Shown: piece by piece, positions 1 to 55,473 of the stretch
How positions within the stretch are numbered: the stretch's first letter is position 1
Layout: the number at the start of each line of letters is the position of its first letter
Assembly: GCA_013286575.1 (NCBI GenBank)
Contig: JABDFL010000004.1
Span: forward strand, 1-55,473
Length of the DNA: 55,473 bases
Direction: 5' to 3'
Source of the DNA: Candidatus Omnitrophota bacterium
GTDB taxonomy: Bacteria > Omnitrophota > Gorgyraeia > Zapsychrales > Fredricksoniimonadaceae
Translations under genes and position numbers: made by a program
The notes under the pieces: generated by a model
Told to the model about the DNA's origin: nothing
Seen by the model: only the letters and a program-made list of their open reading frames with translations
Databases searched by the model: none

Positions 1-48
1 TGAAACAACGGCCATTAATATCAAAAACCCGGCGATGGAAATCAACAT
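1..48 (-). CDS. 5' fragment of a small hydrophobic protein (continues past window start)
   Basis: Minus-strand ATG at 46-48 followed by MLISIAGFLILMAVVS. GGGG lies about 5 nt upstream. It sits 22 nt downstream of the 71..568 gene in the same operon. Only 16 codons are visible. Confidence 0.25.
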   Translation of the reverse strand, partial: MLISIAGFLILMAVVS

Positions 49-70
49 TATTCCCCGCGTATTTGTCCTT

Positions 71-568
71 TTAAATTCCATATAATTCTCCTTTGACGAT
101 AAGGGCGTTATTTTCAGTTGAAATCTCCGACACTTTAAAATCTGTCCGGTTTTCCAAGAGATAAATATCATTTAAAACTTCGGCCATATCTGTTTCATTT
201 GAGAATTTCTCTACATTTATAGTTAAGGGCAATCCTTTGACGTTCCTGAATCCTGTAGCCACATAATAGTCTTCAATATTCTCATTTTCCTTTGCTTGGA
301 CGCCAAAAGCGATGTCCATTTGCGTCCCGCTGTAGGTTTCAAACATCTTTGTTTCATTAACAAAAAAAGTGAACGCATTTGAGATGGACTTGGGGACATT
401 CTTCTTAAACCTTTGTTTTTGGTCCACTTCCCCGGAAAGCGCCGAATTCTCGGACATGATCTCATTTTTTTGCTTCTTTATATCCATTGTTCGCGAGCTT
501 AACGTAAGGCCTGAATTGACCAAAATAACCGCGATGCCAAAGGCGATAACGAGCATTATTTTATTCAT
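71..568 (-). CDS. bitopic membrane protein, PilO/GspM-like assembly component (tentative)
   Basis: 165 aa with a single N-terminal TM helix (IMLVIAFGIAVILVNSGL), then a charged stretch and a small globular domain. It overlaps the upstream gene by 4 nt and lies in the operon with the secretin. Confidence 0.45.
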   Translation of the reverse strand: MNKIMLVIAFGIAVILVNSGLTLSSRTMDIKKQKNEIMSENSALSGEVDQKQRFKKNVPKSISNAFTFFVNETKMFETYSGTQMDIAFGVQAKENENIEDYYVATGFRNVKGLPLTINVEKFSNETDMAEVLNDIYLLENRTDFKVSEISTENNALIVKGELYGI

Positions 569-1746
569 AAGTCCACTTTCAAATATTTACCCGGACGGTT
601 TTTGATAAAAAAATCCTTAATTTCAGCGTTTTTCAATATTTTGGCCCTGGGGATCTCATCATAAAACTGGTCATCCTGGGCAAATATATAGGTTTCAAAA
701 ACCCGGTGCCAGCCATTACCTGTAAACTTAAAAGATGAGATTTCATAGGTGCTGGGCAATAAACCTGACACCTCAAAAAATACGCTTGAATAATTCAGGT
801 CCTTTGATCTTCTTAAAGAATCCTGATAGATGTATTGGTCTATTGTGTTAAGCGCATCTTTTAATCGGGAATTCTTAAGTTTTTCTCCATCGAAATCGCG
901 GGAAGCACAGGAGTAAGTGATTTGGTTAAATCCAAAGAACAATATTCCGGCAAGGCAAATACTGATAGAAACAATCAAATACATGAACCTTGAACGCATT
1001 TCTTCTTTTTTACGTTCGAGGATGATCTCTTCATGGATCCTGTATTTAATCGGCGGGCCAATGAATTTCAGGCCTTCCAGTGCCGGATGGCGGCAATCAA
1101 GAAACTCGACGGCAAGCCCCGGCTCTGAAAGTTTGATATCTTCAGCCATCTGCCTGTTATTGGTAATGACCGCAAAATCCCCTGTGACGCTTTTACTTGC
1201 AAACTCCCCTAACTTTTTGTTGAAATCAATATGTGAGCGCTTAATATCGGGCAAAATATCTTCCGCATTACCGGTATAAATGGTCCTTGTCCTGCTAAAC
1301 TTCAACCCATCAAAGACAGTTATCAACTTCTCATGACCCGAATCATCGACAAAAACGATCAATCCTGCCATGTCCGTCTTCCTATTTATAAGAAGGCTGC
1401 GGACGGCAATGGCATAAGGAACAAAGGCATCTACTTTTGAGCTGGGGACCAAAGAGTATATTTCTTTGACTTTTTCGGCTTTTATGCCGAACACCTGGAA
1501 AATATTGTTGTCTATCCTTTCATTGAGAGTGATGTATTCATCCGAATAAACCGCCGCAAACTTTTGGGCCAATATACTGTCTTTTTTATCCAAATAATCC
1601 TGGGGTGCGGAGGCGATCATCACATCGACATCCACACAGCAAAGGCAGGCTTTTTCAATAGGGCCTAAATTTTCCCCCTTTCCCATTGTCCTGGTGACTT
1701 GCCCGTCACTGATAAATATTTCATTGTTAAATAATAGATAGTTCAT
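565..1746 (-). CDS. GspL-like / PilM-PilN-fusion-like assembly protein (tentative)
   Basis: 393 aa: a ~250-aa cytoplasmic part, one TM helix (FMYLIVSISICLAGILFFGF) and a ~115-aa periplasmic tail. It overlaps the secretin gene by 4 nt. Confidence 0.4.
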   Translation of the reverse strand: MNYLLFNNEIFISDGQVTRTMGKGENLGPIEKACLCCVDVDVMIASAPQDYLDKKDSILAQKFAAVYSDEYITLNERIDNNIFQVFGIKAEKVKEIYSLVPSSKVDAFVPYAIAVRSLLINRKTDMAGLIVFVDDSGHEKLITVFDGLKFSRTRTIYTGNAEDILPDIKRSHIDFNKKLGEFASKSVTGDFAVITNNRQMAEDIKLSEPGLAVEFLDCRHPALEGLKFIGPPIKYRIHEEIILERKKEEMRSRFMYLIVSISICLAGILFFGFNQITYSCASRDFDGEKLKNSRLKDALNTIDQYIYQDSLRRSKDLNYSSVFFEVSGLLPSTYEISSFKFTGNGWHRVFETYIFAQDDQFYDEIPRAKILKNAEIKDFFIKNRPGKYLKVDL

Positions 1747-3518
1747 ATATTCCTGATCACACTTTTGGGTGTAATGATGATGACAAGTTCTGTTTTTTGA
1801 TTTGACCTGGCTTTATACTCAAAAGCATTCCCCAAAAAAGGGATTTTATCCAGGTAAGGCACCCCCTCTGTCGAATTATTCCTGGTTGAACTGATAAGTC
1901 CCCCCAGAATTAAAGTCTTCCCGGGCACAAGTCCCACATTGGTCGTAATGCTTTTGGTTGAAACCTGCGGCTCCTGGATGGTTAATCCGTTGCCAACCGG
2001 CACATTATTCATGGAATCAAGGGTGTTTACCGCCGCGGAAATATTCAATACTGTCTTGTCTTCTTCTATCTTTGCTTCCAATCTCATCGTTAAGCCATCT
2101 GAGACTTCGGACGTGGTAACATTGGATTGGGTGACATTATTCCCTATGGTTTGGCCTGTTCCTGAAATGTACGGAATGCTGGTTACTTCCTGTATGATGC
2201 ATGGAAACATATTTGATACGGTAATCGAAGGCCTGCTGACGACATTCACATCGCCCATCGAATCCAGCGCTTTAAGTACCATCGAAACGCCGCCGTCAGT
2301 TGTGCCACTGCCGGAATCCGGGCCTGTGGCTGATAAGGTCAGCAGCTGGCCGCTTAAAAACCCGGCTGAAGAAAAATTTGTCGAGGCTGTAATATTGTTA
2401 AGTCCTGCCAGTTTTTTGGCGATCGTATTCCAATCGATGCCGGTTTCATAATCATTGGATAGGGTCACCTCGATAATTTGGATTTCAAAACTCTGCTGGC
2501 GGCTTAGGGTCTCATTGATGGTAGAAACCAGATCACCTATTTTGTCGAGCACCGCAGGCTTGTCCGTCACAATAATCGAGCCGCTTACCTTATTAATAGA
2601 GTAGCTGCCCACTTGCGGCGTGATCATTGATTTGACGTTATTTTCCAGATCAGTCCACAAAGAAAGCTTGGGCGAACTGTTTTCATAATAAATCTTTGTC
2701 CCCACCTTAATATCCTGGTCTTGCTGATTAGCCGTTAAAGCGGTCGTGTTGTTATTATTACTATCTGCAAATGATTCATTAGAAGTCTCGTCTGTAAATT
2801 GCTGGTCTACCGCCGGCATGTTTATATTAAAAATCCTGGTTTCCGTTTCTGTGATGATCAAATCCTCTTGGGAGACTTTGAATCCATACCCAAATTTATA
2901 CAAAAGGCTTTTTAAGGCCCTCCAAATCTCTATATTCTCAAGATTGATGGTTGTTTTTTGGGAATCAATTTCCGGGGTCGTGATCACGTTGTAGCCAGTG
3001 GCCTGGGATATCGTAGAAAGGTAAATCTTCAAAGGCAGATCATTGCCCTTTAGCGTGATCTTAAGATTTAATTCCGGCGGAAGGTCCGAAGCTTGCTTTG
3101 TGGTCTTGGGCTCAGGCACGGTATCCATTTTGGCGGGTATTGTTTTATCTTCACCCTTGTCAACAAAAGCCGCCATTTTATGGATGGTCAATTTTGTGTA
3201 AAAATCGTCCTTGGCTATAAATCTCAACACATAAACCTCACCGGAAACGCCACTCACCGTCATTTCAGCTACCTCGGAATCAACCGGCATTAGTTCCAGA
3301 GTATTCGATTTTTTATCATTACGTTTAATAACATACGAATCCGCACCGAATCCTCTTACTACCCCATTGACGGGTTCGGGAAAAATGACAGTGGTCACAT
3401 GATCTTTTTTAACATGTATGTACACCTCTTTGCCGTCGTAAACATAGTCTTTTATTTCCGCGCGGGCGATTGGTAAAAACATTGAAGTGAAAAAAATAAT
3501 GAGCAGCAGATTTTTCAT
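1743..3518 (-). CDS. secretin (GspD/PilQ family outer-membrane channel)
   Basis: The C-terminal secretin core is recognisable (VVSRPSITVSNMFPCIIQEV, LILGGLISSTRNNSTEGVPYLDKIPFLGNAFEYKARSNQKTELVIIITPKSV). The signal peptide MKNLLLIIFFTSMFLPIARA/E starts at the ATG at 3516-3518. The track ORF extends to 3569, but those extra 17 aa precede the signal peptide. Confidence 0.85.
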   Translation of the reverse strand: MKNLLLIIFFTSMFLPIARAEIKDYVYDGKEVYIHVKKDHVTTVIFPEPVNGVVRGFGADSYVIKRNDKKSNTLELMPVDSEVAEMTVSGVSGEVYVLRFIAKDDFYTKLTIHKMAAFVDKGEDKTIPAKMDTVPEPKTTKQASDLPPELNLKITLKGNDLPLKIYLSTISQATGYNVITTPEIDSQKTTINLENIEIWRALKSLLYKFGYGFKVSQEDLIITETETRIFNINMPAVDQQFTDETSNESFADSNNNNTTALTANQQDQDIKVGTKIYYENSSPKLSLWTDLENNVKSMITPQVGSYSINKVSGSIIVTDKPAVLDKIGDLVSTINETLSRQQSFEIQIIEVTLSNDYETGIDWNTIAKKLAGLNNITASTNFSSAGFLSGQLLTLSATGPDSGSGTTDGGVSMVLKALDSMGDVNVVSRPSITVSNMFPCIIQEVTSIPYISGTGQTIGNNVTQSNVTTSEVSDGLTMRLEAKIEEDKTVLNISAAVNTLDSMNNVPVGNGLTIQEPQVSTKSITTNVGLVPGKTLILGGLISSTRNNSTEGVPYLDKIPFLGNAFEYKARSNQKTELVIIITPKSVIRNI

Positions 3519-3672
3519 AATTGACCCCGTAAGATTTATTGGATTTGTTGAACAGCGATAATATGGCACAATATTGATTATTTGTCAATATTTATTTGCA
3601 CATATTGCTAATTAGTTTGATTAAATGTCAATATTGGAGAGAAAAAAATTTGATCGTAGAATTTCAATAAGG

Positions 3673-4962
3673 TTATAACTTAACCACTTTCTTATCCATC
3701 TTCCCTTTATATATGTTGCGTGTATCGAAAATTTTCCGGGCATTTTTATAGATTAAATCATAATTAACCGCTGTATGGTCCACGGCCACGACCACCACAT
3801 CATAACCTTTAATCTTTGCCGGGGTTAAATCAATGCCTTTGAGGTCCAATTCACCCAGCTTAAGATACGGAATTAACGGATCGTAATAATCCACCCGGGC
3901 TTCTTTTTTCAAGAGCTCGATAAGCTTTAGGGCTGGCGATTTTCTAAGATCTTTAACATCTTTTTTATAGGTCACGCCCAAAACCAGGACTTTGGCTTTT
4001 TTAAATGATTTTCCAAGCATGGCCTTCAATCGCGTGACCGCGTAATCAGGCATGTTGTGATTGGTGTCCGCCGCTAATTTAATAAATTTGCAGCTAAAAT
4101 CGTAATGCTTGGCTTTCCAATATAAATACAACGGGTCTTCAGGAATGCAATGGCCGCCCACCCCCAGCCCCGGATAAAAAGGCATAAAACCAAATGGCTT
4201 GGTCTTGGCCGCGTCAATGACTTCCCACACGTCAATATTTAGCGCATGGCACATTTGCGCGATCTCATTGATCCAGCCGATATTGACGATGCGGAAGGAA
4301 TTTTCCAAAAGTTTGGTCATCTCCGCAGACCTGGGCGAGGACACCTGATGCACCTGGGCTATGATCTTGCTGTAAAGCAGGCTGGTCAGTTGTGCGCAGG
4401 TCCGGGTCAAGCCGCCGACAACTTTAGGGATTTCTGTCACCGCAAAATTCTTGTTGCCCGGGTCAATGCGTTCAGGGGAAAAAGCAACATAAAAATCCTT
4501 ACCTGCTTTTAAACCGCTTTTTTCCAATTCAGGCTTGATAAGCTCTTCGGTGGTGCCGGGGTAGGTGGTGCTCTCCAAAATAACAAGCATGTCCTTGTGC
4601 AAATGCTTTGTAACACTTGTTACAGCACTGACAATGAAGGAAATATCCGGGGTGTATTTGCGCTTAAGGGGTGTGGGCACGCAGATAATGGCGATGTCTG
4701 CCCGGGACAATAAATTAAAATCCGTGGATACATTAAAGAGCTTGCGGCGGATGATGCGGGCTATGCGGGCGCCGGAGACGTCCGTATCATAGCTTTTCAG
4801 GTCCCGGATCCGCCCCACCCTTTGGGCATTAGTATCGATCCCTAAAACGTTGAAACCTTTTTCCGCGAAGGCCACGGCCAGCGGCAGGCCGACATAGCCC
4901 AATCCGATCACCGCAACGCGGGCTTGCTTACTATTGATTTTATTCTTGAGCTTTGTAGACAT
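3673..4962 (-). CDS. nucleotide-sugar dehydrogenase (UDP-glucose/GDP-mannose dehydrogenase family, WecC/WbpA/TviB-like)
   Basis: 429 aa with an N-terminal Rossmann motif (VAVIGLGYVGLPLAVAFAEKGFNV) and the catalytic Cys region GGHCIPEDP. Confidence 0.85.
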   Translation of the reverse strand: MSTKLKNKINSKQARVAVIGLGYVGLPLAVAFAEKGFNVLGIDTNAQRVGRIRDLKSYDTDVSGARIARIIRRKLFNVSTDFNLLSRADIAIICVPTPLKRKYTPDISFIVSAVTSVTKHLHKDMLVILESTTYPGTTEELIKPELEKSGLKAGKDFYVAFSPERIDPGNKNFAVTEIPKVVGGLTRTCAQLTSLLYSKIIAQVHQVSSPRSAEMTKLLENSFRIVNIGWINEIAQMCHALNIDVWEVIDAAKTKPFGFMPFYPGLGVGGHCIPEDPLYLYWKAKHYDFSCKFIKLAADTNHNMPDYAVTRLKAMLGKSFKKAKVLVLGVTYKKDVKDLRKSPALKLIELLKKEARVDYYDPLIPYLKLGELDLKGIDLTPAKIKGYDVVVVAVDHTAVNYDLIYKNARKIFDTRNIYKGKMDKKVVKL

Positions 4963-4974
4963 ATCACTTCAGCG

Positions 4975-5949
4975 TTACTTGGCTGCTTGGAGCTCTGCCA
5001 TCTTTTGCTGGGCCGCATCAGAAGGCTTCCAGAACCAGCCTTGAGGGTCCCAACATTGCGCGTAAGAATAATCGCTGAGCACTTTCTTATAGGCATTGAG
5101 CGCATCAGCATTCTTATTGCTCATCTGATAAGCTTCACCCAAAATAAACATGCCCGTACCAAGATCATTGAGTGCCCAGTATTTAAAAATCTGATCATTG
5201 CTGCCGGCGGGATAATCTTTCAGGGACTTTTGCATGTCCAGGGCTTGCTGATGGTATAAATGTTCAAGCTTCATATCATAGGCAATCACTTCGTCAAGAT
5301 TCTTATTGTTCAATGCTTGCCACATCTGTTTGACTATAAAACTGGAAGTCATATTGCCGTAATCCAGGTCCAGATTATGCGCGATCATGTACAAAGAATC
5401 CTGGGCGCCATCAACGGGCTTCCAGAAAGTCTTGGAATTCACATCATAGGTCTGGCCGTAGGAAAATTCATTGATAATGCGGTTAAAGGCGGCTTTAGCT
5501 TCATCCATGTGCTTGGCCCTGCGATAGGCCTCACCCTGGATATATAGAGAAGTGGCCACATCGTTAAGGGCCCAATAAGAAAAAATATTCTGATCATTAC
5601 CGGCAGGATAAGCTTTAAGACCGCTTTGCATCTTGGCTGCTTGTGCGGAATAAAAACTGATGCATTTATTCGTATAGGCAAGGACCCCGTCCAGGTCTTT
5701 ATCTGCCAGAGCTTCCCAAGCTTTGGTCGTCAAGGTCGAAGACCTGTAATCCCCAAAATTGTACGCCCCATGCACATTACCGGCCTCCGCCATAGGAGGA
5801 ACGAGAGCGGGAGCAGGTTCTGAAACAGGAGCCGCCGGAGCACTCGGAACTGCTGTCGCAGCAGGCTGATTAGCAGCATAGGCAGTTATGCTCAAAGCCA
5901 AAAAACAAATACCAATCCCATAAATATAAATCTTATTCATTTTCCTCAA
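4975..5949 (-). CDS. secreted protein built from two tandem ~125-aa repeats (helical/TPR-like, function unknown)
   Basis: 324 aa with a signal peptide (LALSITAYA/ANQ) and a Pro/Ala-rich linker. Two colinear copies follow: KAYPAGNDQNIFSYWALNDV...FWKPVDGAQ and KDYPAGSNDQIFKYWALNDL...FWKPSDAAQ. Confidence 0.7.
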   Translation of the reverse strand: MRKMNKIYIYGIGICFLALSITAYAANQPAATAVPSAPAAPVSEPAPALVPPMAEAGNVHGAYNFGDYRSSTLTTKAWEALADKDLDGVLAYTNKCISFYSAQAAKMQSGLKAYPAGNDQNIFSYWALNDVATSLYIQGEAYRRAKHMDEAKAAFNRIINEFSYGQTYDVNSKTFWKPVDGAQDSLYMIAHNLDLDYGNMTSSFIVKQMWQALNNKNLDEVIAYDMKLEHLYHQQALDMQKSLKDYPAGSNDQIFKYWALNDLGTGMFILGEAYQMSNKNADALNAYKKVLSDYSYAQCWDPQGWFWKPSDAAQQKMAELQAAK

Positions 5950-6090
5950 CTTCCTAAATTAATGATGTTCTTAAAACGTTAAACAAAGAATTTATCAGGG
6001 ATGCGTTGAATCCAGGGAATAACGGGTATTGAATTATGGTGAGAATATATACTATGGAAGACGGTTTGTCAAATCTGTAAGATACGAAAA

Positions 6091-6530
6091 TGGTGGAGGT
6101 GGGCGGGATCGAACCGCCGTCCTTGAGTCTCGTAATATAAGCGTCTACATGTGTATTTTGTCTTCTTATCTCTCATCCCTCACCCTCCGGCAAACAGGAT
6201 TGTTTCGGGACCAGCCTCTTAAGGTCTCGCCTTCATGCAAAAGGCAAACATGAAAGCCAGCCTGCTTAATGACCGTTTATCCAACTAGCAGGCGTTGCCG
6301 GTAAACGGGCTTAGTTACAGTGTAACTAAGACTTAGACAGCCGGAACTAATGCCGGAGCGGCCACAGGCATTGCTGCCATGTGAGCGTCGACAATGTTCT
6401 GAGCTGCCAATACAGCGCTATCGTTTTCGTTAGCGTTTAATTTTTGCTTAGATTATTTTACGAGGCCTACCAAGCTTCCTCGACACGCGACCTATACCCG
6501 ACTAACACAAGTCGAAACCAAATCACCCCC
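6091..6530 (-). ncRNA. ssrA: tmRNA (ssrA)
   Basis: The minus-strand 5' end is GGGGGUGAUUUGGUUUCGAC. The 3' end is GGCGGUUCGAUCCCGCCCACCUCCACCA (T-arm, acceptor, encoded CCA). The acceptor helix has the G3:U alanine identity pair. GCCUCGUAAAA precedes the resume codon GCU, as in E. coli tmRNA. The gene lies directly downstream of smpB. Confidence 0.9.
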
Positions 6531-6604
6531 ATTAGAAAGAACAGCTACATCTATATGATAACCCAAGAATGCATTTTTAGCAAATTTTGCTTCACCCTCG
6601 CCGG

Positions 6605-7054
6605 CTACCGTTTTATTTTAATCGAACGGTCGATTTCCCGTTTTGTTTCACGCTTCTTGATATCTTCGCGCTTATCATATAGTTTTTTGCCCTGGCCTAC
6701 GGCGATTTCTACCTTGGCCCAGCCGCGTTTGTTGAAATAGATCTTGGTGGGGATAAGCGTCAGTCCTTTGCGGGTCAATTGCCCGTTGATACGCTCAATT
6801 TCTTTAGCATGCATCAGGAGTTTGCGCGGGCGGGCAGGTTCTTCATTCAGATAACTGGATTGCTCATAAGGATTGATGTACAGATTATAAAGGAACAGCT
6901 CGCCTTTATCAATATGGGCAAAGGCATCGGTGAAACTGGCCCCGCCGGCGCGCAGGCTCTTGACCTCACCGCCGTTTAAAGCGATGCCGCACTCCCACTT
7001 TTCGAGGAGATTATAATTGTGATACGCTTTTTTATTGGTGGCAATCGTCGTCAT
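6605..7054 (-). CDS. smpB: SsrA-binding protein SmpB
   Basis: 149 aa with NKKAYHNYNLLEKWECGIALNGGEVKSLR and a basic C-terminal tail. It is adjacent to ssrA. Confidence 0.95.
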   Translation of the reverse strand: MTTIATNKKAYHNYNLLEKWECGIALNGGEVKSLRAGGASFTDAFAHIDKGELFLYNLYINPYEQSSYLNEEPARPRKLLMHAKEIERINGQLTRKGLTLIPTKIYFNKRGWAKVEIAVGQGKKLYDKREDIKKRETKREIDRSIKIKR

Positions 7055-7055
7055 T

Positions 7056-8006
7056 TTAATTCACTAATTTCCCATATAACCCCAAAAATATGGGAATGGT
7101 TATCATGCTTAAAAGATGGGTGATAAAAATGCCCCGGTTGATAAAATCCTGGTTTTTTGTTTCATAATTACGGGCAATGACGGAAATCGTAATAGATGTC
7201 GGCATACAAGCCTGAAGAATGGCCACAAAACTGACCAAAGGATTTAATTTCACCACTGATAATACTAACAAAGTTACCAGAGGTAAAACGATTAATTTGA
7301 TCAGTACAGCACCTGTCACCTGGGTCCAGTTCATTTTGGCAAAGCTGCACAAACTTAAATTCCCCCCGATAACGATCATGGCAATGGGCAGGGCCGCATC
7401 CCCTAAAATCTTGACCGGCTTTAAAACAGCTTGTGGAATAACATGACCTCCGACCGTTAAAACTATGATAAGAGCGGCAAACATGCTCATCAAAGGAGGG
7501 TTGATCAGGTTTCTTAAATCCATACGCCCTGATTTGTCCTTGGTGATAATCCAAAGGCCCAATGACCACAGGACCAGATCAAAACCAATGATGGAAAAGA
7601 TCACAGAGGTGTACACCAACCCTGCCCACTTGCCCAAAGGCAGGGACATGGCCAGCAGCATGGGGATATATCCGCCATTATTTAAAGAGGACACCGCTAA
7701 AAATCCATCCTTGAGATGGCCATGGTGCCGCAGCGTTACCAGAAAAGAGATCAGCAGGCCTGTCAAGGCCAGGCTGATATTAACCAGGGGAAATTGCCAC
7801 CAAAAAGGGATACGTACGGCATCAAAATGAGCAATGATCTGGTAGAATATAAATAATGGGAAAAAAATATTGATGCTTAAAAAGGACAAAAGCCTCAGGC
7901 CGGATTCAGGGACACGGCCGCTGCGGACCAGCCAAAAACCCATGGCCCCCATGGCAAAAATCTGGGTTATGGCAATCGCGGATGTTTGAAAAGTTATAGG
8001 AAACAT
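7056..8006 (-). CDS. AEC (auxin efflux carrier) family permease
   Basis: Polytopic membrane protein of about 316 aa counted from the ATG at 8004-8006 (MFPITFQTSAIAITQIF), with GGGGG about 5 nt upstream. The track ORF extends to 8177, but those 57 extra residues are non-membrane and look spurious. Confidence 0.7.
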   Translation of the reverse strand: MFPITFQTSAIAITQIFAMGAMGFWLVRSGRVPESGLRLLSFLSINIFFPLFIFYQIIAHFDAVRIPFWWQFPLVNISLALTGLLISFLVTLRHHGHLKDGFLAVSSLNNGGYIPMLLAMSLPLGKWAGLVYTSVIFSIIGFDLVLWSLGLWIITKDKSGRMDLRNLINPPLMSMFAALIIVLTVGGHVIPQAVLKPVKILGDAALPIAMIVIGGNLSLCSFAKMNWTQVTGAVLIKLIVLPLVTLLVLSVVKLNPLVSFVAILQACMPTSITISVIARNYETKNQDFINRGIFITHLLSMITIPIFLGLYGKLVN

Positions 8007-8247
8007 AAAAGACCCCCGATTAAAACATTCGGGGATGACCCCTTTCATTAGAATCTTTAAGGGGTCAATTATAACAGTTGCGGCTTCTTGTTGACAGACA
8101 ATTTTCATACCGTTATACTGTGAATTCCAGTTAAGGAAGGGTTCCCATTGCTGGGTGGCGGCAATAACTTCTTCCATAATGTGTTATTAAGAGTGGAAGT
8201 TATTCCCGCCAGCCCGGCAAACTTCCACAATTCTAATTAGAAAGTTT

Positions 8248-8332
8248 GCCGGGGTGGCGGAATTGGTATACGCGTACGTCTCAGAAGCGTATGGCGAAAG
8301 CCTTGAGAGTTCAAATCTCTCCTCCGGCACCA
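8248..8332 (+). tRNA. tRNA-Leu (anticodon CAG), long variable arm, encoded CCA
   Basis: GCCGGGG-TG-GCGG..CGC-TACGT-CTCAGAA-GCGTA-TGGCGAAAGCCTT-GAGAG-TTCAAAT-CTCTC-CTCCGGC-A-CCA folds as a class II cloverleaf. Confidence 0.9.
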
Positions 8333-8364
8333 TATATAGTATTATTTAGAGAATAGGGGTTTTT

Positions 8365-11040
8365 ATGAGTGATGACGTAAATGTTAAAAAAAGTTCGGCA
8401 ATGGATGAAATTGAGCTCAAAGACTGGCTGGCTTCCCTCGATTATGTCCTGAACAGCGGCACACCTGACAGGGTACAGTATCTTCTTCAGCAGCTTCAAA
8501 TCCGGGCCCAGGAATCAGGCGTTACCCTTCCCTTTACGTATCATACCCCTTACATAAACACCATTTCCAAAGACAAGCAGCCCCCTTTTCCGGGCAACCG
8601 CGACTTGGAGCGCCGTATCAAATCCATTGTCCGCTGGAATGCCATGGCCATGGTGGTGCGGGCCAATAAACTGACCGATGGTGTCGGCGGGCATATTTCA
8701 ACCTATGCCTCCTCCGCCACCCTTTATGAAATCGGCTTTAACCACTTTTTCCGCGGGCGCACGGACACCAATAACGGGGATCTGGTTTATTTTCAAGGCC
8801 ATGCCTCACCCGGCATCTATGCCCGCGCCTTTGTGGAAGGCCGCTTAACAGAAACTAATTTGTGTAATTTTCGCCGGGAACTGGCTGAAGGCGGCGGCTT
8901 ATCATCCTATCCGCATCCTTGGCTGATGCCAAGCTTCTGGCAATTCCCGACTGTTTCCATGGGATTGGCCCCTATCATGGGTATTTATCAGGCCCGCTTT
9001 AACCGCTATCTGGAAGACCGCGGACTTAAACCCAAGGATGACAATAAAGTCTGGGTTTTCATGGGCGACGGGGAATCTGATGAACCTGAATCTTTGGGTG
9101 CTTTGACCATGGCTTCCCGTGAAAAATTGGATAATTTGATCTTTGTCATCAATTGTAATTTGCAGCGTTTGGACGGACCGGTGCGCGGCAACGGTAAGAT
9201 CATTCAGGAATTAGAAGCCCTGTTCCGTGGTGCCGGCTGGAATGTCGTTAAGGTCGTCTGGGGCAGTGAATGGGACCAGCTGCTTGAGAAAGATACCGAA
9301 GGCTTGTTGGCCCGCCGCATGGGTGAAGTGGTGGATGGTGAGTTCCAAAAATATTCGGTTTCTTCCGGAGCTTACATCCGTGAAAAGTTTTTTGGTACAG
9401 ATCCCCGCCTGCTGGAAATGGTGGCCCATTTATCGGATGAACAGATCGGCGACATGAAACGCGGCGGCCATGACCCTGAAAAAGTTTATGCCGGTTATAA
9501 AGCCGCTGTCGAATATAAAGGCGCTCCGACGGTGGTATTGGCCCATACCATCAAAGGCTACGGCTTGGGCGAATCCGGTGAGGGGAAGAATATTTCCCAT
9601 AATCAAAAAAAGCTTAATGACCAGGAGCTCAAAGAATTCCGCTCCCGCTTTAATATCCCCATCTCGGACGCGGAAGTGGCCAAAGCACCGTTTTACAAAC
9701 CTGCGGAAGATTCTCCGGAAATGCAGTATCTGCGTGAACGCCGGAAAGTCTTAGGCGGCGCTTTACCTCTGCGCCGCACAGAGACCACCCCCTTAAAAAC
9801 CCCTTCGGAAGAAATTTTCGAAGAATTTTATAAAGGCACTGAAGGCCGGGCCGTATCAACGACCATGGCTTATGTGCGCATTCTCTCTCAATTACTGAGG
9901 GATGAATCCATCGGTAAATTCATTGTCCCCATCATTCCGGATGAAGCGCGTACCTTTGGTATGGAAGGGCTTTTCCGTCAATGCGGTATTTATTCCCACG
10001 TCGGCCAGCTCTATGATCCCGTAGACTCAGACAGCCTGATGTATTACAAAGAAGCCAAGGACGGCCAGATTTTGGAAGAAGGCATTAATGAAGCAGGTTC
10101 CATCTCCTCTTTTATCGCGGCCGGTACCGCCGCCGCCACCCACAACATTAACACCATCCCCTTCTATACCTATTATTCCATGTTCGGCCCCCAGCGTGTC
10201 GGTGATCTGGTCTGGGCTGCGGGTGATTTGCGCTGTAAAGGGTTCTTAGTGGGTGCGACCTCGGGACGCACCACCTTAAACGGTGAAGGTTTGCAGCACC
10301 AGGACGGCCACACGCACCTGTTGACCTCCACCGTGCCTAATTTGATCTCCTATGATCCCGCCTTTGCTTATGAGATTGCGGTCATTATCCGCAACGGCAT
10401 TGAGCGCATGTATGAAAAACAGGAAAGTTTGTTTTATTATATTTCCGTCGGTAATGAAAATTACAGCATGCCTCCCATGCCTGCCGGCGTCAAGGAAGGC
10501 ATCATCAAAGGCCTGTATCGTTTTAGCCGGTCTGCCAAAGCATCTGAATTAAAAGCGCATCTATTGGGATCAGGCGCCATCATGAACCAGGTTTTAGAAG
10601 CCCAGAAAATCCTGGAAGAAAAATATAATGTGTCCACCGATGTGTGGTCCGTGCCAAGTTATAATGAATTGCGCCGCGAAGCCCTGCATGTGGAACGCGA
10701 TAATTTGCTCAACGGCAAAAAAACCAAGGTCCCTTACGTTACCCAGACGCTCCAGGCAGAAAAAGGCGTCTTTATATCTGCTTCCGATTATATGAAAGTC
10801 TTGGGCGATTCCATCCGTCAATGGGTGCCGGGCCCTTACACCGTTCTTGGTACCGATGGGTTCGGACGTTCGGAAAGCCGCCCGGCCTTGCGCGATTTCT
10901 TTGAAGTGGATGCTAAACATATCGTCTGGGCCACGCTGACAAGCCTAAATCAGCAAAAACAAATCGGGGATGATGTGTTATCTAAAGCTCAAAGTGAATT
11001 AAAGATTAACCCCAACAAATTAAATCCAATGATTTCATAA
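8365..11040 (+). CDS. aceE: pyruvate dehydrogenase E1 component, homodimeric type
   Basis: 891 aa, full-length match in architecture to AceE, with the ThDP-binding region VWVFMGDGESDEPESLGAL...NCNLQRLDG. It is followed by E2 and E3. Confidence 0.95.
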   Translation: MSDDVNVKKSSAMDEIELKDWLASLDYVLNSGTPDRVQYLLQQLQIRAQESGVTLPFTYHTPYINTISKDKQPPFPGNRDLERRIKSIVRWNAMAMVVRANKLTDGVGGHISTYASSATLYEIGFNHFFRGRTDTNNGDLVYFQGHASPGIYARAFVEGRLTETNLCNFRRELAEGGGLSSYPHPWLMPSFWQFPTVSMGLAPIMGIYQARFNRYLEDRGLKPKDDNKVWVFMGDGESDEPESLGALTMASREKLDNLIFVINCNLQRLDGPVRGNGKIIQELEALFRGAGWNVVKVVWGSEWDQLLEKDTEGLLARRMGEVVDGEFQKYSVSSGAYIREKFFGTDPRLLEMVAHLSDEQIGDMKRGGHDPEKVYAGYKAAVEYKGAPTVVLAHTIKGYGLGESGEGKNISHNQKKLNDQELKEFRSRFNIPISDAEVAKAPFYKPAEDSPEMQYLRERRKVLGGALPLRRTETTPLKTPSEEIFEEFYKGTEGRAVSTTMAYVRILSQLLRDESIGKFIVPIIPDEARTFGMEGLFRQCGIYSHVGQLYDPVDSDSLMYYKEAKDGQILEEGINEAGSISSFIAAGTAAATHNINTIPFYTYYSMFGPQRVGDLVWAAGDLRCKGFLVGATSGRTTLNGEGLQHQDGHTHLLTSTVPNLISYDPAFAYEIAVIIRNGIERMYEKQESLFYYISVGNENYSMPPMPAGVKEGIIKGLYRFSRSAKASELKAHLLGSGAIMNQVLEAQKILEEKYNVSTDVWSVPSYNELRREALHVERDNLLNGKKTKVPYVTQTLQAEKGVFISASDYMKVLGDSIRQWVPGPYTVLGTDGFGRSESRPALRDFFEVDAKHIVWATLTSLNQQKQIGDDVLSKAQSELKINPNKLNPMIS

Positions 11041-11050
11041 TAAGGATCTT

Positions 11051-12691
11051 ATGGCAGAATTGAAGCTTCCTGAATTAGGGGAAAACATCACCCAAGGCAC
11101 CGTCACTAAGATTTTAGTGAAAAGCGGCGATGCCATCAAAAAGGGACAAAATATCCTGGAGTTGGAAACGGACAAGGCTGTTTTAGAGGTCCCTTCCAGC
11201 GCCGACGGAATTATTGGTGAAATCCTGATCAAAAACGGCGCGGTTGTTAAGGTCGGGCAGGCGATATTTAAACTTCAAGGTTCTGCCGCAGAAACATCCA
11301 GTGCTCCTACGCCCCCTTCTTCCGGTGTCACTGCGAGCGAAGCAAAGCAGTCTGATAAAAAGATTGCTTCGTCGCCTTCGGCTCCTCGCAATGACACTGC
11401 GACTACTGCTGCCGTTGCTACCGGTGGTGTTTCTGAGATGAAACTCCCCGCCCTAGGTGAAAATATTGAAAAAGGTACGGTCACTAAAATTTTAGTGAAG
11501 GTTGGCGATACCCTTAAAAAGGGACAGAATATTTTAGAGATTGAAACTGATAAAGCGGTGCTGGAAGTCCCTTCGGACTCCAGTGGTGTCATCAAAGAAG
11601 TTTTAATTAAGGCAGGAGCGGTCATCAAGGTAGGCCAGCCGATCTTCAAAATTGAAGACGGTGCCGTTGCTGCCGCTGCAAGCACCGCTCCGGCAAGCCC
11701 GGCTGCAGCACCCGCTTCAGCCAAAGCTGCCCCTGCTGAGCCTGCGGCAAAGGCTTCTGAGACTATAACAAGTGTTACAACAGCCCCTTTGCCGGTAAGA
11801 AAAGACATTCCGGCCGCGCCTTCGGTGCGTTTATTGGCACGGGAATTAGGTATTGATATCGGCCAAGTCCCCGGCTCAGGCAAGGGCGGGCGCATTTCCG
11901 TTGAAGACGTAAAAGCCTATTGCAAAATGCTGAATACTTCACGCCCCGGCGGCGGTGTAACAAGTGTTACAGCCCAGCCTTTGCCTAATTTTGCCAAATG
12001 GGGCAATGTTCGCCGTGAGGCCATGAGCAATGTACGCCGGAAAACCGCGGAACATCTCTCCAATGCCTGGACCAGCATCCCTCATGTCACCCAATTTGAT
12101 AAAGTCGACATCACGGAACTGGAAAAATTACGCAAAAGTATCTCCGGAACCAATAAGAAGATTTCTGTGACACCCTTTATTATCAAGGTAGTGGCGGCGG
12201 CCCTGAAGAAATTCCCCCAATTTAATGCCAGTATTGATATGGCAACCCAGGAAATTATTTTTAAGGATTATATCAATATCGGTGTGGCTGTTGACACTGA
12301 CCGCGGATTACTGGTGCCGGTATTAAAGAATGTGGACAAAATGTCTATCCTGCAGATCTCCGATGAACTGACTGCCATGGCGGAACGCGCACGTTTGAAG
12401 AAAACCACCATCGAAGAGATGCAGGGCGGATGCTTTACGATCTCAAATTTAGGCGGTATCGGCGGGACCTGTTTTACGCCCATCGTTAATTGGCCGGAAG
12501 TGGCTATTTTGGGCGTATCGCGGGGGGCCATGGAACAAGTCTATACCGACGGGCAATTCATGCCCAGGCTCATGCTGCCCTTGTCTTTGTCCTATGACCA
12601 CCGCATGATCGACGGTGCCGATGGCGCCCGCTTTATCCGCTGGGTGTGCGAAGCCATCCAACAGCCGTTTTTACTGGATTTGAATAAATGA
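11051..12691 (+). CDS. aceF: dihydrolipoamide acetyltransferase E2 with two lipoyl domains
   Basis: Two lipoyl domains (ILELETDKAVLEVPS and ILEIETDKAVLEVPS), an E3-binding domain (PSVRLLARELGIDIGQVPGSGKGGRISVEDV) and a catalytic core ending in SLSYDHRMIDGADGARF. Confidence 0.95.
   Translation: MAELKLPELGENITQGTVTKILVKSGDAIKKGQNILELETDKAVLEVPSSADGIIGEILIKNGAVVKVGQAIFKLQGSAAETSSAPTPPSSGVTASEAKQSDKKIASSPSAPRNDTATTAAVATGGVSEMKLPALGENIEKGTVTKILVKVGDTLKKGQNILEIETDKAVLEVPSDSSGVIKEVLIKAGAVIKVGQPIFKIEDGAVAAAASTAPASPAAAPASAKAAPAEPAAKASETITSVTTAPLPVRKDIPAAPSVRLLARELGIDIGQVPGSGKGGRISVEDVKAYCKMLNTSRPGGGVTSVTAQPLPNFAKWGNVRREAMSNVRRKTAEHLSNAWTSIPHVTQFDKVDITELEKLRKSISGTNKKISVTPFIIKVVAAALKKFPQFNASIDMATQEIIFKDYINIGVAVDTDRGLLVPVLKNVDKMSILQISDELTAMAERARLKKTTIEEMQGGCFTISNLGGIGGTCFTPIVNWPEVAILGVSRGAMEQVYTDGQFMPRLMLPLSLSYDHRMIDGADGARFIRWVCEAIQQPFLLDLNK
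11327..11398. repeat. family-1 mini-repeat: inverted pair of arms forming a ~72-bp palindrome inside the aceF inter-domain linker
   Basis: The left arm is gtcactgcgagcgaagcaaagcagtct. The right arm is agattgcttcgtcgccttcggctcctcgcaatgacac. The left arm is the reverse complement of a shortened right arm. Confidence 0.7.
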
Positions 12692-14103
12692 GCTCTTCGA
12701 TTCAATTAGTCGTGATCGGCGCCGGTCCCGGTGGTTATGCTGCGGCTTTTTTAGCGGCAGACTTAGGCATGGAAGTGGCCATCGTCGAAAAAGAAATCAA
12801 CCCCGGCGGCGTTTGCCTCTACCGCGGCTGCATCCCTTCCAAAGCGCTTTTGCATACAGCCAAAATCATCAGTGAAGCCAAACATGCCAAAGCCTTTGGC
12901 ATTGAATATAACGACCCTAAAATAGATATTAATAAACTGCGGGACTGGAAAAAATCGGTGGTCAGCAAATTGACCGGCGGTTTGGGCCAATTGGCCCGTG
13001 CGCGTAAAATTAAATATTTTCAGGGAGAAGCCGCTTTCGTCAACTCCAATACCCTGAAAATCAAAAAGACTGACGGTTCCACCGAAGAATTATCATTCCA
13101 GAAAGCTATTTTAGCGACGGGTTCACGCCCGTCAGTCATCCCTAATTTACCTAAATCTCCTGATATCTGGGATTCCACAGGAGCCCTGGAATTAGAGAAT
13201 ATTCCTGGAAATTTATTGGTGGTCGGCGGCGGTTATATCGGCATGGAATTAGGCACCGTCTATCATGAATTGGGCTCCAAGGTTTCGGTCGTTGAAATGA
13301 CCCCGGGACTTTTGCCTGGCGCTGACCGTGATTTGGCAGACATTCTTTACAAGCGTGTTAAAGGCTTGTTTGCCAAGATCATGCTCGAGACCAAGGTCGT
13401 TAAAATGGAGGCTTCCGCGAAAGGCGGCATCACCGTGACCTTTGCTGACAAAGAAGGAAAAGAATTTAAAGAAGATTACAATAAAGTCCTGGTTTCTATA
13501 GGCCGTCGTCCCAATTCAGAAAATCTTGGCCTGGAAAACACCAAGGTCAAGGTCACTCCCCGCGGCTTTGTTGAAGTCAACGATCAACGCCAAACCGCAG
13601 ACCCAAGTATTTATGCCATCGGTGATATCGCCGGTGACCCTATGCTGGCCCATAAAGCCTCACACGAAGGCCGAGTGGCCGTAGAGACAATTGCCGGGCA
13701 CAAGGTGGCTTGGGAGCCGCAGGCCATCCCAGCGGTGGTTTTTACCGACCCTGAAATCGCCTGGTGCGGAATGACTGAAATCGATGCTGCCAAGGCCGGA
13801 CGTGAAGTAACGGTTGTTAAATTCCCGTGGGCCGCCTCAGGCCGTGCCTTGACCCTTGACCGCACTGATGGATTGACCAAACTTCTCATTGATCCTAAAA
13901 CCGAACGTGTTCTGGGTGTGGGAATTGTCGGGGTTGGGGCCGGAGAAATGATCGCTGAAGGGGTGGTGGCCATTGAAATGGGCGCCGTTGCCAAGGATTT
14001 AGCACTTTCCATCCATCCTCACCCGACGCTGTCAGAAACCATCATGGAAGCTGCCGAAAGCTTCTTCGGCCAGAGCACGCATATCTACAAGCCTAAGAAG
14101 TAG
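12688..14103 (+). CDS. lpdA: dihydrolipoyl dehydrogenase E3
   Basis: 471 aa with the FAD motif VVIGAGPGGYAAAF, the redox disulfide GGVCLYRGCIPSK and a C-terminal HPHPTLSE. Its start forms an ATGA overlap with the aceF stop. Confidence 0.95.
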   Translation: MSSSIQLVVIGAGPGGYAAAFLAADLGMEVAIVEKEINPGGVCLYRGCIPSKALLHTAKIISEAKHAKAFGIEYNDPKIDINKLRDWKKSVVSKLTGGLGQLARARKIKYFQGEAAFVNSNTLKIKKTDGSTEELSFQKAILATGSRPSVIPNLPKSPDIWDSTGALELENIPGNLLVVGGGYIGMELGTVYHELGSKVSVVEMTPGLLPGADRDLADILYKRVKGLFAKIMLETKVVKMEASAKGGITVTFADKEGKEFKEDYNKVLVSIGRRPNSENLGLENTKVKVTPRGFVEVNDQRQTADPSIYAIGDIAGDPMLAHKASHEGRVAVETIAGHKVAWEPQAIPAVVFTDPEIAWCGMTEIDAAKAGREVTVVKFPWAASGRALTLDRTDGLTKLLIDPKTERVLGVGIVGVGAGEMIAEGVVAIEMGAVAKDLALSIHPHPTLSETIMEAAESFFGQSTHIYKPKK

Positions 14104-17100
14104 CCCCCAAGAATTTCCTCAAATTTAACATCGGCTCAATACTGATAATCACCGGGACAAAACCGGGGGCGTTTTGCAATTCCTGGAGCTGTGCCGGATC
14201 AATATGAAATTTAATCCCCTGGCCGTTGTTTTGGACAGTTAAAGCTTTGTCAGAAGTCAAATCAATCCCACCTTTATCCTCTACCTTCATCGCTACATCA
14301 GCCGGCTGCAGGTCTTTCTTTGAAAAAATATACATCTGTTTTAGACGCCCGGCTCTTAAATAATTCAAAGGAATGGAAGTATTTATTGTAGTAAACCCTC
14401 TTTCTTCAAATATTCTTGCAGACAGATGGACTTCTGAAAATCCTGTGATTAGCAACTTACCACCATCATTTAGAAAATCATGCACTTCTGATACTAAAGC
14501 CAATGCCTGCTCTCTGGAAGCCACTTCAAAATTAAAGCCCCCACCAATTGAGGTAATAATATCCATTTTAGGAACGTTATCTTCGCTGGAAAAAAGGCTT
14601 TCTCCCTCAAGTAAATTCTTTGGAATAATCTGAATGTACATCGAAAGCCTCTCTTTGAAATCCTTTCGAACAGCATCTAAAACATTTAAATTTTGTTCAT
14701 TGCCTTCTGCCAGCCAATAGTGCATACGGGGCATATCCCTGCCTTGAAAATGTCGCACTAAAGCCTGATGAAATTTCTCTATAAAAGACCCATCACCGGC
14801 AAAAATATCCATCATATTTATGTCTTTTTGTCCTTTTGCTGCCATTTCATCTACCAACGAAACAACTGCACTTATCGCCATTGGATGAATGAACTCATTA
14901 TAAGCTTGCTTGGGTCGGGTATTTCGGACGGACCAGTCATACCAATAAGACAAAGGCATTGAGCGGGGCGCAGATAAGAAAGTTTCATCTTCAAATTCAT
15001 TGCCTTTCAGGAGTTTAAGGATATCGTAAAGCCAAACTTCTTCTTCAAGATTAAGAGGAACATACCTCTGTAAATCGGTGTCATACCATACATCCCGTCT
15101 ATCCCCCCTAAATGCAGTACCTTCCATGGGATTGGATATTATCTCCTTTGATATCCTTACATCCTGTAATACCCGTATATCTGCCTGATCAAGCCCTACA
15201 GGCAGGGCATTAATTCTGATTCTCATATCAGGATATTGTGAACGCACCTTTAATAGCGGAGAAGGAAGTTCTCTATTGAGAGGATTCCGGGCAATACTTT
15301 CATTGATTTGCCTGACTTTTCCAGCAATGGCCTTAACACGGGCCCTATCATCCATTTCCGGATGAGGGTTGAACACTCCATTTACAAATGCCCCTTTAAT
15401 AATTGGACTCATCGCCGCATCCCGGATTGGCTTCTTTTGTACTGCTCCTGAATCAATGACGACCATTTCTCCATTAGGCAACATGCCTAAATTGCCACTG
15501 TCATAATTTCTATAACTAACATCAATTAATACATAGCCCTGTGCTTCTAGTTTAGCATTGAGACGCCGAACGCCCGCATTTGTAATACCAGCCGTAATCA
15601 CTTTAGGTAGTCGTTCAACTGTCCAACCGCCAATTTTCTTAGAAACGGTAGGCTGAAGGACTCCATCAATATCAGGCCTGGGAGTTTGGTCTTTATTAAA
15701 ACGAATGACATCACCTTCCGGTGTTTCAAGCACTAATGCTTGAGTGCCTGCGCCTAATCCTTTAGTTCCCAAAGGAATTTCAGCTAAAAGATCATTCGCA
15801 TACCGGCTCTTTAAAATATCTTGTGCCCGGGGCTCAGGAACTTCCATCGCCTCACCATTTCTTACTACGTTACTTTTTCTTTTTAAACCTGATAATAGAT
15901 TTCTTCCATACTCAATTCTTTGGCCTTGTAAATCTAATTGGATGGCCTGATCGGGAGCGTCTGCTTCCAATCTTCTTATTAAAGATGTGATCCTCTGTCG
16001 TTTTGACAAATCGTCTTTTAAATCTTCGTCTTGTGCTAATGCCTTCTTCAGGAATTGAATTAATGTCACACGCATATTCTTTTGTGTTTTCACAAGCGCC
16101 TGCCGTTTAGAACCAGGATCTTTAAAATGCGCAAACTCCCTTTCAAACTCATTAAGGTCCAAATGTTCACAAAAATTGATTAAACGGGCCAGCTTTTCAA
16201 TATCAAATCGGCCATTGAAATGCCTTAAGAATGTGCCTACGGGGTACTGGTAAAAATAATCCGTGCTGAAAGTTTTATCAAAAGATGTCAGCAAATCAAA
16301 TGCGACAAGATGTGCCTTGCCATTCACGGAGAATATTTCGTAATTATGATGCTTACGAAAATCAATGTCCGTATGTTGCATTAAATAGGAAAAAGCCACT
16401 AACTCTTCAAGTCCATAATGTTCTGAGGAAATGGTTTCGGCATATTCTTCAATAGGCTGTATGACCAGAAAAAGTAAACCCGAAGGACTTTTGAAACCAA
16501 ATTTTTTCTCCAGCGGTACAGCTTCAACGCCTTTTATTAACCTTGTATCCGGAACATAGACACCAATTTTGCGGGCAATACTATAAGATAAATTTTCATT
16601 AGCTGTATTATCTGTATTGTCATACGCTTTAACGTAATACTCTTCTCCTTCCGGGCCATTAAGCCTATACACTCTCCTGTCTTTGCTAATAAGTCTGGAT
16701 TTCTCAAAGAAATCTGAACTTAATTTATCAATATCAAATTTAGGCGCGGCATTCGTCGCCGCATCATTTCTCGCCCGTATTTTCCTTAAGATCACTCCTT
16801 CATGTAACATTGTCAGAAGATCGTATCTATGATCTTCAAAACTCACAGGGCCCTTATTTAAAAAAACCCTTCCTGCGATTCCAGTATTGATCATTACCTT
16901 TATTGTTTCAATGTCTCTGTCATCGGCATAGATAATGATCGACTTACCAGGATGCGATTTCCAATAGATAGCCAATGCTTTTTCCAATCTCTGCAAAGCC
17001 TTTGGCTGCAAATGCAGCATCGGCACTGAAAATGCTTTTGCACCTGCGTATTTTGCAAACACTCTCCTATTAACAGCATTGTTGGACTGACTCATCAGGT

Positions 17101-19273
17101 GCGTGCCGATTCCAAGATTATCCAAATCATCGGAAGGGAAAATCACATTCATCGCCGCATCACCTGCCCTCATCACCGCCACGCCGCCTGAGCTCATGGC
17201 ACGGTCCATACCGGCCATAGCAATTTGATTGTACCGCGCTAAATATTGATATTGGTAAACGTCAATCAGTAAATACTTCGCCCCTTGCCGCCTTGCTTGT
17301 TCTAAACAAATTTTTCCAAGAAAAATTTCATTCCCTATTAATTCATAATAAGACCTCATGTATTCATTGACTCGAACGGGCCAGGCTTGGGCTGCAAGAA
17401 AATCATCAAGCTCATCTTCACGATAATATTCTTTCGTATCAGATATTCTCTCCATGACTCTAAAAAAATAATATAACATCGTTTTCTCATCAGGATTTTC
17501 TTGAAAAAACCTTATTACCTCTTCTCTTAACCCTTCCATCCTGACCCTCAAATCCCTGATACTATCTTGAAAGTCAACGGATCTCTTAGAGCTCGCACTG
17601 ACTATATTTAAATTGACTTTGTCACGAACAAGGGCAAATATAGCAGGACCGTAAAGGGCCCTCATCAGCTTATCAGCAGCTTCCCGGGCATCAATACGGT
17701 TTGTGTAGGCTGCCGAAGCACCACTAAAGATCATTTCTTCTCTTTCTTTAAAGAGACGAATATCGTCCTTGATCTCTTTTTCCTCCATATTTACTGCGAT
17801 AATCAGTTTCCCGGTACTATTTTCTGCCCTCATGTTCTTTAAGAATTCCGGGTAGGAGGAATCGAATTTTAATGTATTAAGCCTATACATAAGTTCTTTG
17901 ACCTCCTCTACATCCGGTTTTTTATCGCTAAAAAACACCTTCTTGATTTTTTCGACCAGATAAGCGGGAACACCGGGCCAACGATATTCAGCAGTACCTT
18001 CGGCTGCTTTTACAGGAGTCGGCAGGAATGCCGTAGTGGCTATTGTAGCCGCTGCTAATCCTAAGGCTTCCCGCCTTGTCAACACAGTGTCCAATTGCAT
18101 TGTTAAACCGAGTAGGCCTGTTTTATTGTTCGGAGGAGTCGCGGTTGCTGTGATGGCCGGATCCAATAAGGTCACGCCGCCGGAGAAATATTGCCTCGGG
18201 ACGAGCTGCTGTGTTATGGGGTCTTGTTCTTCTTTAATGTAGTTATAAGCGCCTTTTTTGAAGGCTTGGAGGTAGCGTTGGTAAATGACTTGGGGGGTAA
18301 AACTTTTATACCCTATTCCTACCACCTTACTTTTGTTTTCGTATACTTGTGCCAGGATGCTTGCTTTGATTTTCTTTTTGTACCAGGTGGCGAGGATGAG
18401 AGAATTATAGACCTGCCGTAGTTGGGCGAAATTTTTGTCCTGGTTGACTTCTTTGGTGAGTTCGGGGATGACTACTTCACGGACGACCTGGGAGCCGAGG
18501 GAACTGATACTGTTAAAAGATTGCTTCGCTGCGCTCGCAATGACACTGCTTTGCAATGACGAAGGAATTGGGCCTTTTGACACATTCTTGCTAAACGCTA
18601 AATAATCCTGCTCAAGCATGACTTTTAATTTGCTTTCGATGATATAGGCGGTGCCGGCTTGGGCATTTTCGTAGACTACGGCTTTTTCGGGGACTATCCA
18701 GACTTTGTTAAAAGTGTTGACCGGAATATTTGTTGTGCCGAATTTCTTTTGGGCTTCCTCATAAATCCGTTTCCAGAATTTCCTGCCTATTTCTCCTTCA
18801 GGATAAATTAAGCTGGCGGTGATTTGTTTGAGCATATAATCTTCAGCCAACAGGTCACGGCCCATTTCGGTTAGGCCGAAGCTTTGCGGAATGATGCGAT
18901 TTTTTTCGTAGGGGCTTAAGTTTACCCAGAGATCTTTTTCAGGGATGGTGAGGCTGGCGAGGAAGTATTTTATTAGTTTGGTGGATTCTTCTTTGATAAA
19001 AGATTGCTTCGTCGCTTCGGCTCCTCGCAATGACACCGAGGACAAATCACCTTTGTCTAAAATAAAATCGAAACGGAAAGGATTGTCGGGATGGATTTTG
19101 AGGCCTTTTAGTATGGGAGGATTGAATTCCGGGCTTAGGGGGACCATTATCCCTGGTTTTGGCAATAGGAATTCACCTGCCTGGGCCGTTGGTATAGGGC
19201 CAAACGTATTAGCTAAAAAAGCAATAATTAGCCCAAGAGCTATATTAGTTCTTAAATTTAGATACTTTCTCAT
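14093..19273 (-). CDS. giant exoprotein A (1726 aa): signal peptide, conserved N-module, unknown regions, two kinase-like domains, SAM methyltransferase, conserved C-module
   Basis: An uninterrupted 5.2-kb ORF starting at ATG 19271-19273. The signal peptide is IALGLIIAFLANTFGPIPTAQA/GEF. The N- and C-modules are shared with 24032..29623 and 32693..36358. The MTase motif I is MDIFAGDGSF. Confidence 0.9.
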   Translation of the reverse strand: MRKYLNLRTNIALGLIIAFLANTFGPIPTAQAGEFLLPKPGIMVPLSPEFNPPILKGLKIHPDNPFRFDFILDKGDLSSVSLRGAEATKQSFIKEESTKLIKYFLASLTIPEKDLWVNLSPYEKNRIIPQSFGLTEMGRDLLAEDYMLKQITASLIYPEGEIGRKFWKRIYEEAQKKFGTTNIPVNTFNKVWIVPEKAVVYENAQAGTAYIIESKLKVMLEQDYLAFSKNVSKGPIPSSLQSSVIASAAKQSFNSISSLGSQVVREVVIPELTKEVNQDKNFAQLRQVYNSLILATWYKKKIKASILAQVYENKSKVVGIGYKSFTPQVIYQRYLQAFKKGAYNYIKEEQDPITQQLVPRQYFSGGVTLLDPAITATATPPNNKTGLLGLTMQLDTVLTRREALGLAAATIATTAFLPTPVKAAEGTAEYRWPGVPAYLVEKIKKVFFSDKKPDVEEVKELMYRLNTLKFDSSYPEFLKNMRAENSTGKLIIAVNMEEKEIKDDIRLFKEREEMIFSGASAAYTNRIDAREAADKLMRALYGPAIFALVRDKVNLNIVSASSKRSVDFQDSIRDLRVRMEGLREEVIRFFQENPDEKTMLYYFFRVMERISDTKEYYREDELDDFLAAQAWPVRVNEYMRSYYELIGNEIFLGKICLEQARRQGAKYLLIDVYQYQYLARYNQIAMAGMDRAMSSGGVAVMRAGDAAMNVIFPSDDLDNLGIGTHLMSQSNNAVNRRVFAKYAGAKAFSVPMLHLQPKALQRLEKALAIYWKSHPGKSIIIYADDRDIETIKVMINTGIAGRVFLNKGPVSFEDHRYDLLTMLHEGVILRKIRARNDAATNAAPKFDIDKLSSDFFEKSRLISKDRRVYRLNGPEGEEYYVKAYDNTDNTANENLSYSIARKIGVYVPDTRLIKGVEAVPLEKKFGFKSPSGLLFLVIQPIEEYAETISSEHYGLEELVAFSYLMQHTDIDFRKHHNYEIFSVNGKAHLVAFDLLTSFDKTFSTDYFYQYPVGTFLRHFNGRFDIEKLARLINFCEHLDLNEFEREFAHFKDPGSKRQALVKTQKNMRVTLIQFLKKALAQDEDLKDDLSKRQRITSLIRRLEADAPDQAIQLDLQGQRIEYGRNLLSGLKRKSNVVRNGEAMEVPEPRAQDILKSRYANDLLAEIPLGTKGLGAGTQALVLETPEGDVIRFNKDQTPRPDIDGVLQPTVSKKIGGWTVERLPKVITAGITNAGVRRLNAKLEAQGYVLIDVSYRNYDSGNLGMLPNGEMVVIDSGAVQKKPIRDAAMSPIIKGAFVNGVFNPHPEMDDRARVKAIAGKVRQINESIARNPLNRELPSPLLKVRSQYPDMRIRINALPVGLDQADIRVLQDVRISKEIISNPMEGTAFRGDRRDVWYDTDLQRYVPLNLEEEVWLYDILKLLKGNEFEDETFLSAPRSMPLSYWYDWSVRNTRPKQAYNEFIHPMAISAVVSLVDEMAAKGQKDINMMDIFAGDGSFIEKFHQALVRHFQGRDMPRMHYWLAEGNEQNLNVLDAVRKDFKERLSMYIQIIPKNLLEGESLFSSEDNVPKMDIITSIGGGFNFEVASREQALALVSEVHDFLNDGGKLLITGFSEVHLSARIFEERGFTTINTSIPLNYLRAGRLKQMYIFSKKDLQPADVAMKVEDKGGIDLTSDKALTVQNNGQGIKFHIDPAQLQELQNAPGFVPVIISIEPMLNLRKFLGATS
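18516..18565. repeat. family-1 mini-repeat copy inside giant gene A (codons ~238-253)
   Basis: aaaagattgcttcgctgcgctcgcaatgacactgctttgcaatgacgaagg has the same AGATTGC...CTCGCAATGACAC termini as the other copies. Confidence 0.65.
18999..19036. repeat. family-1 mini-repeat copy inside giant gene A (codons ~79-92)
   Basis: aaagattgcttcgtcgcttcggctcctcgcaatgacac is nearly identical to the aceF right arm. Confidence 0.7.
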
Positions 19274-19289
19274 ATAGACAAAGTATGCC

Positions 19290-20777
19290 CTATTTTCTCA
19301 TATTTTGCCACTTTTGGGGGGCAGGAGACGCGAGGATGTATAGGGACGTGCCAAAGGGGTATTGGTGCTTTAGGACGTGGCTGGCTTCCCATTGCAGGAG
19401 CTTGAATAGCCATTCATTGATCTTAGCTGAAGGCTTATCAAAGGTATCACACTGGGGTTTGTCATTTTTAGCAAATACTTTTCGAACCAATCGTATAATA
19501 GCCACGGGAAAAAATATCAACACAAATAAATAGCCGCTGCGCTTTATTTCAAAACCACTGTCTTTGACTAAATCCTCAAAATCCCGCCTGCTATAGCGGC
19601 GCATATGGGAAAGGGCCTCATCATGAGGGCTCCATAGAAAACGGAACGCGGGAACAGCCAGGACCAGCATCCCATCGTCTTTAAGGACACGTTTAAATTC
19701 AGCCATGGCCGCCACCGGGTCTGCCACATGCTCAAGCACATCCAGGGAAATAATCACATCGAAAGCTTGGGAACGGAAACCCAGGTTATGCAAATTCCCC
19801 TGGACCAGGCGCTGAACACCGTTGGTGCGGCAGAATTCCAGGGCCTCAAGCACCACATCATAGCCCACATAAAACACCCTTGAACGCAAAAATTCCATGT
19901 TATGCCCTGTGCCGCAACCGGCATCCAGGACAAATTTATTATCAAAGTTAAATCCGGACAATATTTCTTTAAAAAAATGGCCTTTGGCCTTAAACCACCA
20001 ATGTTCTTTTTCCTGGTTATACATATTGGTCAGTTCTTTCACCGACATATGCTCGGCATGGGTATTGATAGCCACGTAGTGCCAGTTTTTAATCTGGATA
20101 ATGTTCCAAAACATCCGTATGGAGTCCTTCACGAGATCGACCTTGCTGCCATCCACATGCGACCAGTTGACAGCCACTTCCTTGATGCGTAAATCCATTT
20201 TTTGGGCCAGGTACAATACCTCTAAATCAAAGCCATACCCCTCCAGATAAAGGCGGCCGAAAAGGTCCGGAATCACTGACGCGCGGAACATTTTAAAACC
20301 GCATTGGGTGTCTTTGATGCCCTTAATAAGCATCCGAGAAACAAGAAAATTGAAAATGGTCCCCATCCATTTCCGGTAAGACAAGGTCTTGACCTGGGAT
20401 TTTCCGTCGGTCAAGACCCTGGAACCTATGACGATATCATAACCCTTTTCAAAGCAATTTAAATGGCGCTCGATCTCTTCCGGTCCGGTGGAGCCGTCAG
20501 CGTCCAAAAACAATACGATCTCACCCCGGGCCGCGAAGAAACCCTGTTTGACGGCATAACCCTTGCCGTGGTTACGGCCGAGGCTCATCACTTTCAAGGC
20601 AGGGAATTCTTTTTGAAAAGATAAAGCCACGTCAGCTGTTTTGTCTTTACTCCCGTCATCAACCACCATAATTTCGTAAGAATGCGCTGACCGGCGGCAA
20701 AAACCAATAACAGTCTTTAAAAAACGGGGTAAGCGTTCTTGTTCATCTTTGGATGGGATTATAATTGAGATATTCAC
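19290..20777 (-). CDS. GT2 glycosyltransferase (polyprenyl/dolichyl-phosphate sugar transferase-like) fused to a class I SAM methyltransferase
   Basis: 495 aa. The N-terminal part has IIIPSKDEQERL...VVDDGSKDKT...FLDADGS (GT-A DxD). The C-terminal part has VLDAGCGTGHNMEFL, FDVIISLDVLEHV and a terminal TM helix. The gene ends 16 nt before the start of giant gene A. Confidence 0.8.
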   Translation of the reverse strand: MNISIIIPSKDEQERLPRFLKTVIGFCRRSAHSYEIMVVDDGSKDKTADVALSFQKEFPALKVMSLGRNHGKGYAVKQGFFAARGEIVLFLDADGSTGPEEIERHLNCFEKGYDIVIGSRVLTDGKSQVKTLSYRKWMGTIFNFLVSRMLIKGIKDTQCGFKMFRASVIPDLFGRLYLEGYGFDLEVLYLAQKMDLRIKEVAVNWSHVDGSKVDLVKDSIRMFWNIIQIKNWHYVAINTHAEHMSVKELTNMYNQEKEHWWFKAKGHFFKEILSGFNFDNKFVLDAGCGTGHNMEFLRSRVFYVGYDVVLEALEFCRTNGVQRLVQGNLHNLGFRSQAFDVIISLDVLEHVADPVAAMAEFKRVLKDDGMLVLAVPAFRFLWSPHDEALSHMRRYSRRDFEDLVKDSGFEIKRSGYLFVLIFFPVAIIRLVRKVFAKNDKPQCDTFDKPSAKINEWLFKLLQWEASHVLKHQYPFGTSLYILASPAPQKWQNMRK

Positions 20778-20784
20778 TGCGGAA

Positions 20785-21156
20785 TTAAATTTCCTGGCCT
20801 ATGGTATCTTTGACGACGCGGCGTATATCGTCGACCTCAAATGGTTTCTTTAAACATTCCACCGCCCCCAGGGAACGGGCCTGTTTGCGTTTTTCATCCA
20901 GGCTATAACCGCTCATCATCACCACCGGCAATCCCGGGCTGACAGCCCTTATTTTCTTGAGGACTTCCACACCATCATTGTCCGGCATTACCATATCCAT
21001 AAACGCGATATCAAATTGATGGTTTTTAACAGCTTCCATTGCCTCCGGAAGGTCATGGACGACCGTAATATGATGGCCGTAATAGCCCATGGTCAGGTTG
21101 AAAAAATCCCCGATGACTTTTTTATCGTCGACAACTAAAATATGAAGATGCTTCAT
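20785..21156 (-). CDS. stand-alone response regulator receiver (CheY-like)
   Basis: 123 aa with ILVVDD, the phospho-acceptor region DIAFMDMVMPDNDG, and KKPF. Confidence 0.85.
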   Translation of the reverse strand: MKHLHILVVDDKKVIGDFFNLTMGYYGHHITVVHDLPEAMEAVKNHQFDIAFMDMVMPDNDGVEVLKKIRAVSPGLPVVMMSGYSLDEKRKQARSLGAVECLKKPFEVDDIRRVVKDTIGQEI

Positions 21157-22025
21157 GCAGCACTCTCCTGATTAATTTTATCAAGATGGACACAGGGCAG
21201 CTTGACCGTAAAAATGGTGCCTTCCTGATTGCTTTGGACACTGATATTCCCCCCGTGTTCGTTGACCAAATCCTGGCACAAGGCCAAACCGATGCCTGAT
21301 CCCTGGGGTTTGGTGGAAAAAAACGGGTCAAAGATCCTGGCCTGGTGTTCGCGGGTAATGCCGGGCCCGTTATCTTTAAAAATGACAACAGCCTGGTTAT
21401 TTTCAACGTCATATTTCGAAGTCACCAGCAGGGTGCGCAGGGCCCCGTGAGGCATTTCACTTAAGGCCTCCATGGCATTGACGACGAGATTCATAAATAC
21501 CTGCTGCAGGTGCAAGGCATCCCCGAAAATCAACGGTACGGAATCGTCTAATTGCAGGTCCCATCCGATGCGGCGGATGCGCAGCTCATCGAGCAGTAAA
21601 TGAAAAGACTTATGGACGACAGTATTGATATTGATGTCTGTTTTCTGGATTTTCCGGTGGCGGATCAATTCCATCAGGTTGGCCAGCATGTCCTTGATGT
21701 AAAAAGACTGCTCATCCATCACACAGACAGGCTTATAAAAAGGGGAGTTGATGTCCATTTCTTTTTTCATAAAACGCACAAAACCATGGATGGCCGTGAT
21801 GGGCTGGCTGATTTGATGCAAAAGCCCGGCGCTCAGGGCCGCGACCGCCCCTTTTTTGCCGCTATCCATCAATTTGACCTGGGCTGTTTTTAATTCCTTG
21901 ATCGTGGTTTCCAGCTGCCGGTTTTTTTCTTTAAGGGCATGGTTAAGCCTGATGTTCTGGATAAAAAACCAGGCCAGGACAGCCAGCAGGATACAAACAA
22001 TGGAAAGATAAATGATGTGCAGCAT
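21153..22025 (-). CDS. sensor histidine kinase, minimal (one TM, no extracytoplasmic sensor domain)
   Basis: 290 aa with one TM helix, then a coiled coil. It has the H-box LLHQISQPITAIHGF, N-box VNAMEA, G1 DNGPGI and G2 GSGIGLALC. It overlaps the response regulator gene by 4 nt. Confidence 0.85.
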   Translation of the reverse strand: MLHIIYLSIVCILLAVLAWFFIQNIRLNHALKEKNRQLETTIKELKTAQVKLMDSGKKGAVAALSAGLLHQISQPITAIHGFVRFMKKEMDINSPFYKPVCVMDEQSFYIKDMLANLMELIRHRKIQKTDININTVVHKSFHLLLDELRIRRIGWDLQLDDSVPLIFGDALHLQQVFMNLVVNAMEALSEMPHGALRTLLVTSKYDVENNQAVVIFKDNGPGITREHQARIFDPFFSTKPQGSGIGLALCQDLVNEHGGNISVQSNQEGTIFTVKLPCVHLDKINQESAA

Positions 22026-23011
22026 TAGATTCCTTTAAAATCAAGCTTGTCCCCCACCTTCCAGTTATGAGAGGTGGTGTAACCGCTGTTAATTTCCAAA
22101 ACATAACGGGCTTTTCTGTCAGGCGTGTAAACCGGGCAAGGGTCACTCGTGCAAGCAGGGATATCATGGCCTATAAAGACAATATGGCCGTCGAGGCTTA
22201 TCCACAACATGTCCAGATTAAATTGCATATTTTTCATCCAGAATGACTGAAAGTCATCAAAAGTAAAAATAAAAAGCATGCCCTTGTCCCGGCCTAAACC
22301 TGTGCGGTACATCAACCCGCGGTCCATGTCCGCCTGTTTAGAAACCACCTCGACGCTCACGCAATCGTCCAGATGACAGACCTGCGGAGGCACTGCACCG
22401 GCATGGCAAACGCCGGAAAGCAAAAATATAAAAAAGAGCGCACTCACTCCAAATTTTTTCAGCATTGCTGCCAGCTTGGCCAAAGGCAGGCCTACCACGT
22501 TAAAATAACAACCCTCGATGCGCGGGATAAAAAGGGCGCCTTTGCCCTCGATATCAAAACCGCCTGCTTTATCCAGGGGAGAAACAAGCTGATGATAACG
22601 GTCGATCGCCTGATCAGTCAGTTTGGTCATAAACACCTTTGTTTTTTCCCAACCCATCTCGCGGCGTCCGGTCCCTGCATCGATGACAGCCACGCCTGAA
22701 TACACCCAATGCGGCCGGGCCATCAATTCTTTAAGATTCTTTTTCGCTTCCTGCATATTGCGAGGTTTAAGAATAAGCCTGCCCTTAGAAGAAAGCACCA
22801 CCGTATCTGAGCCGATGATTATCCCCTCGCCCAGGCGCTGGGCCACTTCCCTGGCTTTTCTCAAAGCATTGACCTGGACAAGATGGGCACAGCCATGGGT
22901 CAAACGCGTGATTTCCCGGGCCCGGCTTGGGGTGACTGTAAAAGGCAGCCCCAATATTTTCATAAGCTTTCGACGCTGAGGGCTAGCCGAAGCCAGGACG
23001 ATCTTTTTCAT
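22025..23011 (-). CDS. maf: Maf-like nucleoside-triphosphate pyrophosphatase fused in frame to a DUF192-type domain
   Basis: Residues 1-180 are Maf-like (IVLASASPQRRKLM...GGFDIEGKG...GLP). Residues 183-204 look like a signal peptide (MLKKFGVSALFFIFLLSGVCHA). The rest is DUF192-like (GMLFIF...MKNMQFNLDMLWI...YVLEINSG). Confidence 0.75.
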   Translation of the reverse strand: MKKIVLASASPQRRKLMKILGLPFTVTPSRAREITRLTHGCAHLVQVNALRKAREVAQRLGEGIIIGSDTVVLSSKGRLILKPRNMQEAKKNLKELMARPHWVYSGVAVIDAGTGRREMGWEKTKVFMTKLTDQAIDRYHQLVSPLDKAGGFDIEGKGALFIPRIEGCYFNVVGLPLAKLAAMLKKFGVSALFFIFLLSGVCHAGAVPPQVCHLDDCVSVEVVSKQADMDRGLMYRTGLGRDKGMLFIFTFDDFQSFWMKNMQFNLDMLWISLDGHIVFIGHDIPACTSDPCPVYTPDRKARYVLEINSGYTTSHNWKVGDKLDFKGI

Positions 23012-23565
23012 TGAAGGAATTCAGCAATAGTAAAAATGGATTTCAAAGGCACATGATACTTGGCCAAGGCCTCCTGGGCGCCTTCACCCCGGTCGATGAT
23101 ACAGATGGCTTGTTTAATTTTGATATTCATCTTCTGCAGCACTTCAATCGATTCCACAAAAGCCTTGCCGGTGGTTGCCACATCATCAATGATCACCACA
23201 GACCCGGCTTCCGGAAGTAACGGGCCTTCGACCTGCTGCTGCTTGCCGTGCGCTTTGGGCTGCTTGCGGATGATAAAGGTGTTGATAGGACGGCCTGCCT
23301 GGTGGCTTAAAGAGGCAATGGCCCCCACCATAGGGTCAGCGCCCAGGGTAGGGCCGCCGATGGCATCGGGCATATCTTTGCTGATCATATCCAGCATAAT
23401 GCGCGCGGTCAAATACGCTCCCGGGGCAGAAAGGGTCACGAGACGGGCATCGAGGTAAAAGTTACTCTCTTTTCCCGATGATAAAATAAATTTACCCTTG
23501 GAGAAAGCCTGTGTCTTCAGGAGGCGGAATAATTCTTTTCTGTCATTGTCTATAGGTGTGTGCAT
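23008..23565 (-). CDS. pyrE: orotate phosphoribosyltransferase
   Basis: 185 aa with GKFILSSGKESNFYLD and the PRPP loop VVIIDDVATTGKA. Confidence 0.9.
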   Translation of the reverse strand: MHTPIDNDRKELFRLLKTQAFSKGKFILSSGKESNFYLDARLVTLSAPGAYLTARIMLDMISKDMPDAIGGPTLGADPMVGAIASLSHQAGRPINTFIIRKQPKAHGKQQQVEGPLLPEAGSVVIIDDVATTGKAFVESIEVLQKMNIKIKQAICIIDRGEGAQEALAKYHVPLKSIFTIAEFLQ

Positions 23566-23861
23566 TAAAATTGAGGGAGCTCCAGGTTGCGGCCATGGAT
23601 CTCGACTAAGAGCAACATGCGGAATTTTAACAGGGCTTTGTAGTCTTTGTATTCTTTAGGACTGAAACCGGATGTGGTATGAAAGGAAGAGCTCGCCTGG
23701 ATTTCCACCAGCGTATTTTCATAGGTATCAATGAGCTCATCATCGGTGAGCTTGGTGATAGCCGATTTATCTAAAATGATCACGTCTGATGGGTACTCAG
23801 CCATGACCAGGGGTGTGAAAGATAAAACCATCATCATCGCTAAAGCAAATTTTTTATGCAT
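23565..23861 (-). CDS. small secreted hypothetical protein
   Basis: 98 aa with the signal peptide FALAMMMVLSFTPLVMA/EY. Its stop overlaps the pyrE start by 1 nt. I recognise no family. Confidence 0.5.
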   Translation of the reverse strand: MHKKFALAMMMVLSFTPLVMAEYPSDVIILDKSAITKLTDDELIDTYENTLVEIQASSSFHTTSGFSPKEYKDYKALLKFRMLLLVEIHGRNLELPQF

Positions 23862-24031
23862 ATGCCCCCTGGTTAATTGGTCCTTTAAAATCTCTCCTGA
23901 GTCGATTAATTATATGGTAACACTATGTTGTCTGTCAAGTTATGTGGAGCTATCTTTGAAAATCATCTTTTGAATACAAAAACGCCCTTTAAGTTACTGT
24001 TTAGGTAGAAATTCGCTATAAAAACTTAATC

Positions 24032-27000
24032 TTATTTAAGTGTAGTACTTTGGGTCAAACCAAGAAATTGGGAAAGACTCTTAAGTGGCTGGATATTAAT
24101 AATCACCGGCACAAAACCTGGAGCATTTTGAAGTTGCTGAAGCATGGCTGGGTCTAAATGAAATCTAATTTCACTTCCACTGTTTTGTGTCTGTAAATTC
24201 ATATTGGCAGGGGTTAGGTCGATACCCCCTTTAGCAGTCATGGCTCCATCTGTTAGCTCTTTCCAAGCATCGTGACTTGTTACCTCAATCCTCGGAAATT
24301 TAACCATTGCATCTATTCGATTGGCCAGTTGATCAATAGGTTCGGTATCTACCTTATTATCTAAAAAAGGCTTAATAACGTAAGAAGAAGCACCACCAAA
24401 AATATCGCTTTTATCATCGACAAGCAGTCGATATTTAAACAAACCAATCGGTTTATACTCATTGTACTTCTCACTATACTTTTTGAATAAACTTTGATAA
24501 TACTCCTTTCTAACGCTATTTGATACTCCTGGATTCCAGGCTGATAGTCCATTATCTCCTGTAATAATCAATTCAAATAAACCATACATTTCACTGTTGG
24601 ATAATAAATATTTTCTGACAGCTTTTTTGGGTGAACGGGTCCACAAAACAAGCCGATATCCCATTGTCTTCAATTTATTCAATTCATCAATGATGCCGGG
24701 TCTTATAATTGATACGGAACCAAGAAACGTCCTTCTCTTATCGAGAATTGTATGATCCATATCAAAAACGACGGTAGGCCTCTCTCTAGACATAGTCCGT
24801 TCATTCTTAATAAACTGTTCTTCATAAACACTCCCATCGATGAAGCCATTTTGATCAATGACATTTTTCTTGCCTTGGGTTGAACTATCCGTGCCGGCCT
24901 CTTCATTAATTGAATCTACTTTAAGAAGTTCTAAATCACGGCCATGTATCAAGACTACCGTGGAAACACTCGGGTACCTTTCAAAATAATAACCATCAAA
25001 ATGATGCATCATAAGATATACAGGCAAAAGATCTTCATGAGCTCCGCCAAAATTCAACTGAACCCACTTTTCATATTCTTTTTCACCAACGCCGTTAAGA
25101 TGAAAGAGTCTTTGCTGTCTTTGAATCCCCAAGGTTAAGACGTAGCTACCTGAATTCCTCATTGTTTTTATGGTAGCGTAATTAAAGGCTTTACGGTAAG
25201 AAGTTGTCAAAAACACACCCATGTGAGTATAAATATTGTTTTTGGCGCCAAATATTGAAGGCATTAATTCGCCCCTATCATTTATACGTTCAAGCTCTTC
25301 TCCGTCAACGCCTCTATAAAGTACTTCTGTGGCCTCATGAAATTCTTTTAAATCAAATCCAAAGAGTTTTTTTATAAAACGTGATGCCTTCCCTATAAGA
25401 AAAAAATACCATCTAACAGTGGTCTCTGAAAAGTCAGTTAAATAAAGATCAATAAAAGTATTGGCTCTTTGTATTTTTCTTGAAAACCAATTTATAAAAT
25501 AACTGGTGATTTTTTCTTGAATGTTTCCGTCACGATTCTCAGCAACACCCCAATCCTCTATGAATATCTTGGAAAAATACTCCGCCAACTGAGAATTCTC
25601 TAGCCTGATTCCCAATTCCTGATTACCATAATACGCCCTGGGTGTCAAATCTGAACTCCCTGTAATTACTGTATTATCAGCTATAAGCAACTTACGATGA
25701 TCAAAAAGACCTTTGGGGTTGCTCCATCTAACAGGCACACTGGAACTCTGTAATTTATCGTAGGCTGGCAAACTTCTAACGTAGGGAATATATAATGGAA
25801 ACAACTGAAATTTTTTCTCTACCCCATTTAGCAAAACCCTAATATCTATTTTGGGATCATTCCTGAGTTTCATCTTAAGAACTTGGACGATAAGATCATC
25901 GTTCAAATGCCATTGTGAAATATATATCCTCTTTTTTGCTTTAAGAATTTCCTGGATATAAGCAAAACGTGTATTATCTTCAATAGAACGTTCTCGCAAT
26001 ATTTGTCCCCAAGGATTCTTGGTTGCTCTAAAAGCATATCTTTGACCATGTGCCCAATACCAATTCTCCCAGAATATGTCCTCAAATTCTTTCAGGCCAT
26101 GAATAGAATGAACGATTAATCCTGCTGTTCTTCCTCTAAAGAAGCTTAAATTATCACAACCTATATAAACATATTGTCCATCGATTATTATCAATTTTTT
26201 ATGATCATCTGGAGAAGGTGCTGCCATCACAAATTGACGGTTTCTTTCTGGCCGATAAAAAATAATCTGCAGATTATTGATTTCTTCTTTTTGTATCGAT
26301 TGAATTAATTCTGATTGTTTCTTAGTGAGTCTTTTGACATTCTTACCTATAATGACTTTAACCTCTATTCCTTCTATAGCCTTTTGTTTTAATAAATCCC
26401 ATACGGAATTATCATGGAATGAATACATATCTATGAGTATGGACCTACGCGCGTCGGTCACCAATTGTCTAAGTATGCGCCCCCCATCAAAAGTCTCACC
26501 TATGGGCAATATGTGCACACCTTGATGCTCAATCCACCTAAGCCGATATTCTTCTTGTGCAGGGCTTTTATCATTAGACACCATTGCTTCATCAGGTTTT
26601 AAGTTCTGAACTGAGATGGCTGAAGTTTCATCAAAAAAATAAAATCGTGAACGGGAATTCATATTAGCTCTTGCTTCTTCCCTACCAAGTATTCTGCCGT
26701 CCGTTGAATCATAAATATTCCCAGAAAAATGATCTAACAAAGCATTGGCCTCAAAAAACATCAATCCGTCTGAGATGTCTTGTCCCTTTTCGTGTAAAAT
26801 CTGGTTTAATGGTTTTTGGGATATTAATTCTTTGATGAGTTCTTTATTCTCTTCAGTTTTAGCCTGCCCTTTAATTACGGCCCCCAACATACTTTCCGCC
26901 ATTATTAATATCAACCGTTGGACCCTTCTTCCCAAATCTGATTGGGTAATAAGGCCTTCTCTTAACAATAAAGCCCATTCTTCAACAACATTATTCGCAA

Positions 27001-29623
27001 ATATACTATCCAAAATAGTTTTGTTTATATCGTTTAAAACCGCTGTCTCAAAATGTGCTTTCTTTGTGGAAGAATAGATAAATACTGCATGACGAACCCA
27101 TTTATTTACCAACGGTGGTCTCATTAGCCTTTGAACAATTCCTATCTCTCTAAAAAGTGTTTCACTTGTTTCATTAATCCTCACTTCCAGTTCCGTATCT
27201 TTTTTAGGCACAGATTCCGATAACGTCACAATGATCACTTCCTTGGCTCCAGCATCCAATAATTTTCTCCGGATTTCCGTGGAAGTAAAACCCGTCCCCC
27301 AATGATCGTCCACAAGCAGTATCGTTTTCCCTCTTATTTGATCTAAATCTTTAATTTCATAAGCATCAATCACATTTAAAGCCTTGTTTAACAGACCTTT
27401 AACTAACTTCTGTTCTCTTCTCCGATCTATTTTTACAACAGATGAATTACCAACTGAAATATGGGATTTTTCTGATAAAACCATTAACAAAGGATCTAAT
27501 TGATTTTGCTGACCGTTTAATCGCGGGACACCAATAATTAAGTCTGGTTTAAGATTTTGAACACTCAAAGCTCGAATCACTTTTTCTGAAAATTTATCAG
27601 CCAATTGAAGCATTGCTTCAACATTCTTTTTAGTTTCAAAATATTGTATTGAAAAATTATCATAAATAAAGTTTGGATGGCTATGTGGAAACAAAACATT
27701 GAAGGTAATTACTGGGTGTTTGTAAGAAGTCAGTGACAAATTACTTTCAGCGGTGTTCAAATTCGCTATGCCATATTTCAACAATTCCGTAACCCAATAA
27801 TATCCAACGTCAGCTGAAACACTTTTCCCGGTAAACATAAAAGAAGGGCTTTCTTCATAACTGCTTTTGGCAGCCGACGAAAGATAATTAAAAACACCTG
27901 TTTTGACCAAGTCATCCTGTGTCTCAAAATATATTCTCTGGATCAACGTTCGGATAACTTCTAATACTTCTTCATGTTTTTGCGTTTCTACTTCATATTG
28001 TTTTAAAAGACTTGCTAAGGTATCAAGCTTTGATTCCACCGGCTCCGTTCCTGGCATCACACTATTTAAAATGGCTTGATACCTTTGCGCTGTCTCACTT
28101 AAACCTCTTATACGTAACCTAAAAACTTCAAAAGCAACTTTTAAAGCCAAATATTCTCTATTAAAAAGACCCTGCCCACGATTTTGAGCGATCTTGTAAG
28201 CTTCTTTGGAAATATAATCAATACGTCCCTTACTAACAATCCAATAAAATGAATCACTTGCCGGATTTAAAACAAACTCAGCTGGGACAACCCCTCTCCC
28301 TCTATCTGTAGCGATATAATCTGTGAAAAAAATGGGCTGATAATAAATTTTATCTCCCGATTTTTTAATTCTTATTAAACCAAACTCTTTACTAATAACT
28401 AACTGTCCATTTTGTAATTGACTATATAAAACAATACCATCTCTATACTCCAATGATGCACTCATCGCTGGGTCAATTCTGACATTAACTATTTCACTAT
28501 CATTACCGGAAGGCATGTTCCATTGATGCAAAATTATCATGGCCGAATCAATTTTCAAGATTGTCATATTAAGCAATACCCCACCCGAAAAATATTTCCT
28601 TGGAATAGTCTCTTGAGTCACAGGGTCTTGTTCTTCTTTAATATAGTTATAAACACCTTTTTTAAACGCCTGTAAATACCGTTGATAAATTTTTTGCGTT
28701 TCTTGCGGGTCATCAATATTCACTCCAGCCACCTTCTTCTTATCGGCATACACCTGCTCTAGAATACAGTCCTTAATTTTATTTTTGTACCAAGTGGCTA
28801 AGATGAGACTGTTATAAATTTGGCGTAATTGAGAGAAATTTTTGTTCTCGTTAACTTCTTTTGTTAATTCGGGGATGACGATTTCGCGGACGATTTGGGA
28901 GCCTAAAGCACTCGTGTTCTGGATTCCCGCTTTCGCAGGAATGACATTGTGAGAGAGTGCTAGGTAATCTTGCTCAAGCATTACCTTCAATTTACTTTCA
29001 ACAACATACGCCGTACCAGCCTTAGCATTCTCATATACCACAGCTTTTTCTGGCACAATCCAAACTTTATTAAATGTGTTGACGGGGATATTCGTTGTAC
29101 CAAATCTTTTCGTAACTTCTTCGTAAATACGTTTCCAAAATTTCTTACCAATCTCCCCTTCAGGATAGATTAGGCTGGCCGTTACCTGCTTGAGCATATA
29201 ATCTTCGGCCAGTAAATCCCTGCCCATCTCAGTCTGGCCAAATGATTCTGGGACTATGCGGTTTTTTTCGTAAGGACTTAGATTGACCCAGAGGTCTTTT
29301 TCAGGAATGGTTAAAGAGGCAAGGAAATACTTAATCAACCTACTAGATTCATCTTTGAGAGCGTCATTAGATAATTGGCTGTCACCTTTATCTAAGATAA
29401 AATCAAAACGAAATGGATTGTCAGGATGGACTTTGATTCCTTTAAGGACTGGCGGATTAAATACAGGACTCAAATACACCATTACCCCAGGCGCAGGCAG
29501 ACGAAATTCATCTGCCTTGACTTGAGGTATAGGACCAATTGTATTAGCAAAAAATACCAATAAAATGATAAAAGATTGCCCCGGCCTAAAAAACAGGCCT
29601 CGCAATGACATATAACTCCGCAT
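24032..29623 (-). CDS. giant exoprotein B (1863 aa): signal peptide, conserved N-module, ComF-like PRTase, double-HKD phospholipase D, ART-like, HAD/FCP1-like phosphatase, conserved C-module
   Basis: An uninterrupted 5.6-kb ORF with ATG at 29621-29623 and a second ATG at 29609-29611. Motifs are listed in the findings. The N- and C-modules are shared with the other two giant genes. Confidence 0.9.
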   Translation of the reverse strand: MRSYMSLRGLFFRPGQSFIILLVFFANTIGPIPQVKADEFRLPAPGVMVYLSPVFNPPVLKGIKVHPDNPFRFDFILDKGDSQLSNDALKDESSRLIKYFLASLTIPEKDLWVNLSPYEKNRIVPESFGQTEMGRDLLAEDYMLKQVTASLIYPEGEIGKKFWKRIYEEVTKRFGTTNIPVNTFNKVWIVPEKAVVYENAKAGTAYVVESKLKVMLEQDYLALSHNVIPAKAGIQNTSALGSQIVREIVIPELTKEVNENKNFSQLRQIYNSLILATWYKNKIKDCILEQVYADKKKVAGVNIDDPQETQKIYQRYLQAFKKGVYNYIKEEQDPVTQETIPRKYFSGGVLLNMTILKIDSAMIILHQWNMPSGNDSEIVNVRIDPAMSASLEYRDGIVLYSQLQNGQLVISKEFGLIRIKKSGDKIYYQPIFFTDYIATDRGRGVVPAEFVLNPASDSFYWIVSKGRIDYISKEAYKIAQNRGQGLFNREYLALKVAFEVFRLRIRGLSETAQRYQAILNSVMPGTEPVESKLDTLASLLKQYEVETQKHEEVLEVIRTLIQRIYFETQDDLVKTGVFNYLSSAAKSSYEESPSFMFTGKSVSADVGYYWVTELLKYGIANLNTAESNLSLTSYKHPVITFNVLFPHSHPNFIYDNFSIQYFETKKNVEAMLQLADKFSEKVIRALSVQNLKPDLIIGVPRLNGQQNQLDPLLMVLSEKSHISVGNSSVVKIDRRREQKLVKGLLNKALNVIDAYEIKDLDQIRGKTILLVDDHWGTGFTSTEIRRKLLDAGAKEVIIVTLSESVPKKDTELEVRINETSETLFREIGIVQRLMRPPLVNKWVRHAVFIYSSTKKAHFETAVLNDINKTILDSIFANNVVEEWALLLREGLITQSDLGRRVQRLILIMAESMLGAVIKGQAKTEENKELIKELISQKPLNQILHEKGQDISDGLMFFEANALLDHFSGNIYDSTDGRILGREEARANMNSRSRFYFFDETSAISVQNLKPDEAMVSNDKSPAQEEYRLRWIEHQGVHILPIGETFDGGRILRQLVTDARRSILIDMYSFHDNSVWDLLKQKAIEGIEVKVIIGKNVKRLTKKQSELIQSIQKEEINNLQIIFYRPERNRQFVMAAPSPDDHKKLIIIDGQYVYIGCDNLSFFRGRTAGLIVHSIHGLKEFEDIFWENWYWAHGQRYAFRATKNPWGQILRERSIEDNTRFAYIQEILKAKKRIYISQWHLNDDLIVQVLKMKLRNDPKIDIRVLLNGVEKKFQLFPLYIPYVRSLPAYDKLQSSSVPVRWSNPKGLFDHRKLLIADNTVITGSSDLTPRAYYGNQELGIRLENSQLAEYFSKIFIEDWGVAENRDGNIQEKITSYFINWFSRKIQRANTFIDLYLTDFSETTVRWYFFLIGKASRFIKKLFGFDLKEFHEATEVLYRGVDGEELERINDRGELMPSIFGAKNNIYTHMGVFLTTSYRKAFNYATIKTMRNSGSYVLTLGIQRQQRLFHLNGVGEKEYEKWVQLNFGGAHEDLLPVYLMMHHFDGYYFERYPSVSTVVLIHGRDLELLKVDSINEEAGTDSSTQGKKNVIDQNGFIDGSVYEEQFIKNERTMSRERPTVVFDMDHTILDKRRTFLGSVSIIRPGIIDELNKLKTMGYRLVLWTRSPKKAVRKYLLSNSEMYGLFELIITGDNGLSAWNPGVSNSVRKEYYQSLFKKYSEKYNEYKPIGLFKYRLLVDDKSDIFGGASSYVIKPFLDNKVDTEPIDQLANRIDAMVKFPRIEVTSHDAWKELTDGAMTAKGGIDLTPANMNLQTQNSGSEIRFHLDPAMLQQLQNAPGFVPVIINIQPLKSLSQFLGLTQSTTLK
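28921..28947. repeat. family-2 hairpin mini-repeat inside giant gene B (codons 227-235)
   Basis: ggattcccgctttcgcaggaatgacat has an 8-bp stem ATTCCCGC/GCAGGAAT (one mismatch) with a 4-nt loop. Confidence 0.7.
29571..29610. repeat. family-1-like variant at the 5' end of giant gene B
   Basis: aaagattgcc-ccggcctaaaaaacaggcc-tcgcaatgaca has conserved termini. Its interior is replaced by a GGCCT/AGGCC hairpin. Confidence 0.45.
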
Positions 29624-29731
29624 AAGTGAAGTATAAACTATCTATATACTTTCTGCCACTTTTAGACCTTTTGAACCTTAAAAACTGACTAGAAGGAAGG
29701 CTGGTTTGTTTGGTTGTAGTTTTATAATTAT

Positions 29732-30442
29732 GTGATGTACAATATAAATATGGTAACATACGTCATGCTTCAAGCCTTTTTACAGGGAGCTTTTGAACTT
29801 ATTTTCCCTGACAATTGCCTGCTCTGCCGGCAATTCCTTAATAGCCGCCACCAGCGACAGCTATGCCCTCATTGCCTGGGCTCCCTGGCCTTTAATCCAA
29901 ACCCCTTTAGCCGGCAATCAACATCCGGCTCATTTGCTTTTGACCAGGCATGGTCGGTTTGTCTTTATAATGAACCAGCCCAAAAGCTGCTCCATGCTTT
30001 TAAATACAATTCCAAAACATCCCTCAGTAAAACCTTTGTCCCTTTAATGATTGATTTCATCGACCGCCATCATGTTCCCGTGCAGCTGTTTGACTTGATC
30101 GCTCCCATCCCCCTGCATCCGGTGAGACTGCGGGAACGGGGGTACAATCAATCTGCTCTTTTGAGTCTTGCCTTAAGCCGGCACTACGGAATTTCACATT
30201 CAGAGGACCTGTTGATACGCCAGAAAATGACATCTAGCCAGACGGAATTAGGGGCAAAACAACGCTGGACAAATATGGAAGGGGCTTTTAGAATAAAAAA
30301 TCCGTCGGAAGTTGAAGGTAAAAGTGTCGTGCTTGTTGATGACCTTTTTACCACAGGCGCTACCGTGCACAGCGCCGCGGAAACCTTAAAATCAGCCGGT
30401 GCTGCCAGGGTTGGAGCGTTGACTTTCAGTATAACTATTTAA
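29732..30442 (+). CDS. comF: ComF family protein (zinc-ribbon plus phosphoribosyltransferase domain)
   Basis: Cys pairs CLLC...CPHC, PIPLHPVRLRERGYNQS, and the PRT loop VVLVDDLFTTGATV. The true start may be an internal Met (MLQAF...). Confidence 0.75.
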   Translation: MMYNINMVTYVMLQAFLQGAFELIFPDNCLLCRQFLNSRHQRQLCPHCLGSLAFNPNPFSRQSTSGSFAFDQAWSVCLYNEPAQKLLHAFKYNSKTSLSKTFVPLMIDFIDRHHVPVQLFDLIAPIPLHPVRLRERGYNQSALLSLALSRHYGISHSEDLLIRQKMTSSQTELGAKQRWTNMEGAFRIKNPSEVEGKSVVLVDDLFTTGATVHSAAETLKSAGAARVGALTFSITI

Positions 30443-30443
30443 T

Positions 30444-31532
30444 ATGCGTATCTTACGGAATTATATATTAAGGGAATGCCTTCAGCCTTTTACGCTGTCG
30501 CTCAGTGTATTGACCAGCGTTTTTCTGCTGGGGTATTTACCGCAATTGGCCAATAAGGTCATCAATGACGGCGTGTCCCTGACAGCGATGAGCCAAGTCT
30601 TTCTATATTATATTCCCATCCTCTTAGGCTATACCATGCCCATTGCCTGCCTAATCACGGTGATCCTGGCGTTGGGGCATATGTCCGCGGAAAATGAAAT
30701 TCTGGCCATGCGCGCCTCAGGCATTCACCTGCTGCGTCTTTTGGTCCCCTTGACCGTCGTAGGCATTGCCTTATGCCTGGTGGTGTATCTCCTCAATGAC
30801 CGTATCATCCCTGAAGCTTATGACGCCCAAACACGCATCCTGCAGGAAACCGGCAGCCAGGACCCTTCAGCCATGCTTGAGCCCGGCAGTTTTATCAATG
30901 CCTTTGATAAATACATCATCTTTATTTACCGGATGGACAATGATCTTTTATACGGGGTCAGGATCTATGAGCCGGCACCCGGCAAACCCACCAAGACCAT
31001 CATTGCCGAACAAGGTGAATTTGTCCATGTCCCGGGCAAGGACGAGCTGATGCTCAAGCTCATTGATGGCACATCCGATGAGCCTGACTTAAGCAATCCC
31101 AATAATTTTTATAAACTCAATTTCCAGACGTCTTTTATCAGGATGGATCTTTCCAAAAAGAAAGCAAGCACTGAGAAAAAATCGAAAGCCATGACATTGC
31201 GGGAACTGCACAATAAGATCAAAACCCTGCGCAGGATGTCCATTGATCCCTCTCCCCTGATCGCCGAATATCACCGCCGCCTGGCATGGTCATTGTCGCC
31301 GCTGATATTTATATTCCTGGGCTTTCCTTTTGCAGCCATCACCAACCGTCGCGCCAAATCCGCCAATCTTTTGTATGCCTTGTTATTCGCCGCCCCTTAT
31401 TACATTTTATCGTTGGCCTGCCAGGGCATGGCCTCTCAAAATGTTTTAAACCCCATTTTATTAATGTGGGTGCCCAATGGCGTTGCACTCGCCGTGGCCA
31501 TTTTCTTTAACTGGAAATTATGCACCCGTTAG
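30444..31532 (+). CDS. lptF: LptF/LptG (YjgP/YjgQ) family LPS export permease
   Basis: 362 aa starting MRILRNYILRE, with 6 TM segments and a periplasmic beta-jellyroll insert. It is paired with a second family member downstream. Confidence 0.8.
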   Translation: MRILRNYILRECLQPFTLSLSVLTSVFLLGYLPQLANKVINDGVSLTAMSQVFLYYIPILLGYTMPIACLITVILALGHMSAENEILAMRASGIHLLRLLVPLTVVGIALCLVVYLLNDRIIPEAYDAQTRILQETGSQDPSAMLEPGSFINAFDKYIIFIYRMDNDLLYGVRIYEPAPGKPTKTIIAEQGEFVHVPGKDELMLKLIDGTSDEPDLSNPNNFYKLNFQTSFIRMDLSKKKASTEKKSKAMTLRELHNKIKTLRRMSIDPSPLIAEYHRRLAWSLSPLIFIFLGFPFAAITNRRAKSANLLYALLFAAPYYILSLACQGMASQNVLNPILLMWVPNGVALAVAIFFNWKLCTR

Positions 31533-31542
31533 GCATGAGATT

Positions 31543-32655
31543 ATGCGCATCCTAGACCGCTATATTCTGAAATCTATCCTGGTAATATTCGCGGGGACCG
31601 TCTTTACCTTTGCTTTTTTGTTTATCATGATCGATCTGTTCAGCAATCTGCAGGATTTTATCGCCAGAAAAGTGGGGATGGAGGTGATCGCGCAATATTA
31701 TATTTCATTCCTGCCGTCGATCATTGTGCAAACCTCTCCCATGGCAGGGCTCATCTCCACGCTGTGGACCTATAGCAGCCTCAACGCGCACAATGAGATC
31801 ATCGCCATCCGTGCCTCCGGCATGAATTTCTGGCAGATCACCCGTCCGGCACTGGTCTTTGCCATGCTCGTCTCGGTCTTTGTATTCTTAGTCAATGAAG
31901 AATTCGTGCCGCAATCCTCAATGGTCAACCAGCAGATACGCGACACTGAAATTAAAGTCGTGCCTTCCCAAAAAGGCCGCGGCCTGCCGCCGATCCACAA
32001 TCTTACTTTCTACGGACTTAGAAACCGGCTGTTTTTTATCGATACTTTTGACCCCAACACCAGTGAGTTAGACGGCATTACCATCATCGGCCATGACCGC
32101 CATCAAAACCTGATCGAGAAGATCATAGCCCTCAAAGGCAAATGGACAGGCATTGACTGGAAATTCTTTAACTGCCAGATAACAACCTATACCAGCACTT
32201 TGCCCAATGCCCCTCCCAGCGATATCCGGATGTACGCGGAAAAATTGATGGACATCAGGGAAACCCCTAAGGATTTCTTAAGGCAAAGGATGGACATCTC
32301 GTCGATGAACCTGCGGCAACTGCATGCTTATATCAAACGCTTTGCCGGCAGCGGGGCGCTTAAGACGGTCAATAACCTGCGGGTTGATATGCATGAGAAG
32401 ATCACCTTCCCCTTACGCAATTTTATCATTGTTTTGATCGGACTGCCTTTTGCCCTGATGTCCGTGGGCAAACGCAAAGCAATGACCTTTACCTCCATTG
32501 CCATTGCCCTGGTCATCGGATTTCTTTATTACGTCTCCGACGCGGTGGGACTGGCCCTGGCCAAAGGCGAAGCCCTGCTGCCTTGGGAAGGCGCATGGCT
32601 CACACCCATCCTCTTTACCCTCATGGCCCTCTTTATTATTTTCAGGAATTTTTAA
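31543..32655 (+). CDS. lptG: LptF/LptG (YjgP/YjgQ) family LPS export permease
   Basis: The start is taken at ATG 31543 (MRILDRYILKS, the family-typical N-terminus). The track ORF begins at 31477, inside the upstream gene. Confidence 0.8.
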   Translation: MRILDRYILKSILVIFAGTVFTFAFLFIMIDLFSNLQDFIARKVGMEVIAQYYISFLPSIIVQTSPMAGLISTLWTYSSLNAHNEIIAIRASGMNFWQITRPALVFAMLVSVFVFLVNEEFVPQSSMVNQQIRDTEIKVVPSQKGRGLPPIHNLTFYGLRNRLFFIDTFDPNTSELDGITIIGHDRHQNLIEKIIALKGKWTGIDWKFFNCQITTYTSTLPNAPPSDIRMYAEKLMDIRETPKDFLRQRMDISSMNLRQLHAYIKRFAGSGALKTVNNLRVDMHEKITFPLRNFIIVLIGLPFALMSVGKRKAMTFTSIAIALVIGFLYYVSDAVGLALAKGEALLPWEGAWLTPILFTLMALFIIFRNF

Positions 32656-32692
32656 ACGCGGCTGGGGCCGGAAGCCTGTTACAGGAAAGTTA

Positions 32693-35600
32693 TTATTGGA
32701 TAAAATTCAGAAGATCGGCAATGGGGGTAATGCCGACAATAACTCCACGCAGGCCCCGTGAGTTTAAAACCATGTCTTCGAGGGCCTTATCGCTGACAAC
32801 ATCCGTCATGACGCGACCTTGACGGTCCATAGGAATGTTGCTGAGCTTGATACCGCCGGGAATATTCATGGCTGTATCAGAAACCCCCACTACTAAAGAT
32901 TGACCGGTCTTTTCAACTTTCTCGAGCTCTTGGACAAAATCAAACAGCTTGTCCATTGCTCTCTTAGTTAGCTTTATTTTGCCTCGTGTCTCAGGCTCCT
33001 GTTTAAGCGCATTAAGTTCTTCTCTCAAACTTTCTTTCAAGGGAGCTAATACGGGACTTTCACCATAAAGATAATTAAGATGAGATAATATGTCTGCACT
33101 CCCCGGACGATTGTGAAATTCCAAGGGGGTGATGTCACCGAATGCCTCAAGGAAAGGACTTAACCCATTGCCATTCTTATATACTTCTTCACCCTTATTA
33201 TCCTTCCAAACAAATGGCCCTCCAATTTCATTTAGCAAATACAATGCTTCATCACGGTCAATTGATAGTGGCGGGGTTTCCCCAGCTTTAATCTCTATTG
33301 GTGGGGGTTCATGTTCCCAATTTTCTTCTTTATCCCACTGTTCTTCAAAATGGGCACGTCTTTTTTCAAACTCTGCAATGGGATTGGCACTGCCTCCATT
33401 TAAAACGTCGAAAGCAATACCATATTCATTAATCATACGATAAATGGATACCTTTTGATGAGCGGCCCGAAAAGCCTCTTCCATCACTTGATATCGTTGT
33501 CCATTTCCAGGATTTCGATACATGTCAACGAATTCTTGCATATATGCGGCAAACTGCCGCCGACCTTCTTCATAAAATCGGGTCAGTGCCCATTGTTCCT
33601 TGTGTTGAAACGCCCATATAATTCTGCGAAATTCAGCACTATGTTCACCATTGCGTTTCGCATGTTCAAAATCAAAAGGATTTACTAACCATCCACTAAC
33701 TCCGGGCTTGATCCATTCCAATGGGCCTCCAGTCGCCGTAGCAATAGATGGGTGGCCATTTAAAGCCGCTCGTTCATCACTTGTACCAGATGCCTCCCGG
33801 GTCAGCCATGGCATGACCAACCAGCAATCAGTTGCTGATGTTGCAAATTTCATGAATTCTGTTCCTGTTGTTCTTTCAATGATTACAAATTTTCCTTTAA
33901 TATCAGGTTCCAGGGACAGCTGTGTTAATGCACTCACCCACTCAGGGGCTACACCATCAAGAGCTTCGCCAGCCAATAAAAGGTTTGCTCCGAGCCCCTT
34001 CCTTGGCCCTAATGGCGAGTCGTACACTTTATTTGGGTCTCCCACAATCCACCTGACCATAGGAATGAACAGGGCCTGAGATTTATATTCTACCATCCTT
34101 CGAACAGCGCCAAATAATGGCCGCTTGTGAATGTCAGCAAAACCCTCCAATCCCATACCTCTCAAATATTCATTTAGCTTGTATTTCTGGTTTGATCCTA
34201 TATCAAACAGATCCTTCCCGGTAATATTTGCTATCCCTTTTCTTGAAATGAGTCTGTTAAGATCATCAGAGCGCCACAGGGACGGCAAAGATCCATTTTG
34301 GATACCGGTTGTTTTGTCCGCAAAACCGGGCAAAACTGCTTCACGGGTAACATCAGCATGCTCCAACGAAACACCATTGATCATATGCGCATGATGGCCC
34401 ATAGCTCCAGCTGCATTCACTTGCCCGTTATATATAATATCGTCTCGCACAAGATCAGCACCTACCAAGTCTTTTAGCTTACCAACGTCCTTCCAAACAG
34501 GTAATGCCGCTGCTTCAGGTGTATGAGTTGTCATTAAAAACTTGGTTTCAGCAAAAATGCTCCGTTCACCTTTTTGTCTTTTTGCATCAATATCGTTCAA
34601 TACGGCCGTCATGACAAAAATTAATTGTGGCTCGCTTAATCGTAATATGCGAGGAGCAATGCCTAAAGCATAACAAAGTTCAACATAAGCCTTACCCATA
34701 AAACCATATTGTATGACTTGTTCGTCGCCTCCCGGGTACAACCTTTTAAACAGGTTGCGTTGTTTGATACCAAATACAGGAGTCCCATTAGCATCGACCC
34801 AGTAGATATAAGCACGTTCTTTTTTCCCTTTGAAATCCACATCAATGGAAAGCGCATGGTTATTTCCTTTTCCATCTTGAACAATAACAGGATGGACCCC
34901 TTCTTGGTGGTCCCAATCAACTTCGACACCATTCTTGTCATAGCTATAAAGCGGCATAGCGCCTGCGGCATTCCAATTTGGCAATAACTCGCTATAGGCT
35001 TGGTAGGTTTCTCCCGCCAGAAAACCAAGCCCTCCTTTGCCTAACGCTAATTGAGCCGTCCCCTTAATAGCAGATAAGAAAGCTTCAAGAGTTACATCAG
35101 TGACAACCCCGCTCCCTTCTGGATTTTGTAAATTGGCAATAACCCCCTCAGGGCCGTTTATAATCCGCAATCGTTTCCCGTGATAAAGCGCCTTGGGTGG
35201 CTCACTTGAAGTAACGCTTCGAATATCAACCCGCATATCATATATTTGTTCATCTCCTAAGACATCTAAACTCGTAACCATTGCGGGTTCACGTAGAATT
35301 TGTTGATCTACAAAACCGCCGGAGAAATATTTCCTGGGAACAGGCTGCTGGCCTGACCGGGTCATCTCTTCTTTAATATAGCTGAAGACACCCTTCTTAT
35401 AGGCAGACAGGTATTGATGGTAGATACGGTCTTTATTCTTTGGATCGCTGAGATCAATACCCGCGACTTTATTACGCCCGGAATAAACTTTATTGAGGAC
35501 CGATTTTTTAAAAACGTCCTGATACCATTGGGCCAGGATGAGGGCGTACAATATTTGCCTTAACGGCGCAAAATTCTTGCCTTCATTGACTTCATTCTCT

Positions 35601-36358
35601 ATGGCAGGGAGAACAACTTCACGTAAGACCTGCTTGGATAGATTCCTGACAGTATTATTTTTCTGCGCATTGATGTTCTCGCCCAATTTGTTTAGGGCCA
35701 AATAATCCTCTTCAAGCATGACCTTAAGATGCGCATTGACAATGTAAACCGTATTGCCCTTTTCAAATACCGACGCTTTCTCAGGAAGGATCCATACCTT
35801 ATTAAATACATTGACCGGGACCTGGGTAACGCCGAATTTCCGGTAAGCTTGCGTATACACTTTGTTCCAAAATGTTTTACCTAAATTGCTCTCCGGATAA
35901 ATAAGGGAAGCCGTGATTTGTTTGAGCATGTAGTCTTCTGCCAAAAGGTCACGGCCAAGTTCTGTTTTGATCAAGGTATCCGGGATAATGTGGTTTTTCT
36001 CGACCGGGGAAAGATTGACCCAAAGATCCTTTTCAGGTGTCGCCAAAGAAGCCAGGAAATAATTAACCATGCGCTGGGACACTTTCTTAAAATTGTCAGC
36101 GCTTAATCTTTCATCGCCGGGATCTACGATAAAATCAAACATGAAGGGATTTTCAGGATGGACTTTCAGGCCCTTGATCAAAACAGGCTTAAAAGCCGGA
36201 CTTAAACTTACTCTGGTTCCCGGTTTCGGTAAGAAAAATGACAAGCCGGATATATCAACAGATTGGGCATGGGCAGGCGGCAGGAATATTGATGTTCCCA
36301 AAAAACTGATTGAGACCCAAAGGGCCAAAAAGCGTCGGAAAATGATGATCGGTCTCAC
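32693..36358 (-). CDS. giant exoprotein C (1221 aa): signal peptide, conserved N-module, alpha-glucan phosphorylase-like domain, helical region, divergent C-module
   Basis: An uninterrupted 3.7-kb ORF with the signal peptide FLALWVSISFLGTSIFLPPAHA/QS. GT35-like strings include GGLGFLAGE, THTPEAA, INGVSLEH, GIQNGS and REASGTSDERAALNG. Confidence 0.9.
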   Translation of the reverse strand: MRPIIIFRRFLALWVSISFLGTSIFLPPAHAQSVDISGLSFFLPKPGTRVSLSPAFKPVLIKGLKVHPENPFMFDFIVDPGDERLSADNFKKVSQRMVNYFLASLATPEKDLWVNLSPVEKNHIIPDTLIKTELGRDLLAEDYMLKQITASLIYPESNLGKTFWNKVYTQAYRKFGVTQVPVNVFNKVWILPEKASVFEKGNTVYIVNAHLKVMLEEDYLALNKLGENINAQKNNTVRNLSKQVLREVVLPAIENEVNEGKNFAPLRQILYALILAQWYQDVFKKSVLNKVYSGRNKVAGIDLSDPKNKDRIYHQYLSAYKKGVFSYIKEEMTRSGQQPVPRKYFSGGFVDQQILREPAMVTSLDVLGDEQIYDMRVDIRSVTSSEPPKALYHGKRLRIINGPEGVIANLQNPEGSGVVTDVTLEAFLSAIKGTAQLALGKGGLGFLAGETYQAYSELLPNWNAAGAMPLYSYDKNGVEVDWDHQEGVHPVIVQDGKGNNHALSIDVDFKGKKERAYIYWVDANGTPVFGIKQRNLFKRLYPGGDEQVIQYGFMGKAYVELCYALGIAPRILRLSEPQLIFVMTAVLNDIDAKRQKGERSIFAETKFLMTTHTPEAAALPVWKDVGKLKDLVGADLVRDDIIYNGQVNAAGAMGHHAHMINGVSLEHADVTREAVLPGFADKTTGIQNGSLPSLWRSDDLNRLISRKGIANITGKDLFDIGSNQKYKLNEYLRGMGLEGFADIHKRPLFGAVRRMVEYKSQALFIPMVRWIVGDPNKVYDSPLGPRKGLGANLLLAGEALDGVAPEWVSALTQLSLEPDIKGKFVIIERTTGTEFMKFATSATDCWLVMPWLTREASGTSDERAALNGHPSIATATGGPLEWIKPGVSGWLVNPFDFEHAKRNGEHSAEFRRIIWAFQHKEQWALTRFYEEGRRQFAAYMQEFVDMYRNPGNGQRYQVMEEAFRAAHQKVSIYRMINEYGIAFDVLNGGSANPIAEFEKRRAHFEEQWDKEENWEHEPPPIEIKAGETPPLSIDRDEALYLLNEIGGPFVWKDNKGEEVYKNGNGLSPFLEAFGDITPLEFHNRPGSADILSHLNYLYGESPVLAPLKESLREELNALKQEPETRGKIKLTKRAMDKLFDFVQELEKVEKTGQSLVVGVSDTAMNIPGGIKLSNIPMDRQGRVMTDVVSDKALEDMVLNSRGLRGVIVGITPIADLLNFIQ

Positions 36359-36513
36359 AAATAAAATTTTAATTGTAAAAAAGGATTAATAAAGGATAAC
36401 ATGTGCAGGGAAAAAATCAAATAATCATGCTTTGATGGGGATCGCACAAGCTGTTTATATTCAATGCTTTATAAATGTAACAAAAAATAGTTTATATTTT
36501 AAAATTAAATATT

Positions 36514-37686
36514 CTAAGAATGATACACACGGGGCAGGCGGTTGCCTAGGGAGCAGAGGATTTCGTAGCTGATGGTGTCGGCCCAATGGGCGACTTCGTC
36601 CACTGAAATGGTCTCGCCTTTTTGGTCGCCCATGATGACAGCTTCGTCGCCGATTTTGGGGATACGGCCTGAAAGAGTGACTGCAGTGACATCCACGATG
36701 ATCTGGTCCATGGTCACGCGCCCTACCACCGGGCAGCGCACGCCTGCCACCAGCACAAAAGCTTTGTTGGACAGGGAGCGCAAATAACCGTTGCTGTAGC
36801 CAATGGACAAAACAGCGACCGTGATATCTTCCTTGGCCTTGAAAGTATGTCCGTAGCTGATGCCTCTTCCTTTGGCTATCGTCTGCACAAATATAATGCG
36901 GGCCTTGACCGACATCACGGGCTTTAAAGGGACTTTCTTTTTTAAATCCTCAAGGGGATAAACGCCGTAAAGCATGATGCCGGGGCGGGCCAGATTAAAA
37001 AGATCAGACTTATAATCCCCCAGCCCCATGCTGTTGCCGGCATGCACAAATGAAAAAGTAATGAACTGGTTTTCCAGGGAATAAACCATATCACGGAAAC
37101 GGCGCATCTGGCCCAAGGTAAAGTCACGGTCTGAGTCAGCGACAGGAAAATGGGTATAGATGCCTTCCAGCACCAAATTAGGGCACTGCTGGCGTAAGGT
37201 GTCCACAAACACAAGCGCCTGATCTTCATTGACCCCCAAACGCCCCATACCTGTGTCTATTTTAATATGCACGGGGATCTGGATGCCGGCATGATGCGCA
37301 ATATGGTCCAAGGCATGGGCCATTTCCAAAGCGCAGACAGTGGGAGTCAGTTTATACTCGACAATGTCCTTGGCCTCTGCGACCAGGGTGGATTCGAACA
37401 ATAAAATCTTCTGCTTGAAACCGGCCGCGCGCAGGGTCACGCCTTCGTTGACGTTGGAAACACCCCAATACTTGCAGCCGCAAGCGTCCAAACATTCGGC
37501 AACCTGTATCATCCCGTGGCCATAAGCATCTGCTTTAATGACCGGCATAATGCCTAAGGAATGCGACATGTTTTTGGTGGCGAGCTTCTGCAATTGTTCA
37601 AAATTATAGGCGAGCGCTTTAAGGTCTATGTCGCACCAGGTCGGCGGATGGGTGACTGTTTCGAAATTGAGGATTTTAACGTCCAA
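36514..37686 (-). CDS. alr: alanine racemase
   Basis: 390 aa with the PLP-lysine motif PVIKADAYGHG. It apparently uses a TTG start. Confidence 0.9.
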   Translation of the reverse strand: MDVKILNFETVTHPPTWCDIDLKALAYNFEQLQKLATKNMSHSLGIMPVIKADAYGHGMIQVAECLDACGCKYWGVSNVNEGVTLRAAGFKQKILLFESTLVAEAKDIVEYKLTPTVCALEMAHALDHIAHHAGIQIPVHIKIDTGMGRLGVNEDQALVFVDTLRQQCPNLVLEGIYTHFPVADSDRDFTLGQMRRFRDMVYSLENQFITFSFVHAGNSMGLGDYKSDLFNLARPGIMLYGVYPLEDLKKKVPLKPVMSVKARIIFVQTIAKGRGISYGHTFKAKEDITVAVLSIGYSNGYLRSLSNKAFVLVAGVRCPVVGRVTMDQIIVDVTAVTLSGRIPKIGDEAVIMGDQKGETISVDEVAHWADTISYEILCSLGNRLPRVYHS

Positions 37687-37692
37687 AATGCC

Positions 37693-38409
37693 CTATTCCT
37701 TTGTTGTCGCTACGTTAGGGTTCACTTGACAGTCCTGTGAGTATAAATACAAGGGTTGAAGGCTTGCGGCATCATCGTATTGCTTATGGCGAAGGCGCTC
37801 GTAAGCCAATGCCGCCATCACACGGCTTTGAGGATACCACCATTTTTCTTCGGCGAAAAGACATTTACAGGCGCTGTTCTTTTTAGAAGAATATTTTTGA
37901 TACGCTTCTTCTATATTTTTACGATAAAGTGCCAACGCGTCCCCCACAAAAAGCGTCTTGCCATGCACTTTCTCCAGGACTTCTTCAAGTGTGGCCAGCA
38001 AATAATCGCTCGAACGGCCATGGGGGCCGTAAAGACAGGCATAGACCTTGCCTCGACGTGCATCATTGATGACGCAAATTTCGTCACAGGTTTCCATTGT
38101 GACACCATTAGCAATAATGTCCAGGGTCGGGATACCGACAACAGGCAGGCCGGTGGCCATGGCAAAGGCCTTGACCGTGGAGAGCCCCACCCGAAGGCTC
38201 GTAAAAGAACCAGGCCCCAAGGCAATGGCAAAGCCGCCAAGCTGATCGAATTTTATCCCCGCAGAATCCAGCATACGGTCCATGGTCGGTAAAATGGAGT
38301 CTTCCAGCGTAGCAGCGGATTTTAAATTCCGGTAGCGTAAAACCTTCTCATCCTGATTCAGGGCTAACGAGAAGGTCTTGGTTGAGGTTTCGAAGGACAA
38401 GAAATACAT
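37693..38409 (-). CDS. tsaB: tRNA t6A37 biosynthesis protein TsaB (YeaZ)
   Basis: 238 aa with FLSFETSTKTFSLAL and GPGSFTSLRVGLSTVKA. It is next to tsaE. Confidence 0.8.
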   Translation of the reverse strand: MYFLSFETSTKTFSLALNQDEKVLRYRNLKSAATLEDSILPTMDRMLDSAGIKFDQLGGFAIALGPGSFTSLRVGLSTVKAFAMATGLPVVGIPTLDIIANGVTMETCDEICVINDARRGKVYACLYGPHGRSSDYLLATLEEVLEKVHGKTLFVGDALALYRKNIEEAYQKYSSKKNSACKCLFAEEKWWYPQSRVMAALAYERLRHKQYDDAASLQPLYLYSQDCQVNPNVATTKE

Positions 38410-38834
38410 ATTGTTCTCTGGTGTTCACTTTTATGTTTGAATTCCACTAAATAATATTGCTTGGGCATGTTTTTGCCCAAACGTTCCGGCCATTCGATGA
38501 GGCTGACACCCTCTCCGTAAAAATAATCGTCAAAATCAAGGGTATCAAGTTCCGCGGCCTTTTCCAGACGGTAAAGGTCAAAATGATAAATCGGCAGCTT
38601 GGCCTTATAGTAATTCATCAGCACAAAGGTCGGGCTGTTGACTTTTTTAGACGAAAATTTAAGTGCCTGGGCCAACCCTTTGACAAAGGTGGTTTTACCG
38701 GCACCCAAATCGCCCTGTAAAAGAACAATGTCCCCCTGCTTTAGCTGCCCTGCCAGACGCTGGGCGCAGAGTTTGGTTTCTTCTTCGCTGTTAGAAATGA
38801 GTGAAACTTTTGGATTTAATTGTTTCTTTAACAT
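38364..38834 (-). CDS. tsaE: tRNA t6A37 biosynthesis ATPase TsaE (YjeE)
   Basis: 156 aa with the Walker A motif GDLGAGKTTFVKG, SPTF and HFDLYRL. Confidence 0.8.
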   Translation of the reverse strand: MLKKQLNPKVSLISNSEEETKLCAQRLAGQLKQGDIVLLQGDLGAGKTTFVKGLAQALKFSSKKVNSPTFVLMNYYKAKLPIYHFDLYRLEKAAELDTLDFDDYFYGEGVSLIEWPERLGKNMPKQYYLVEFKHKSEHQRTICISCPSKPQPRPSR

Positions 38835-39666
38835 CAGCGGTGATTGTACCTATCGGATAAAAATAAAATGATTTGGCCCGGGCCTGCCAATCCATGAGTG
38901 ATCGTGCTTTGACGGGCGACAGCGTAAACAAAAGTTCAAAATCTTCTCCGTCATTTAACGCCTGGGATAAACCAGCCCCCTTGTGCCGCGGGATGGAGGC
39001 ATAATCCAGGCGCGCTCCCACCCTGCCGGCTTTGAGGATATGGTTCAAGTCTCCGGCCAGGCCGTCAGATATGTCCATCATAGCGCCAGGTTTAAATTTC
39101 TCAACCAAAAATCTTGCCTGGGGCAAACGCGGGGTGAAATTCAAATGGCGATCGCTTTTAAAAGAACCCCCCAAAGGCCCTGTCACAAAAATCCAGTCGC
39201 CGGCTTTGGCGCCGTCGCGGGTGACTAAACATTTTTTCTCCACCAAACCCAATAATGCAATATTGATCACTACTTTATCTGTCTTTATGGTGTCACCGCC
39301 GACGATGCTGATATTAAACTGCCGGGCCGTGCGTTCTATTCCTTTGTAAACATCTTTGATAAACTTCACAGATAATTTCTTTGGGATCCCGATGGAGACC
39401 ACGGCAAAGGTAGGCCAACCGCCCATGGCTGCTATATCACTGATATTGCAGGCCAGGGCTTTATGCCCGATGGATTCAGGCGGCATGCGGCGGGTGAAAT
39501 GCGTGCCTTCGGCCAGCATGTCCGTTGTTAAAAGCAGGTACTCGCTTTTACTATAAGGCAAAACAGCCGTATCATCGCCGATGCCTTTGATCACTGCTTT
39601 AGACACGGGGGCGTACTTTTTAAGGGTATCAATTAAACCGAATTCACCGATTTGAGAGAGTTTCAT
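38791..39666 (-). CDS. thiL: thiamine-monophosphate kinase
   Basis: 291 aa, AIR-synthase-related fold, with GIGDDTAVL, TTDMLAEGTHF and DISDGLAGDL. Confidence 0.85.
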   Translation of the reverse strand: MKLSQIGEFGLIDTLKKYAPVSKAVIKGIGDDTAVLPYSKSEYLLLTTDMLAEGTHFTRRMPPESIGHKALACNISDIAAMGGWPTFAVVSIGIPKKLSVKFIKDVYKGIERTARQFNISIVGGDTIKTDKVVINIALLGLVEKKCLVTRDGAKAGDWIFVTGPLGGSFKSDRHLNFTPRLPQARFLVEKFKPGAMMDISDGLAGDLNHILKAGRVGARLDYASIPRHKGAGLSQALNDGEDFELLFTLSPVKARSLMDWQARAKSFYFYPIGTITADVKETIKSKSFTHF

Positions 39667-40687
39667 AAATATTTTTCATATATGGCGGACGAATAACGCC
39701 GTATTCCGTCACAATGCCTGTGATCAAATTAGCCGGGGTCACGTCGAAAGCGGGATTGTAGACCTTAACGCCTTTGGGAGCGGTGGCCACACCCGCAAAA
39801 TGCGTGACCTCTTCGCTTTTGCGCTCTTCGATAGGGATTTGCTTGCCGGATTTGATCGCCAGATCAAAGGTTGAACGCGGGGCCACGATATAAAAAGGAA
39901 TGCCGTGGTGTTTGGCCAACACGGCCAGCATGTAGGTGCCGATTTTATTGGCGGTGTCACCGTTAGAAGCGATACGGTCTGCCCCTGTAAAAATGATATC
40001 CACTTTCTTTTTAGCCATCAATGAAGCTGCCATATTGTCGCAGATAAGAGTGGTGTCGATTTTCTGGCGGCAAAGCTCCCAGCAGGTCAGTCTCGCCCCC
40101 TGCAGTAAAGGACGGGTCTCGAGAGAATAAACGCTGAATTTCCTGGCCTTTTTCCTGGCGCTGTAAAAAACGCCTAAGGCCGTACCATAATCTACTGTGG
40201 CCAGGGCTCCGGCATTGCATACGGTCATGCACCGCATCCCGTTCTTGATGAGCTTTGCTCCATGGTCTCCCATGCGGCGGCAAACTTCCTGGTCAGCTTT
40301 AAAGATGGCCATGGCCTCTTTGAAAAGTAATTTCTTTAAAGTAGCCACATTGGCCTGCGGATTTTGATTGACCACCTCACGCATGGCGTTGAGCATGTTA
40401 AAAAGATTAACTGCTGTCGGACGGGAAGTCGCCAGATAGTCGCAAGTCTTATGAAAAAGTTTCAGGAATTTAGGCTTGTCCTGGCCTTTAAATTTCTGGA
40501 TCCCCAAAAGCACGCCGAAAGCCGCAGCCACACCAATGGCCGGCGCCCCACGCACAGACAATCGCTTGATCGCCCGCCACATTGTCTCTACATCGCGGCA
40601 ATAAATATACTCAAATTTATTGGGAAGCAGAGTTTGGTCAATAATACGTGCAGAACCCTTTATCCACTTGATAGTTTCGATAGACAT
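39644..40687 (-). CDS. mtnA: S-methyl-5-thioribose-1-phosphate isomerase (eIF-2B alpha/beta/delta family)
   Basis: 347 aa with IIDQTLLP, VRGAPAIGVAAAFG, CNAGALAT and GADRIASNGDTANKIGTY. Confidence 0.85.
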   Translation of the reverse strand: MSIETIKWIKGSARIIDQTLLPNKFEYIYCRDVETMWRAIKRLSVRGAPAIGVAAAFGVLLGIQKFKGQDKPKFLKLFHKTCDYLATSRPTAVNLFNMLNAMREVVNQNPQANVATLKKLLFKEAMAIFKADQEVCRRMGDHGAKLIKNGMRCMTVCNAGALATVDYGTALGVFYSARKKARKFSVYSLETRPLLQGARLTCWELCRQKIDTTLICDNMAASLMAKKKVDIIFTGADRIASNGDTANKIGTYMLAVLAKHHGIPFYIVAPRSTFDLAIKSGKQIPIEERKSEEVTHFAGVATAPKGVKVYNPAFDVTPANLITGIVTEYGVIRPPYMKNIYETLSNR

Positions 40688-40688
40688 A

Positions 40689-42191
40689 TCAGGTTTTCTC
40701 CACTTCGATCCGGGGAAATAGCGGCGAGTGAGGCCTTAGGACCAGACCAGGCATAAGCTTTCCCCACACTGGCGGAGCATCTTTAGCACCTAAAATATCC
40801 AATACTTCGGCTGTTTTTTCCGGCATGACAGGAGCTAACATGATCGTTGCTATGCGCAAACCTTCGGCCGCGGTATATAAAACACGATTTGCCGCCTTCA
40901 TATCTGTTTTGGCCAACTTCCACGGCGCTTGGGACTCCATATACTTATTAAGCGTCTGCACAAAAACCATAATTAAGCTCACCGCTTCCTGGACTTTAAA
41001 CCCATTGATCAAATCTTTGACACGGCGCGGTAATTCATCGGCTTGCGTTTTAATAATTTCTTCTACCGGGGCCAATGGACCGGGTTCCGGGACCATGCCG
41101 TCATGGTTCTTATGGATCAGTCCGCTGACGCGATTGAGCAAATTGCCATAATCATTGGCCAGATCGCTGTTATAACATTTGACAAATGAATCCGGCGTGA
41201 AATTAGCATCCAGCCCCAGGACCATCTCGCGCATCAAATAAAAACGCACGGCGTCAACCCCGTAGGTCTCAATCAAATCCAGAGGATTGACGACGTTCCC
41301 TAAGGACTTGCTCATCTTGGTCTCTCCGATAAGCCACCAGCCGTGGGCAAAAATGGTGTTGGGAAGCTCTAATCCTAAAGAAAAAAGCATGGTGGTCCAG
41401 TAAACGCAATGCGTAGTCAGAATGTCCTTGCCGATCAAATGCACATCTGCGGGCCACCATTTCTTGAACTTTTTCTCGTCACTGCCATAGCCCGGGACAG
41501 AAATATAATTGACCAGGGCGTCAAACCAGACATAGGTCACATAATCACGGTCAAAAGGAATTTCAATGCCCCAATCCATGCGGGCTTTAGGACGGGAAAT
41601 GCATAAATCACCAAGCGGCTGGCGCAGGAAACCCAGCATTTCATTTTTGCGGTGTTCAGGGCGGATAAAATCCGGATGGGCCTGGATATAATCAATGAGC
41701 TTCTGCTGGTACTTGCTCATCTTAAAGAAATAATTCTTTTCTTTGATCTTTTTGACATCGCGGAACTGGCCTGATCCGTATTCAGCATCGGTGATGAAGC
41801 GCTCTTCGGCCACGGAATACCAGCCTTCGTATTCATCCGTATAAATGTCCCCGCGCTCATTGACCTGCTGCAAGACCAACTGGACAATTTTTTTATGCCG
41901 CTCCTGGGTGGTGCGGATAAAATCATCGTATTGAATGTCTAAGGTCTTCCACAAATTGATAAAACGCGGCGCCAAATCATCACTATGCGCCTGGGGTGTC
42001 ATCCCCCTTTTTTCGGCCGCCTGCTTGACCTTTTGGCCATGCTCATCAAGGCCCGTCAAAAAAAACACTTCGTCACCGGCGGTGCGGTGATAACGGCTCA
42101 GGACATCGGCAAGGATCGTCGTATACGCATGCCCGATATGCGGGGCATCGTTGACATAATAGATGGGGGTCGTGACAAAAAATTTGCTCAT
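40689..42191 (-). CDS. metG: methionyl-tRNA synthetase (short form)
   Basis: HIGH motif (PHIGHAYT) and KMSKS (KMSKSLGN). The start is taken at ATG 42189-42191 (MSKFFVTTPIYY). The 12 extra codons of the track ORF (MSFPRKQESRPY) are the translation of a mini-repeat. Confidence 0.95.
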   Translation of the reverse strand: MSKFFVTTPIYYVNDAPHIGHAYTTILADVLSRYHRTAGDEVFFLTGLDEHGQKVKQAAEKRGMTPQAHSDDLAPRFINLWKTLDIQYDDFIRTTQERHKKIVQLVLQQVNERGDIYTDEYEGWYSVAEERFITDAEYGSGQFRDVKKIKEKNYFFKMSKYQQKLIDYIQAHPDFIRPEHRKNEMLGFLRQPLGDLCISRPKARMDWGIEIPFDRDYVTYVWFDALVNYISVPGYGSDEKKFKKWWPADVHLIGKDILTTHCVYWTTMLFSLGLELPNTIFAHGWWLIGETKMSKSLGNVVNPLDLIETYGVDAVRFYLMREMVLGLDANFTPDSFVKCYNSDLANDYGNLLNRVSGLIHKNHDGMVPEPGPLAPVEEIIKTQADELPRRVKDLINGFKVQEAVSLIMVFVQTLNKYMESQAPWKLAKTDMKAANRVLYTAAEGLRIATIMLAPVMPEKTAEVLDILGAKDAPPVWGKLMPGLVLRPHSPLFPRIEVEKT

Positions 42192-42200
42192 ATATGGTCT

Positions 42201-42228
42201 GGATTCCTGCTTTCGCGGGAATGACAAT
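42201..42228. repeat. family-2 hairpin mini-repeat, intergenic (between the PSP1 gene and metG)
   Basis: The sequence is ggattcctgctttcgcgggaatgacaat. Confidence 0.7.
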
Positions 42229-42233
42229 ATCTA

Positions 42234-43034
42234 TTAGTTTGGGTTTCCCAGCGGATAGTTGACTTTGACCATTTTGCCTTCGCCTAAATCAACGGTCACA
42301 TAATGCTTGAGAATGTCCATGGCAATGACCCGGCCCTGTTCGCCTTCAGGCGTGTTGACCTTGGCCCCTATTTTAGGAAGGGTCCTGGCAAATTCACGGT
42401 AGACCTGGTACTCATACGCCATGCAGCACTTGACCCGGCCGCAGACTCCGGAAATTTTCTGGGGGTTGAGCGGCAGGCCCTGGTCCTTGGCCATTTTAAT
42501 GGACAAGGGATGGAAATCTTTCATATAAGAAGAGCAGCACAGTTCCCGGCCGCAAACACCATAACCGCCGACGATCTTGGCCTTGTCGCGCACGCCGATC
42601 TGCTTGAGCTCAATGCGCACGCGCAGCATCTTGGCCAAATCCTTGACCAGGCTGCGGAAATCCACCCGGCCTTCCGCGGTAAAAAAAATGATGATCTTGG
42701 TGGCATCAAAAGAATATTCCGCCTGGACTAATTGCATGTCCATTTTACTTTCTTCAACCTTGATTTTGCAGGTTTTCAAAGTTTCAACGGATTTTATTTC
42801 ATTATTGACCACCTGGCGCAGGTCCCCGTCACTGGCCAAACGGATGATTTTGCCAGCAGCAGCCTCGGTCTTGCCGGTACAGGCCTTGTCAGGGTCTGAG
42901 ATGACTTTGCCGAATTCTAAATTCCGTTCCACTTCCAAAATCACTAAATCATGGCGGTGTATCGCCACGCCATTGGCATCCATCCAAACAACCGGACGGT
43001 ATTCTCCTAATTTAATTTGCACTAATTGGCCCAT
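42234..43034 (-). CDS. PSP1 C-terminal domain protein (YaaT/RicT-like)
   Basis: 266 aa with Cys-rich CGRELCCSSY and CGRVKCCMAYE. It follows the conserved tmk-holB-yaaT gene order. Confidence 0.8.
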   Translation of the reverse strand: MGQLVQIKLGEYRPVVWMDANGVAIHRHDLVILEVERNLEFGKVISDPDKACTGKTEAAAGKIIRLASDGDLRQVVNNEIKSVETLKTCKIKVEESKMDMQLVQAEYSFDATKIIIFFTAEGRVDFRSLVKDLAKMLRVRIELKQIGVRDKAKIVGGYGVCGRELCCSSYMKDFHPLSIKMAKDQGLPLNPQKISGVCGRVKCCMAYEYQVYREFARTLPKIGAKVNTPEGEQGRVIAMDILKHYVTVDLGEGKMVKVNYPLGNPN

Positions 43035-43864
43035 ATATGCTCCCTTAAGAGGCTCAAGGACATTTTGACATTCAGTTTTTCGTCCACGAGCTCTTTTGTT
43101 TGTACGATTTGGCGGATGATCAAGGTCAAATCCCCGAAGCTCCGCGCGGCAAATTTTTCAATTTCTTTTAAATTGCCCTGGTGCACGATGGCTGCTTTGG
43201 CCACGCCGCTTTTAAGCAGGATAACATCCCTAAAAAAACTTAATAAAAGCCGCAACGCCCGGGCCGTCTCTTGCGGGTCTGCTGAAAGCTCTTTTAGAAA
43301 ATTATCATTATTACGGTTCAAAAGCATTTCATCTAAAACCTTAGGGTTGTCCGGAATGATTTCCTTTTTAAGAAAAAATTTGACGACATGGCAGCGGGAC
43401 TTGATCGTATCCAGGCTGTCCTCGGGCACGCTCGTCGTCAGGACCATCAAGGTATTGGGTGCCGGCTCCTCTAAAGTTTTGAGCAGCGCATTGGCTGCCT
43501 CCAGGGTCATCAGCTCAATATTGCGGATAATAAAGACCTTTGTCTTTCCTTCATACGCCATCAGCTGGGCCCGGCCTAAGAGAAAACGGATGTCTTCAAT
43601 TTTGATACTGTCTCTTTCATCATTGCCTATCACATGCACGTCGGGATGATTGCCGGAATCGATCTTCCTGCAGGATGGGCATTCTCCGCAAGGTTGATGC
43701 GCCGCATTTTCACAATTGACCAATTGGGCCAAGCTCATAGCTGTCTGGGTCTTGCCCGTACCCTGCGGACCTACCAGCAAATAGGCATGCGCCAGGCGAT
43801 GATTGGCTGCAAGGCGGCTAAAACGCTGCATGACAGCAGGGTTGATTTGTGTCGTGTTTATCAT
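43022..43864 (-). CDS. holB: DNA polymerase III delta' subunit
   Basis: 280 aa with the Walker-like GPQGTGKT, the zinc module CGECPSCRK and SRC (KSRCHVV). Confidence 0.8.
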   Translation of the reverse strand: MINTTQINPAVMQRFSRLAANHRLAHAYLLVGPQGTGKTQTAMSLAQLVNCENAAHQPCGECPSCRKIDSGNHPDVHVIGNDERDSIKIEDIRFLLGRAQLMAYEGKTKVFIIRNIELMTLEAANALLKTLEEPAPNTLMVLTTSVPEDSLDTIKSRCHVVKFFLKKEIIPDNPKVLDEMLLNRNNDNFLKELSADPQETARALRLLLSFFRDVILLKSGVAKAAIVHQGNLKEIEKFAARSFGDLTLIIRQIVQTKELVDEKLNVKMSLSLLREHIWAN

Positions 43865-44481
43865 AATCCCAACAAAGCATCGATATAGATTTTTACCCTT
43901 TTGAAAATTACTTCCTTGTCCGCGTCAACCTTCACGACCTTGATGCGCGCAGGGTATTGCTTGCTTAAATCCAAATACCCGTTACGGACCCGCTTGTGGT
44001 ATTCCAAAGGACGCGATTCAATGCGGTCCTTGGTGGCTCCGGCACGGCTTAAGCCTTTTTCAGGCTGGATATCAAAAAGGATCGTGAGATCCGGAACAAT
44101 GCCTTTTGTTGCAAAAAGGCCTAATTGCTCAATGGTTTTAATGTCAATCCCGTTGCCATAACCCTGATAGGCAATGGTTGAGTCTAAAAAACGATCGCAC
44201 AAGACGATCTTTGAAGCTTTTAACTGCGGTTCTAAAACTTCCTTGACCATCTGGGCGCGTGCCGCCATATAAAGCAGGGTCTCGCACTCATCCCCCATGC
44301 CGGTATTATTCACATCGAGCAGGAGTTTACGGATATTTTCCGAAATCTTGACCCCGCCCGGCTCGCGTAAGAGCATCACCGGCATTTTCTTCGACTTCAG
44401 ATACTCCACGACCAAGGCCGCCTGCGTGCTTTTGCCGGAGCCTTCGGAGCCTTCAAATGTAATAAATTTGCCGTTCATCAT
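43861..44481 (-). CDS. tmk: thymidylate kinase
   Basis: 206 aa with the P-loop FEGSEGSGKST and DRFLDSTIAYQG. Confidence 0.9.
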   Translation of the reverse strand: MMNGKFITFEGSEGSGKSTQAALVVEYLKSKKMPVMLLREPGGVKISENIRKLLLDVNNTGMGDECETLLYMAARAQMVKEVLEPQLKASKIVLCDRFLDSTIAYQGYGNGIDIKTIEQLGLFATKGIVPDLTILFDIQPEKGLSRAGATKDRIESRPLEYHKRVRNGYLDLSKQYPARIKVVKVDADKEVIFKRVKIYIDALLGL

Positions 44482-44502
44482 TTAAACCATAAAAAATAAA
44501 TA

Positions 44503-44531
44503 TTGATTAATAATCAAATTATAATTATACT
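44503..44531 (+). promoter_or_regulatory. candidate sigma70-type promoter for the downstream tRNA (TTGATT-17 nt-TATACT), overlapping a 7-1-7 palindrome
   Basis: TTGATT at 44503-44508 and TATACT at 44526-44531, with the tRNA 5' end 14 nt further on. TTGATTAaTAATCAA (44503-44517) is a perfect inverted repeat. Confidence 0.3.
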
Positions 44532-44545
44532 ATTTATCAATTAAC

Positions 44546-44619
44546 GCCCCGGTAGCATAATTGGATAATGCTTTCCCTTCACTAAGGAAATGATGCGGGT
44601 TCGAATCCCGCCTGGGGCG
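44546..44619 (+). tRNA. tRNA-like gene, nominally Val(CAC) but with a non-canonical anticodon arm; no encoded CCA
   Basis: The acceptor (GCCCCGG/CTGGGGC), D-arm (GCAT/ATGC) and T-arm (GCGGG-TTCGAAT-CCCGC) are clean. The anticodon arm is either TTCCC/AGGAA with a C:A mismatch and loop TTCACTA (pyrimidine at 37), or TTTCC/GGAAA with a 9-nt loop. The discriminator is G. Confidence 0.6.
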
Positions 44620-44734
44620 TTAAAGGCCTTAAGAATGAACGTAAGGGACTTTCTTAAGACCATATTTCTCTTGAAAAGAGCACCACTTCTGATATACTTT
44701 AATTACCTTAGTGAGGGAAGTGCATTATCCATTG

Positions 44735-44759
44735 GGCCGCGTTCATCGCGGCCTTTTTT
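44735..44759 (+). terminator. rho-independent terminator (plus-strand orientation)
   Basis: GGCCGCG-TTCAT-CGCGGCC followed by TTTTTT. No T-run follows the hairpin in the minus orientation. Confidence 0.6.
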
Positions 44760-44767
44760 ATTCTAAC

Positions 44768-45094
44768 TTATACGTCTCCAAAGCTTACAGGAAATTCTGC
44801 ATCATTTCTTTTTTCAAGTCGTAGTTCTCCATATGTAGGGAATCTTCCAATTTTACGAATAAGACTGATCATTTTCTTGATAAGAAAATCATCAGTATAT
44901 GCAATAGTCAATTGATTTGGAGCAAACCCTGCTTCTTTTTGAGCATCTCCAAATCGAGCCCAATATTTTTGCCAATCGTAAGGCCTTATTCCTGTTTCAT
45001 CTAAAACTTTATTCTTACCTAATGGCTTCCCATCATTTTCCTTTGCCGTTTTACGAATTGCTTCAATAATATCTTGTTTGGTTACTACACTCAT
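44768..45094 (-). CDS. small protein made of homing-endonuclease-associated (HNH-associated) repeats, second repeat truncated
   Basis: 108 aa. Repeat 1 is DIIEAIRKTAKENDGKPLGKNKVLDETGIRPYDWQKYWARFGDAQKEAGF. Repeat 2 is FLIKKMISLIRKIGRFPTYGELRLEKRNDAEFPVSFGDV-stop and lacks the terminal AxxxAG. Confidence 0.5.
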   Translation of the reverse strand: MSVVTKQDIIEAIRKTAKENDGKPLGKNKVLDETGIRPYDWQKYWARFGDAQKEAGFAPNQLTIAYTDDFLIKKMISLIRKIGRFPTYGELRLEKRNDAEFPVSFGDV

Positions 45095-45305
45095 TACTTC
45101 AACTCCCCGATCCCCTTTTTACAAAAAAGAGGAAAAAAACGTTGGCAGGCTGATGCCGATATGTTCTTTTTGCGTATAAAAAATCTGACTATTCGCTTTC
45201 GGCTCAACTATATGCGTGACCAAGTTATTGGGAAACAACGTTTCCAGCATGAGCTAAGATTTTTAGCAATAAGAATATATCGGTGTCAGCCGTCCATGCG
45301 TGTCT

Positions 45306-45338
45306 GGATTCCCGACAAAAGCATTCGGGAATGACAAT
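45306..45338. repeat. family-2 variant hairpin just downstream of the cysS stop
   Basis: ggattcccga-caaaagcat-tcgggaatgacaat has a perfect 8-bp stem with a different loop. Confidence 0.6.
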
Positions 45339-45344
45339 GGAACA

Positions 45345-46751
45345 TCAAATCCAGCGCCAGGTTTGGCCGGTTTTGCCGTCTTCGACGGCCAGGCCTTTTT
45401 CTTTTAAAAGCACGCGCAGTTCATCGGAACGCTTAAAATTCTTGAGCTCACGGGCCTGGGCGCGTTCCTCAAGCAGGGCTTTCAGGTCTGCTGATAATTC
45501 TTTATCTTTCTCCTGCAGGAACAAGCCGAATATATTGCGGGCCAGATTTTCCAATATGTCCACCGCGTGATAAATGACGCCTAAATAATTGGGGTCATCA
45601 CTGTTTTGATCTATGTATAAATTAGTATCATTGATCAGATTAAACAAGGCCGCCAAAGCTTTGGGCGTATTGAAATCATCATCCATGGCCTCGATGAATT
45701 CATGCTTGTATTTGCTGATAAAGCCTGCCTGGACCGGTTCGATATTTTTTTCCTTCAGGAGGCCCGAAGCCCTGTAAAAAAGCACATCAAATTTCCCCAG
45801 CGCTTTGCGGGCCTCGAGTACCTTTTCCTCGGAGAAATCGATATTGCTGGCGTAATGCGAAAACAGGAAAAACATTTTGATCTCATCGGCGCTGTATTTG
45901 GCCAGGGCTTGGGCAATGGTGATAAAATTACCCGATGATTTGGACATTTTCTGGCCATTGATGGTCAGCAGGCCGTGATGGATCCAGTAATTGGCAAAAT
46001 GCACATTCGTCAAAGCTTCAGACTGGGCGATCTCGTTTTCATGGTGCGGAAAGATCAGATCGCGGCCGCCGGCGTGAATATCCAGGGTTTTCGTATGCAA
46101 ATGCTTCATGCTCATGCACGAGCATTCAATGTGCCAGCCCGGACGCCCGCCGCCCCAGGGACTCTCCCAAGCGGGCTCACCGGGTTTGGACGATTTCCAT
46201 AAAACAAAATCCAGTGGATCTTTTTTTTGGGAATCTTTCTCGATGCGCACGGCCTCATGCATCTTGTCAATGCTCTGGCCGGAAAGCTTGCCGTAATCCT
46301 TGAAGGCGCGCACATCAAAATACACATCCCCACCCGGAATTGAGTACGCAAAGCCTTTGTCAATGAGCCCCTGGATATGGGTGATCATGTCCGGGATATT
46401 ATCAGTGGCCTTAGGCTCGGCATCACCCGGTGCCACTCCCAGGGCTTTTAAATCTTCGTAATAAAAACGGATCTGCTCTTCACTGACATCATGGGCAGAG
46501 CGCTTGGTTTCGATGGCGCGGTCGATGATCTTATCGTCGATATCCGTGATATTGCGGACAAAGATGACATTATAGCCGCGGAATTTCAAATAACGGCGGA
46601 TCACGTCAAACACATACAAACTGCGCGCATGCCCGATGTGCGAGCGGTCATAGACAGTGATGCCGCAGGTGTACATCCTGACATCATTGCCCGAAAGAGG
46701 GATGAAATCCTCTTTCTTGCCGCTTAAAGAATTATATATTTGTACCGGCAT
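45345..46751 (-). CDS. cysS: cysteinyl-tRNA synthetase
   Basis: 468 aa with HIGH (SHIGHARS) and KMSKS (KMSKSSGN). Confidence 0.95.
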   Translation of the reverse strand: MPVQIYNSLSGKKEDFIPLSGNDVRMYTCGITVYDRSHIGHARSLYVFDVIRRYLKFRGYNVIFVRNITDIDDKIIDRAIETKRSAHDVSEEQIRFYYEDLKALGVAPGDAEPKATDNIPDMITHIQGLIDKGFAYSIPGGDVYFDVRAFKDYGKLSGQSIDKMHEAVRIEKDSQKKDPLDFVLWKSSKPGEPAWESPWGGGRPGWHIECSCMSMKHLHTKTLDIHAGGRDLIFPHHENEIAQSEALTNVHFANYWIHHGLLTINGQKMSKSSGNFITIAQALAKYSADEIKMFFLFSHYASNIDFSEEKVLEARKALGKFDVLFYRASGLLKEKNIEPVQAGFISKYKHEFIEAMDDDFNTPKALAALFNLINDTNLYIDQNSDDPNYLGVIYHAVDILENLARNIFGLFLQEKDKELSADLKALLEERAQARELKNFKRSDELRVLLKEKGLAVEDGKTGQTWRWI

Positions 46752-46765
46752 AAATTTGATTCAAC

Positions 46766-47488
46766 TTAAATGGTGAAATCTACGTCATTCTCGCCCTTAG
46801 GCGCTTCACAGCCTGTTTTTGCTTCCAGGGTCTTGATGCGTCCGAGCAATTTTGACATGTTTTCCATGACCGGATCGCTGACTTGCATATGGGCCAATTC
46901 CATGTCAATGCGACGGCCGTCTTGTTTAGTAATGCGCCCCGGGATCCCGACAACAGTGGAATTGGCCGGCACATTTTTGATGACCACCGCATTGGCCCCG
47001 ATATAAGAATTATCCCCGATCGTGATGTTCCCCAGGATTTTGGCCCCGGCCCCCACCACCACATTATTGCCCAGGGTCGGATGGCGCTTGCCTGTTTCCT
47101 TGCCTGTGCCGCCTAAAGTCACGCCCTGATATAAAAGCACATTGTCCCCGATAATGGCTGTTTCACCGACGACAACACCTGTCCCGTGGTCGATAAAAAA
47201 ACTTTTCCCGATCTGCGCTCCCGGATGGATTTCTATACCTGTCCAAAAACGACCCACCTGGGAAAGCCAACGGGGTAAAAACGGGACCTTCCATGCCCAT
47301 AATTGATGGCTCATCCGATAAACGACCAGGGCATGCAAACCGGTATAAAGCAAAACCACTTCCAGGGCAGATTTCGCCGCCGGATCACGTTCTTTGATCG
47401 TCTTGATATCGTCAGCAAAAATAATATAAATCGTCAAAATTTTAATGACGGCGATCAATATTAGGATAATCAATATGGCTGTAATCAT
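46766..47488 (-). CDS. cysE: serine O-acetyltransferase with a hydrophobic N-terminal extension
   Basis: [32 protein letters not shown] followed by a hexapeptide-repeat left-handed beta-helix. The first ~23 residues ([23 protein letters not shown]) look like a TM helix. Confidence 0.85.
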
Positions 47489-47502
47489 ACATCACTCCGA
47501 TT

Positions 47503-48654
47503 TTATTTTTTTAAAAGCACCACTGCGTAAGCGGCAATGCCCTCTTTGGCACCGATATAGCCCAAACCTTCATTAGTACCGGCTTTGATATTGACTTGGG
47601 ACTGGTCAAGCCCCAACTCAAGCGCAATATGATACTTCATTTTCGGTTTAAATTCCTTTAATTTCGGTGCCTCAGCCAAAATCACCACATCCACATTCTC
47701 AACAGCCCAGCCTGCACCGTAGACTTTCTGGACGACCTTCTTTAATAATATAGAACTTTTAACTCCCTTATATTGAGGATCCGTATTCGGAAAATGCTCC
47801 CCGATATCACCCATGCCGGCCGCACCTAAAATGGCATCGCAAATGGCGTGTAAAACCACATCCGCATCCGAGTGGCCGCTGAGCCCATGGGTGTGCGGCA
47901 CTTCAATGCCGCCGAGCATTAACTTGGCCCCGAGTTCCAGCCGATGCACATCATGCCCTATGCCTACCCTGTAATTCATTTTTGGCCCTGTCAGTAATTG
48001 CCCGGCTAAAATGATGTCTTCCGGTGTGGTGACCTTGATGTTGCAATAATTTCCCATGACCATCTTCACACGGCCGGCCATGCGCTCGACCATCATGGCG
48101 TCGTCGGTGGCCTCTTCTTTAAACTTCTTCGCATGCGCTTTGACCAAAACGTCTTTATGAAAACCCTGCGGCGTTTGCGCTTCCCATAATAAATCCCGCG
48201 CCGGGGTTTCCTTAATATTTAATGTTTTACGATCAACTTTCTTAACAGTAAATTTAACCGGCACGCCGACAATGGCTGCCTTATTCTTCTTAAGCGCGGC
48301 CGACAAACGGTCGATCATCGCACGGTCGACAAAAGGCCTGGCGGCATCATGCACCAAGACGATCTTTGTATCGGACGATACGGACTGCAGGCCGCACTTG
48401 ACTGAATCCGAACGCAAAGCACCACCCGCCACCACCGCGCGCACCTTTTTAAAGCCCCGCGTCAAATGAATGAATCGGGCCAAAGAACCACCGGTTCCGA
48501 CGATCACCACCCCGTCAATGCCCGGGTGCTTTTCAAAAACACCCAGCGAATAAGCAATCAAGGGCCTGCCTTTAAGCAGGACCAATGCCTTAGGGGCCTT
48601 AGCATTTAACCGCTTGCCTGCTCCTGCCGCTACAATGATAACCTCTGTCTTCAT
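47503..48654 (-). CDS. ispDF: bifunctional IspD/IspF (MEP cytidylyltransferase / MEcPP synthase)
   Basis: The N-terminal part has VIIVAAGAGKRL. The C-terminal part has RVGIGHDVHRL...GHSDADVVLHAI. ATG 48654 is preferred; the track ORF starts at 48675. Confidence 0.9.
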   Translation of the reverse strand: MKTEVIIVAAGAGKRLNAKAPKALVLLKGRPLIAYSLGVFEKHPGIDGVVIVGTGGSLARFIHLTRGFKKVRAVVAGGALRSDSVKCGLQSVSSDTKIVLVHDAARPFVDRAMIDRLSAALKKNKAAIVGVPVKFTVKKVDRKTLNIKETPARDLLWEAQTPQGFHKDVLVKAHAKKFKEEATDDAMMVERMAGRVKMVMGNYCNIKVTTPEDIILAGQLLTGPKMNYRVGIGHDVHRLELGAKLMLGGIEVPHTHGLSGHSDADVVLHAICDAILGAAGMGDIGEHFPNTDPQYKGVKSSILLKKVVQKVYGAGWAVENVDVVILAEAPKLKEFKPKMKYHIALELGLDQSQVNIKAGTNEGLGYIGAKEGIAAYAVVLLKK

Positions 48655-48722
48655 TCTATTCATTTCAAGATGCATGCGTTAGATCCGGACAAGGAAATAC
48701 AATGGCCGAATAAAATACAGGC

Positions 48723-49757
48723 TTATTGTCGTTCCATCTTTGCAAAGATCATGCGGCCGGCCTGGGTTTGCAGGGCGGATGTCACATAGACCTTGACTGT
48801 TTGCCCCAAACCTCTGCGTCCGTCGCTGACAACCACCATGGTCCCGTCTTCCAGATAGCCGATGGCCTGATTGGCTTCCTTGCCTTCCTTCAACAGCTTA
48901 ATCTCCAGTTCCTCACCGGAAAAAACCACCGGCTTGACCGCATTGACCAGATCATTGATATTAAGCATTTCAATGCCCTGGATGGACGCAATGCGGCTTA
49001 AATTAAAATCCGTCGTGCAGATACGGGCGTCCATGACCTTGGCAAGCTTGACTAATTTCAAATCAACGGCATCGTTGCCGGTCAAATCATCTTCATGGAT
49101 GCGCACATCCGCTGCCGGATCTTTCTGCATTGATTTTAAGATCTCCATGCCGCGGCGGCCGCGCTGGCGTTTGGTATCATCCTCGGAATCCGCCAGGCGC
49201 TGCAATTCATGCAGGATAAAACGGGGCACCACCAGGCGGCCGGCCAAAAAACCGGCCTTGAAAATATCACTGACGCGCCCGTCGATAATGGCACTGCTGT
49301 CCAAAAGTATCACGCCGTCTTTTAAATCCTGCCGTTTAAAACGCACATAAGGGATAATAAGGTTGAACTCATCCTTGCCGCGCAGCGCCATCACCGCGCC
49401 CAGATAAGAAAAGACCAGGGTCAAAACCACCCTCAGGATGGGCTTGAGCACATCCCCCAAAGGCATTAAGGAAAGGATGTCTGAAACCAAATTCGCCATA
49501 AAAATCCCGAGCAGAAGGCCGAAAACCATGCTGGTAAGCCCGCGCACCGACACCTGCTTTAGATTGGCTTCAATCACGATCAACAGCGCCCCACCCACCA
49601 CACAGGCAATAACACCGGCGATAGGTGCCTGATTGATAATACCGATCTGATAACCGATAATGGCGCTGATAAATATGAAGAATATACGGATGAATAATAA
49701 TGTCATGGCTCTCCTAACTGGACCCCGCCGCTTGGCCAACTGGCCAGGCGGGGTCAT
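48723..49757 (-). CDS. membrane-anchored PIN/TRAM domain protein (YacL-like)
   Basis: Four N-terminal TM helices, a PIN-like core (ILLDSSAIIDGR...TTDFNL) and a TRAM-like C-terminus. It has the usual position beside radA. Confidence 0.75.
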   Translation of the reverse strand: MTPPGQLAKRRGPVRRAMTLLFIRIFFIFISAIIGYQIGIINQAPIAGVIACVVGGALLIVIEANLKQVSVRGLTSMVFGLLLGIFMANLVSDILSLMPLGDVLKPILRVVLTLVFSYLGAVMALRGKDEFNLIIPYVRFKRQDLKDGVILLDSSAIIDGRVSDIFKAGFLAGRLVVPRFILHELQRLADSEDDTKRQRGRRGMEILKSMQKDPAADVRIHEDDLTGNDAVDLKLVKLAKVMDARICTTDFNLSRIASIQGIEMLNINDLVNAVKPVVFSGEELEIKLLKEGKEANQAIGYLEDGTMVVVSDGRRGLGQTVKVYVTSALQTQAGRMIFAKMERQ

Positions 49758-49759
49758 AT

Positions 49760-51121
49760 TTATAACTTATCTAATGCTTCCCTGACCGTTGCCACCGGAA
49801 TTAACCGGATATTCGATGGTTTAAAATCATTTTTATTCTTCAAATTATTTTTAGGGACAATGCAGCGGGTGAACCCCAGCTTCTGCGCTTCATTGACCCT
49901 TGTGGCTATTTGGGCCACACTGCGCACCTCCGCGGAAAGCCCGACCTCTCCCAAGATGGCCGTGTCATGGGGCACCACCTTGTCCAATAACGCCGAGGCA
50001 ACCGCCAGGGTGACGCCCAAATCCGCGGCCGGGTCCATCACCTTGACCCCACCGACGACGTTTAAAAAAATATCTTTGTCCCCCAGATTCATCCCAAGCC
50101 TTTTTTCCAAAACCGCGGCGAGTAAGGCCAGGCGATTGGCATCAAACCCCTGCGCTTTTTGGCGCACCATGCCAAAAGCACTGCGGCTGACCAGGCCCTG
50201 GATCTCCACTAAAAAAGGCCTTGTCCCCTCGAGGATAGGCACGACCACCGAACCGGAAGAGCCTTCAGGCCGCTCGCAAAGGAAAATTTCCGAAGGGTTC
50301 AGCACTTCCTGCAAACCGGAGGCCGTCATCTCAAAGACACCGATCTCATTGGTGGAACCAAAACGGTTCTTGTTGGCGCGAAGCACCCGATAGGACGAAT
50401 AACGTTCACCTTCAAAATAAAGAACCCCATCCACCATATGCTCCAGGACGCGCGGGCCTGCCAGCATGCCTTCCTTGGTCACATGCCCGACGAAGAAAAG
50501 GGCCACCCCGCGCGATTTGGCCAGCTGTGTAAGGACTGATGCACTTTCCCTGACCTGGGCCACAGACCCGGGCGACGAAGAAAGTTCCGCTAAATGCACC
50601 ACCTGGATCGAGTCAATGATCACGACTTGCGGCGTTAATTGATGGATATAGCCGGTGATCGTTTCCACATCAATTTCATTGACGATATAAAAATTCCCGT
50701 TGGCTGCCTGGGCGACCCTGTCCGCGCGCATCTTGGCTTGTTTGACAGATTCCTCGCCGCTGATGTATAAAACTTTCAGACCCGTGCGGGCGAGCGCACA
50801 GCCGGCCTGCAACACAATGGTTGATTTGCCGATACCGGGATCGCCGCCGATCAAGGTCACGGAACCCGGGACAATGCCGCCGCCCATGACCCTGTCAAAT
50901 TCGCCTATCCCCGTCAGGTAACGCTTGTCATTATAAACATCTATCTCTTTTAAAAGAACGGGGGCGATGACTGAACCCGCCGCGATCTTGTTCACATCGA
51001 TCCGGGGAGTTGAAACCTCCTCGACATACGAATTCCACTCCTCACAATTGGGGCATTTGCCCACCCAACGCGCGGATTGGGAACCGCAGTTCTGGCAAAC
51101 GAAGACTGTCTTTGTTTTCAT
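49760..51121 (-). CDS. radA: DNA repair protein RadA
   Basis: Zinc finger CQNCGSQSARWVGKCPNC, Walker A GGDPGIGKST, the KNRFG motif and a Lon-like C-terminal domain. Confidence 0.95.
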   Translation of the reverse strand: MKTKTVFVCQNCGSQSARWVGKCPNCEEWNSYVEEVSTPRIDVNKIAAGSVIAPVLLKEIDVYNDKRYLTGIGEFDRVMGGGIVPGSVTLIGGDPGIGKSTIVLQAGCALARTGLKVLYISGEESVKQAKMRADRVAQAANGNFYIVNEIDVETITGYIHQLTPQVVIIDSIQVVHLAELSSSPGSVAQVRESASVLTQLAKSRGVALFFVGHVTKEGMLAGPRVLEHMVDGVLYFEGERYSSYRVLRANKNRFGSTNEIGVFEMTASGLQEVLNPSEIFLCERPEGSSGSVVVPILEGTRPFLVEIQGLVSRSAFGMVRQKAQGFDANRLALLAAVLEKRLGMNLGDKDIFLNVVGGVKVMDPAADLGVTLAVASALLDKVVPHDTAILGEVGLSAEVRSVAQIATRVNEAQKLGFTRCIVPKNNLKNKNDFKPSNIRLIPVATVREALDKL

Positions 51122-51123
51122 TA

Positions 51124-51813
51124 TTATCTGGGTTTGGGGCGGTAGAGCAGTTTCCAGGGGTTGCTTTTTAAATCCGAAGAGAGATCATCAAGATTATTAT
51201 AAATAGACTCATCGGTCAAGAGCTTGCCCAAGGTACCGCGCCCTTCTTTTAAATCCGTACCCACCGCACCGAAGCCTGCCAAGGCCTCCTGCAGGGATTG
51301 TTTATTTTTGTCAGTCAAGATGCCGGTATTGACGCTGTCCACCGTTGTTTGCAGCTTGATCATCAGGGAAGACACCTGCTCGGCGATCTTTTCAATCGGC
51401 ACAGGGTCCTGCCCGACGGTCACGCTATCATCCTTGATATTGTCCATCGAATTGCCCGGGATGATCTCCAGGTATTTCTCGCCCAAAATCCCCAGCTGAT
51501 TGATGGTAATTTTGGAATCCGCGGGAATGGCGATATCATCCTTGATCCAGACACTCACCCGCACCTTTGTTTTCCTGCCGTCATTCTCATCGGTAAAGAC
51601 CTGCAGTTTCTTGACCAGGCCCACCTCAACCCCCGCCAAACGCACGGGCGCTGCCTCACGCAAACCGCTGGCAAAACCGAAAACGACCTGGATATGTCGG
51701 CCTTTCTCAAAAATAGAAAGATCGCTGATCGAAATGATAAAAAAAGTAAACGCCAAAGCCGCCATCAACACAAATGAGCCGACCTTCAATTCCAGTCCGT
51801 TATCTCGAGACAT
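51124..51813 (-). CDS. mlaD: MlaD-like MCE-domain protein
   Basis: 229 aa with an N-terminal TM helix then an MCE domain (VVFGFASGLREAAPVRLAGVEVGLV). It lies in the operon with the Mla ABC components. Confidence 0.75.
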   Translation of the reverse strand: MSRDNGLELKVGSFVLMAALAFTFFIISISDLSIFEKGRHIQVVFGFASGLREAAPVRLAGVEVGLVKKLQVFTDENDGRKTKVRVSVWIKDDIAIPADSKITINQLGILGEKYLEIIPGNSMDNIKDDSVTVGQDPVPIEKIAEQVSSLMIKLQTTVDSVNTGILTDKNKQSLQEALAGFGAVGTDLKEGRGTLGKLLTDESIYNNLDDLSSDLKSNPWKLLYRPKPR

Positions 51814-51828
51814 ACCTTGCTCTCCTCC

Positions 51829-52602
51829 TCATTTTACATGGCCGAAAATCAAACTCTCATCATCGGTGATGGGCCCATGCGCATCACCATGGATAAATTG
51901 CTGGACCACCGGATGCTTGGAATTCTTGATCTCGTCCGGCTTGCCGTCGGCAATGACCTGCCCCCTGTAAAACATGGCGATCGAATCCGCCACCTGATAA
52001 GCGGAATTCATGTCATGCGTGACCATAATGGAAGTGACTTTAAGCTTGTCGCGCAGTTCAATGATCAAATGATTGATGGCAGCCGCAGTAATAGGGTCAA
52101 CTTCGCTGGTCGGCTCGTCGTACAAAATGATATGGGGTTCCATGCACAGCACCCGTGCCAGGCTCACCCGCTTTTTCATGCCGCCGGAAAGCTGGGAAGG
52201 CATCAGATCTTCCACATCCTTGAGGCCGACAAGGCCCAGGGCATCGTGGACTTTATCTTTGACCGTCTTTTTATCAAGATTCATGAACTCATTAAGGACA
52301 AAGCCCACATTTTCTCCGACGCTCATGGAATCGAACAAGGCCCCGCCCTGAAACACATACCCGATCTCCATGCGGATGCGGTCATATTCTTTTTCTTTAA
52401 GATTAGTGACTTCCGTGCCGTTGATCTTGATCGAACCGCTGTCCGGATGGATCAAGCCCACGATATTCTTTAAAAGAACGCTTTTGCCCACACCGGAGCG
52501 GCCGATAATGACCTTGGTCTCCCCGCGGCGCACCGTCAGGCTCATATTATTGAGGATCATCTGCGCGCCGAAGACCTTGTATAAGTTGCGTATTTCGATC
52601 AT
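51829..52602 (-). CDS. mlaF: ABC transporter ATP-binding protein (MlaF-like)
   Basis: Walker A GRSGVGKS, signature LSGGMKKR and Walker B ILYDEPTS. Confidence 0.85.
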   Translation of the reverse strand: MIEIRNLYKVFGAQMILNNMSLTVRRGETKVIIGRSGVGKSVLLKNIVGLIHPDSGSIKINGTEVTNLKEKEYDRIRMEIGYVFQGGALFDSMSVGENVGFVLNEFMNLDKKTVKDKVHDALGLVGLKDVEDLMPSQLSGGMKKRVSLARVLCMEPHIILYDEPTSEVDPITAAAINHLIIELRDKLKVTSIMVTHDMNSAYQVADSIAMFYRGQVIADGKPDEIKNSKHPVVQQFIHGDAHGPITDDESLIFGHVK

Positions 52603-52614
52603 TTATTTATTCCA

Positions 52615-53400
52615 TCAAAAATTAAGTAAAAAGTAAAAGATGAACGTGATGAAGCAGTCCATCATGATGATGAGGATAAAAGACCTCACCACCGCGGTCG
52701 TTGTTGCTTTGCCCACCCCATCGGCACCGCCCCTGACGGTCAGGCCCTGATGGCAGCCGACAATGGCGATGATCATGCCGAAGAAAATTGTTTTGGTCAG
52801 TCCCGTTATGATGTCCTTCATGCTCAACGCCCTGAAGGTCATCTTCCAGAACATCTCGTGGCTGATATGCAATTTAAACACACAGATCACATAACCGCCC
52901 CAGATGCCGATAATGTCCGACATCACGGTCAAAACCGGAAGCATGATGATAAGCCCCAAAAACCGCGGGACCACCAGGTATTTGACCGGATTAACGGCAA
53001 AGGCCTTGAGCGCATCCACCTGTTCGGTGACCACCATGGAGCCTATTTCCGCGGCGATGCCCGCCCCGATGCGGCCGGCAACGATCAGGGCCGTGAGTAC
53101 CGGCGTCAATTCACGGGTCAGGGCCACGGCAATGACGTTGGGGATATAAAGCTCGGCGGAAAGCTGCACCATCTGATAGGCCATCTGCAAAGCAATGATC
53201 ATCCCCACGAAAAAAGCGACCAGGGCTGAGATGATAAAACTGCCCGGCCCGATGCGCTGGGCCTGTATCAAAGAACGGTACCCCTTAAACGGGGGCGTCA
53301 CGGCACAGGCCACGGTCTGTGCCAATAATAGCGTCAGCTGCCCGACATAACGGAGCCATTCCTTGGCAGACGATGCAATTTTGGAAGCCAAAAAACTCAT
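52615..53400 (-). CDS. mlaE: ABC transporter permease (MlaE-like)
   Basis: 261 aa polytopic protein with MlaE-typical REL.PVLTALIVAGRIGAGIAAEIGSM. Confidence 0.85.
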   Translation of the reverse strand: MSFLASKIASSAKEWLRYVGQLTLLLAQTVACAVTPPFKGYRSLIQAQRIGPGSFIISALVAFFVGMIIALQMAYQMVQLSAELYIPNVIAVALTRELTPVLTALIVAGRIGAGIAAEIGSMVVTEQVDALKAFAVNPVKYLVVPRFLGLIIMLPVLTVMSDIIGIWGGYVICVFKLHISHEMFWKMTFRALSMKDIITGLTKTIFFGMIIAIVGCHQGLTVRGGADGVGKATTTAVVRSFILIIMMDCFITFIFYFLLNF

Positions 53401-53404
53401 GGTT

Positions 53405-55473
53405 TTAAGTTAGCACCAAATTGTCATTCTGACGGACAACAGTGACCTTGCTGCCTTCTTTAAAACGTCCGGAAATAATTTCTTCGGAAAGCATATCTTC
53501 CACGTACCGCTGGATCGTCCTTTTTAAAGGCCTGGCCCCGTATAAGGGGTCAAAACCTTTTTCCATCAGGAAATCCATGGCCTCGGAAGACAGGCTGATA
53601 TCAATCCCCCTGCCTTTAAGGCGCAGGATGACTTCGTTGATCTCAAGCTTGATGATCTCTGCCAGGTCTGCCTTGGTCAGGTTCCTGAACACAATAATGT
53701 CGTCGATACGATTCAGGAATTCAGGTTTGAATGCTTTTTTGACTTCATTAAGCAAGCGGTCCTTGACGGCGTTGTACGATGTGTCTTCCGCCTGGGCGAC
53801 AAAGCCCAAAGAACCGGCATTGCGGATATGCTCTGCCCCGACATTCGAGGTCATGATAATGATGGTGTTGCGAAAATCCACCTTACGCCCCAAACTATCG
53901 GTCAATTGCCCGTCTTCAAAGACCTGCAGCAGTAAATTAAAGACATCCGGATGGGCCTTTTCGATCTCATCCAAAAGCACCACGGAATAGGGACGGCGGC
54001 GGACTTTCTCCGTCAGCTGGCCGCCTTCTTCATATCCCACATAACCCGGCGGGGCCCCGATCAGACGGGAGACATTGAACTTGTCCATATATTCGGACAT
54101 GTCGATCTGGATCAAGGCTTCCCGGTCGCCGAACATGAATTCCGACAAAATGCGGGCCAATAAAGTTTTACCGACACCTGTCGGTCCTAAGAAAATAAAT
54201 GAACCGATGGGACGCCTCGGGCTTTTGATGCCTGCCCTGGAACGCCGCACCGCCCGTGAAATGGCTGAGACCGCCTCATCCTGGCCGATCACTGCTTTTT
54301 TCATCTGCTCTTCCATCTTGAGCAGGCGGTCGCTTTCTTTCTGCTCCAGGCGGACTAACGGAATTCTGGTCCACTGGGAAACCACACGGGCGATGTCATC
54401 TTCGCTAATGGTCAAGGAGACGTCATCGCGTTTTTGCATCCATTCCGCGCGTTTGCGCTCTTCACGAACTTCGCGCTCCTGGTCGCGCATCTTGGCCGCG
54501 CGCTCAAAATCCTGGATCTTGATGTAGGATTCCTTCTCTTTTTTTAACTGTTCAATTTTTTCTTCCAGCTCTTTGATATCATTGGGAACGACCATGGCCT
54601 GTAAACGGGCCTTGGCGCCGGCTTCGTCCAGAATATCCACAGCCTTGTCCGGTAGAAATCTGTTGGAAATATAACGGTCTGAAAGACGCGCGGCGGCTTC
54701 CAGCGACTCGTCGGAATATTTGACCCTGTGATGGGCTTCGTATTTGTCACGCAGTCCTTTTAGGATCTGGATGGTTTCATCCACCGATGGCGGCTCCACG
54801 ATGATCGTCTGAAAACGGCGCTCTAAGGCCGCGTCTTTTTCGATATTTTTGCGGTATTCGTCCATGGTGGTTGCCCCGATGCACTGGATCTCGCCGCGGG
54901 CCAGGGCCGGCTTTAAAATATTGGCCGCGTCAATGGCCCCTTCGGCCGCACCAGCACCGACGAGGGTATGGATCTCATCGATAAAAAGGACTATCTTTCC
55001 GGAACGCTTGAGCTCATCCATCACCGCCTTGATACGCTCCTCAAACTGGCCGCGGTATTTGGTGCCCGCGATCATCATGGCCAAATCCAGAACAACAATT
55101 GTTTTATCGCGCAGCAATTCCGGCACGTCCCCGGAAACGATCTGCTGGGCCAGGCCCTCGACGATGGCGGTTTTACCGATACCTGCTTCGCCTAAAAGCA
55201 CCGGATTATTTTTGGTGCGGCGGGACAGGATCTGGATAACGCGCTCGATCTCATTTTTACGGCCGATCACCGGGTCAAGTTTGCTTTCGCGGGCCAATTT
55301 ATTCAAATTGCGTCCATAGGCGTCAATCGCCGGGGTCTTGCCGGTCTTGACAGTTTCCTGCTGCTGGCCGTAACCGGGAATGCCGGAGCCTAATAATTCC
55401 ATGACTTCATTGCGTAATTTCCCTAAATCCAGCCCTAAGTTTAAAAGGACACGGTAGGCCATGCCTTCGCCTT
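53405..55473 (-). CDS. clpC: ClpC-type AAA+ chaperone, N-terminus outside the window
   Basis: Two AAA+ modules (GEAGIGKT and GPTGVGKT) with a UVR-like linker ([19 protein letters not shown]). The sequence before the track Met ([12 protein letters not shown]...) is still Clp_N repeat, so the gene continues past 55473. Confidence 0.9.

Follow-up and report, generated by a model that had tools for sequence, protein, structure and literature searches.

Three genes of one type, here called A, B and C, lie on the minus strand of the window, i.e., the whole analysed stretch of 55,473 nucleotides; their coordinates and lengths agree with the preliminary description of this DNA. Each encodes a signal peptide, a constant N-terminal module (N-module), a variable middle part (cargo) and a constant C-terminal module (C-module), with short motifs of the [DN]-x-A-M type at the junctions (Table 1). 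Convergent housekeeping genes, E3 and LptG, are located downstream of A and C, and a PRTase gene follows B after a gap of 466 nt.

Table 1. Features of genes A, B and C in the window
Feature	Position	Strand	Description
Gene A	14093..19273	-	1726 aa: signal peptide, N-module, three cargo segments, C-module
A signal peptide	19178..19273	-	aa 1-32, ..FGPIPTAQA/GEF; sole hydrophobic segment of the protein, charged n-region, AxA
A N-module	18176..19177	-	aa 33-366, last residues PRQYFSGG
A variant junction motif DPAI	18152..18163	-	aa 371-374, five residues past N-module
A cargo segment 1	17207..18151	-	aa 375-689; noise matches only in domain search
A double junction	17150..17206	-	DRAM 17195-17206 and DAAM 17150-17161, spacing 15 aa
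A cargo segment 2	15422..17149	-	aa 709-1284; weakly HipA-like kinase, below cut-off in Pfam
A junction motif DAAM	15410..15421	-	aa 1285-1288
A cargo segment 3	14300..15409	-	aa 1289-1658; candidate SAM-methyltransferase-like
A junction motif DVAM	14288..14299	-	aa 1659-1662, C-module 5 aa further on
A C-module	14105..14272	-	aa 1668-1723, GGIDLT..IKFHIDPAQL..APGFVPVIISIEP..FLG
Gene B	24032..29623	-	1863 aa, family member
B signal peptide	29513..29623	-	aa 1-37, ..IGPIPQVKA/DEF
B N-module	28580..29512	-	aa 38-348; sequence used for structure model
B double junction	28463..28549	-	DSAM 28538-28549 and DPAM 28463-28474
B cargo segment 1	26594..28462	-	aa 388-1010; ComF-like phosphoribosyltransferase domain at aa 670-802
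B junction motif DEAM	26582..26593	-	aa 1011-1014
B cargo segment 2	24251..26581	-	aa 1015-1791; two PLD/HKD domains, unassigned stretch, HAD phosphatase
B junction motif DGAM	24239..24250	-	aa 1792-1795, C-module 3 aa further on
B C-module	24059..24229	-	aa 1799-1855, DPAM inside
Gene C	32693..36358	-	1221 aa, GTG start; divergent subfamily, both end modules diverged together
C signal peptide	36266..36358	-	aa 1-31, ..FLPPAHA/QSV
C N-module	35315..36265	-	aa 32-348
C junction motif variant EPAM	35279..35290	-	aa 357-360
C cargo	32879..35278	-	aa 361-1160; GT-B / alpha-glucan-phosphorylase-like enzyme
C junction motif DTAM	32867..32878	-	aa 1161-1164, C-module 3 aa further on
C C-module	32696..32857	-	aa 1168-1221, divergent, GGIKLS..DKALEDM..GVIVGITPIADLLNFIQ

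For cargo segment 2 of A, the match to PF20613 had an E-value of 0.004 and 16.8 bits (cut-off 27), and a PDB sequence search gave no match. Segment 3 of A was tentatively assigned from a glycine-rich motif, DIFAGDGSF, read by eye; its PDB match to a methyltransferase was weak (E 0.45), and a Pfam search found nothing. The PRPP-loop motif ILLVDDHWGTGFT was present in the translation of B cargo segment 1. The PLD/HKD pair (aa about 1049–1358) and the HAD phosphatase (aa about 1618–1740) of B cargo segment 2 retained in translation the HKD motifs DHKKLIIID and DHRKLLIAD and the HAD DxDxT motif (DMDHT). The cargo of C matched alpha-glucan phosphorylases of the PDB (E 1e-6) and TIGR02094 (E 8e-17, short of the model's cut-off). 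The middles had been described as enzyme-like and mutually unrelated: PRTase, PLD, HAD and glucan-phosphorylase-like domains do occur in the window, and the best pairwise cross-match between the cargo regions of A, B and C had an E-value of 0.88, so that homology of the middles, which had been considered as a contrary outcome, was not found.

Palindromic mini-elements were also present. Two are inserted in frame in the N-module of A (19002–19034 and 18519–18544), one lies in the n-region of the B signal peptide (29574–29609), and one in the B N-module (28922–28945) encodes IPAKAGI in a low-confidence loop of the structure model.

Paralogy and extent of the family

The N-modules, of about 330 aa, share 49–74% identity among A, B and C. 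Their colinearity, reported earlier, was evident in BLASTP, with identities of 69% over 375 aa for A/B (E 2e-158), 49% for A/C (E 2e-103) and 50% for B/C (E 9e-111). All of the shared strings listed previously were present in the alignment, except that A has PRQYFSGG and not PRKYFSGG.

At the nucleotide level, the N-modules are 56–68% identical; identical residues use the same codon in only 37–46% of cases, and synonymous sites are saturated (pS 0.80–0.87 versus pN 0.18–0.33). The A and B genes had been said to differ at third positions in spite of similar proteins, and this was borne out. Saturation of synonymous sites therefore indicates old paralogs under purifying selection, as had been proposed, and not an assembly duplication. 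An artefact, with one locus doubled by mis-assembly or with chimeric ORFs, is contradicted by this low nucleotide identity, by the recurrence of an identical protein C with the same neighbours on independent contigs, and by the same layout in thousands of homologs; we found no point supporting it, the copies did not collapse to one locus, and its probability is practically negligible.

A profile of the N-module recovered at least 8,388 representative proteins, 6,775 of them at E ≤ 1e-30. The match was N-terminal in 150 of the 150 listed matches and formed a single stretch in all but one. There were 498 confirmed genomic copies in species-representative genomes, and nearly all of the 80 listed among them belonged to Omnitrophota-type MAGs. 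The further paralogs whose number had been raised as a question are thus plentiful: at least 15 copies occur in one MAG (15 among the 80 listed), and the expansion is phylum-wide, with thousands of proteins. Family proteins are 0.4–3.0 kaa long (1.2–1.9 kaa in the window). The C-module forms the terminus in about 55 of 65 complete homologs, whose tails were inspected by eye, and in 107 of 136 representatives. Family genes are scattered among housekeeping genes. Over 80 family loci, no neighbouring gene cluster was kept apart from TPR noise, and neither a protease domain nor a secretion partner nor an immunity gene was linked to the family genes. A, B and C are therefore members of a very large, Omnitrophota-specific and hitherto undescribed protein family.

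Cargo modules and the junction motif

One to several unrelated modules are located between the ends of the frame, and homologous modules occupy different positions in different paralogs. Cargo domains of the homologs included HATPase_c, SAM-methyltransferases, DnaJ, dehydrogenases, MutS_V, PPDK_N, GGDEF, NUDIX and GNAT. The recognisable cargo modules are predicted enzymes dependent on cofactors of the cytoplasm. They account for a minority of the cargo residues, the greater part having no domain that could be recognised, and the term "cytoplasm-type" covers this annotated minority only. The GC3 of the cargo was 0.31–0.36, whereas other genes averaged 0.56, and lay 20–25 points below housekeeping genes; cargo composition is foreign to the genome.

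The motif [DN]-x-A-M was observed 256 times versus 16.5 expected. In family ORFs its density was 2.3 per 1000 aa, versus 0.25 for 811 neighbouring ORFs and 0.24 for the remaining ORFs of the window. This linker motif does not reach the density of the family in 260 kaa of unrelated Omnitrophota proteins, and its enrichment in the family is about 10-fold. Of the family members, 74% have it in the 45 aa that follow the N-module and 58% in the last 35 aa ahead of the C-module. For 40% of the ends of shared-cargo segments, a motif lay no more than 10 aa away, versus 6% for random positions, and the motif thus delimits the cargo modules that paralogs share. Its variants follow the spectrum [DNS]-x-[AS]-[MQL..], P, T, S, G and A are frequent on either side of it, where pLDDT is low, and junctions often bear two motifs 10–30 aa apart.

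The Met of [DN]xAM might also be a scar of gene capture, i.e., the start codon of a captured gene placed on a standard linker end; in an alternative form, the internal ATGs would serve as alternative starts. The proteins would then act as uncleaved fusions. Met is invariant at the module start, shared-module homology spans from one motif to the next, and the foreign GC3 of the cargo is consistent with imported genes. However, D at position -3 and A at position -1 are conserved as amino acids with varied codons, and no Shine–Dalgarno-like sequence was found upstream of the motif; selection thus acts on the peptide. Moreover, a relic of a start codon does not explain the double motifs, and it would decay, yet the motif is kept in paralogs saturated at synonymous sites. 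We regard a capture scar as rather unlikely.

Constant frame

In the signal peptides, a positively charged n-region precedes the single hydrophobic segment, and a GPxP c-region and an AxA site come after it. The peptides were judged by a heuristic and not by a trained predictor; the test agreed with the cleavable-looking peptides noted earlier on A, B and C, and 59 of 66 family members passed the same simple test. Their sequence is unusually conserved across the family. Alternatively, the N-terminal segment could be an uncleaved anchor in the inner membrane, the bulk of the protein remaining in the cytoplasm of the producer, an arrangement already suggested for Omnitrophota long proteins of the TM-only class. 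The cytoplasm-type cargo would suit such a tether, and long proteins that have been interpreted as facing the cytoplasm draw on the same pool of domains (bioRxiv 10.64898/2026.06.07.730766). Nevertheless, the positive charges precede the hydrophobic core and the GPxP..AxA c-region comes after it, which predicts an N-in orientation, translocation of the remainder and cleavage of the peptide; furthermore, A, B and C have no hydrophobic segments beyond the N-terminal one. A tether is very unlikely.

The AF2 model of the B N-module (pLDDT 80.9, pTM 0.73) consisted of three beta-hairpins and long helices; the linker after it had a pLDDT below 50. S79 and K108 (model numbering) are invariant. No conserved Cys or His was found in the constant modules; if the N-module is a protease, it could thus be only an unconventional one. 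Foldseek hits to the pore-forming toxins NheA, colicin Ia and Cry6Aa were not significant (E ≥ 0.08, TM ≤ 0.14). Neither end module had been assigned to a named family, and they indeed had no match in Pfam or NCBIfam at E ≤ 0.01, no PDB sequence match and no Foldseek match among PDB/BFVD folds. The frame thus comprises two sizeable domains new to Pfam and NCBIfam, with no detectable fold relatives.

The C-module measures about 57 aa. The terminal module described for all three proteins was detected by BLASTP between A and B (47% over 97 aa, E 5e-20), and in C by profile; BLASTP found no match of the C tail to the other C-modules. This tail is about 30% identical to the family profile, keeps the skeleton GGI.L ... 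I.P...L..F[IL] and resembles the divergent tails of the homologs L057 and L061, and for these reasons we consider it a real but divergent C-module. Modelled alone, the B C-module had a pLDDT of 64 and a pTM of 0.26. Identities of the N- and C-modules co-vary (Mantel r 0.62, reached by 0 of 2,000 permutations). One member has no cargo: P0112, encoded by a complete gene of 438 aa on contigs of 32–44 kb, consists of head, 15-aa linker and tail; its existence suggests that the frame may have its own, e.g. structural, function.

The two end modules could together build a structural element in the periplasm, the outer membrane or a surface coat, on which enzymes are permanently displayed and none delivered, [DN]xAM being a hinge or linker motif and no cleavage site. 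The intact cargo-less gene indicates that the frame can stand alone, the ends co-vary, and the C-module alone folds without confidence, as expected of a piece completing a domain or oligomer. The end of the N-module (..YFSGG) and the start of the C-module (GGI..) suggest cargo inserted in a loop of an ancestral protein, and a surface coat was proposed for Velamenicoccus (PMC10066038). On the other hand, DnaJ, GGDEF, histidine-kinase ATPase, MutS ATPase, PRTase and NAD-dependent dehydrogenase modules would lack cofactors or partners outside the cytoplasm, and four residues that stay conserved while the linker around them varies freely look more like a recognition site than a hinge. Such a scaffold is a real, though unlikely, alternative.

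Proposed function and comparison with known systems

The interchangeable enzyme modules are most likely carried as cargo aimed at other cells. Specifically, we give about an even chance to A, B and C being modular effector carriers that are exported by Sec and probably cut at [DN]xAM. Export, cleavage and delivery are read here from sequence features: Sec would take the proteins through the inner membrane, with the signal peptide removed at AxA, and the N/C frame would serve as a handle for onward export, surface attachment or translocation, its two ends acting together or binding one common partner. The motifs in disordered linkers would be processing sites freeing the modules in the manner of a polyprotein. 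Domains dependent on PRPP, nucleotides or Hsp70 would find no substrates in a periplasm, for which reason the cargo is expected to act inside host or prey cells, in their cytoplasm. A bolder version is possible, if on the doubtful side: an unrecognised phylum-wide delivery platform, in which the split frame is a new export or translocation signal and a [DN]xAM code frees swappable enzymes in host or prey. The N-module of such a platform would possibly insert into a membrane.

Omnitrophota are widespread, uncultivated, ultra-small bacteria. They have been proposed to be predators or parasites (PMC10066038), and the family may be a main part of the answer to how they act on hosts. Across its more than 8,000 distinct representative proteins, unusually strong conservation of signal peptide and N-module is combined with swappable enzyme content. 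The combination of N-module, C-module and [DN]xAM provides a simple signature for cataloguing putative effectors in any Omnitrophota genome, and the cargo-less member and the two compact modules are candidate export tags. The phylum-wide family, the [DN]xAM junctions, the cargo-less member, the co-varying divergence of head and tail, the low GC3 of the cargo and the domain pool common to Omnitrophota giants are all new relative to the preliminary description.

That description had compared the layout with MARTX and polymorphic toxins by analogy only. The family is indeed analogous to both, and the comparison stays an analogy, since the defining features tested were absent. As in MARTX, constant ends surround variable, unrelated effector modules with short linker sites between them, and modules are shuffled among paralogs or strains; the linker sites of MARTX are cleaved and the effectors freed in the target cytosol. 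However, MARTX are T1SS substrates, whereas the family has a Sec signal peptide, and no T1SS genes adjoin the family genes. The ends of MARTX bear RTX repeats, while the N-module is a single-copy globular domain unrelated in sequence and the C-module is short; full-length A, B and C had no Pfam or NCBIfam match to glycine-rich RTX-type repeats at E ≤ 0.01, and inositol-hexakisphosphate-activated Peptidase_C80 was not matched in them either. The junction is Leu-X in MARTX and [DN]xAM here, and MARTX occur as one copy per genome, the family probably in dozens.

With the polymorphic toxins (CdiA, Rhs/YD, LXG, MafB), the family shares a conserved trafficking end, variable enzymatic domains, multiple copies and evident domain shuffling. 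Their variable domain is at the extreme C-terminus, while that of the family is internal and followed by the constant 57-aa module. No immunity gene was found downstream of A, B or C, with no conserved neighbour over the 80 loci, and Pfam and NCBIfam gave no match to trafficking or pre-toxin domains (TPS, LXG, PAAR, RHS, MuF, WXG). Polymorphic toxins are nucleases, deaminases and pore formers; recognisable cargo of the family is mostly metabolic or regulatory enzymes.

TPS domains, autotransporters and T9SS CTDs had been named as described families to which the modules might belong; none of them was matched. T9SS is a system of Bacteroidota. Its cargo resembles the family in the Sec signal peptide, functional domains and a short C-terminal module common to the proteins of one phylum, but lacks an N-module, which is obligatory in the family (about 330 aa). 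The C-module did not match the T9SS CTD in NCBIfam or Pfam (TIGR04183 / PF18962), is shorter (57 aa) and was not predicted as an autonomous beta-sandwich in a low-confidence model. TpsA proteins are similar in having a Sec signal, a conserved N-terminal domain of about 250–330 aa (presumed secretion handle) and a large variable passenger. The TPS domain is a beta-helix with NPNL/NPNGI motifs and has its TpsB transporter adjacent, whereas the N-module was modelled as helices with beta-hairpins; PF05860 was not matched in A, B or C, and no TpsB/Omp85 gene adjoins the family genes. A type Va autotransporter barrel of at least 250 aa was likewise absent (no PF03797 match), the C-module having just 57 aa. 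Viral polyproteins are comparable in the short conserved peptide motif at each domain junction and in disordered linkers; the family differs in being cellular, Sec-exported and multi-paralog, and no protease was found.

The giant proteins ("archaeovorins") belong to the same phylum, and PF08241 methyltransferase, HATPase_c, GNAT, HAD, starch synthase, PPDK_N, NUDIX and GGDEF form a cargo pool common to them and the family, according to the published domain lists (bioRxiv 10.1101/2023.11.21.568195 and 10.64898/2026.06.07.730766). Giants of 10–147 kaa have many transmembrane helices and adjoin secretion or pilus loci, whereas family proteins of 0.4–3 kaa have no internal ones and their genes are scattered; "giant" is thus relative for A, B and C, with 1.2–1.9 kaa versus 20–147 kaa in Omnitrophota giants. 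The N/C frame and junction motif are undescribed in the same two reports, where cleavage of the giants into smaller products is suspected and sites are missing (bioRxiv 10.1101/2023.11.21.568195, 10.64898/2026.06.07.730766). [DN]xAM supplies explicit candidate processing sites, which that literature lacks, and, were the family a delivery platform, this code could perhaps account for the cutting of the giant proteins into working parts as well.

Conserved ends and unrelated middles of genes A, B and C

The preliminary description, made from the sequence alone, had proposed three large genes for signal-peptide proteins (A, B and C) with shared ends and differing enzymes between them. All three open reading frames were present (see the table); the start codon of C is GTG. 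BLASTP matches among the three proteins were limited to their ends. The first 350–390 residues, which include the N-module (a shared head of ~330 aa), matched at 69% (A/B), 49% (A/C), and 50% (B/C) with E-values from 1e-103 to 1e-158, and every motif quoted previously was recovered in the three-way N-module alignment. Regarding the C-module, a shared tail of ~57 aa, the claim was borne out for A and B (last 97 residues, 47% by BLASTP); the tail of C is also of this type but divergent, beyond the reach of BLASTP, reaching ~30% in alignment to a 30-sequence family alignment and keeping the skeleton GGI.L ... G...I..I.P...L..F[IL]. Such divergent tails were also seen in homologs. The middles, referred to here as cargo, were indeed without homology to one another: the best cross-hit among cargo regions had an E-value of 0.88.

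The proportion of synonymous differences between the N-modules was 0.80–0.87 (saturated), in line with the third-position divergence noted earlier, and that of non-synonymous differences was 0.18–0.33. This combination indicates that A, B and C are ancient paralogs with strong purifying selection on the N-modules. An assembly artefact, already doubted in the preliminary description, is excluded by the saturated synonymous sites and by the identical protein C encoded on independent contigs with unchanged neighbours. The GC3 of the cargo was 0.36 (A), 0.31 (B), and 0.36 (C), that of the N-modules 0.49, 0.39, and 0.50, respectively, and that of the window's other genes 0.56 on average.

Neither end module could be assigned to a named family: Pfam and NCBIfam searches of full proteins and motif-delimited segments gave no Pfam-A or NCBIfam match to either at E ≤ 0.01. 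A profile of 105 N-modules found no solved structure among PDB sequences, only a spurious huntingtin match on cargo columns. The AlphaFold2 model of the B N-module (pLDDT 80.9, pTM 0.73) consists of long helices and three beta-hairpins, with the most conserved stretch, ..PEKDLWVNLSPYEKNR.., falling in a low-confidence loop. Foldseek comparison of this model with PDB and BFVD yielded nothing at E ≤ 0.001; the top matches, to NheA, HU/IHF arms, colicin Ia, and Cry6Aa, had TM scores below 0.2 and were discounted. The N-module contains invariant Ser and Lys and no conserved Cys or His. The C-module modelled alone was of low confidence (pLDDT 64, pTM 0.26), which suggests that it may fold only against a partner; the homologs found in a search for it were all fragments of ≤102 aa, too short to reveal any architecture. 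Both modules, as well as the junction motif discussed below, are undescribed: literature searches yielded no account of any of them.

Seven copies of a palindromic mini-element of 24–36 nt, GTCATT[GC]C ... G[GC]AATC, were found in the window (0 expected in shuffles). Six of them seem to be read in frame as part of a coding sequence, which they leave unbroken: in the signal-peptide n-region and an N-module loop of B (read as IPAKAGI), in two N-module loops of A (SLRGAEATKQS, VIASAAKQS), in PDH E2, and at the MetRS N-terminus. The C-modules of homologs hold its reverse reading, DSRFRGND, as an insertion.

Cargo enzymes and the junction motif

The expectation of enzyme-like, differing middles was confirmed for B and C; A gave sub-threshold matches only. 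The cargo of B comprises a ComF-like PRTase, two PLD/HKD domains, and a HAD phosphatase, all with intact catalytic motifs, and that of C a GT-B/alpha-glucan-phosphorylase-like enzyme, matching glucan phosphorylases among PDB sequences. Pfam and NCBIfam searches of the full protein and its segments left the cargo of A essentially without annotation, apart from a sub-threshold match to a HipA-like kinase and, from its sequence, a possible methyltransferase; the PDB sequence search of cargo segments was fruitless except for C. Gene B is flanked on each side by a stand-alone PRTase-domain gene. Its own PRTase module resembles the ComF-like neighbour only in a generic way (28% over 94 aa, E 8e-6), and recent capture from that gene was therefore rejected.

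Recognisable cargo in 42 homologs included HATPase_c, SAM-methyltransferases, DnaJ, Glu/Leu and Ala dehydrogenases, starch synthase, MutS domain V, PPDK_N, GDSL lipase, GNAT, GGDEF, NUDIX, HEAT, and WD40, while the majority of cargo residues were without annotation. One homologous locus, L003, encodes eleven tandem 81-aa helical repeats (ISSPEKAMEYYDQHK...) with no Pfam match.

Inspection of the translations revealed the tetrapeptide D-x-A-M at every module boundary. Counted as [DEN]xAM, it occurs 4, 5, and 2 times in A, B and C, respectively, against 0.3–0.6 expected; across 83 family proteins, in which AM is the most enriched dipeptide, 256 copies of [DN]xAM were observed against 16.5 expected. 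Family ORFs carry 2.3 motifs per 1000 aa, compared with 0.25 for 811 neighbouring ORFs (260 kaa) and 0.24 for the remaining ORFs of the window; the few apparently non-family ORFs with several motifs proved on inspection to belong to the family, either as divergent or as split members. In 74% of members a motif follows the N-module at a distance of ≤45 aa (median 8.5 aa), and in 58% one precedes the C-module by ≤35 aa. The motif permits the variation [DNS]-x-[AS]-[MQL], is flanked by P/T/S/G/A-rich linkers of low pLDDT in models, and is frequently paired at junctions, 10–30 aa apart; the long inter-motif spacing of 200–600 aa is domain-sized. SPEKAM in the 81-aa repeat of L003 was rejected as a junction motif, being a helical repeat caught by an over-lax pattern.

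Homologous segments among paralog cargo regions were few, and those found span motif to motif: the module bounded by motifs 1726 and 1945 in L003 recurs between motifs 45 and 260 in L047, and the repeats of L006/L007 behave likewise. Segment ends fell ≤10 aa from a motif in 40% of cases versus 6% for random positions. By these sequence comparisons, the junction motif marks the units of cargo exchange. Its interpretation as a gene-capture scar or an internal start is disfavoured, since D and A are conserved as amino acids while their codons vary, a Shine–Dalgarno-like sequence is absent, and motifs are doubled at junctions; translation initiation at the motif ATG was rejected, no consistent Shine–Dalgarno-like sequence being present and the D and A codons varying.

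Distribution in Omnitrophota and genomic setting

A word-indexed search gave at least 1,317 relatives, the named ones nearly all "hypothetical protein" of Candidatus Omnitrophica/Omnitrophota. The exhaustive N-module profile search of 1.84 billion representatives gave 8,388 proteins at E ≤ 0.001, of which 8,008 also passed a threshold of 1e-10 and 6,775 one of 1e-30; this sharp edge marks the family as isolated. Among the 150 matches listed, the N-module was N-terminal in 150 and a single stretch in 149, with protein lengths of 435–2915 aa. Species-representative genomes, when scanned, held 498 confirmed copies; 15 of the best 80 of these loci come from one MAG, and other MAGs supply 5–10. From the best 80 loci 65 complete proteins were rebuilt (403–3046 aa), ~55 of which terminate in the C-module (tails inspected by eye), as do 107 of 136 representatives.

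Variant heads (..LP.PGTM[IV]NLSP..) and variant tails (..G.Q.KV.KDG.GV.M.I.PAM..R.RREGL...PVI..M.P..) define further divergent subfamilies, often in tandem with a canonical member, and thus the superfamily is broader than the 8,388 matches suggest. Some members are split into two overlapping ORFs, head with truncated cargo and then the rest with the tail, for which a frameshift, a pseudogene or a sequencing error could account; split members explain the many tail-only "proteins" of ~60–100 aa in public gene calls. Family members on contigs labelled Phenylobacterium sp. (L021, NZ_JAUSCJ010000031.1) or Planctomycetales ("uncultured Planctomycetales" binchicken MAGs) probably represent Omnitrophota contigs that were mis-binned or given a coarse label, rather than genuine members from other phyla.

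The gene content of the window is that of an ordinary diderm chromosome, with PDH E1/E2/E3, LptF/G, alanine racemase, Maf, MetRS, CysRS, IspDF, RadA, Clp ATPase, tmRNA, and two tRNAs, among which A, B and C are scattered; in the window they have no common neighbour and no small ORF downstream. Over 80 loci, no conserved neighbour, partner or immunity gene was found, and only a heterogeneous TPR cluster was recovered. The sole secretion-related gene of the window is a secretin ~10 kb from gene A; two upstream-overlapping ORFs next to it are probably part of a type IV pilus/T2SS-like operon. The tmRNA tag predicted by ARAGORN is unusually long (24 residues, AAQNIVDAHMAAMPVAAPALVPAV).

Positions of features in the window and at homologous loci (L numbers)
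Feature	Position	Strand	Remark
Gene A	14093-19273	-	1726 aa
Gene B	24032-29623	-	1863 aa
Gene C	32693-36358	-	1221 aa
Secretin	1743-3569	-	PF00263 + Secretin_N_2
ORF overlapping with secretin	565-1746	-	
Overlapping ORF next to 565-1746	71-568	-	
tmRNA	6091-6530	-	Rfam 175 bits
PRTase-domain gene	23008-23565	-	
PRTase-domain gene	29732-30442	+	
Mini-element	45307-45335	-	
Mini-element	42202-42225	-	
Mini-element	29574-29609	-	
Mini-element	28922-28945	-	
Mini-element	19002-19034	-	
Mini-element	18519-18544	-	
Mini-element	11362-11395	-	
Tandem 81-aa repeats	L003:11024-18868		cargo aa 231-1121
Divergent subfamily	L082:4093-7425		
Divergent subfamily	L027:2318-4636		
Divergent subfamily	L073:2236-7995		
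Divergent subfamily	L049:6222-9866		
Split member	L022:1006-7170		
Split member	L023:6793-10646		

Proposed role and comparison with known systems

The family signal peptide is conserved (..FLANTFGPxPxAQA/, slash at the predicted cleavage site) and is the sole hydrophobic segment of the protein; 59 of 66 members passed a simple signal-peptide test. The AxA site and the positively charged residues ahead of the hydrophobic core predict Sec export and signal-peptide cleavage. These same features disfavour the family proteins being tethered enzymes that face the cytoplasm. The very strong conservation of signal peptide and N-module suggests that both may engage fixed machinery, which would be encoded elsewhere than nearby.

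J-domain, GGDEF, kinase/ATPase, PRTase, and NAD-dependent modules would lack their partners or cofactors in the periplasm or outside, and the most economical reading is that the cargo acts in the cytoplasm of another cell. This would fit the proposal that Omnitrophota live as predators or parasites (PMC10066038). A tetrapeptide kept strictly constant at every domain junction, within linkers that are otherwise unconstrained, resembles the processing sites of polyproteins and MARTX toxins, and [DN]xAM is a putative cleavage or recognition site; by this analogy, cleavage at the motif is conceivable, if somewhat doubtful. As a lead only, we take D-x-A/ to resemble the LDLA/ site of Ser/Lys C-terminal processing proteases. 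The proposal of an effector carrier is based on the constant exported-looking frame, the motif-delimited, shuffled, and compositionally foreign modules, and the cofactor-dependent enzymes among the annotatable ones; we give it, as a whole, an even chance, and hold the architectural description of the family with much more confidence.

A rival explanation is a permanent surface or envelope scaffold, which a cargo-less member and the lack of independent folding of the C-module in the AlphaFold2 model favour. This member, P0112, is a complete 438-aa gene encoding a signal peptide, an N-module, a 15-residue Ala/Pro linker, and a C-module, without cargo or junction motif and with another family member next in tandem; it is the only such case among 168 proteins with both modules located. 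N-modules end in ..YFSGG and C-modules start with GGI.., which looks as though a loop of a single ancestral protein had received the cargo. The identity matrices of the two modules co-vary (Mantel r 0.62; value reached in 0 of 2,000 permutations), driven by the divergent subfamily that includes C, without which r is 0.23.

Regarding known systems, an effector carrier of this kind would be closest in its working to MARTX toxins, with a looser likeness to polymorphic toxins, T9SS cargo, and TpsA proteins. The resemblance to MARTX and polymorphic toxins drawn in the preliminary description holds for the modular layout; every testable defining feature of the MARTX, polymorphic-toxin, TPS, autotransporter, and T9SS families was absent. 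Unlike MARTX, the family has no RTX repeats, C80 protease or T1SS, and carries a Sec signal instead; unlike polymorphic toxins, it has neither a C-terminal toxin nor an immunity gene; and it lacks the TPS, autotransporter or T9SS-CTD domains of TpsA proteins, autotransporters, and T9SS cargo. Two reports on giant or very long Omnitrophota proteins (bioRxiv 10.1101/2023.11.21.568195; 10.64898/2026.06.07.730766) present the same pool of cargo domains, and term searches of both turned up no description of the N- and C-modules or the junction motif; the former states that the cleavage points are unknown. The family belongs with modular multi-effector and polymorphic secreted proteins, its two end modules and its junction motif all being undescribed, and may prove a new delivery system.

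Follow-up and report, generated by a model that had tools for sequence, protein, structure and literature searches.

The four-residue VENN motif at the junction of CdiA is excised in a precise processing step, and it matters which residue forms the new N-terminus (PMC9424206); MARTX toxins release each of their effectors through cuts in the regions between them (PMC6315884). MARTX toxins also feature RTX-type repeats and a cysteine protease domain activated by inositol hexakisphosphate, and are exported by type I secretion with no Sec signal (PMC4453568, PMC6315884, PMC2900308), while LapA adhesins are cut once, at a di-alanine (TAAG-type) site, by LapG, a periplasmic BTLCP protease of the same system (PMC10990149). 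Rhs/YD-repeat proteins have YD repeats and a DPxGL autoproteolysis motif. Viral polyproteins, for example with birnavirus VP4, are cleaved at (S/T)-x-A|(S/A) by proteases with a Ser-Lys dyad, and signal peptidase I follows an Ala-x-Ala rule.

The Omnitrophota are abundant, uncultured bacteria, many of them ultra-small, that are suspected to live on other cells; their large proteins are mostly unexplained. Here, we analyse three giant proteins, A, B and C, from a 55,473-nucleotide stretch of Candidatus Omnitrophota DNA (GCA_013286575.1, JABDFL010000004.1:1-55473; hereafter the window), together with a tetrapeptide, D-x-A-M, that recurs in them. All three carry the motif and match HMMs for both an N-module (E <= 1e-180) and a C-module (E <= 3e-27); on the strength of these matches, we assign them to a very large unnamed protein family of Candidatus Omnitrophota, with 4426 clusters at 50% identity and many paralogs per genome. 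A typical member consists of a Sec signal, an N-module of ~320 aa, one to about six cargo cassettes and a C-module of ~57 aa. A signal-peptide heuristic was passed by 88/89 family N-termini, which look like cleavable Sec signals with A-x-A sites. The strongly conserved N-module terminates in RKYFSGG and, in an AlphaFold2 model of one member (P0050), has a helical/beta fold without repeats, for which Foldseek (E <= 0.001) found no structural relatives in PDB or BFVD. The C-module (consensus GGIDL...FHLDPAMLxQLQNAPGFVPVIINIQP...FLGL) always sits at the extreme C-terminus (75/75 locus ORFs; 4426 clusters) and, when modelled alone with AlphaFold2, yields low confidence (pTM 0.24), its sole predicted helix being capped by Asp. 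Unlike sortase-type signals, its end (...IINIQPxxxLxxFLGL) has no hydrophobic helix and no basic tail, and C-modules matched nothing in NCBIfam, including the T9SS CTD, PEP-CTERM, LPXTG, GlyGly-CTERM and PGF-CTERM signal models.

Cassettes are protein-sized (mostly 200-800 aa); some are whole proteins and some have their own Sec, Tat or lipoprotein signal, and the cargo includes J-domains, HipA-like kinases, PsyrT/ShosT-like PRTases and DrmC-like PLD nucleases. Searches of A, B and C with PADLOC and PHROGs matched cargo domains only, while a PDB sequence search left the N- and C-modules unmatched and gave just weak PRTase, PLD and phosphorylase matches. Motif and family were absent from Pfam, NCBIfam, PDB and the literature searched: no paper on a 'DxAM motif' was found, and two Omnitrophota papers searched by term, Seymour 2023 and a 2026 long-protein preprint, describe neither. 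The idea that the linker after the N-module is a degenerate first half of the C-module was rejected; the likeness stays a visual impression because the HMM match at B 374-392 has a domain E-value of 99.

Protein A (14093..19273, 1726 aa by ORF translation; this and all features below lie on the minus strand) comprises a Sec signal, N-module, four cassettes and C-module, with HMM matches at aa 31-367 and 1668-1723. Its signal peptide and N-module (18173..19273; aa 1-367, YFSGG 362-366; hmmsearch E = 1.5e-189; 1465 database homologs for the N-module) are followed by a first cassette that starts, at a junction without canonical DxAM, with Met392 and what reads as a Tat-like signal peptide (MQLDTVLTRREALGLAAATIATTAFLPTPVKA; 18005..18100), a stretch that Pfam matches weakly to the PsbQ transit-peptide region. 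A tandem linker pair, DRAM 690-693 (17195..17206) and DAAM 705-708 (17150..17161), precedes a weakly HipA-like kinase cassette (aa 709-1140), and DAAM 1285-1288 (15410..15421) marks the end of cassette 1144-1285. Residues 1160-1288 share 41% identity (BLAST) with 1734-1856 of a family protein from another locus (L065), whose cassette ends in DQAM and then passes directly into the C-module. In A itself, DVAM 1659-1662 (14288..14299) lies five residues ahead of GGIDL, and the C-module (14096..14272; aa 1668-1726; hmmsearch E = 2.8e-31) has an internal DPAQ instead of DPAM.

Protein B (24032..29623, 1863 aa) begins with its signal peptide and N-module (28574..29623; aa 1-350; hmmsearch E = 6.8e-194), after which DSAM 359-362 (28538..28549) falls ten residues past YFSGG and DPAM 384-387 (28463..28474) forms a second post-N copy. 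DEAM 1011-1014 (26582..26593) separates a PRTase cassette (388-1010) from a cassette with two PLD domains and a HAD domain (1015-1791; first PLD from aa 1049), and DGAM 1792-1795 (24239..24250) stands three residues ahead of GGIDL and the C-module (24059..24229; aa 1799-1855; hmmsearch E = 9e-34). A further copy, DPAM 1824-1827 (24143-24154), was counted among the junction copies in the original prediction; it lies inside the conserved C-module (FHLDPAMLQQLQ), where AlphaFold2 predicts a single helix (PAMLQQLQ, 66-73 of the modelled fragment) with this Asp as its cap. Protein C (32693..36358, 1221 aa) has an N-module, a single ~800-aa cassette with resemblance to alpha-glucan phosphorylase or GT1, and a divergent C-module (32696..32857; aa 1168-1221; hmmsearch E = 2.9e-27); its post-N position is held by the non-canonical EPAM 357-360 (35279..35290), of a type (E-x-A-M) unenriched in the family, and DTAM 1161-1164 (32867..32878) lies three residues ahead of GGIKL.

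Translation of the three ORFs reproduced all 15 tetrapeptide positions quoted in the original prediction, among them DAAM 1285-1288 of A at nt 15410-15421, and the proposed non-randomness of the motif was borne out. In the 4810 aa of A, B and C there are 10 exact copies of D-x-A-M against 0.40 expected by composition (Poisson p = 2.2e-11), a count reached in 0/20000 per-protein shuffles, and the pattern ranks first by enrichment among 8000 a-x-b-c patterns (runner-up p = 1e-5). The remaining 34 ORFs of the window are not enriched, since they hold 3 copies against 1.6 expected. The motif is kept in homologs, with 96 copies against 4.6 expected in 120 N-module homologs, 248 against 12.2 (20-fold) in 109 family ORFs from 80 Omnitrophota loci and the window, and 193 against 7.1 in 73 independent cluster representatives. 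Every one of the 248 copies has a unique 22-residue context, and one full-length family member has no motif at all. The 767 non-family neighbour ORFs gave 21 copies against 24.4 expected, that is, no enrichment.

Placement at module junctions likewise holds across the family, with copies in linkers, at cassette boundaries and near Pfam domain ends: of the 248, 91 fall 1-65 aa past YFSGG, 31 lie 1-15 aa ahead of GGIDL, 94 are internal and 32 are inside the C-module. Homology blocks found by BLAST between paralogs end within 20 aa of an internal motif in 20/66 cases, compared with 5.8 +/- 2.7 at random (0/2000 permutations reached 20), and span fewer motifs (7) than random positions (16.4 +/- 3.3). 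The motif also occurs 0-15 aa past the ends of Pfam domains in three loci: L038 (DnaJ 521-580, motif at 595; HATPase 1655-1753, motif at 1763), L033 (HATPase 1248-1355, motif at 1355) and L071 (DnaJ 1243-1300, motif at 1303). Gaps between motifs are bimodal, in linker-sized and protein-sized classes, with 73 of 10-50 aa (pairs are often this close), 104 of at least 200 aa and only 18 of 50-200 aa, where ~69 were expected. The motif separates protein-sized units, such as B 388-1010 and B 1015-1791. To speak of all junctions was an overstatement, as some domain boundaries have no motif. In about half of C-modules, the 25 aa upstream are free of [DNS]xAM; about half of C-modules have an internal D-P-A-M at the helix start, which may play a structural role instead of being a cut site. 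The spacing from Met to GGI(D/K)L, given earlier as 4-6 residues, is in fact 5 (A), 3 (B) and 3 (C), and ranges across the family from 1 to at least 15.

Outside the N- and C-modules of the family, N-x-A-M (5.8-fold) and S-x-A-M (2.5-fold) are enriched and represent real variants, while E-x-A-M, G-x-A-M, D-x-A-I, D-x-A-T and D-x-A-L each reach at most ~1.2-fold. The E/G-x-A-M, D-x-A-I and D-x-A-T variants of the original prediction are therefore unsupported as a class, and IDAM 1770-1773 of B, also listed there, falls outside the D-x-A-M pattern altogether. By enrichment, Met is not swapped for Leu, Ile or Val, and the Asp position tolerates Asn and Ser; the junction signature of the family architecture is [D>N>S]-x-A-M.

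This pattern bears on the idea that the motif plays a passive part, structural or evolutionary, and that no trans-acting factor recognises it: it would be either a helix cap or linker stabiliser, or a relic of gene fusion in which Met is a former start codon within a duplicated junction element. D, N and S are classical N-cap residues and exactly those accepted at position 1, Asp caps the only predicted helix of the C-module, and cassettes resemble captured whole genes. However, a relic Met should drift to Leu, Ile or Val, and D-x-A-[LIV] is unenriched; residues after the Met at linker sites are neither helix-like nor conserved; and in the P0050 model, where the N-module is confident, the linker copies DMAM 403 and DAAM 597 are coil in segments of pLDDT < 50. 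Enrichment of 20-27-fold over hundreds of non-homologous linkers argues instead for active selection, and we regard a passive origin as distinctly unlikely.

Selection acts at the peptide level, not at the DNA level. The Asp codons of the 248 copies (GAT 170, GAC 78) follow overall usage, all four Ala codons are in use, and the flanking 18 nt carry at most ~0.15 bit of information per position; these genomes in general favour Ala codons that end in G or C ahead of ATG. An alternative genetic code in which the x codon is a hidden stop was rejected because x codons are diverse. The recombination scar suggested in the original prediction falls at the DNA level on the same codon and flank evidence. 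A DNA-level recombination site or scar for cassette exchange would agree with the coincidence of motifs with the ends of homology blocks common to paralogs, and with integrase genes that recur near family loci; yet the fixed bases are just those dictated by D, A and M, codon usage at synonymous positions is normal, flanking DNA is unconserved and repeats were not found, which leaves such a site scarcely credible, even though the motif coincides with cassette-shuffling boundaries.

The downstream unit begins with the motif Met. At 18 of ~270 non-C-module sites, what comes next resembles a signal peptide, compared with 33/2530 (1.3%) of other internal Met residues, and these segments are of Sec, Tat and lipoprotein type, with twin-arginine motifs in DRAM-SSDMGRRQFLSKLG and DLAM-KAKTSRRDFLE and a lipobox (SLVGC). 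At one locus (L079), a whole block made up of Met, a signal peptide and a HEAT-like domain occurs twice in tandem, and DxAM stands at every seam; at L033, the alignment of cassette 1063-1357 with a stand-alone 290-aa HATPase protein of the window runs from end to end; and at L069 a single in-frame TAA, two codons before A-A-M (GAT TAA GCC GCG ATG), parts the N-module ORF from the cargo ORF. A database search for stand-alone relatives of a Tat-signal cassette from a further locus (L080) returned no match.

Alternatively, the Met might be an internal translation start, with cassettes made also, or mainly, as separate products from within the long ORF, so that each signal peptide would gain a free N-terminus. 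ATG is a strict requirement, signal peptides start right at the Met, the L069 ORF downstream of the in-frame stop begins at such a Met, and gene callers began many fragment ORFs at a motif Met. Against this, a Shine-Dalgarno core precedes 11% of motif ATGs, no enrichment over the 9% of other internal ATGs, compared with 33% of ORF starts; Asp and Ala are kept as residues with varying codons while the upstream RNA is without information; the GTG/TTG equivalents D-x-A-V and D-x-A-L are unenriched; and acceptance of Asn or Ser for Asp is an amino-acid pattern. Internal initiation thus appears quite improbable.

Three roles had been put forward originally: a processing site, a recombination scar and a linker recognised by an export machine. 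A processing site fits the new evidence best; an export linker is a less probable candidate. Beyond marking junctions, the motif has about an even chance, in our view, of being the signal by which a polyprotein-like system is processed, with the cut at A|M or close to it. This reading is favoured because enrichment is family-specific, copies are placed at junctions, spacing is bimodal, Met acts as a protein start and selection is at the peptide level; the processing of CdiA and of MARTX toxins offers precedents. An endoprotease, either a dedicated enzyme or one of the conserved modules, would recognise the motif and cut at or next to A|M (Asp as P3, Ala as P1, Met as P1'), freeing the N-module, every cassette and the C-module from a polyprotein-like precursor; each freed unit would then begin with Met, like a native protein. 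Self-processing by the N-module is pure conjecture, because that module has no structural relative in PDB or BFVD. Scans of A, B and C (Pfam, NCBIfam E <= 0.01; PADLOC, PHROGs) and of their cassettes (E <= 0.5) brought up no protease family, and no protease is among the recurrent neighbours of family loci. Several points count against processing: cutting at tandem copies 10-50 aa apart would release short peptides without obvious use; the precursor has a Sec signal, which poses a problem of topology, since internal Sec or Tat signals could work only if the cuts were made in a cytoplasm; and Asp at P3 is mismatched with Ala-x-Ala peptidases, whose usual P3 is small or aliphatic. The C-modules with no upstream copy, those with an internal D-P-A-M and the full-length member without any motif also speak against it.

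It is possible, although somewhat doubtful, that these ORFs are true bacterial polyproteins, head-to-tail series of complete pre-proteins cut at D-x-A|M by a dedicated activity and routed singly, in which case many units would still carry working Sec, Tat or lipoprotein signals. One possible setting is the Omnitrophota cell itself, as an 'operon within a protein'; another is a prey or host cell to which the N- and C-modules would have delivered the protein, and where the victim's Sec and Tat systems would route the units. Cargo such as J-domains, HipA-like kinases, PRTases and PLD nucleases fits an effector reading. An unsystematic look noticed no immunity-like gene beside the family genes; the neighbours that recur comprise a TPR membrane protein, integrases and riboflavin genes, and genes downstream of the family ORFs in the window are housekeeping.

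A secretin gene does lie in the window, at 1743-3569, and could agree with D-x-A-M being an uncleaved docking motif for a machine of the chaperone, export or sorting kind that takes the precursor one unit at a time and might, for instance, keep cassettes in an unfolded state or pass them to a secretin or another outer-membrane channel, with the C-module as a terminal secretion signal. The motif sits in low-confidence linkers with unconserved flanks, one copy lies within a C-module that fails to fold alone (pTM 0.24), as for a partner-folded peptide, and that module is invariably C-terminal in the 4426 clusters. Docking would leave unexplained, however, why the Met often begins a complete signal peptide or protein and why Leu, Ile or Val cannot replace it, and no conserved partner gene adjoining the family genes was found among recurrent neighbours; we judge this explanation unlikely.

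The analysis delimits a family that comprises thousands of modular proteins, whose units join according to one strict four-residue rule. Should the motif prove to be a cleavage code, it would be a rare instance of polyprotein expression in bacteria, would make the mature products of thousands of 'hypothetical' giants predictable from sequence and would point to a novel protease or secretion route; even without cleavage, it offers a practical guide for dividing these proteins into cassettes when they are annotated or their structures predicted.

Among known systems, VP4-type proteases and signal peptidase I share with the motif a P3/P1 site with Ala at P1, and the family tolerates S-x-A-M (2.5-fold), but these enzymes are not known to use Asp/Asn at P3 or an obligatory P1' Met, and the scans showed no protease domain of this sort. 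LapA adhesins resemble the family in that an N-terminal retention module is closely followed by a short protease site with Ala, the long middle part varies and the C-terminus has a conserved secretion signal (PMC10990149); unlike the Omnitrophota family, LapA is a repeat adhesin with type I secretion, and no LapG, LapD or RTX signatures of its system were found in A, B, C or their neighbours in the window. MARTX toxins (PMC4453568, PMC6315884, PMC2900308) are similarly giant proteins with conserved N- and C-terminal regions around variable effector cassettes. A, B and C have no glycine-rich RTX-type repeats (Pfam, NCBIfam), in keeping with an N-module without repeats; Peptidase C80 was not found in them (E <= 0.01) or in their cassettes (E <= 0.5); and MARTX toxins have no Sec signal, unlike the 88/89 family N-termini with a Sec-type signal. 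Searches of A, B and C with Pfam and NCBIfam found no RHS/YD matches, nor the TPS domain, FHA repeats or PT-VENN of CdiA. CdiA has a similar four-residue motif at the seam of a conserved delivery region and variable cargo (PMC3150448, PMC9424206). Whereas CdiA and Rhs proteins have a variable toxin at the extreme C-terminus and a cognate immunity gene next in line, the C-terminal position is held here by a conserved module in 75/75 locus ORFs and in the representatives; compared with CdiA, the Omnitrophota cargo is internal, both ends are conserved and the motif occurs several times per protein.

The three giant proteins in the window, A (14093–19273, minus strand, 1726 aa), B (24032–29623, minus strand, 1863 aa) and C (32693–36358, minus strand, 1221 aa), have in common an N-terminal 350 aa (the N-module, ending RKYFSGG) and a C-terminal 57–70 aa (the C-module, starting GGI(D/K)L), neither of which matched any family in Pfam or NCBIfam; variable cargo cassettes lie between them. 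A database search with the N-module of B returned 1465 proteins, and the matches with a named source came from Candidatus Omnitrophica/Omnitrophota, except for one from Minisyncoccia. Scanning one genome per species revealed 543 relatives; the best 80 loci (designated L0xx here) came nearly all from Omnitrophota MAGs, and a single MAG alone contributed at least 13 of them. A C-module profile built from 126 sequences recovered 4426 clusters at 50% identity (1731 of them at E ≤ 1e-10), and the module formed the extreme C-terminus in 150/150 among the matches listed.

Heuristic ORF calling on the best 80 loci plus the window yielded 876 ORFs, including 99 with an N-module, 75 with a C-module and 65 with both (the longest 3066 aa), and a heuristic scan placed a Sec-like signal peptide at 88 of 89 family N-termini. 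As cargo and C-module also occur in ORFs free of an N-module (L020 13244–15244, L020 3889–7428 on the minus strand and L079 15756–17348), the C-module can work without an N-module on the same chain; these ORFs begin with their own Met and adjoin a full family gene. Short palindromic MITE-like DNA elements sit in frame within variable loops of the N-modules of A (18998–19042, aa 78–92; 18509–18550, aa 242–255) and B (28910–28951, aa 225–238), for example GTCATTGCGAGGAGCCGAAGCGACGAAGCAATC, translated VSLRGAEATKQS, and GTCATTCCTGCGAAAGCGGGAATCC, translated VIPAKAGIQ. The peptides VIPAKAGIH and DSRFRGND turn up again in homologs, within N-modules as well as C-modules, and also in an ORF unrelated to the family (L045 8833–9456).

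All Pfam and NCBIfam matches in A, B and C were to cargo domains: in B a ComF-like PRTase (~aa 660–802), two PLD domains (aa 1049–1358) and a HAD phosphatase (aa 1607–1740), in C an alpha-glucan-phosphorylase/GT1-like region and in A only a weak HipA-like kinase. According to PADLOC, the PRTase of B resembles the toxins PsyrT and ShosT and its PLD resembles DrmC. Protein B is flanked by two small PRTase genes (23008–23565, minus strand; 29732–30442, plus strand), of which one carries a double zinc ribbon like that of ComF. The cargo stretches of A and B (window 14001–18000 and 24001–30000) have a GC content of 0.36–0.42, compared with 0.46–0.50 in surrounding genes, and a strongly negative GC skew relative to those genes, which points to another origin, or to other constraints, for the cassettes. 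Cargo elsewhere in the family includes J-domains (DnaJ; L038 aa 521–580, L071 aa 1243–1300), HATPase_c and HEAT repeats (HEAT-like cassettes in L033 and L079)—normally cytoplasmic domains that are odd in proteins starting with a Sec signal.

The original prediction held that a tetrapeptide, D-x-A-M, recurs in A, B and C more often than chance allows. Translation placed every listed tetrapeptide at its residue (DAAM 1285–1288 of A, for instance, at nt 15410–15421), and the exact motif occurs 10 times in 4810 aa, against 0.40 expected from composition (Poisson p = 2.2e-11). None of 20000 shuffles of A, B and C reached 10 copies, and D-x-A-M ranked first among all 8000 a-x-b-c patterns in these proteins, with the second-placed at p = 1e-5. 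The window's 34 remaining ORFs hold three copies versus 1.6 expected. On these counts together, the enrichment is real and specific to A, B and C.

Conservation in homologs, proposed at the outset as a check, was confirmed: 109 family ORFs contain 248 copies (12.2 expected), 120 database matches to the N-module contain 96 (4.6 expected) and 73 independent cluster representatives, all at least 400 aa long, contain 193 (7.1 expected), versus 21 (24.4 expected) in 767 neighbouring ORFs from the same loci. Although the family counts include paralogs, the 22-residue contexts differ in 248/248 instances, so they do not represent a single inherited segment copied many times. With the N- and C-modules left aside, D-x-A-M is enriched 20.8-fold, N-x-A-M 5.8-fold and S-x-A-M 2.5-fold; replacing D, A or M by anything else gives at most 1.6-fold, and this includes E, G, I and T, as in the degenerate variants first proposed, as well as L. 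Position x prefers Q, R, H or A, and the flanks are essentially unconstrained.

Placement at module junctions, also predicted, was borne out. Among the 248 copies, 91 lie 1–65 aa downstream of RKYFSGG, 31 lie 1–15 aa upstream of GGIDL, 32 fall within the C-module (FHLDPAMLxQLQ) and 94 are internal. Ends of paralog BLAST homology blocks lie no more than 20 aa from an internal motif in 20/66 cases, versus 5.8 ± 2.7 for random positions (0/2000 permutations reached 20), and blocks span motifs in only seven cases versus 16.4 ± 3.3; internal motifs thus coincide with cassette boundaries. Pfam domains end a short way upstream of motifs in L038, L033 and L071. Residues 1160–1288 of A are homologous to L065 1734–1856 and both stretches terminate in D-x-A-M; the C-module follows immediately in L065, while A interposes a further cassette. 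Some domain boundaries carry no motif, the units of B being 388–1010 and 1015–1791.

The spacing from one motif to the next is bimodal (73 gaps of 10–50 aa and 104 of ≥200 aa, with only 18 of 50–200 aa versus ~69 expected), so that motifs delimit protein-sized units and are often paired within a linker. AlphaFold2 models were of moderate confidence overall (mean pLDDT 65 and 68); in that of P0050, a short family member (667 aa), the N-module is confident, with blocks mostly at 80–97, and segments 371–426 (DMAM 403) and 581–607 (DAAM 597) fall below 50.

Selection acts on the peptide: Asp codons at the 248 sites (GAT 170, GAC 78) follow overall usage, each of the four Ala codons is represented, information in the flanking nucleotides (−18 to −1, +12 to +29) does not exceed ~0.2 bit per position, and the excess of G/C-ending Ala codons also precedes other Met codons and is even stronger in background genes. 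A DNA recombination site is rejected given the varied codons and the near-zero information in the flanks, and the recombination scar entertained in the original prediction is scarcely credible. What these data show is a family-specific peptide motif under selection, positioned in linkers where protein-sized units meet.

The unit that follows the motif begins with its Met. In a heuristic scan of the 45 residues downstream of the Met in each [DN]-x-A-M, with five C-module false positives set aside, signal-peptide-like segments followed 18 of ~270 sites, versus 33 of 2530 other internal Met residues; examples include DEAM-LSKRKIGTLLALTISLTVLMPSGAAYA, the twin-arginine segments DRAM-SSDMGRRQFLSKLGIAIAGVSAGV and DLAM-KAKTSRRDFLETSVRAVIVAGLG, and the lipobox segment DVAM-...ALAGIVLSGAAVFSLVGC. 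In A, Met392 downstream of the N-module precedes a Tat-like signal (TRREALGLAAATIATTAFLPTPVKA). L079 carries a tandem duplicate of Met, signal peptide and HEAT-like domain (~290 aa) with D-x-A-M at each seam. The L033 cassette 1063–1357, with DRAM and DLAM at its ends, aligns from Met to C-terminus with a stand-alone, membrane-anchored HATPase_c protein of 290 aa encoded between A and B (21153–22025, minus strand); this full-length homology is direct evidence for cassettes as whole-gene equivalents. In L069 (2275–2295), an N-module ORF and a cargo/C-module ORF share one frame, with just one TAA between them, two codons ahead of a motif-like A-A-M (GAT TAA GCC GCG ATG, D-stop-A-A-M); candidate explanations are sequencing error, recent nonsense mutation, read-through and natural gene fission at a junction. 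Together, these cases make cassettes equivalent to whole proteins.

Such starts might reflect internal translation initiation, which we think improbable: a Shine-Dalgarno core precedes 33% of ORF starts, as against 11% for motif ATGs and 9% for the remaining internal ATGs, leaving Shine-Dalgarno-led initiation unsupported. That the motif is a passive cap or relic seems hardly more probable. As a putative processing signal—a reading whose chances we consider evenly balanced—the motif would be cleaved at A|M or immediately beside it, freeing N-module, cassettes and C-module. This would explain why Met is strict, why units start like proteins, why the spacing is bimodal and why the motif is confined to N-/C-module proteins. 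Against processing count several observations: no protease domain was found in A, B or C (Pfam, NCBIfam, PADLOC, PHROGs) or among the recurrent neighbours of family genes in the 80 loci plus the window; the N-module fold in the P0050 model had no relative in PDB or BFVD; the internal DPAM of the C-module looks, in an AlphaFold2 model, structural (a helix N-cap); and internal Sec/Tat signals fit poorly with a Sec signal at the N-terminus. An uncleaved docking motif is the less likely reading, though the likeliest of the rivals.

The commonest recurrent neighbours of family genes are tyrosine integrases (two clusters of eight and four members; L012 2125–3372, L054 2141–3277 and related ORFs) and a ~640-aa membrane protein that contains TPRs, with 12 members across 11 loci (L028 14316–16241 and 11 relatives). 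In the window, a secretin gene (Pfam Secretin and Secretin_N_2; 1743–3569, minus strand) could encode an outer-membrane channel with a part in exporting the giant proteins, although it lies ~10 kb from them; two ORFs downstream of it (565–1746 and 71–568, minus strand) had no Pfam match.

Pfam, NCBIfam, PDB and the literature searched contain neither the motif nor this N-/C-module family. Precedents for processing at module junctions include CdiA, where precise processing takes out VENN and the N-terminus it creates is important (PMC9424206), MARTX toxins, where inter-effector regions are cut and effectors freed (PMC6315884), and LapA, where LapG cuts a di-alanine site after the retention module (PMC10990149). 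The defining domains of MARTX, CdiA/Rhs and LapA were not found in A, B or C, and the C-module lacks the defining features of known C-terminal sorting-signal families; the resemblance is one of architecture only. We group the family motif with those that mark junctions in modular secreted proteins. On a bolder view, the giant proteins may be true bacterial polyproteins composed of complete pre-proteins.

Follow-up and report, generated by a model that had tools for sequence, protein, structure and literature searches.

A twin-arginine-like signal peptide at an internal module joint of an Omnitrophota carrier protein, and its possible origin in the capture of an exported-protein gene

Why does a protein that begins with a Sec-type signal peptide carry a second, twin-arginine (Tat)-like signal peptide that begins 391 residues into its 1,726-residue sequence? 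The question arises in the 55,473-nucleotide stretch of Candidatus Omnitrophota DNA analyzed here (contig JABDFL010000004.1 of assembly GCA_013286575.1; hereafter the window). A first, sequence-only reading had placed a complete Tat signal peptide about 390 residues inside a "giant protein A" and proposed either that the N-terminal module had been fused onto a formerly autonomous Tat-exported protein or that an internal ATG starts a second, Tat-routed product. The location was borne out, as the peptide occupies residues 392-424 (nt 18002-18100), directly behind the N-module and its linker. The length of 1726 aa was likewise confirmed, although "giant" is a relative term, A lying near the family median of 1213 aa. 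As argued below, these residues are probably, though by no means certainly, the native twin-arginine-type signal peptide of an exported-protein gene that was fused behind a carrier linker. The features of A, followed by its two paralogues in the window, are as follows (residue numbers are those of A).

14093..19273, minus strand: ORF A, 1726 aa, a single uninterrupted frame and a member of the Omnitrophota family with N-module, cargo and C-module
19178..19273, minus strand: N-terminal Sec-type signal peptide (residues 1-32, ...TAQA/GE), conserved in the family, with a helix at 7-24 in the structure model
18176..19177, minus strand: conserved N-module (residues 33-366), ending in YFSGG
18101..18175, minus strand: linker (residues 367-391); its first joint motif, DPAI, is degenerate, and it ends in GLT-M
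18002..18100, minus strand: Tat-like signal peptide (residues 392-424), MQLDTVLTRREALGLAAATIATTAFLPTPVKAA
17207..18001, minus strand: cargo module 1 (residues 425-689), an orphan, mainly helical in a low-confidence prediction
17150..17206, minus strand: two D-x-A-M joint motifs, DRAM (690-693) and DAAM (705-708)
15422..17149, minus strand: cargo modules 2 and 3 (residues 709-1284)
14300..15421, minus strand: DAAM joint (1285-1288) and cargo module 4 (1289-1658)
14096..14299, minus strand: DVAM joint (1659-1662) and conserved C-module (KGGIDL...DPAQLQELQNAPGFVPVIISIEP)
24032..29623, minus strand: paralogue B, 1863 aa, with N- and C-modules as in A and a cargo of PRTase, two PLD and HAD
32693..36358, minus strand: paralogue C, 1221 aa, with a diverged N-module (49%), then DTAM and a diverged C-module

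A, B and C are three paralogues of one Omnitrophota family, which returned at least 560 genomic matches and 1417 database protein matches. Its members are laid out as a Sec signal peptide, an N-module ending in YFSGG, a linker, variable cargo bordered by D-x-A-M and a C-module. A shows each of these hallmarks: a Sec signal peptide and an N-module that runs to YFSGG, D-x-A-M at its module joints (four motifs in total) and a C-terminal GGIDL...GFVPVII module in the same frame as the rest of the ORF. This in-frame architecture is shared by the 64 complete family ORFs in our sample, which come from many independent assemblies and have a median length of 1213 aa; the C-module ends 38 of them. The N-module of A is 69% identical to that of B, 49% to that of C and 53-76% to those of the 120 database members listed, and its C-module is 63% identical to that of B. 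Searches of Pfam, NCBIfam and PDB folds gave no match to the N-module, and since the best Foldseek match of its model in the PDB had E = 0.2 and TM < 0.2, no fold was assigned. Nor was any sequence or fold similarity found between the carrier family and known trafficking domains, and we found nothing relevant in the literature on this family or on Tat in Omnitrophota. The N-module/D-x-A-M/C-module family is large, unannotated and without an earlier description.

The cargo of A is compositionally foreign as judged by GC3 (0.32-0.43, compared with 0.56 +/- 0.05 for the housekeeping genes of the window). Pfam and NCBIfam searches with the whole of A and with sub-segments yielded nothing significant, the sub-threshold matches being DUF6277, a PsbQ transit region and HipA_2 (E = 0.0055), the last representing a weak similarity to HipA-like kinases at residues ~865-1010. 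Cargo modules 2 and 3 are divided provisionally near residue 838, where the motif reads DAAT rather than D-x-A-M. An AF2 model of residues 392-704, made with no alignment, was unusable (pLDDT 40).

The peptide begins with M392 (ATG, nt 18098-18100) and is followed by EG. An n-region of eight residues (392-399) leads to the arginine pair (residues 400-401, nt 18071-18076) within T-R-R-E-A-L, and an uncharged h-region of 19 residues rich in Ala, Thr and Gly (403-421, nt 18011-18067) precedes a KAA c-region that contains a Lys and a V-K-A/A small-x-small site. It resembles the Tat signal peptides described by TIGR01409 and PF10518 in its long n-region, T-R-R-x-x-L motif, weakly hydrophobic Ala/Thr/Gly-rich h-region, basic c-region residue and small-x-small site. 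A Tat signal belongs at the N-terminus of a translated precursor, whereas here, in an ORF free of interruptions, the peptide begins at residue 392, after both a Sec signal peptide and a folded module. The initial description of the peptide as complete was correct as to the Met, the T-R-R-x-x-L, the uncharged h-region and the small-x-small site, but was slightly overstated because the peptide departs from the S/T-R-R-x-F-L-K consensus, with Glu at RR+1, Ala for Phe and Gly for Lys; T-R-R-E-A-L-G fits four of the seven positions. Against the curated cutoff of TIGR01409 (TAT_signal_seq, 16.7 bits) it is borderline, scoring 17.0 bits as a 48-aa query and 14.9 bits as a 67-aa query, and Pfam PF10518 (TAT_signal, gathering score 22.7) gave no match even at E <= 10. 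This borderline score, the atypical motif (E, A and G for x, F and K) and the silence of Pfam all count against a Tat origin. Sec-type control peptides, including the N-terminal signal peptide of A itself, obtained no TIGR01409 score. In related genomes, ORFs outside the family contain a loose Tat-like pattern at five internal places in 304,554 residues, corresponding to a chance expectation of ~0.02 per A-sized cargo. In the structure model, residues 393-440 have a pLDDT of 33-45, compared with >90 for the N-module core, suggesting that the segment is not packed onto the N-module and forms no confident part of its fold.

M392 aligns with the Met of the second linker D-x-A-M of B (VNVRIDPAM in B, TGLLGLTM in A), placing the peptide at a module joint. 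The motif ahead of M392 is degenerate (GLTM instead of D-x-A-M), and the corresponding joint of B has no signal-like peptide. Across the family, the joint motif is enriched ~170-fold in cargo regions and its Met is always the first residue of the following module, and the motif is selected at the peptide level. A DNA recombination site and a Shine-Dalgarno (SD) remnant were both rejected as explanations of D-x-A-M, since its wobble and flanking positions hold no information.

Signal peptides recur at such joints. Tat-like peptides lie 33-50 residues after YFSGG in five of 154 non-redundant members, whereas 0.08 are expected for a 30-residue joint window over the same 154 proteins (P about 2e-8). 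Three members passed TIGR01409 (L063 with 25.5, P0038 with 23.8 and L077 with 17.9 bits), and P0038 also reached 18.6 bits with PF10518, below the gathering score of 22.7. More generally, signal-peptide-like N-termini begin at 18 of 244 D-x-A-M Mets as opposed to 51 of 1996 other Mets (Fisher P = 2.6e-4). The signal-like peptides found after joints include AxA-type Sec peptides and one lipobox (LSGC), and the Tat, Sec and lipoprotein signal peptides of other members lie in exact register with the joint Met. With the exception of a tandem pair in L042, the cargos that bear signal peptides have no homologues among the 154 family proteins.

The origin of one such joint peptide can be traced. The Tat-led module of L063 is a GH26 hydrolase. 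Among the 54 stand-alone homologues inspected (293-614 aa), 47 have an N-terminal Sec or lipoprotein signal peptide, the other seven looking truncated. The signal peptides of these 47 just precede FEPPDG..L.IGQ, the conserved sequence that opens the mature domain, and it is here that the peptide of L063 ends. This comparison of homologues shows that a whole precursor, signal peptide included, was captured in L063. The capture of A's cargo is argued by analogy because that cargo has no homologue: residues 392-846 found none among 5.8 billion proteins by word-indexed search, among 1.84 billion representatives by exhaustive phmmer or in 80 related loci by tblastn. Consequently, a stand-alone ancestor that starts with the Tat peptide is hypothetical, and the proposal that the N-module was joined to a once-autonomous Tat protein holds for the family, through joint position, recurrence and the GH26 module of L063, but not directly for A. 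By this analogy, cargo module 1 of A would once have been a stand-alone Tat substrate. The gene of an exported protein, beginning with its own start codon, would have joined the Omnitrophota carrier in frame just after the linker, with D-x-A-M marking each joint and the Met of the motif serving also as the first cargo residue. Since the N-terminal Sec signal peptide of A would be expected to drive export today, the internal peptide would be redundant, and it could persist because a short, weakly hydrophobic h-region should not stop Sec translocation. We infer that it is now functionally silent.

The second proposal, that M392 is also the start of a Tat-routed product, found no support in the sequence. 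No SD or minus-strand promoter-like site was detected upstream of M392 and no unusual RNA structure near it, although the missing SD says little because SD use is weak genome-wide. Where Leu replaces the joint Met, its codon is a non-start codon in 13 of 16 cases, and selection for an internal start codon was rejected because these Leu substitutes use TTA/CTN more than TTG.

These results bear on a broader alternative, which we consider unlikely, namely that the internal peptide works, a cut at D-x-A/M or a start at M392 freeing a Tat N-terminus for folded export by the Tat system of the producer or, if the carrier delivers its cargo, of the recipient or prey cell. The peptide-level selection and ~170-fold enrichment of a motif whose Met always heads the next module would fit a processing site, as would the exact register of three kinds of signal peptide with that Met, but the joint motif of A is itself degenerate, the Leu substitutes are mostly non-start codons, and no SD, promoter or RNA-structure feature precedes M392. 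The retention of signal peptides on both tandem paralogous modules of L042, which are mutually only 40% identical, also speaks for use. Proteolytic processing at sites not known is suspected for other Omnitrophota giants in one preprint (bioRxiv 10.1101/2023.11.21.568195). Nevertheless, a chain left uncut should leave the cytoplasm by way of its N-terminal Sec peptide and so be out of reach of Tat, and, given Sec topology, a signal peptide that comes after a translocated domain is wrongly oriented for signal peptidase. Moreover, the Tat machinery is putative. Neither tblastn with approximate sequences of TatC and TatA of E. coli and a TatAd-like protein of B. subtilis nor a TatA motif regex gave a TatA or TatC match in the 55-kb window and ~1.1 Mb of related loci, a sampling too thin to conclude from; in the same thin sampling no stand-alone Tat substrates were seen, and no Tat gene turned up among the window ORFs scanned. 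A bolder version, which we regard as quite improbable, holds that the family consists of polyproteins in which processing at D-x-A/M releases every cargo with an N-terminal Met like the native one, and that cargos with Sec, lipoprotein or Tat signals are then sent on by the export machinery of the cell in which they arrive. If so, the Sec, Tat and Lol systems of prey of host-dependent or predatory Omnitrophota could return hydrolases from the prey cytoplasm to the prey envelope. Any use of the internal signals, should it occur, would amount to a new bacterial route for effector modules.

It is also doubtful that the segment is a hydrophobic linker helix or weak anchor that is Tat-like by chance and not a signal peptide by descent, perhaps linking an N-module in the periplasm to cytoplasmic cargo that uses ATP or SAM. 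The borderline TIGR01409 score and the lack of a Pfam TAT_signal match are compatible with chance, and the downstream cargo looks cytoplasmic, given the hint of a HipA-like kinase. In L040, a stretch that looks like a signal peptide is followed by no cargo. On the other hand, five Tat-like peptides at one joint, with 0.08 expected, are hard to ascribe to chance. Although the region of residues 403-421 is the second most hydrophobic 19-residue window of A (Kyte-Doolittle 1.44), its apparent insertion energy sums to ~+5 kcal/mol across the 19 residues on an approximate scale, on which the N-terminal signal peptide of A has +4.5 and the transmembrane helix of the sugar-transferase cargo P0089 has -3. 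By this measure residues 392-424 resemble a signal peptide, not a membrane helix; two Pro fall within the final four residues of the hydrophobic stretch. The Arg-Arg pair lies at its N-terminal side, whereas by the positive-inside rule a stop-transfer anchor that follows an exported domain would be oriented the other way. Finally, since B, C and ~85% of the family lack a hydrophobic joint segment, a membrane tether is not the family design.

Merging of an N-module-only gene and a Tat-substrate gene by sequencing or assembly error is very improbable, since, despite cargo-less family proteins of ~345-360 aa in the database and the end of P0003 soon after YFSGG, the frame is open without a break across the 25-codon linker, the same in-frame architecture is common to 64 complete ORFs from many independent assemblies, and the family C-module closes A in the same frame. 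As for N-module-only genes as precursors of a read-through fusion, the sample held just two short complete ORFs, both uninformative.

Several known modular systems are comparable to the family. In polymorphic toxins (Zhang, Aravind and colleagues), CdiA-CT follows VENN and Rhs toxin modules follow PxxxxDPxGL. The carrier family shares with these toxins a conserved N-terminal trafficking part, a short joint peptide motif, hypervariable enzymatic modules, many paralogues per genome and AT-shifted cargo. It differs in that the cargo lies between conserved N- and C-modules, several cargos stand in series and some bring their own signal peptides. The pairing of a toxin domain with an immunity gene was not found for A, which has no significant Pfam or NCBIfam cargo domain and whose 3' end adjoins a convergent dihydrolipoyl dehydrogenase gene. 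MARTX toxins have conserved N- and C-terminal regions around a variable string of effectors that are released by inter-module processing at Leu-X sites. Conserved ends flank a variable module string in both, whereas the joint of the carrier family is D-x-A-M and its processing hypothetical; neither RTX repeats nor a cysteine protease domain was detected. Flavivirus and HCV polyproteins likewise contain signal peptides at module boundaries within one long product. Their internal signals follow a cytosolic or stop-transfer segment and so can re-initiate translocation, whereas that of A follows a domain that should already be exported.

Within the phylum, giant proteins of 10,000-147,000 aa with many transmembrane helices and C39/S8 peptidase domains are described in two preprints (West-Roberts et al., bioRxiv 10.1101/2023.11.21.568195; bioRxiv 10.64898/2026.06.07.730766). 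As portrayed there, they resemble A in being long secreted or membrane-associated proteins with many unrelated enzyme domains and suspected processing. Term searches of the two preprints returned no passage on the N-module/D-x-A-M/C-module family, and "Tat" appears in neither. The present analysis supplies candidate module boundaries and cleavage points, which are missing according to published work on Omnitrophota giant proteins.

An internal Tat-like peptide on its own is a curiosity. In its context, it would mark how a large unannotated Omnitrophota family assembles its members, namely by stringing whole genes, with start codons and export signals, between conserved N- and C-modules with a short motif at every joint. 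For a phylum that is uncultured and probably dependent on hosts, it would be concrete and datable evidence that genes have been captured. It also carries a warning for annotation, since a signal-peptide or transmembrane call within one of these proteins may reflect a carry-over from a captured gene and not topology. In one of the two preprints cited above (bioRxiv 10.1101/2023.11.21.568195 or 10.64898/2026.06.07.730766), internal signal-peptide calls were suppressed as a chunking artefact. Mere relics should decay, yet many internal signal peptides in the family are intact, and the two in L042 hint at either selective retention or two independent captures.

Protein A is encoded on the minus strand (14093-19273) by a frame of 1726 codons without interruption. 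Its N-terminus is a classical Sec signal peptide (residues 1-32, ...TAQA|GE), followed by a conserved module (the N-module) that extends to YFSGG (residue 366). Behind this module lies a segment that the sequence-only reading had described as a complete twin-arginine (Tat) signal peptide, and on re-reading its sequence matched exactly:

18002-18100, minus strand: Tat-like peptide of A, residues 392-424, MQLDTVLTRREALGLAAATIATTAFLPTPVKAA, then EG

Residue 392 is encoded by ATG (18098-18100). The peptide comprises an n-region of 8 residues, then T-R-R-E-A-L, an uncharged 19-residue h-region rich in Ala, Thr and Gly, and a c-region with a Lys and a V-K-A|A site. "Complete" is slightly generous, since relative to the Tat motif consensus, S/T-R-R-x-F-L-K, A has Glu at RR+1, Ala at RR+2 and Gly at RR+4. 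Tat-likeness was gauged with two curated HMMs, TIGR01409 (cutoff 16.7 bits) and Pfam TAT_signal. TIGR01409 scored the peptide at 17.0 bits as an isolated 48-residue query and at 14.9 bits within a 67-residue query, and did not match Sec-type control peptides, among them the one at A's own N-terminus; Pfam TAT_signal did not match the internal peptide. The peptide appears Tat-like in make-up and, in part, in its TIGR01409 score, but it lacks the N-terminal location that defines such signals and is not matched by the Pfam model, and for this reason we do not class it as a functional Tat signal. In an AlphaFold model of A(1-440), built from 62 sequences, 260 residues form a confident core (pLDDT >= 70) with no fold match in the PDB (best E = 0.2, TM < 0.2), and residues 393-440 are unpacked against the N-module (pLDDT 33-45). 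A single-sequence model of residues 392-704 was unusable (pLDDT 40).

The internal peptide is best viewed as a visible seam in an undescribed Omnitrophota protein family of modular build. The N-modules of two paralogues, B (24032-29623) and C (32693-36358), are 69% and 49% identical to that of A, and all three proteins consist of a Sec signal peptide, an N-module of ~335 residues, variable cargo and a C-module of ~60 residues (in A and B, KGGIDL...DPA[MQ]L..LQNAPGFVPVII.I.P). No Pfam or NCBIfam model matched the N-module or the C-module. The N-module matched 1417 database proteins; among the matches listed, those named are Candidatus Omnitrophica/Omnitrophota with one Minisyncoccia-labelled exception, lengths vary, and the Pfam domains past the module are methyltransferase, HAD, protein kinase, HD, HEAT and sugar transferase. 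Searching one genome per species yielded at least 560 confirmed genomic matches, and all but one of the best 80 loci belong to Omnitrophota or "uncultured Planctomycetales" MAGs, the exception being labelled only "bacterium". These loci contain 86 family ORFs (64 complete; median 1213 aa, maximum 3069 aa), with at least 10 copies in single MAGs. Many carriers of this family, which is otherwise confined to Omnitrophota, bear the Planctomycetales tag (e.g., the binchicken assemblies of loci L003, L004, L006 and L007), which is probably a taxonomic label problem. Two papers on Omnitrophota giant proteins (bioRxiv 10.1101/2023.11.21.568195; bioRxiv 10.64898/2026.06.07.730766) concern far larger proteins, and suspect cleavage but name no sites; one of the two suppresses internal signal-peptide calls as a chunking artefact. 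Term searches of these papers found neither this family nor internal signal peptides described, and term searches of three Omnitrophota papers found no mention of Tat.

A short motif, D-x-A-M, recurs in family members past YFSGG, between cargo segments and again directly before the C-module. It occurs 95 times in 17,924 cargo residues versus once in 32,228 N-module residues (~170-fold enrichment). The four clear copies in A split it into roughly four cargo modules:

17195-17206, minus strand: D-x-A-M, residue 690 of A
17150-17161, minus strand: D-x-A-M, residue 705 of A
15410-15421, minus strand: D-x-A-M, residue 1285 of A
14288-14299, minus strand: D-x-A-M, residue 1659 of A
Residues 359, 384, 1011, 1792 and 1824 of B, minus strand: D-x-A-M copies

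The first linker copy in A is degenerate (DPAI). By side-by-side inspection, M392 corresponds to the Met of B's second linker copy (TGLLGLTM in A, VNVRIDPAM in B), indicating that the Tat-like peptide starts exactly at the joint between N-module and cargo. Because the wobble positions of the D-x-A-M codons and the flanking nucleotides carry no information, the motif is selected as a peptide, and both a DNA recombination site and a ribosome-binding remnant are ruled out. As the mark of every module joint, D-x-A-M may serve as a processing site or a structural cap. In one member (L040, JABDGZ010000018.1), a signal-peptide-like hydrophobic stretch (residues 1818-1855) lies between DLAM and the GGIDL of the C-module with no cargo behind it, and may be what is left of a deleted cargo, or else a genuine anchor.

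Signal peptides recur at these joints across the family. A loose Tat-like pattern, requiring at least 13 uncharged residues after a basic pair set in a motif-like context, matched 5 internal sites, for the most part within membrane proteins, in the non-family ORFs of the related loci (304,554 residues), and no N-terminal match there was convincing. In 93,799 cargo residues from 154 non-redundant family proteins the pattern matched 7 times, and 5 of these matches (A, P0038, L063, L070 and L077) lie 33-50 residues past YFSGG. For a 30-residue joint window in the 154 proteins, 5 Tat-like peptides were seen versus 0.08 expected (P about 2e-8). The Tat-like peptide inside A is confirmed as real, not chance. 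Scores of the other members (TIGR01409, cutoff 16.7 bits) were:

L063: DHAM...GWSRRKFIRTAALAAGALGLLPVT, 25.5 bits
P0038: NQAM-KRVVSRRKFLKTASLGGAAALPAIPG, 23.8 bits
L077: DRAM-SSDMGRRQFLSKLGIAIAGVSAGV, 17.9 bits
L047: later-position module, 14.1 bits
L070: Tat-like by the loose pattern only, no match

In further members, Sec-type signal peptides sit in register with the joint Met (e.g., DSAM-IRSLR-NIMAGTLLILGVSLAVSPQHAIA, DEAM-LSKRK-IGTLLALTISLTVLMPSGAAYA and DNAM-TVK-GAAALLAALVAISVASV), and a later joint of L054 (JBGAJA010000002.1, residue 903) carries an internal lipoprotein signal with a lipobox (DPAM-KSSKTIK-...ITSSLSGC). Signal-peptide-like N-termini follow 18 of 244 D-x-A-M Mets versus 51 of 1996 other Mets, many of which are themselves variant joints such as S-P-A-M and T-A-A-M (Fisher P = 2.6e-4).

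The Tat-led module of L063 is a GH26 glycoside hydrolase; 123 homologues reach E <= 0.001, and of the 120 listed nearly all stand alone, at ~300-600 aa. Among the 54 best of the 123, 47 have a Sec or lipoprotein signal peptide at the N-terminus and the other 7 seem truncated there; in the closest, the signal peptide ends directly before the conserved mature start FEPPDG(K/N)(T/I)LL.IGQ. The internal peptide of L063 ends at the same point (...ARSLFEPPDNQTLLFIGQ), direct evidence that it is the native N-terminal signal peptide of a secreted enzyme, fused in frame after D-H-A-M. The signal class differs, as none of the 54 has a Tat-type signal.

This whole-precursor capture supports by analogy the proposal, made from the sequence, that A's N-module was fused to a formerly autonomous Tat substrate; the proposal is supported at the family level and is not provable for A. 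No homologue of A's Tat-led segment (residues 392-846) was found by a word-indexed search of 5.8 billion proteins, by exhaustive phmmer against 1.84 billion cluster representatives or by tblastn against the 80 related loci, and hence neither a stand-alone protein starting with this peptide nor a conserved internal helix in its place. GC3 is 0.32-0.43 in A's cargo segments, 0.49 in its N- and C-modules and 0.56 +/- 0.05 in 16 housekeeping genes of the window, which fits foreign or fast-turnover cargo. The GC of B's cargo is 0.36. We favor, with moderate confidence, the view that cargo 1 of A (residues 425-689) derives from the gene of an exported protein of Tat type, and that this gene was joined to the carrier's linker at its own start codon. 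With the N-terminal Sec signal peptide expected to export the entire chain, the internal peptide would now be redundant; it would be tolerated because an h-region so short and weak should not stall translocation.

It is less probable that the peptide is in use, either after joint cleavage or from an internal start. The exact register of signal peptides with the joint Met and the peptide-level selection of D-x-A-M are consistent with use, as is L042 (JADFXH010000006.1, residues 356-997), where two HEAT-like cargo modules, tandem paralogues of 40% identity, are each preceded by D-x-A-M and each have a Sec-type signal peptide of their own, the two signal sequences being unalignable; however, two independent captures explain L042 equally well. 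Neither the window nor 1.1 Mb of related loci contained a match to TatA or TatC, and the related loci contained no stand-alone Tat substrates; covering ~1% of each genome, this sample says little on whether the source lineage has Tat. Nothing supports the second start suggested earlier at M392. A Shine-Dalgarno motif is missing before it, which says little since A's own start and most window genes also have none; no sigma-70-like promoter was found on the minus strand at 17800-19500, and RNA structure around the ATG is ordinary (z = 0.73). In the linker of family members, Met follows D-x-A in 88 of 144 cases, and where Leu stands instead, 13 of 16 codons are TTA or CTN rather than the start codon TTG. 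This codon use points to retention of the joint Met as an amino acid and not as a start codon.

A chance resemblance or a weak anchor is more doubtful still. The 19-residue segment has a biological-hydrophobicity sum of +5 kcal/mol, a rough value, versus +4.5 for A's N-terminal signal peptide and -3 for the transmembrane helix of the sugar-transferase cargo of P0089. By the positive-inside rule, a stop-transfer anchor behind an exported domain calls for the polarity opposite to that of this segment, whose Arg-Arg lies N-terminal to the h-region. An assembly or sequencing artefact at the fusion is very improbable, A's frame being open throughout.

The overall plan of the family resembles that of polymorphic toxin/effector systems, in which a conserved trafficking head leads through a short joint motif into hypervariable enzymatic tails, and that of MARTX toxins, which carry several effector modules in series between conserved ends and separate them by processing. 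Neither design could be linked to the family by sequence or fold, and the analysis identified no immunity gene and no protease domain.

The neighbors of A, B and C in the window are housekeeping genes (PDH E1/E2/E3, a two-component pair, Maf, LptF/G, alanine racemase and TsaE) plus a secretin:

1743-3569, minus strand: secretin (type II/III secretion or pilus type), 10 kb from A
30444-32655: LptF/G, confirming a diderm envelope

These neighbors therefore place the locus on the chromosome of a diderm. The three paralogues lie within 22 kb amid these housekeeping genes, and the 3' end of A overlaps that of the convergent dihydrolipoyl dehydrogenase gene (12688-14103, plus strand) by 11 nt (14093-14103). 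The ComF-like phosphoribosyltransferase cargo of B is 28% identical over 94 aa (E = 2.6e-5) to the adjacent ComF-like gene (29732-30442, plus strand), which may reflect local duplication into cargo; a further phosphoribosyltransferase gene (23008-23565, minus strand) lies on the other flank of B.

What the first reader, a model, noticed from the sequence alone, without database searches (positions are those of the whole stretch)
18515..28947. Two different palindromic mini-repeat families are inserted in frame at the same loop of the paralogous N-modules
Between the conserved blocks LEQDYLA and LGSQ(V/I)VRE, protein A reads FSKNVSKGPIPSSLQSSVIASAAKQSFNSISS. The underlying DNA there (18516-18565) is a family-1 repeat (AGATTGC...CTCGCAATGACAC). 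Protein B reads LSHNVIPAKAGIQNTSA, encoded by a family-2 hairpin repeat (28921-28947, GGATTCCCGC-TTTC-GCAGGAATGAC). Protein C has neither (LNKLGENINAQKNNTVRN). Protein A has a second in-frame family-1 copy at 18999-19036 (SVSLRGAEATKQSF), where B reads SQLSNDALK. So independent insertions of two repeat families have been tolerated, without frame disruption, in the same exposed segments. From memory, peptide signatures of this type (SLRGA..., VIASEAKQS, IPAKAGIQ, SFPRK.ESR) recur in hypothetical proteins of many uncultured bacteria, but I have not verified this here.
Basis: partly seen in the sequence, partly recalled or inferred. Interest (0 to 1): 0.7.

Follow-up and report, generated by a model that had tools for sequence, protein, structure and literature searches.

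The report
Tagged hairpin repeats inside protein loops

Summary
Proteins A (14093-19273, -) and B (24032-29623, -) carry in-frame copies of two short repeats at the loop between LEQDYLA and LGSQ(V/I)VRE. A has a further copy after FILDKGD. Paralogue C has none.

Both repeats belong to a known superfamily: the CGTC/TGTC-tagged REPs, which include Neisseria dRS3/NTS and the "Ssn-related motifs". Family 2 matches the NTS consensus at 26/28 bases. Family 1 has the same tag but only a 5-bp stem. In three unrelated genomic contexts from other bacteria, inverted family-1 copies flank a ~95-aa GIY-YIG nuclease gene.

In 1.1 Mb of related Omnitrophota DNA, 166 such elements occur. They are 6.2-fold denser in N-modules than elsewhere (p = 1.6e-25) and lie at three low-confidence loops.

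B's copy is old and inherited. A's loop copy lies in a ~90-140-nt tract of 98-100% identity with a homologue that is otherwise ~80% identical, which points to recent recombination.

In-frame tagged REPs are already described (Rickettsia RPE-4/-6). This is a new member of a known kind.

The parts
14093..19273 (-). Protein A (1726 aa): N-module (residues 1-~370), unannotated middle part and conserved C-terminal tail
   Evidence: ORF and translation. No Pfam hit. N-module homologues are named Candidatus Omnitrophica.
18514..18545 (-). F1 copy in A, site 2 (between LEQDYLA and LGSQVVRE); encodes VIASAAKQSF
   Evidence: AlphaFold gives coil with pLDDT <50 for residues 235-250. The 60-nt windows spanning it are 98-100% identical to L128.
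18546..18561 (-). Degenerate partial F1 copy (CGTCATTGCAAAGCAG) in tandem, directly 5' of the intact copy in gene orientation; encodes SSLQS
   Evidence: nested hit 18519-18560. It resembles the AAAGCAGTCT variant at 11326-11353.
18997..19035 (-). F1 copy in A, site 1 (after FILDKGD); encodes VSLRGAEATKQSF
   Evidence: It is absent or decayed in the closest homologue L128 (GPLRPEATK). It is present at the same place in P0002.
24032..29623 (-). Protein B (1863 aa): N-module, phosphoribosyltransferase and PLD domains, and C-terminal tail
28919..28946 (-). F2 copy (TGTC-ATTCCTGC-GAAA-GCGGGAAT-CCAG) in B, site 2; encodes VIPAKAGIQ
   Evidence: DNA fold -5.8 kcal/mol, z -2.8. It is coil between helices 217-224 and 236-259, pLDDT 69-75. 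L140 and L129 have it at the same nucleotide position.
29569..29610 (-). F1 copy with its own inner hairpin (GGCCT-TTTTTTA-AGGCC) in the signal-peptide n-region of B; encodes MSLRGLFFRPGQSF
   Evidence: pLDDT is 52 for residues 1-10.
32693..36358 (-). Protein C (1221 aa): third N-module paralogue, with no tagged repeat in its N-module
11326..11353 (+). Degenerate F1 copy (TGTCACTGCGAGCGAAGCAAAGCAGTCT), sense in the E2 gene; left half of a head-to-head dimer; encodes VTASEAKQS
11357..11396 (-). Intact F1 copy, antisense in the E2 gene; right half of the head-to-head dimer; encodes KIASSPSAPRND. It lies in the linker between the two lipoyl domains of pyruvate dehydrogenase E2 (11051-12691, +).
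   Evidence: The dimer folds at -19.6 kcal/mol, z -4.0.
42199..42226 (-). Extragenic F2 copy, 8 nt after the stop of the PSP1-like gene (42234-43034) and upstream of the ATG of metG (MSKFFVTTP)
45304..45336 (-). Extragenic F2 variant with a longer loop (ATTCCCGA-ATGCTTTTG-TCGGGAAT), 9 nt after the stop of cysS (45345-46751)
   Evidence: DNA fold -8.2 kcal/mol, z -4.35.

Best explanation
The segments are in-frame copies of short tagged hairpin repeats. They belong to the CGTC/TGTC-tagged REP superfamily, which covers Neisseria dRS3/NTS, Rickettsia RPE-4/-6 and the 'Ssn-related motifs'.

In other bacteria these repeats flank small single-domain GIY-YIG nucleases. Published work shows those nucleases cut the repeats as single-stranded DNA.

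In this Omnitrophota lineage the repeats are dispersed at about one per 6-7 kb, mostly with the GTCAT tag on the coding strand.
- Extragenic copies sit just 3' of genes.
- Intragenic copies persist only where 8-13 extra residues in an open frame do no harm, that is in disordered linkers and loops.

The N-module has three such loops, plus its signal-peptide n-region. These have accumulated copies of at least five tagged sub-families and of unrelated hairpin repeats.

Once present, a copy can follow several courses:
- vertical inheritance and decay (B's F2);
- gain of tandem or nested additions (A site 2, L129, L139);
- partial deletion;
- movement between N-modules by homologous recombination through the conserved flanks (A site 2 versus L128).

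Shown here: identity of the repeats, in-frame location, loop location, family-wide hot spots, inheritance and the recombination tract.

Inferred: mobilisation by a GIY-YIG nuclease in this genome, and neutrality of the inserted peptides.
For: Identity of the repeats:
- F2 matches the published NTS consensus CGTCATTCCCGCGMAVGCGGGAATCYRG at 26/28 bases (sequence; consensus from PMC11893778).
- F2 fits the CGTC-1 definition: a TGTC tag, an 8-bp stem starting AT, a 4-nt loop and a CCA tail (PMC3733652).
- F1 shares the tag and the AT-start stem.
- Inverted F1 copies flank a 95-96-aa GIY-YIG ORF (PF01541, E = 6e-18) in three independent contexts: L067, L206/L210 and L216-L225.

Insertion:
- Identical DNA occurs in extragenic positions and in other genes.
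- Loops without the repeat exist in homologues.

Loop location:
- AlphaFold of A and B gives mean pLDDT 78.9 and 77.7, with coil or low confidence at the sites.
- Length variation in 97 homologues is confined to positions after residue 77, after residue 234 and at ~321-325.

Census in 1.10 Mb of related loci:
- 216 hits against about 33 in a shuffle; 166 fall in five stem classes.
- 69 elements lie in 114 kb of N-modules against 97 in 991 kb elsewhere, a ratio of 6.2 with p = 1.6e-25. The enrichment survives collapsing to 90 clusters at 95% identity.
- 21 head-to-head dimers and 0 tail-to-tail, as published for CGTC REPs.

History:
- B versus L140 and L129: F2 sits at the same nucleotide and has diverged like its flanks.
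- A versus L128: 98-100% identity in the 60-nt windows from position 691 to ~810, inside flanks of 82-90%.
Against: - No GIY-YIG ORF was found in the window or in the 1.1 Mb of related loci. A cognate nuclease in this lineage is therefore not shown.
- The window copies fail the published degenerate SRM search pattern. The F2 copies fail by a single stem substitution. F1 fails because its stem is only 5 bp.
- F1 monomers do not fold better than shuffles.
- Unrelated hairpin repeats use the same loops, so a tag-specific mechanism cannot explain the hot spot alone.
- Frame use is skewed: 29 of 36 sense F2-class copies are in the VIPAKAGIQ frame. This could reflect selection on the peptide or shared ancestry rather than pure tolerance.
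Confidence: 0.8

Rival explanations
1. The hot spot arises from targeting, not only from tolerance. An existing tagged copy, or its GTCAT tag, attracts further insertions or replacements. This could happen through nuclease cleavage next to the tag or through recombination between tags. A loop that once received a copy then keeps collecting and swapping elements.
For: - Tandem and nested arrangements occur at the same nucleotide position. Examples are the partial plus full F1 in A, the partial plus full F2 in L001 and L184, F1 followed directly by F2 in L139, and a 24-nt insert inside the F2 loop in L129.
- Different sub-families occupy the same junction after GD(S) at site 1.
- Element density in N-modules (0.60 per kb) is, by my rough estimate, about 18 times that of other coding DNA and close to the extragenic density.
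- Published clustering of these repeats in Neisseria and Wolbachia (PMC3733652).
Against: - There is no conserved flanking motif and no target-site duplication.
- Hairpin repeats without the tag use the same loops.
- Other proteins carry copies only in obviously permissive places, such as the E2 linker and protein termini.
Confidence: 0.25
2. The inserted repeats are exapted. They provide a selected means of varying surface loops of a large secreted protein family, or the peptides or mRNA hairpins themselves have a function.
For: - The family is very large (1414 hits at E <= 1e-10) and is fused to many different C-terminal enzyme domains behind a signal peptide.
- 40 of 90 non-redundant modules carry at least one element.
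- Frame use is biased.
- A loop cassette has been exchanged recently.
Against: - B's F2 has drifted like its flanks and lost stem complementarity.
- Many family members have short plain loops.
- The loops are predicted to be disordered.
- No test of selection was possible.
Confidence: 0.12
3. The resemblance is convergent or low-complexity sequence, or an assembly artefact, and not insertion of repeat DNA.
For: None found. Repeats can cause mis-assembly in metagenomes in general.
Against: - There are exact multi-copy DNA matches where about zero are expected by chance.
- The same elements occur at the same positions in independently assembled metagenomes (L128, L140, L129/L130).
- The reading frames are intact over 1726 and 1863 codons.
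Confidence: 0.02

Closest known systems
CGTC-tagged REPs (families CGTC-1 to -4; Di Nocera, De Gregorio and Rocco 2013, PMC3733652), including Neisseria dRS3
   Same: F2 has the TGTC tag, an 8-bp stem beginning AT, a 4-nt loop and a CCA tail. Head-to-head dimers predominate and tail-to-tail dimers are absent. Extragenic copies lie within 20 nt of 3' gene ends. Intragenic in-frame copies were already reported for this superfamily.
   Different: The host phylum differs: that paper lists five phyla, and Omnitrophota is not among them. F1 has only a 5-bp stem and a long variable interior. In the loci sampled here most copies lie inside ORFs, and they concentrate in one protein family.
NTS / Ssn-related motifs with SsnA GIY-YIG single-strand nucleases (Chenal et al. 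2025, PMC11893778)
   Same: F2 matches the NTS consensus at 26/28 bases. In other phyla F1 flanks a ~95-aa single-domain GIY-YIG gene in inverted orientation, the same layout as NTS-ssnA-NTS.
   Different: The window copies do not match the published degenerate SRM pattern. No nuclease gene was found in the Omnitrophota DNA examined. I could not test whether the F1-flanked nuclease belongs to cd10448. That paper contains none of the terms I searched for intragenic or in-frame copies.
Rickettsia palindromic elements (RPE; Ogata et al. 2000/2002, cited from my own knowledge and through PMC10969869 and PMC3733652)
   Same: These are selfish palindromic repeats inserted in frame in many protein-coding genes at positions compatible with the fold. 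RPE-6 and RPE-4 are classed as CGTC-1 and CGTC-4.
   Different: The classic RPE-1 type is about 100-150 bp and encodes a conserved 30-50-residue peptide. The elements here are 28-42 nt. No comparable hot spot in one paralogous family came up in the RPE literature I read.
GTAG-tagged REPs / REPINs with RAYT transposases, and BIMEs
   Same: They are short extragenic hairpins, often in inverted pairs, that flank their presumed mobilising gene.
   Different: They carry a different tag (GTAG) and a different enzyme (an HUH tyrosine transposase), and they are mostly extragenic.
In-frame MITEs and small dispersed repeats (Coxiella QMITE, cyanobacterial Nezha and small dispersed repeats (SDRs); the SDRs are cited from my own knowledge)
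   Same: Small non-autonomous repeats are tolerated in frame, and nesting of elements within each other is seen.
   Different: Their sequences and terminal structure are unrelated, and they have no GTCAT...ATC tag.

Membership tests
CGTC-tagged REP, family CGTC-1 (for F2) | Unpaired 5' tag CGTC (TGTC in many copies) | tested here: met
   All 3 window copies start TGTC. In related loci 97% of 59 copies have T before GTC.
CGTC-tagged REP, family CGTC-1 (for F2) | Stem of 8-9 bp starting with AT, and a loop of 4-5 nt | tested here: met
   ATTCCYGC-GAAA-GCRGGAAT in two copies, each with one stem mismatch. The third copy has an 8-bp stem with a 9-nt loop.
CGTC-tagged REP, family CGTC-1 (for F2) | Short unpaired 3' tail, mostly CCA | tested here: met
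   All 3 window copies end CCAG. In related loci C is 81% and A is 86% at these positions.
CGTC-tagged REP superfamily (F1 and F2 together) | Dispersed multi-copy elements; head-to-head dimers predominant and tail-to-tail rare | tested here: met
   166 elements in 1.10 Mb, with 21 head-to-head, 0 tail-to-tail and 4 tandem pairs. The E2 copy pair is head-to-head.
CGTC-tagged REP superfamily (for F1) | Stem of 8-9 bp forming a stable hairpin | tested here: not met
   Only ATTGC/GCAAT (5 bp) pairs. Monomer folds are -2.4 and -2.7 kcal/mol, no better than shuffles. The tag and the AT-start stem are present.
NTS (Neisseria Transformation Sequence) | Match to CGTCATTCCCGCGMAVGCGGGAATCYRG with at most one mismatch (the authors' search criterion) | tested here: not met
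   Two window copies have 2 mismatches each (26/28): the first base is T, and there is one stem substitution. The commonest core in related loci, GTCATTCCCGCGAAAGCGGGAATC, matches the core exactly.
Ssn-related motif (SRM) | Match to the degenerate pattern HGTCWYN(0-2)YYVSBRHN(0-5)WNVSBRGN(0-2)RNCYNB | tested here: not met
   There are 0 matches in the window. The two GAAA-loop F2 copies fail by one stem substitution each. F1 does not fit the stem part.
Ssn-related motif (SRM) | Inverted copies flank a small single-domain GIY-YIG (ssn) gene | tested here: met
   Met for F1 in other phyla: L067, L206/L210 and L216-L225. Not seen in Omnitrophota DNA.
Ssn-related motif (SRM) | A cognate ssn gene in the same genome | tested here: inconclusive
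   No GIY-YIG ORF was found in the 55-kb window or in 1.1 Mb drawn from many related genomes. About one gene per genome would be expected, so this sample is too small.
Ssn-related motif (SRM) | Site-specific cleavage of the single-stranded repeat by the nuclease | not testable with these tools
   This needs purified protein and oligonucleotides.
Ssn nuclease family (cd10448) for the F1-flanked GIY-YIG protein | Membership of the CDD cd10448 clade | not testable with these tools
   Only Pfam PF01541 was confirmed. The nearest solved relatives are UPF0213 proteins at E = 3.6e-4.
Rickettsia palindromic elements | In-frame insertion into otherwise conserved genes at positions outside the fold core | tested here: met
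   This is a functional resemblance. Sequence relatedness to RPE-4/-6 rests on PMC3733652 and was not tested here.

The most novel reading that the evidence does not exclude
The N-module loops are maintained landing pads. A GIY-YIG (Ssn-type) nuclease cutting at the GTCAT tags, together with recombination through the conserved flanks, drives insertion, stacking and cassette exchange of hairpin repeats. This would give Omnitrophota a cheap way to diversify exposed loops of a very large secreted protein family.
Probability: 0.12. Interest if true: 0.75.

Novelty: new member of a known kind. Interest (0 to 1): 0.45.

Why it matters
- **Annotation.** It explains odd peptide strings that clutter annotations of uncultured bacteria. 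These include VIPAKAGIQ, SFPRKRES, LDSRFRGND, VIARSEATKQS, SLRGA..., VILSEAKDL, DSSATPQND and LSSPNALVGDP. All are translations of one superfamily of tagged hairpin repeats.
- **Host range.** It extends that superfamily to Omnitrophota.
- **New motif-nuclease pairing.** It ties a motif that the published search pattern does not capture (F1) to a very abundant GIY-YIG nuclease of about 95 aa that is conserved across phyla.
- **Evolutionary material.** One protein family absorbs such repeats at three loops, at roughly the extragenic density. This gives material for studying how selfish DNA becomes protein sequence.

The repeats and their in-frame tolerance are not new in kind.

Tried and rejected
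- Literature search for the peptide strings found nothing relevant. A search for the DNA strings led to the Ssn paper.
- The published SRM pattern gave no match in the window.
- A motif and HMM search for GIY-YIG ORFs found none in the window or the Omnitrophota loci.
- A protein search with the F1-flanked nuclease returned 7999 hits. None of the 120 listed was named Omnitrophota.
- An attempt to extend the window through its end genes failed. One protein is not on record. For the other, only a 2.4-kb contig was returned.
- Foldseek of the N-module against the PDB gave no match at E <= 0.001.
- Rfam found only a tmRNA and two tRNAs, and nothing at the repeats.
- No target-site duplication or flanking motif was found.
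- A CRISPR reading of F1 was considered because of its 32-nt length. I rejected it because copies occur as inverted pairs 20-30 nt apart and inside genes.
- An RNA-element reading was considered. F2 has a GNRA loop on one strand and F1 has a UUCG loop on the other. I did not pursue it because the two are inconsistent.
- I ran no further search on E2 orthologues, because that gene is peripheral to the finding.
Full report
**What is in the window**

The window is a bacterial chromosome piece with a tmRNA, two tRNAs and housekeeping genes. Homologues of its large proteins are named Candidatus Omnitrophica.

Three long minus-strand ORFs share an N-terminal module of about 370 residues behind a signal peptide, and a conserved C-terminal tail:
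- A: 14093-19273, 1726 aa.
- B: 24032-29623, 1863 aa.
- C: 32693-36358, 1221 aa.

The module has no Pfam match and no PDB fold match.

**Check of the observation**

All the stated sequences are there.

Family 1 (F1), read on the minus strand, is TGTCATTGCGAG-variable-GAAGCAATCTTTTA.
- It lies at 18514-18545 and encodes VIASAAKQSF in A.
- A degenerate partial copy lies in tandem at 18546-18561.
- Another copy lies at 18997-19035 and encodes VSLRGAEATKQSF.

Family 2 (F2), TGTCATTCCTGCGAAAGCGGGAATCCAG, lies at 28919-28946 and encodes VIPAKAGIQ in B.

In the three-way alignment A has 9 extra residues after FILDKGD (site 1). A also has about 15 extra residues between LEQDYLA and LGSQVVRE (site 2). 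C has no repeat.

Chance does not explain this.
- The patterns are expected 0.00-0.01 times in shuffles.
- F1 words are the most repeated 11-mers in the window.
- A generic scan for GTC + AT-stem ... complementary stem + C finds 10 hits, 8 of them real, against 1.06 in shuffles.

- An F1 copy lies in the signal-peptide n-region of B (29569-29610, MSLRGLFFRPGQSF).
- An F1 head-to-head pair lies at 11326-11396 in the linker between the two lipoyl domains of pyruvate dehydrogenase E2 (GVTASEAKQSDKKIASSPSAPRNDT).
- Two extragenic F2 copies lie at 42199-42226 and 45304-45336, 8-9 nt after the stops of a PSP1-like gene and cysS.

F1 is only weakly palindromic. It has a 5-bp stem, and its monomer fold is no better than shuffles. 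F2 is a clean 8-bp hairpin with a GAAA loop.

**What the repeats are**

A literature search for the DNA strings led to two papers.

Chenal et al. 2025 (PMC11893778):
- They define the Neisseria Transformation Sequence, CGTCATTCCCGCGMAVGCGGGAATCYRG, which contains the dRS3 repeat.
- They show that it and related "Ssn-related motifs" flank small GIY-YIG nucleases (SsnA).
- These nucleases cut the repeat as single-stranded DNA.

Di Nocera et al. 2013 (PMC3733652):
- They define the CGTC-tagged REP superfamily by a CGTC tag (often TGTC), an 8-9-bp stem starting AT, a 4-5-nt loop and a CCA tail.
- Head-to-head dimers predominate, and intragenic copies are known.
- Neisseria dRS3 and Rickettsia RPE-6 and RPE-4 are members.

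F2 fits this definition feature by feature and matches the NTS consensus at 26/28 bases.

F1 has the same tag and AT-start stem but a short stem and a variable interior. It fails the authors' degenerate search pattern. So do the F2 copies in the window; the two with the GAAA loop each fail by a single stem substitution.

**F1 elsewhere**

- Hosts include Alpha- and Gammaproteobacteria, Bacteroidota, Chloroflexota, Cyanobacteria, Patescibacteria, Planctomycetota, Zixibacteria and Desulfobacterota.
- By my estimate about 30 single hits could arise by chance in 596 Gb.
- Roughly a third of the listed loci have two or more copies, typically inverted pairs 20-30 nt apart. Chance cannot produce that.

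In these loci a 96-aa GIY-YIG ORF (PF01541, E = 6e-18) in a Planctomycetota contig is flanked on both sides by inverted F1 copies. Its homologues number at least 7999 and are about 70% identical across phyla. In two further unrelated gene contexts they show the same F1-gene-F1 layout.

F1 is therefore the flanking motif of a GIY-YIG nuclease family, laid out like NTS-ssnA-NTS. I could not test whether that nuclease falls in the published cd10448 clade.

**The loops as family-wide hot spots**

Among 120 homologues of the N-module, both loops vary greatly in length. They carry many repeat-type peptides, while many members have short plain loops such as SQLSNDALKDES.

In an alignment of 97 members, length variation is confined to these positions:
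- after residue 77: 31 members with at least 5 extra residues;
- after residue 234: 44 members;
- a third site at ~321-325;
- the region just after the signal peptide.

AlphaFold models of A and B (mean pLDDT 78.9 and 77.7) give the following:
- Site 2 is coil between two helices. pLDDT is below 50 in A and 69-75 in B, against more than 90 nearby.
- Site 1 is coil running into a helix.
- Site 3 has low confidence.

A metagenome scan gave 80 related loci. Together with four loci fetched earlier they total 1.10 Mb. The results are:
- The generic scan finds 216 hits against about 33 in a shuffle. Of these, 166 fall in five stem classes: ATTCC (F2), ATTGC (F1), ATTCT, ATCCT and ATCCC.
- These classes account for VIPAKAGIQ, SFPRKRES, LDSRFRGND, GFPTEAFGND, VIARSEATKQS, EIASSPSAPRND, VILSEAKDL, HPERSEGS, DSSATPQND and LSSPNALVGDP.
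- 69 elements lie in 114 kb of N-modules and 97 in the other 991 kb. That is 6.2-fold, with binomial p = 1.6e-25.
- 40 of 90 non-redundant modules carry at least one element.
- Within the module the anchored copies map to sites 1, 2 and 3, and one maps to the signal peptide. Nine copies could not be anchored automatically, but their flanking peptides match sites 1-3. Five more sit at one point of the C-terminal tail.
- Outside the modules, 51 of 97 are extragenic, about 14 more lie at doubtful ORF starts, and about 30 are truly intragenic.
- Head-to-head dimers number 21 and tail-to-tail 0. Singletons point with the genes 87 to 29.
- 59 of 159 loop segments share DNA with places outside N-modules, including hairpin repeats without the tag.
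- No flanking motif or target duplication is visible.

**History of the three copies in the finding**

- **B, site 2.** The closest modules (L140 at 84% protein identity; L129/L130 at 81%) have F2 at the same nucleotide. It has diverged about as much as its flanks, and L129 carries a 24-nt insert inside the F2 loop. This insertion is old and inherited.
- **A, site 2.** The closest module is L128, at about 79% DNA identity. It has the same partial-plus-full F1. The overlapping 60-nt windows from position 691 to ~810 are 98-100% identical. In the pairwise alignment near-identity runs for about 140 nt. Flanking windows are 82-90% identical. This indicates recent recombination of the loop segment.
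- **A, site 1.** L128 reads GPLRPEATK where A reads VSLRGAEATKQSFIKEESTK. This is either an empty site or a decayed remnant. P0002 has the copy in the same place.

**Mechanism**

The best-supported reading is as follows. These are selfish tagged hairpin repeats that spread through the genome. They survive in coding DNA only in open frames at disordered segments. They are then inherited, stacked, trimmed and exchanged by recombination.

Mobilisation by a GIY-YIG nuclease is inferred from the published association and from the F1-gene-F1 contexts found here. No such gene was seen in the Omnitrophota DNA examined.

Two readings remain open but less likely. One is that occupied loops attract further copies. 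The other is that the variation is selected.

Convergence and assembly artefact are excluded by the DNA matches and by independent assemblies.

**Novelty**

In-frame tagged REPs are already described: Rickettsia RPE-4/-6 and other species in PMC3733652, with a review in PMC10969869.

Three things are new here:
- the host phylum;
- the link between F1 and a GIY-YIG family;
- the concentration at three loops of one large protein family.

I rate this a new member of a known kind, of moderate interest.

Noticed in passing
window 11326-11396 (gene 11051-12691, +): Pyruvate dehydrogenase E2 carries an F1 head-to-head dimer in frame, in the Ala/Pro-rich linker between its two lipoyl domains (GVTASEAKQSDKKIASSPSAPRNDT). 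As single-stranded DNA the dimer folds at -19.6 kcal/mol.
   Followed up: partly
window 14093-19273, 24032-29623, 32693-36358: The N-module is a very large Omnitrophota family (1414 hits at E <= 1e-10). It has no Pfam domain and no PDB fold match. Homologues fuse it to different C-terminal domains (PLD, phosphoribosyltransferase, methyltransferase, HAD, kinase, HD). It ends in a conserved tail (GGIDLT...QNAPGFVPVII). Three copies lie within 22 kb here. Its function is unknown.
   Followed up: partly
window 29569-29610: An F1 copy lies in the signal-peptide n-region of protein B (MRSYMSLRGLFFRPGQSF...). Its interior is replaced by a separate 5-bp hairpin (GGCCT...AGGCC).
   Followed up: partly
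window 42188-42227: The mechanical ORF for metG starts at a TTG inside the F2 repeat. The likely true start is the ATG just downstream (MSKFFVTTP), so this F2 copy is extragenic.
   Followed up: partly
window, all eight elements; GC skew: Every intact tagged element in the window has its GTCAT tag on the minus strand. That is the strand of most genes and the G-rich strand. In related loci singletons are co-oriented with genes 87 to 29, and also outside ORFs (22 to 10). A strand bias tied to replication or transcription is possible.
   Followed up: partly
L067 5022-5419; L206 1100-1510; L216 1345-1937: A GIY-YIG nuclease of about 95 aa is flanked by inverted F1 copies. Its family has at least 7999 members, about 70% identical across phyla, many on very short contigs. 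This is what one expects of a mobile or repeated unit.
   Followed up: partly
L128 versus window 18460-18600: A tract of 98-100% DNA identity covers A's site-2 repeat, inside a gene that is otherwise about 80% identical. The 60-nt windows put it at ~90-120 nt, and the pairwise alignment shows ~140 nt of near-identity. This indicates recent exchange of a loop cassette between N-modules.
   Followed up: yes
L127 13193-13216, L139 11192-11215, L142 14274-14302, L144 11142-11175, L151 13173-13201: There is a further insertion hot spot in the conserved C-terminal tail of these proteins (NLQVK | MDSRLRGNDN | GIKF). All five copies there are antisense.
   Followed up: no
L142 site 2, L154 site 2, L169 site 2, L141 site 1: Hairpin repeats without the GTCAT tag also occupy the loops and recur elsewhere in the loci. 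Examples are CCCCCTCTTT...AAAGAGGGGG, GACCTTGTCAACCCCCGGGGTTGACAAGGTC and CGTAGAGACGAGGCATGCCTCGTCTCTACA.
   Followed up: partly
L124 8817-8840 and 9546-9571; L001 8741-8776 and 7135-7159: In related genomes other housekeeping genes carry in-frame copies. QueA has both VIPAKAGIQ and VIASGAQQS. In L001 a repeat overlaps the 3' end of panB and appears to supply its stop codon.
   Followed up: partly
L122, L123: Two related contigs show many split genes, for example PheT, ALAD and YicC in pieces. I suspect indel errors in long-read assemblies, so protein lengths from these sources may be unreliable.
   Followed up: no
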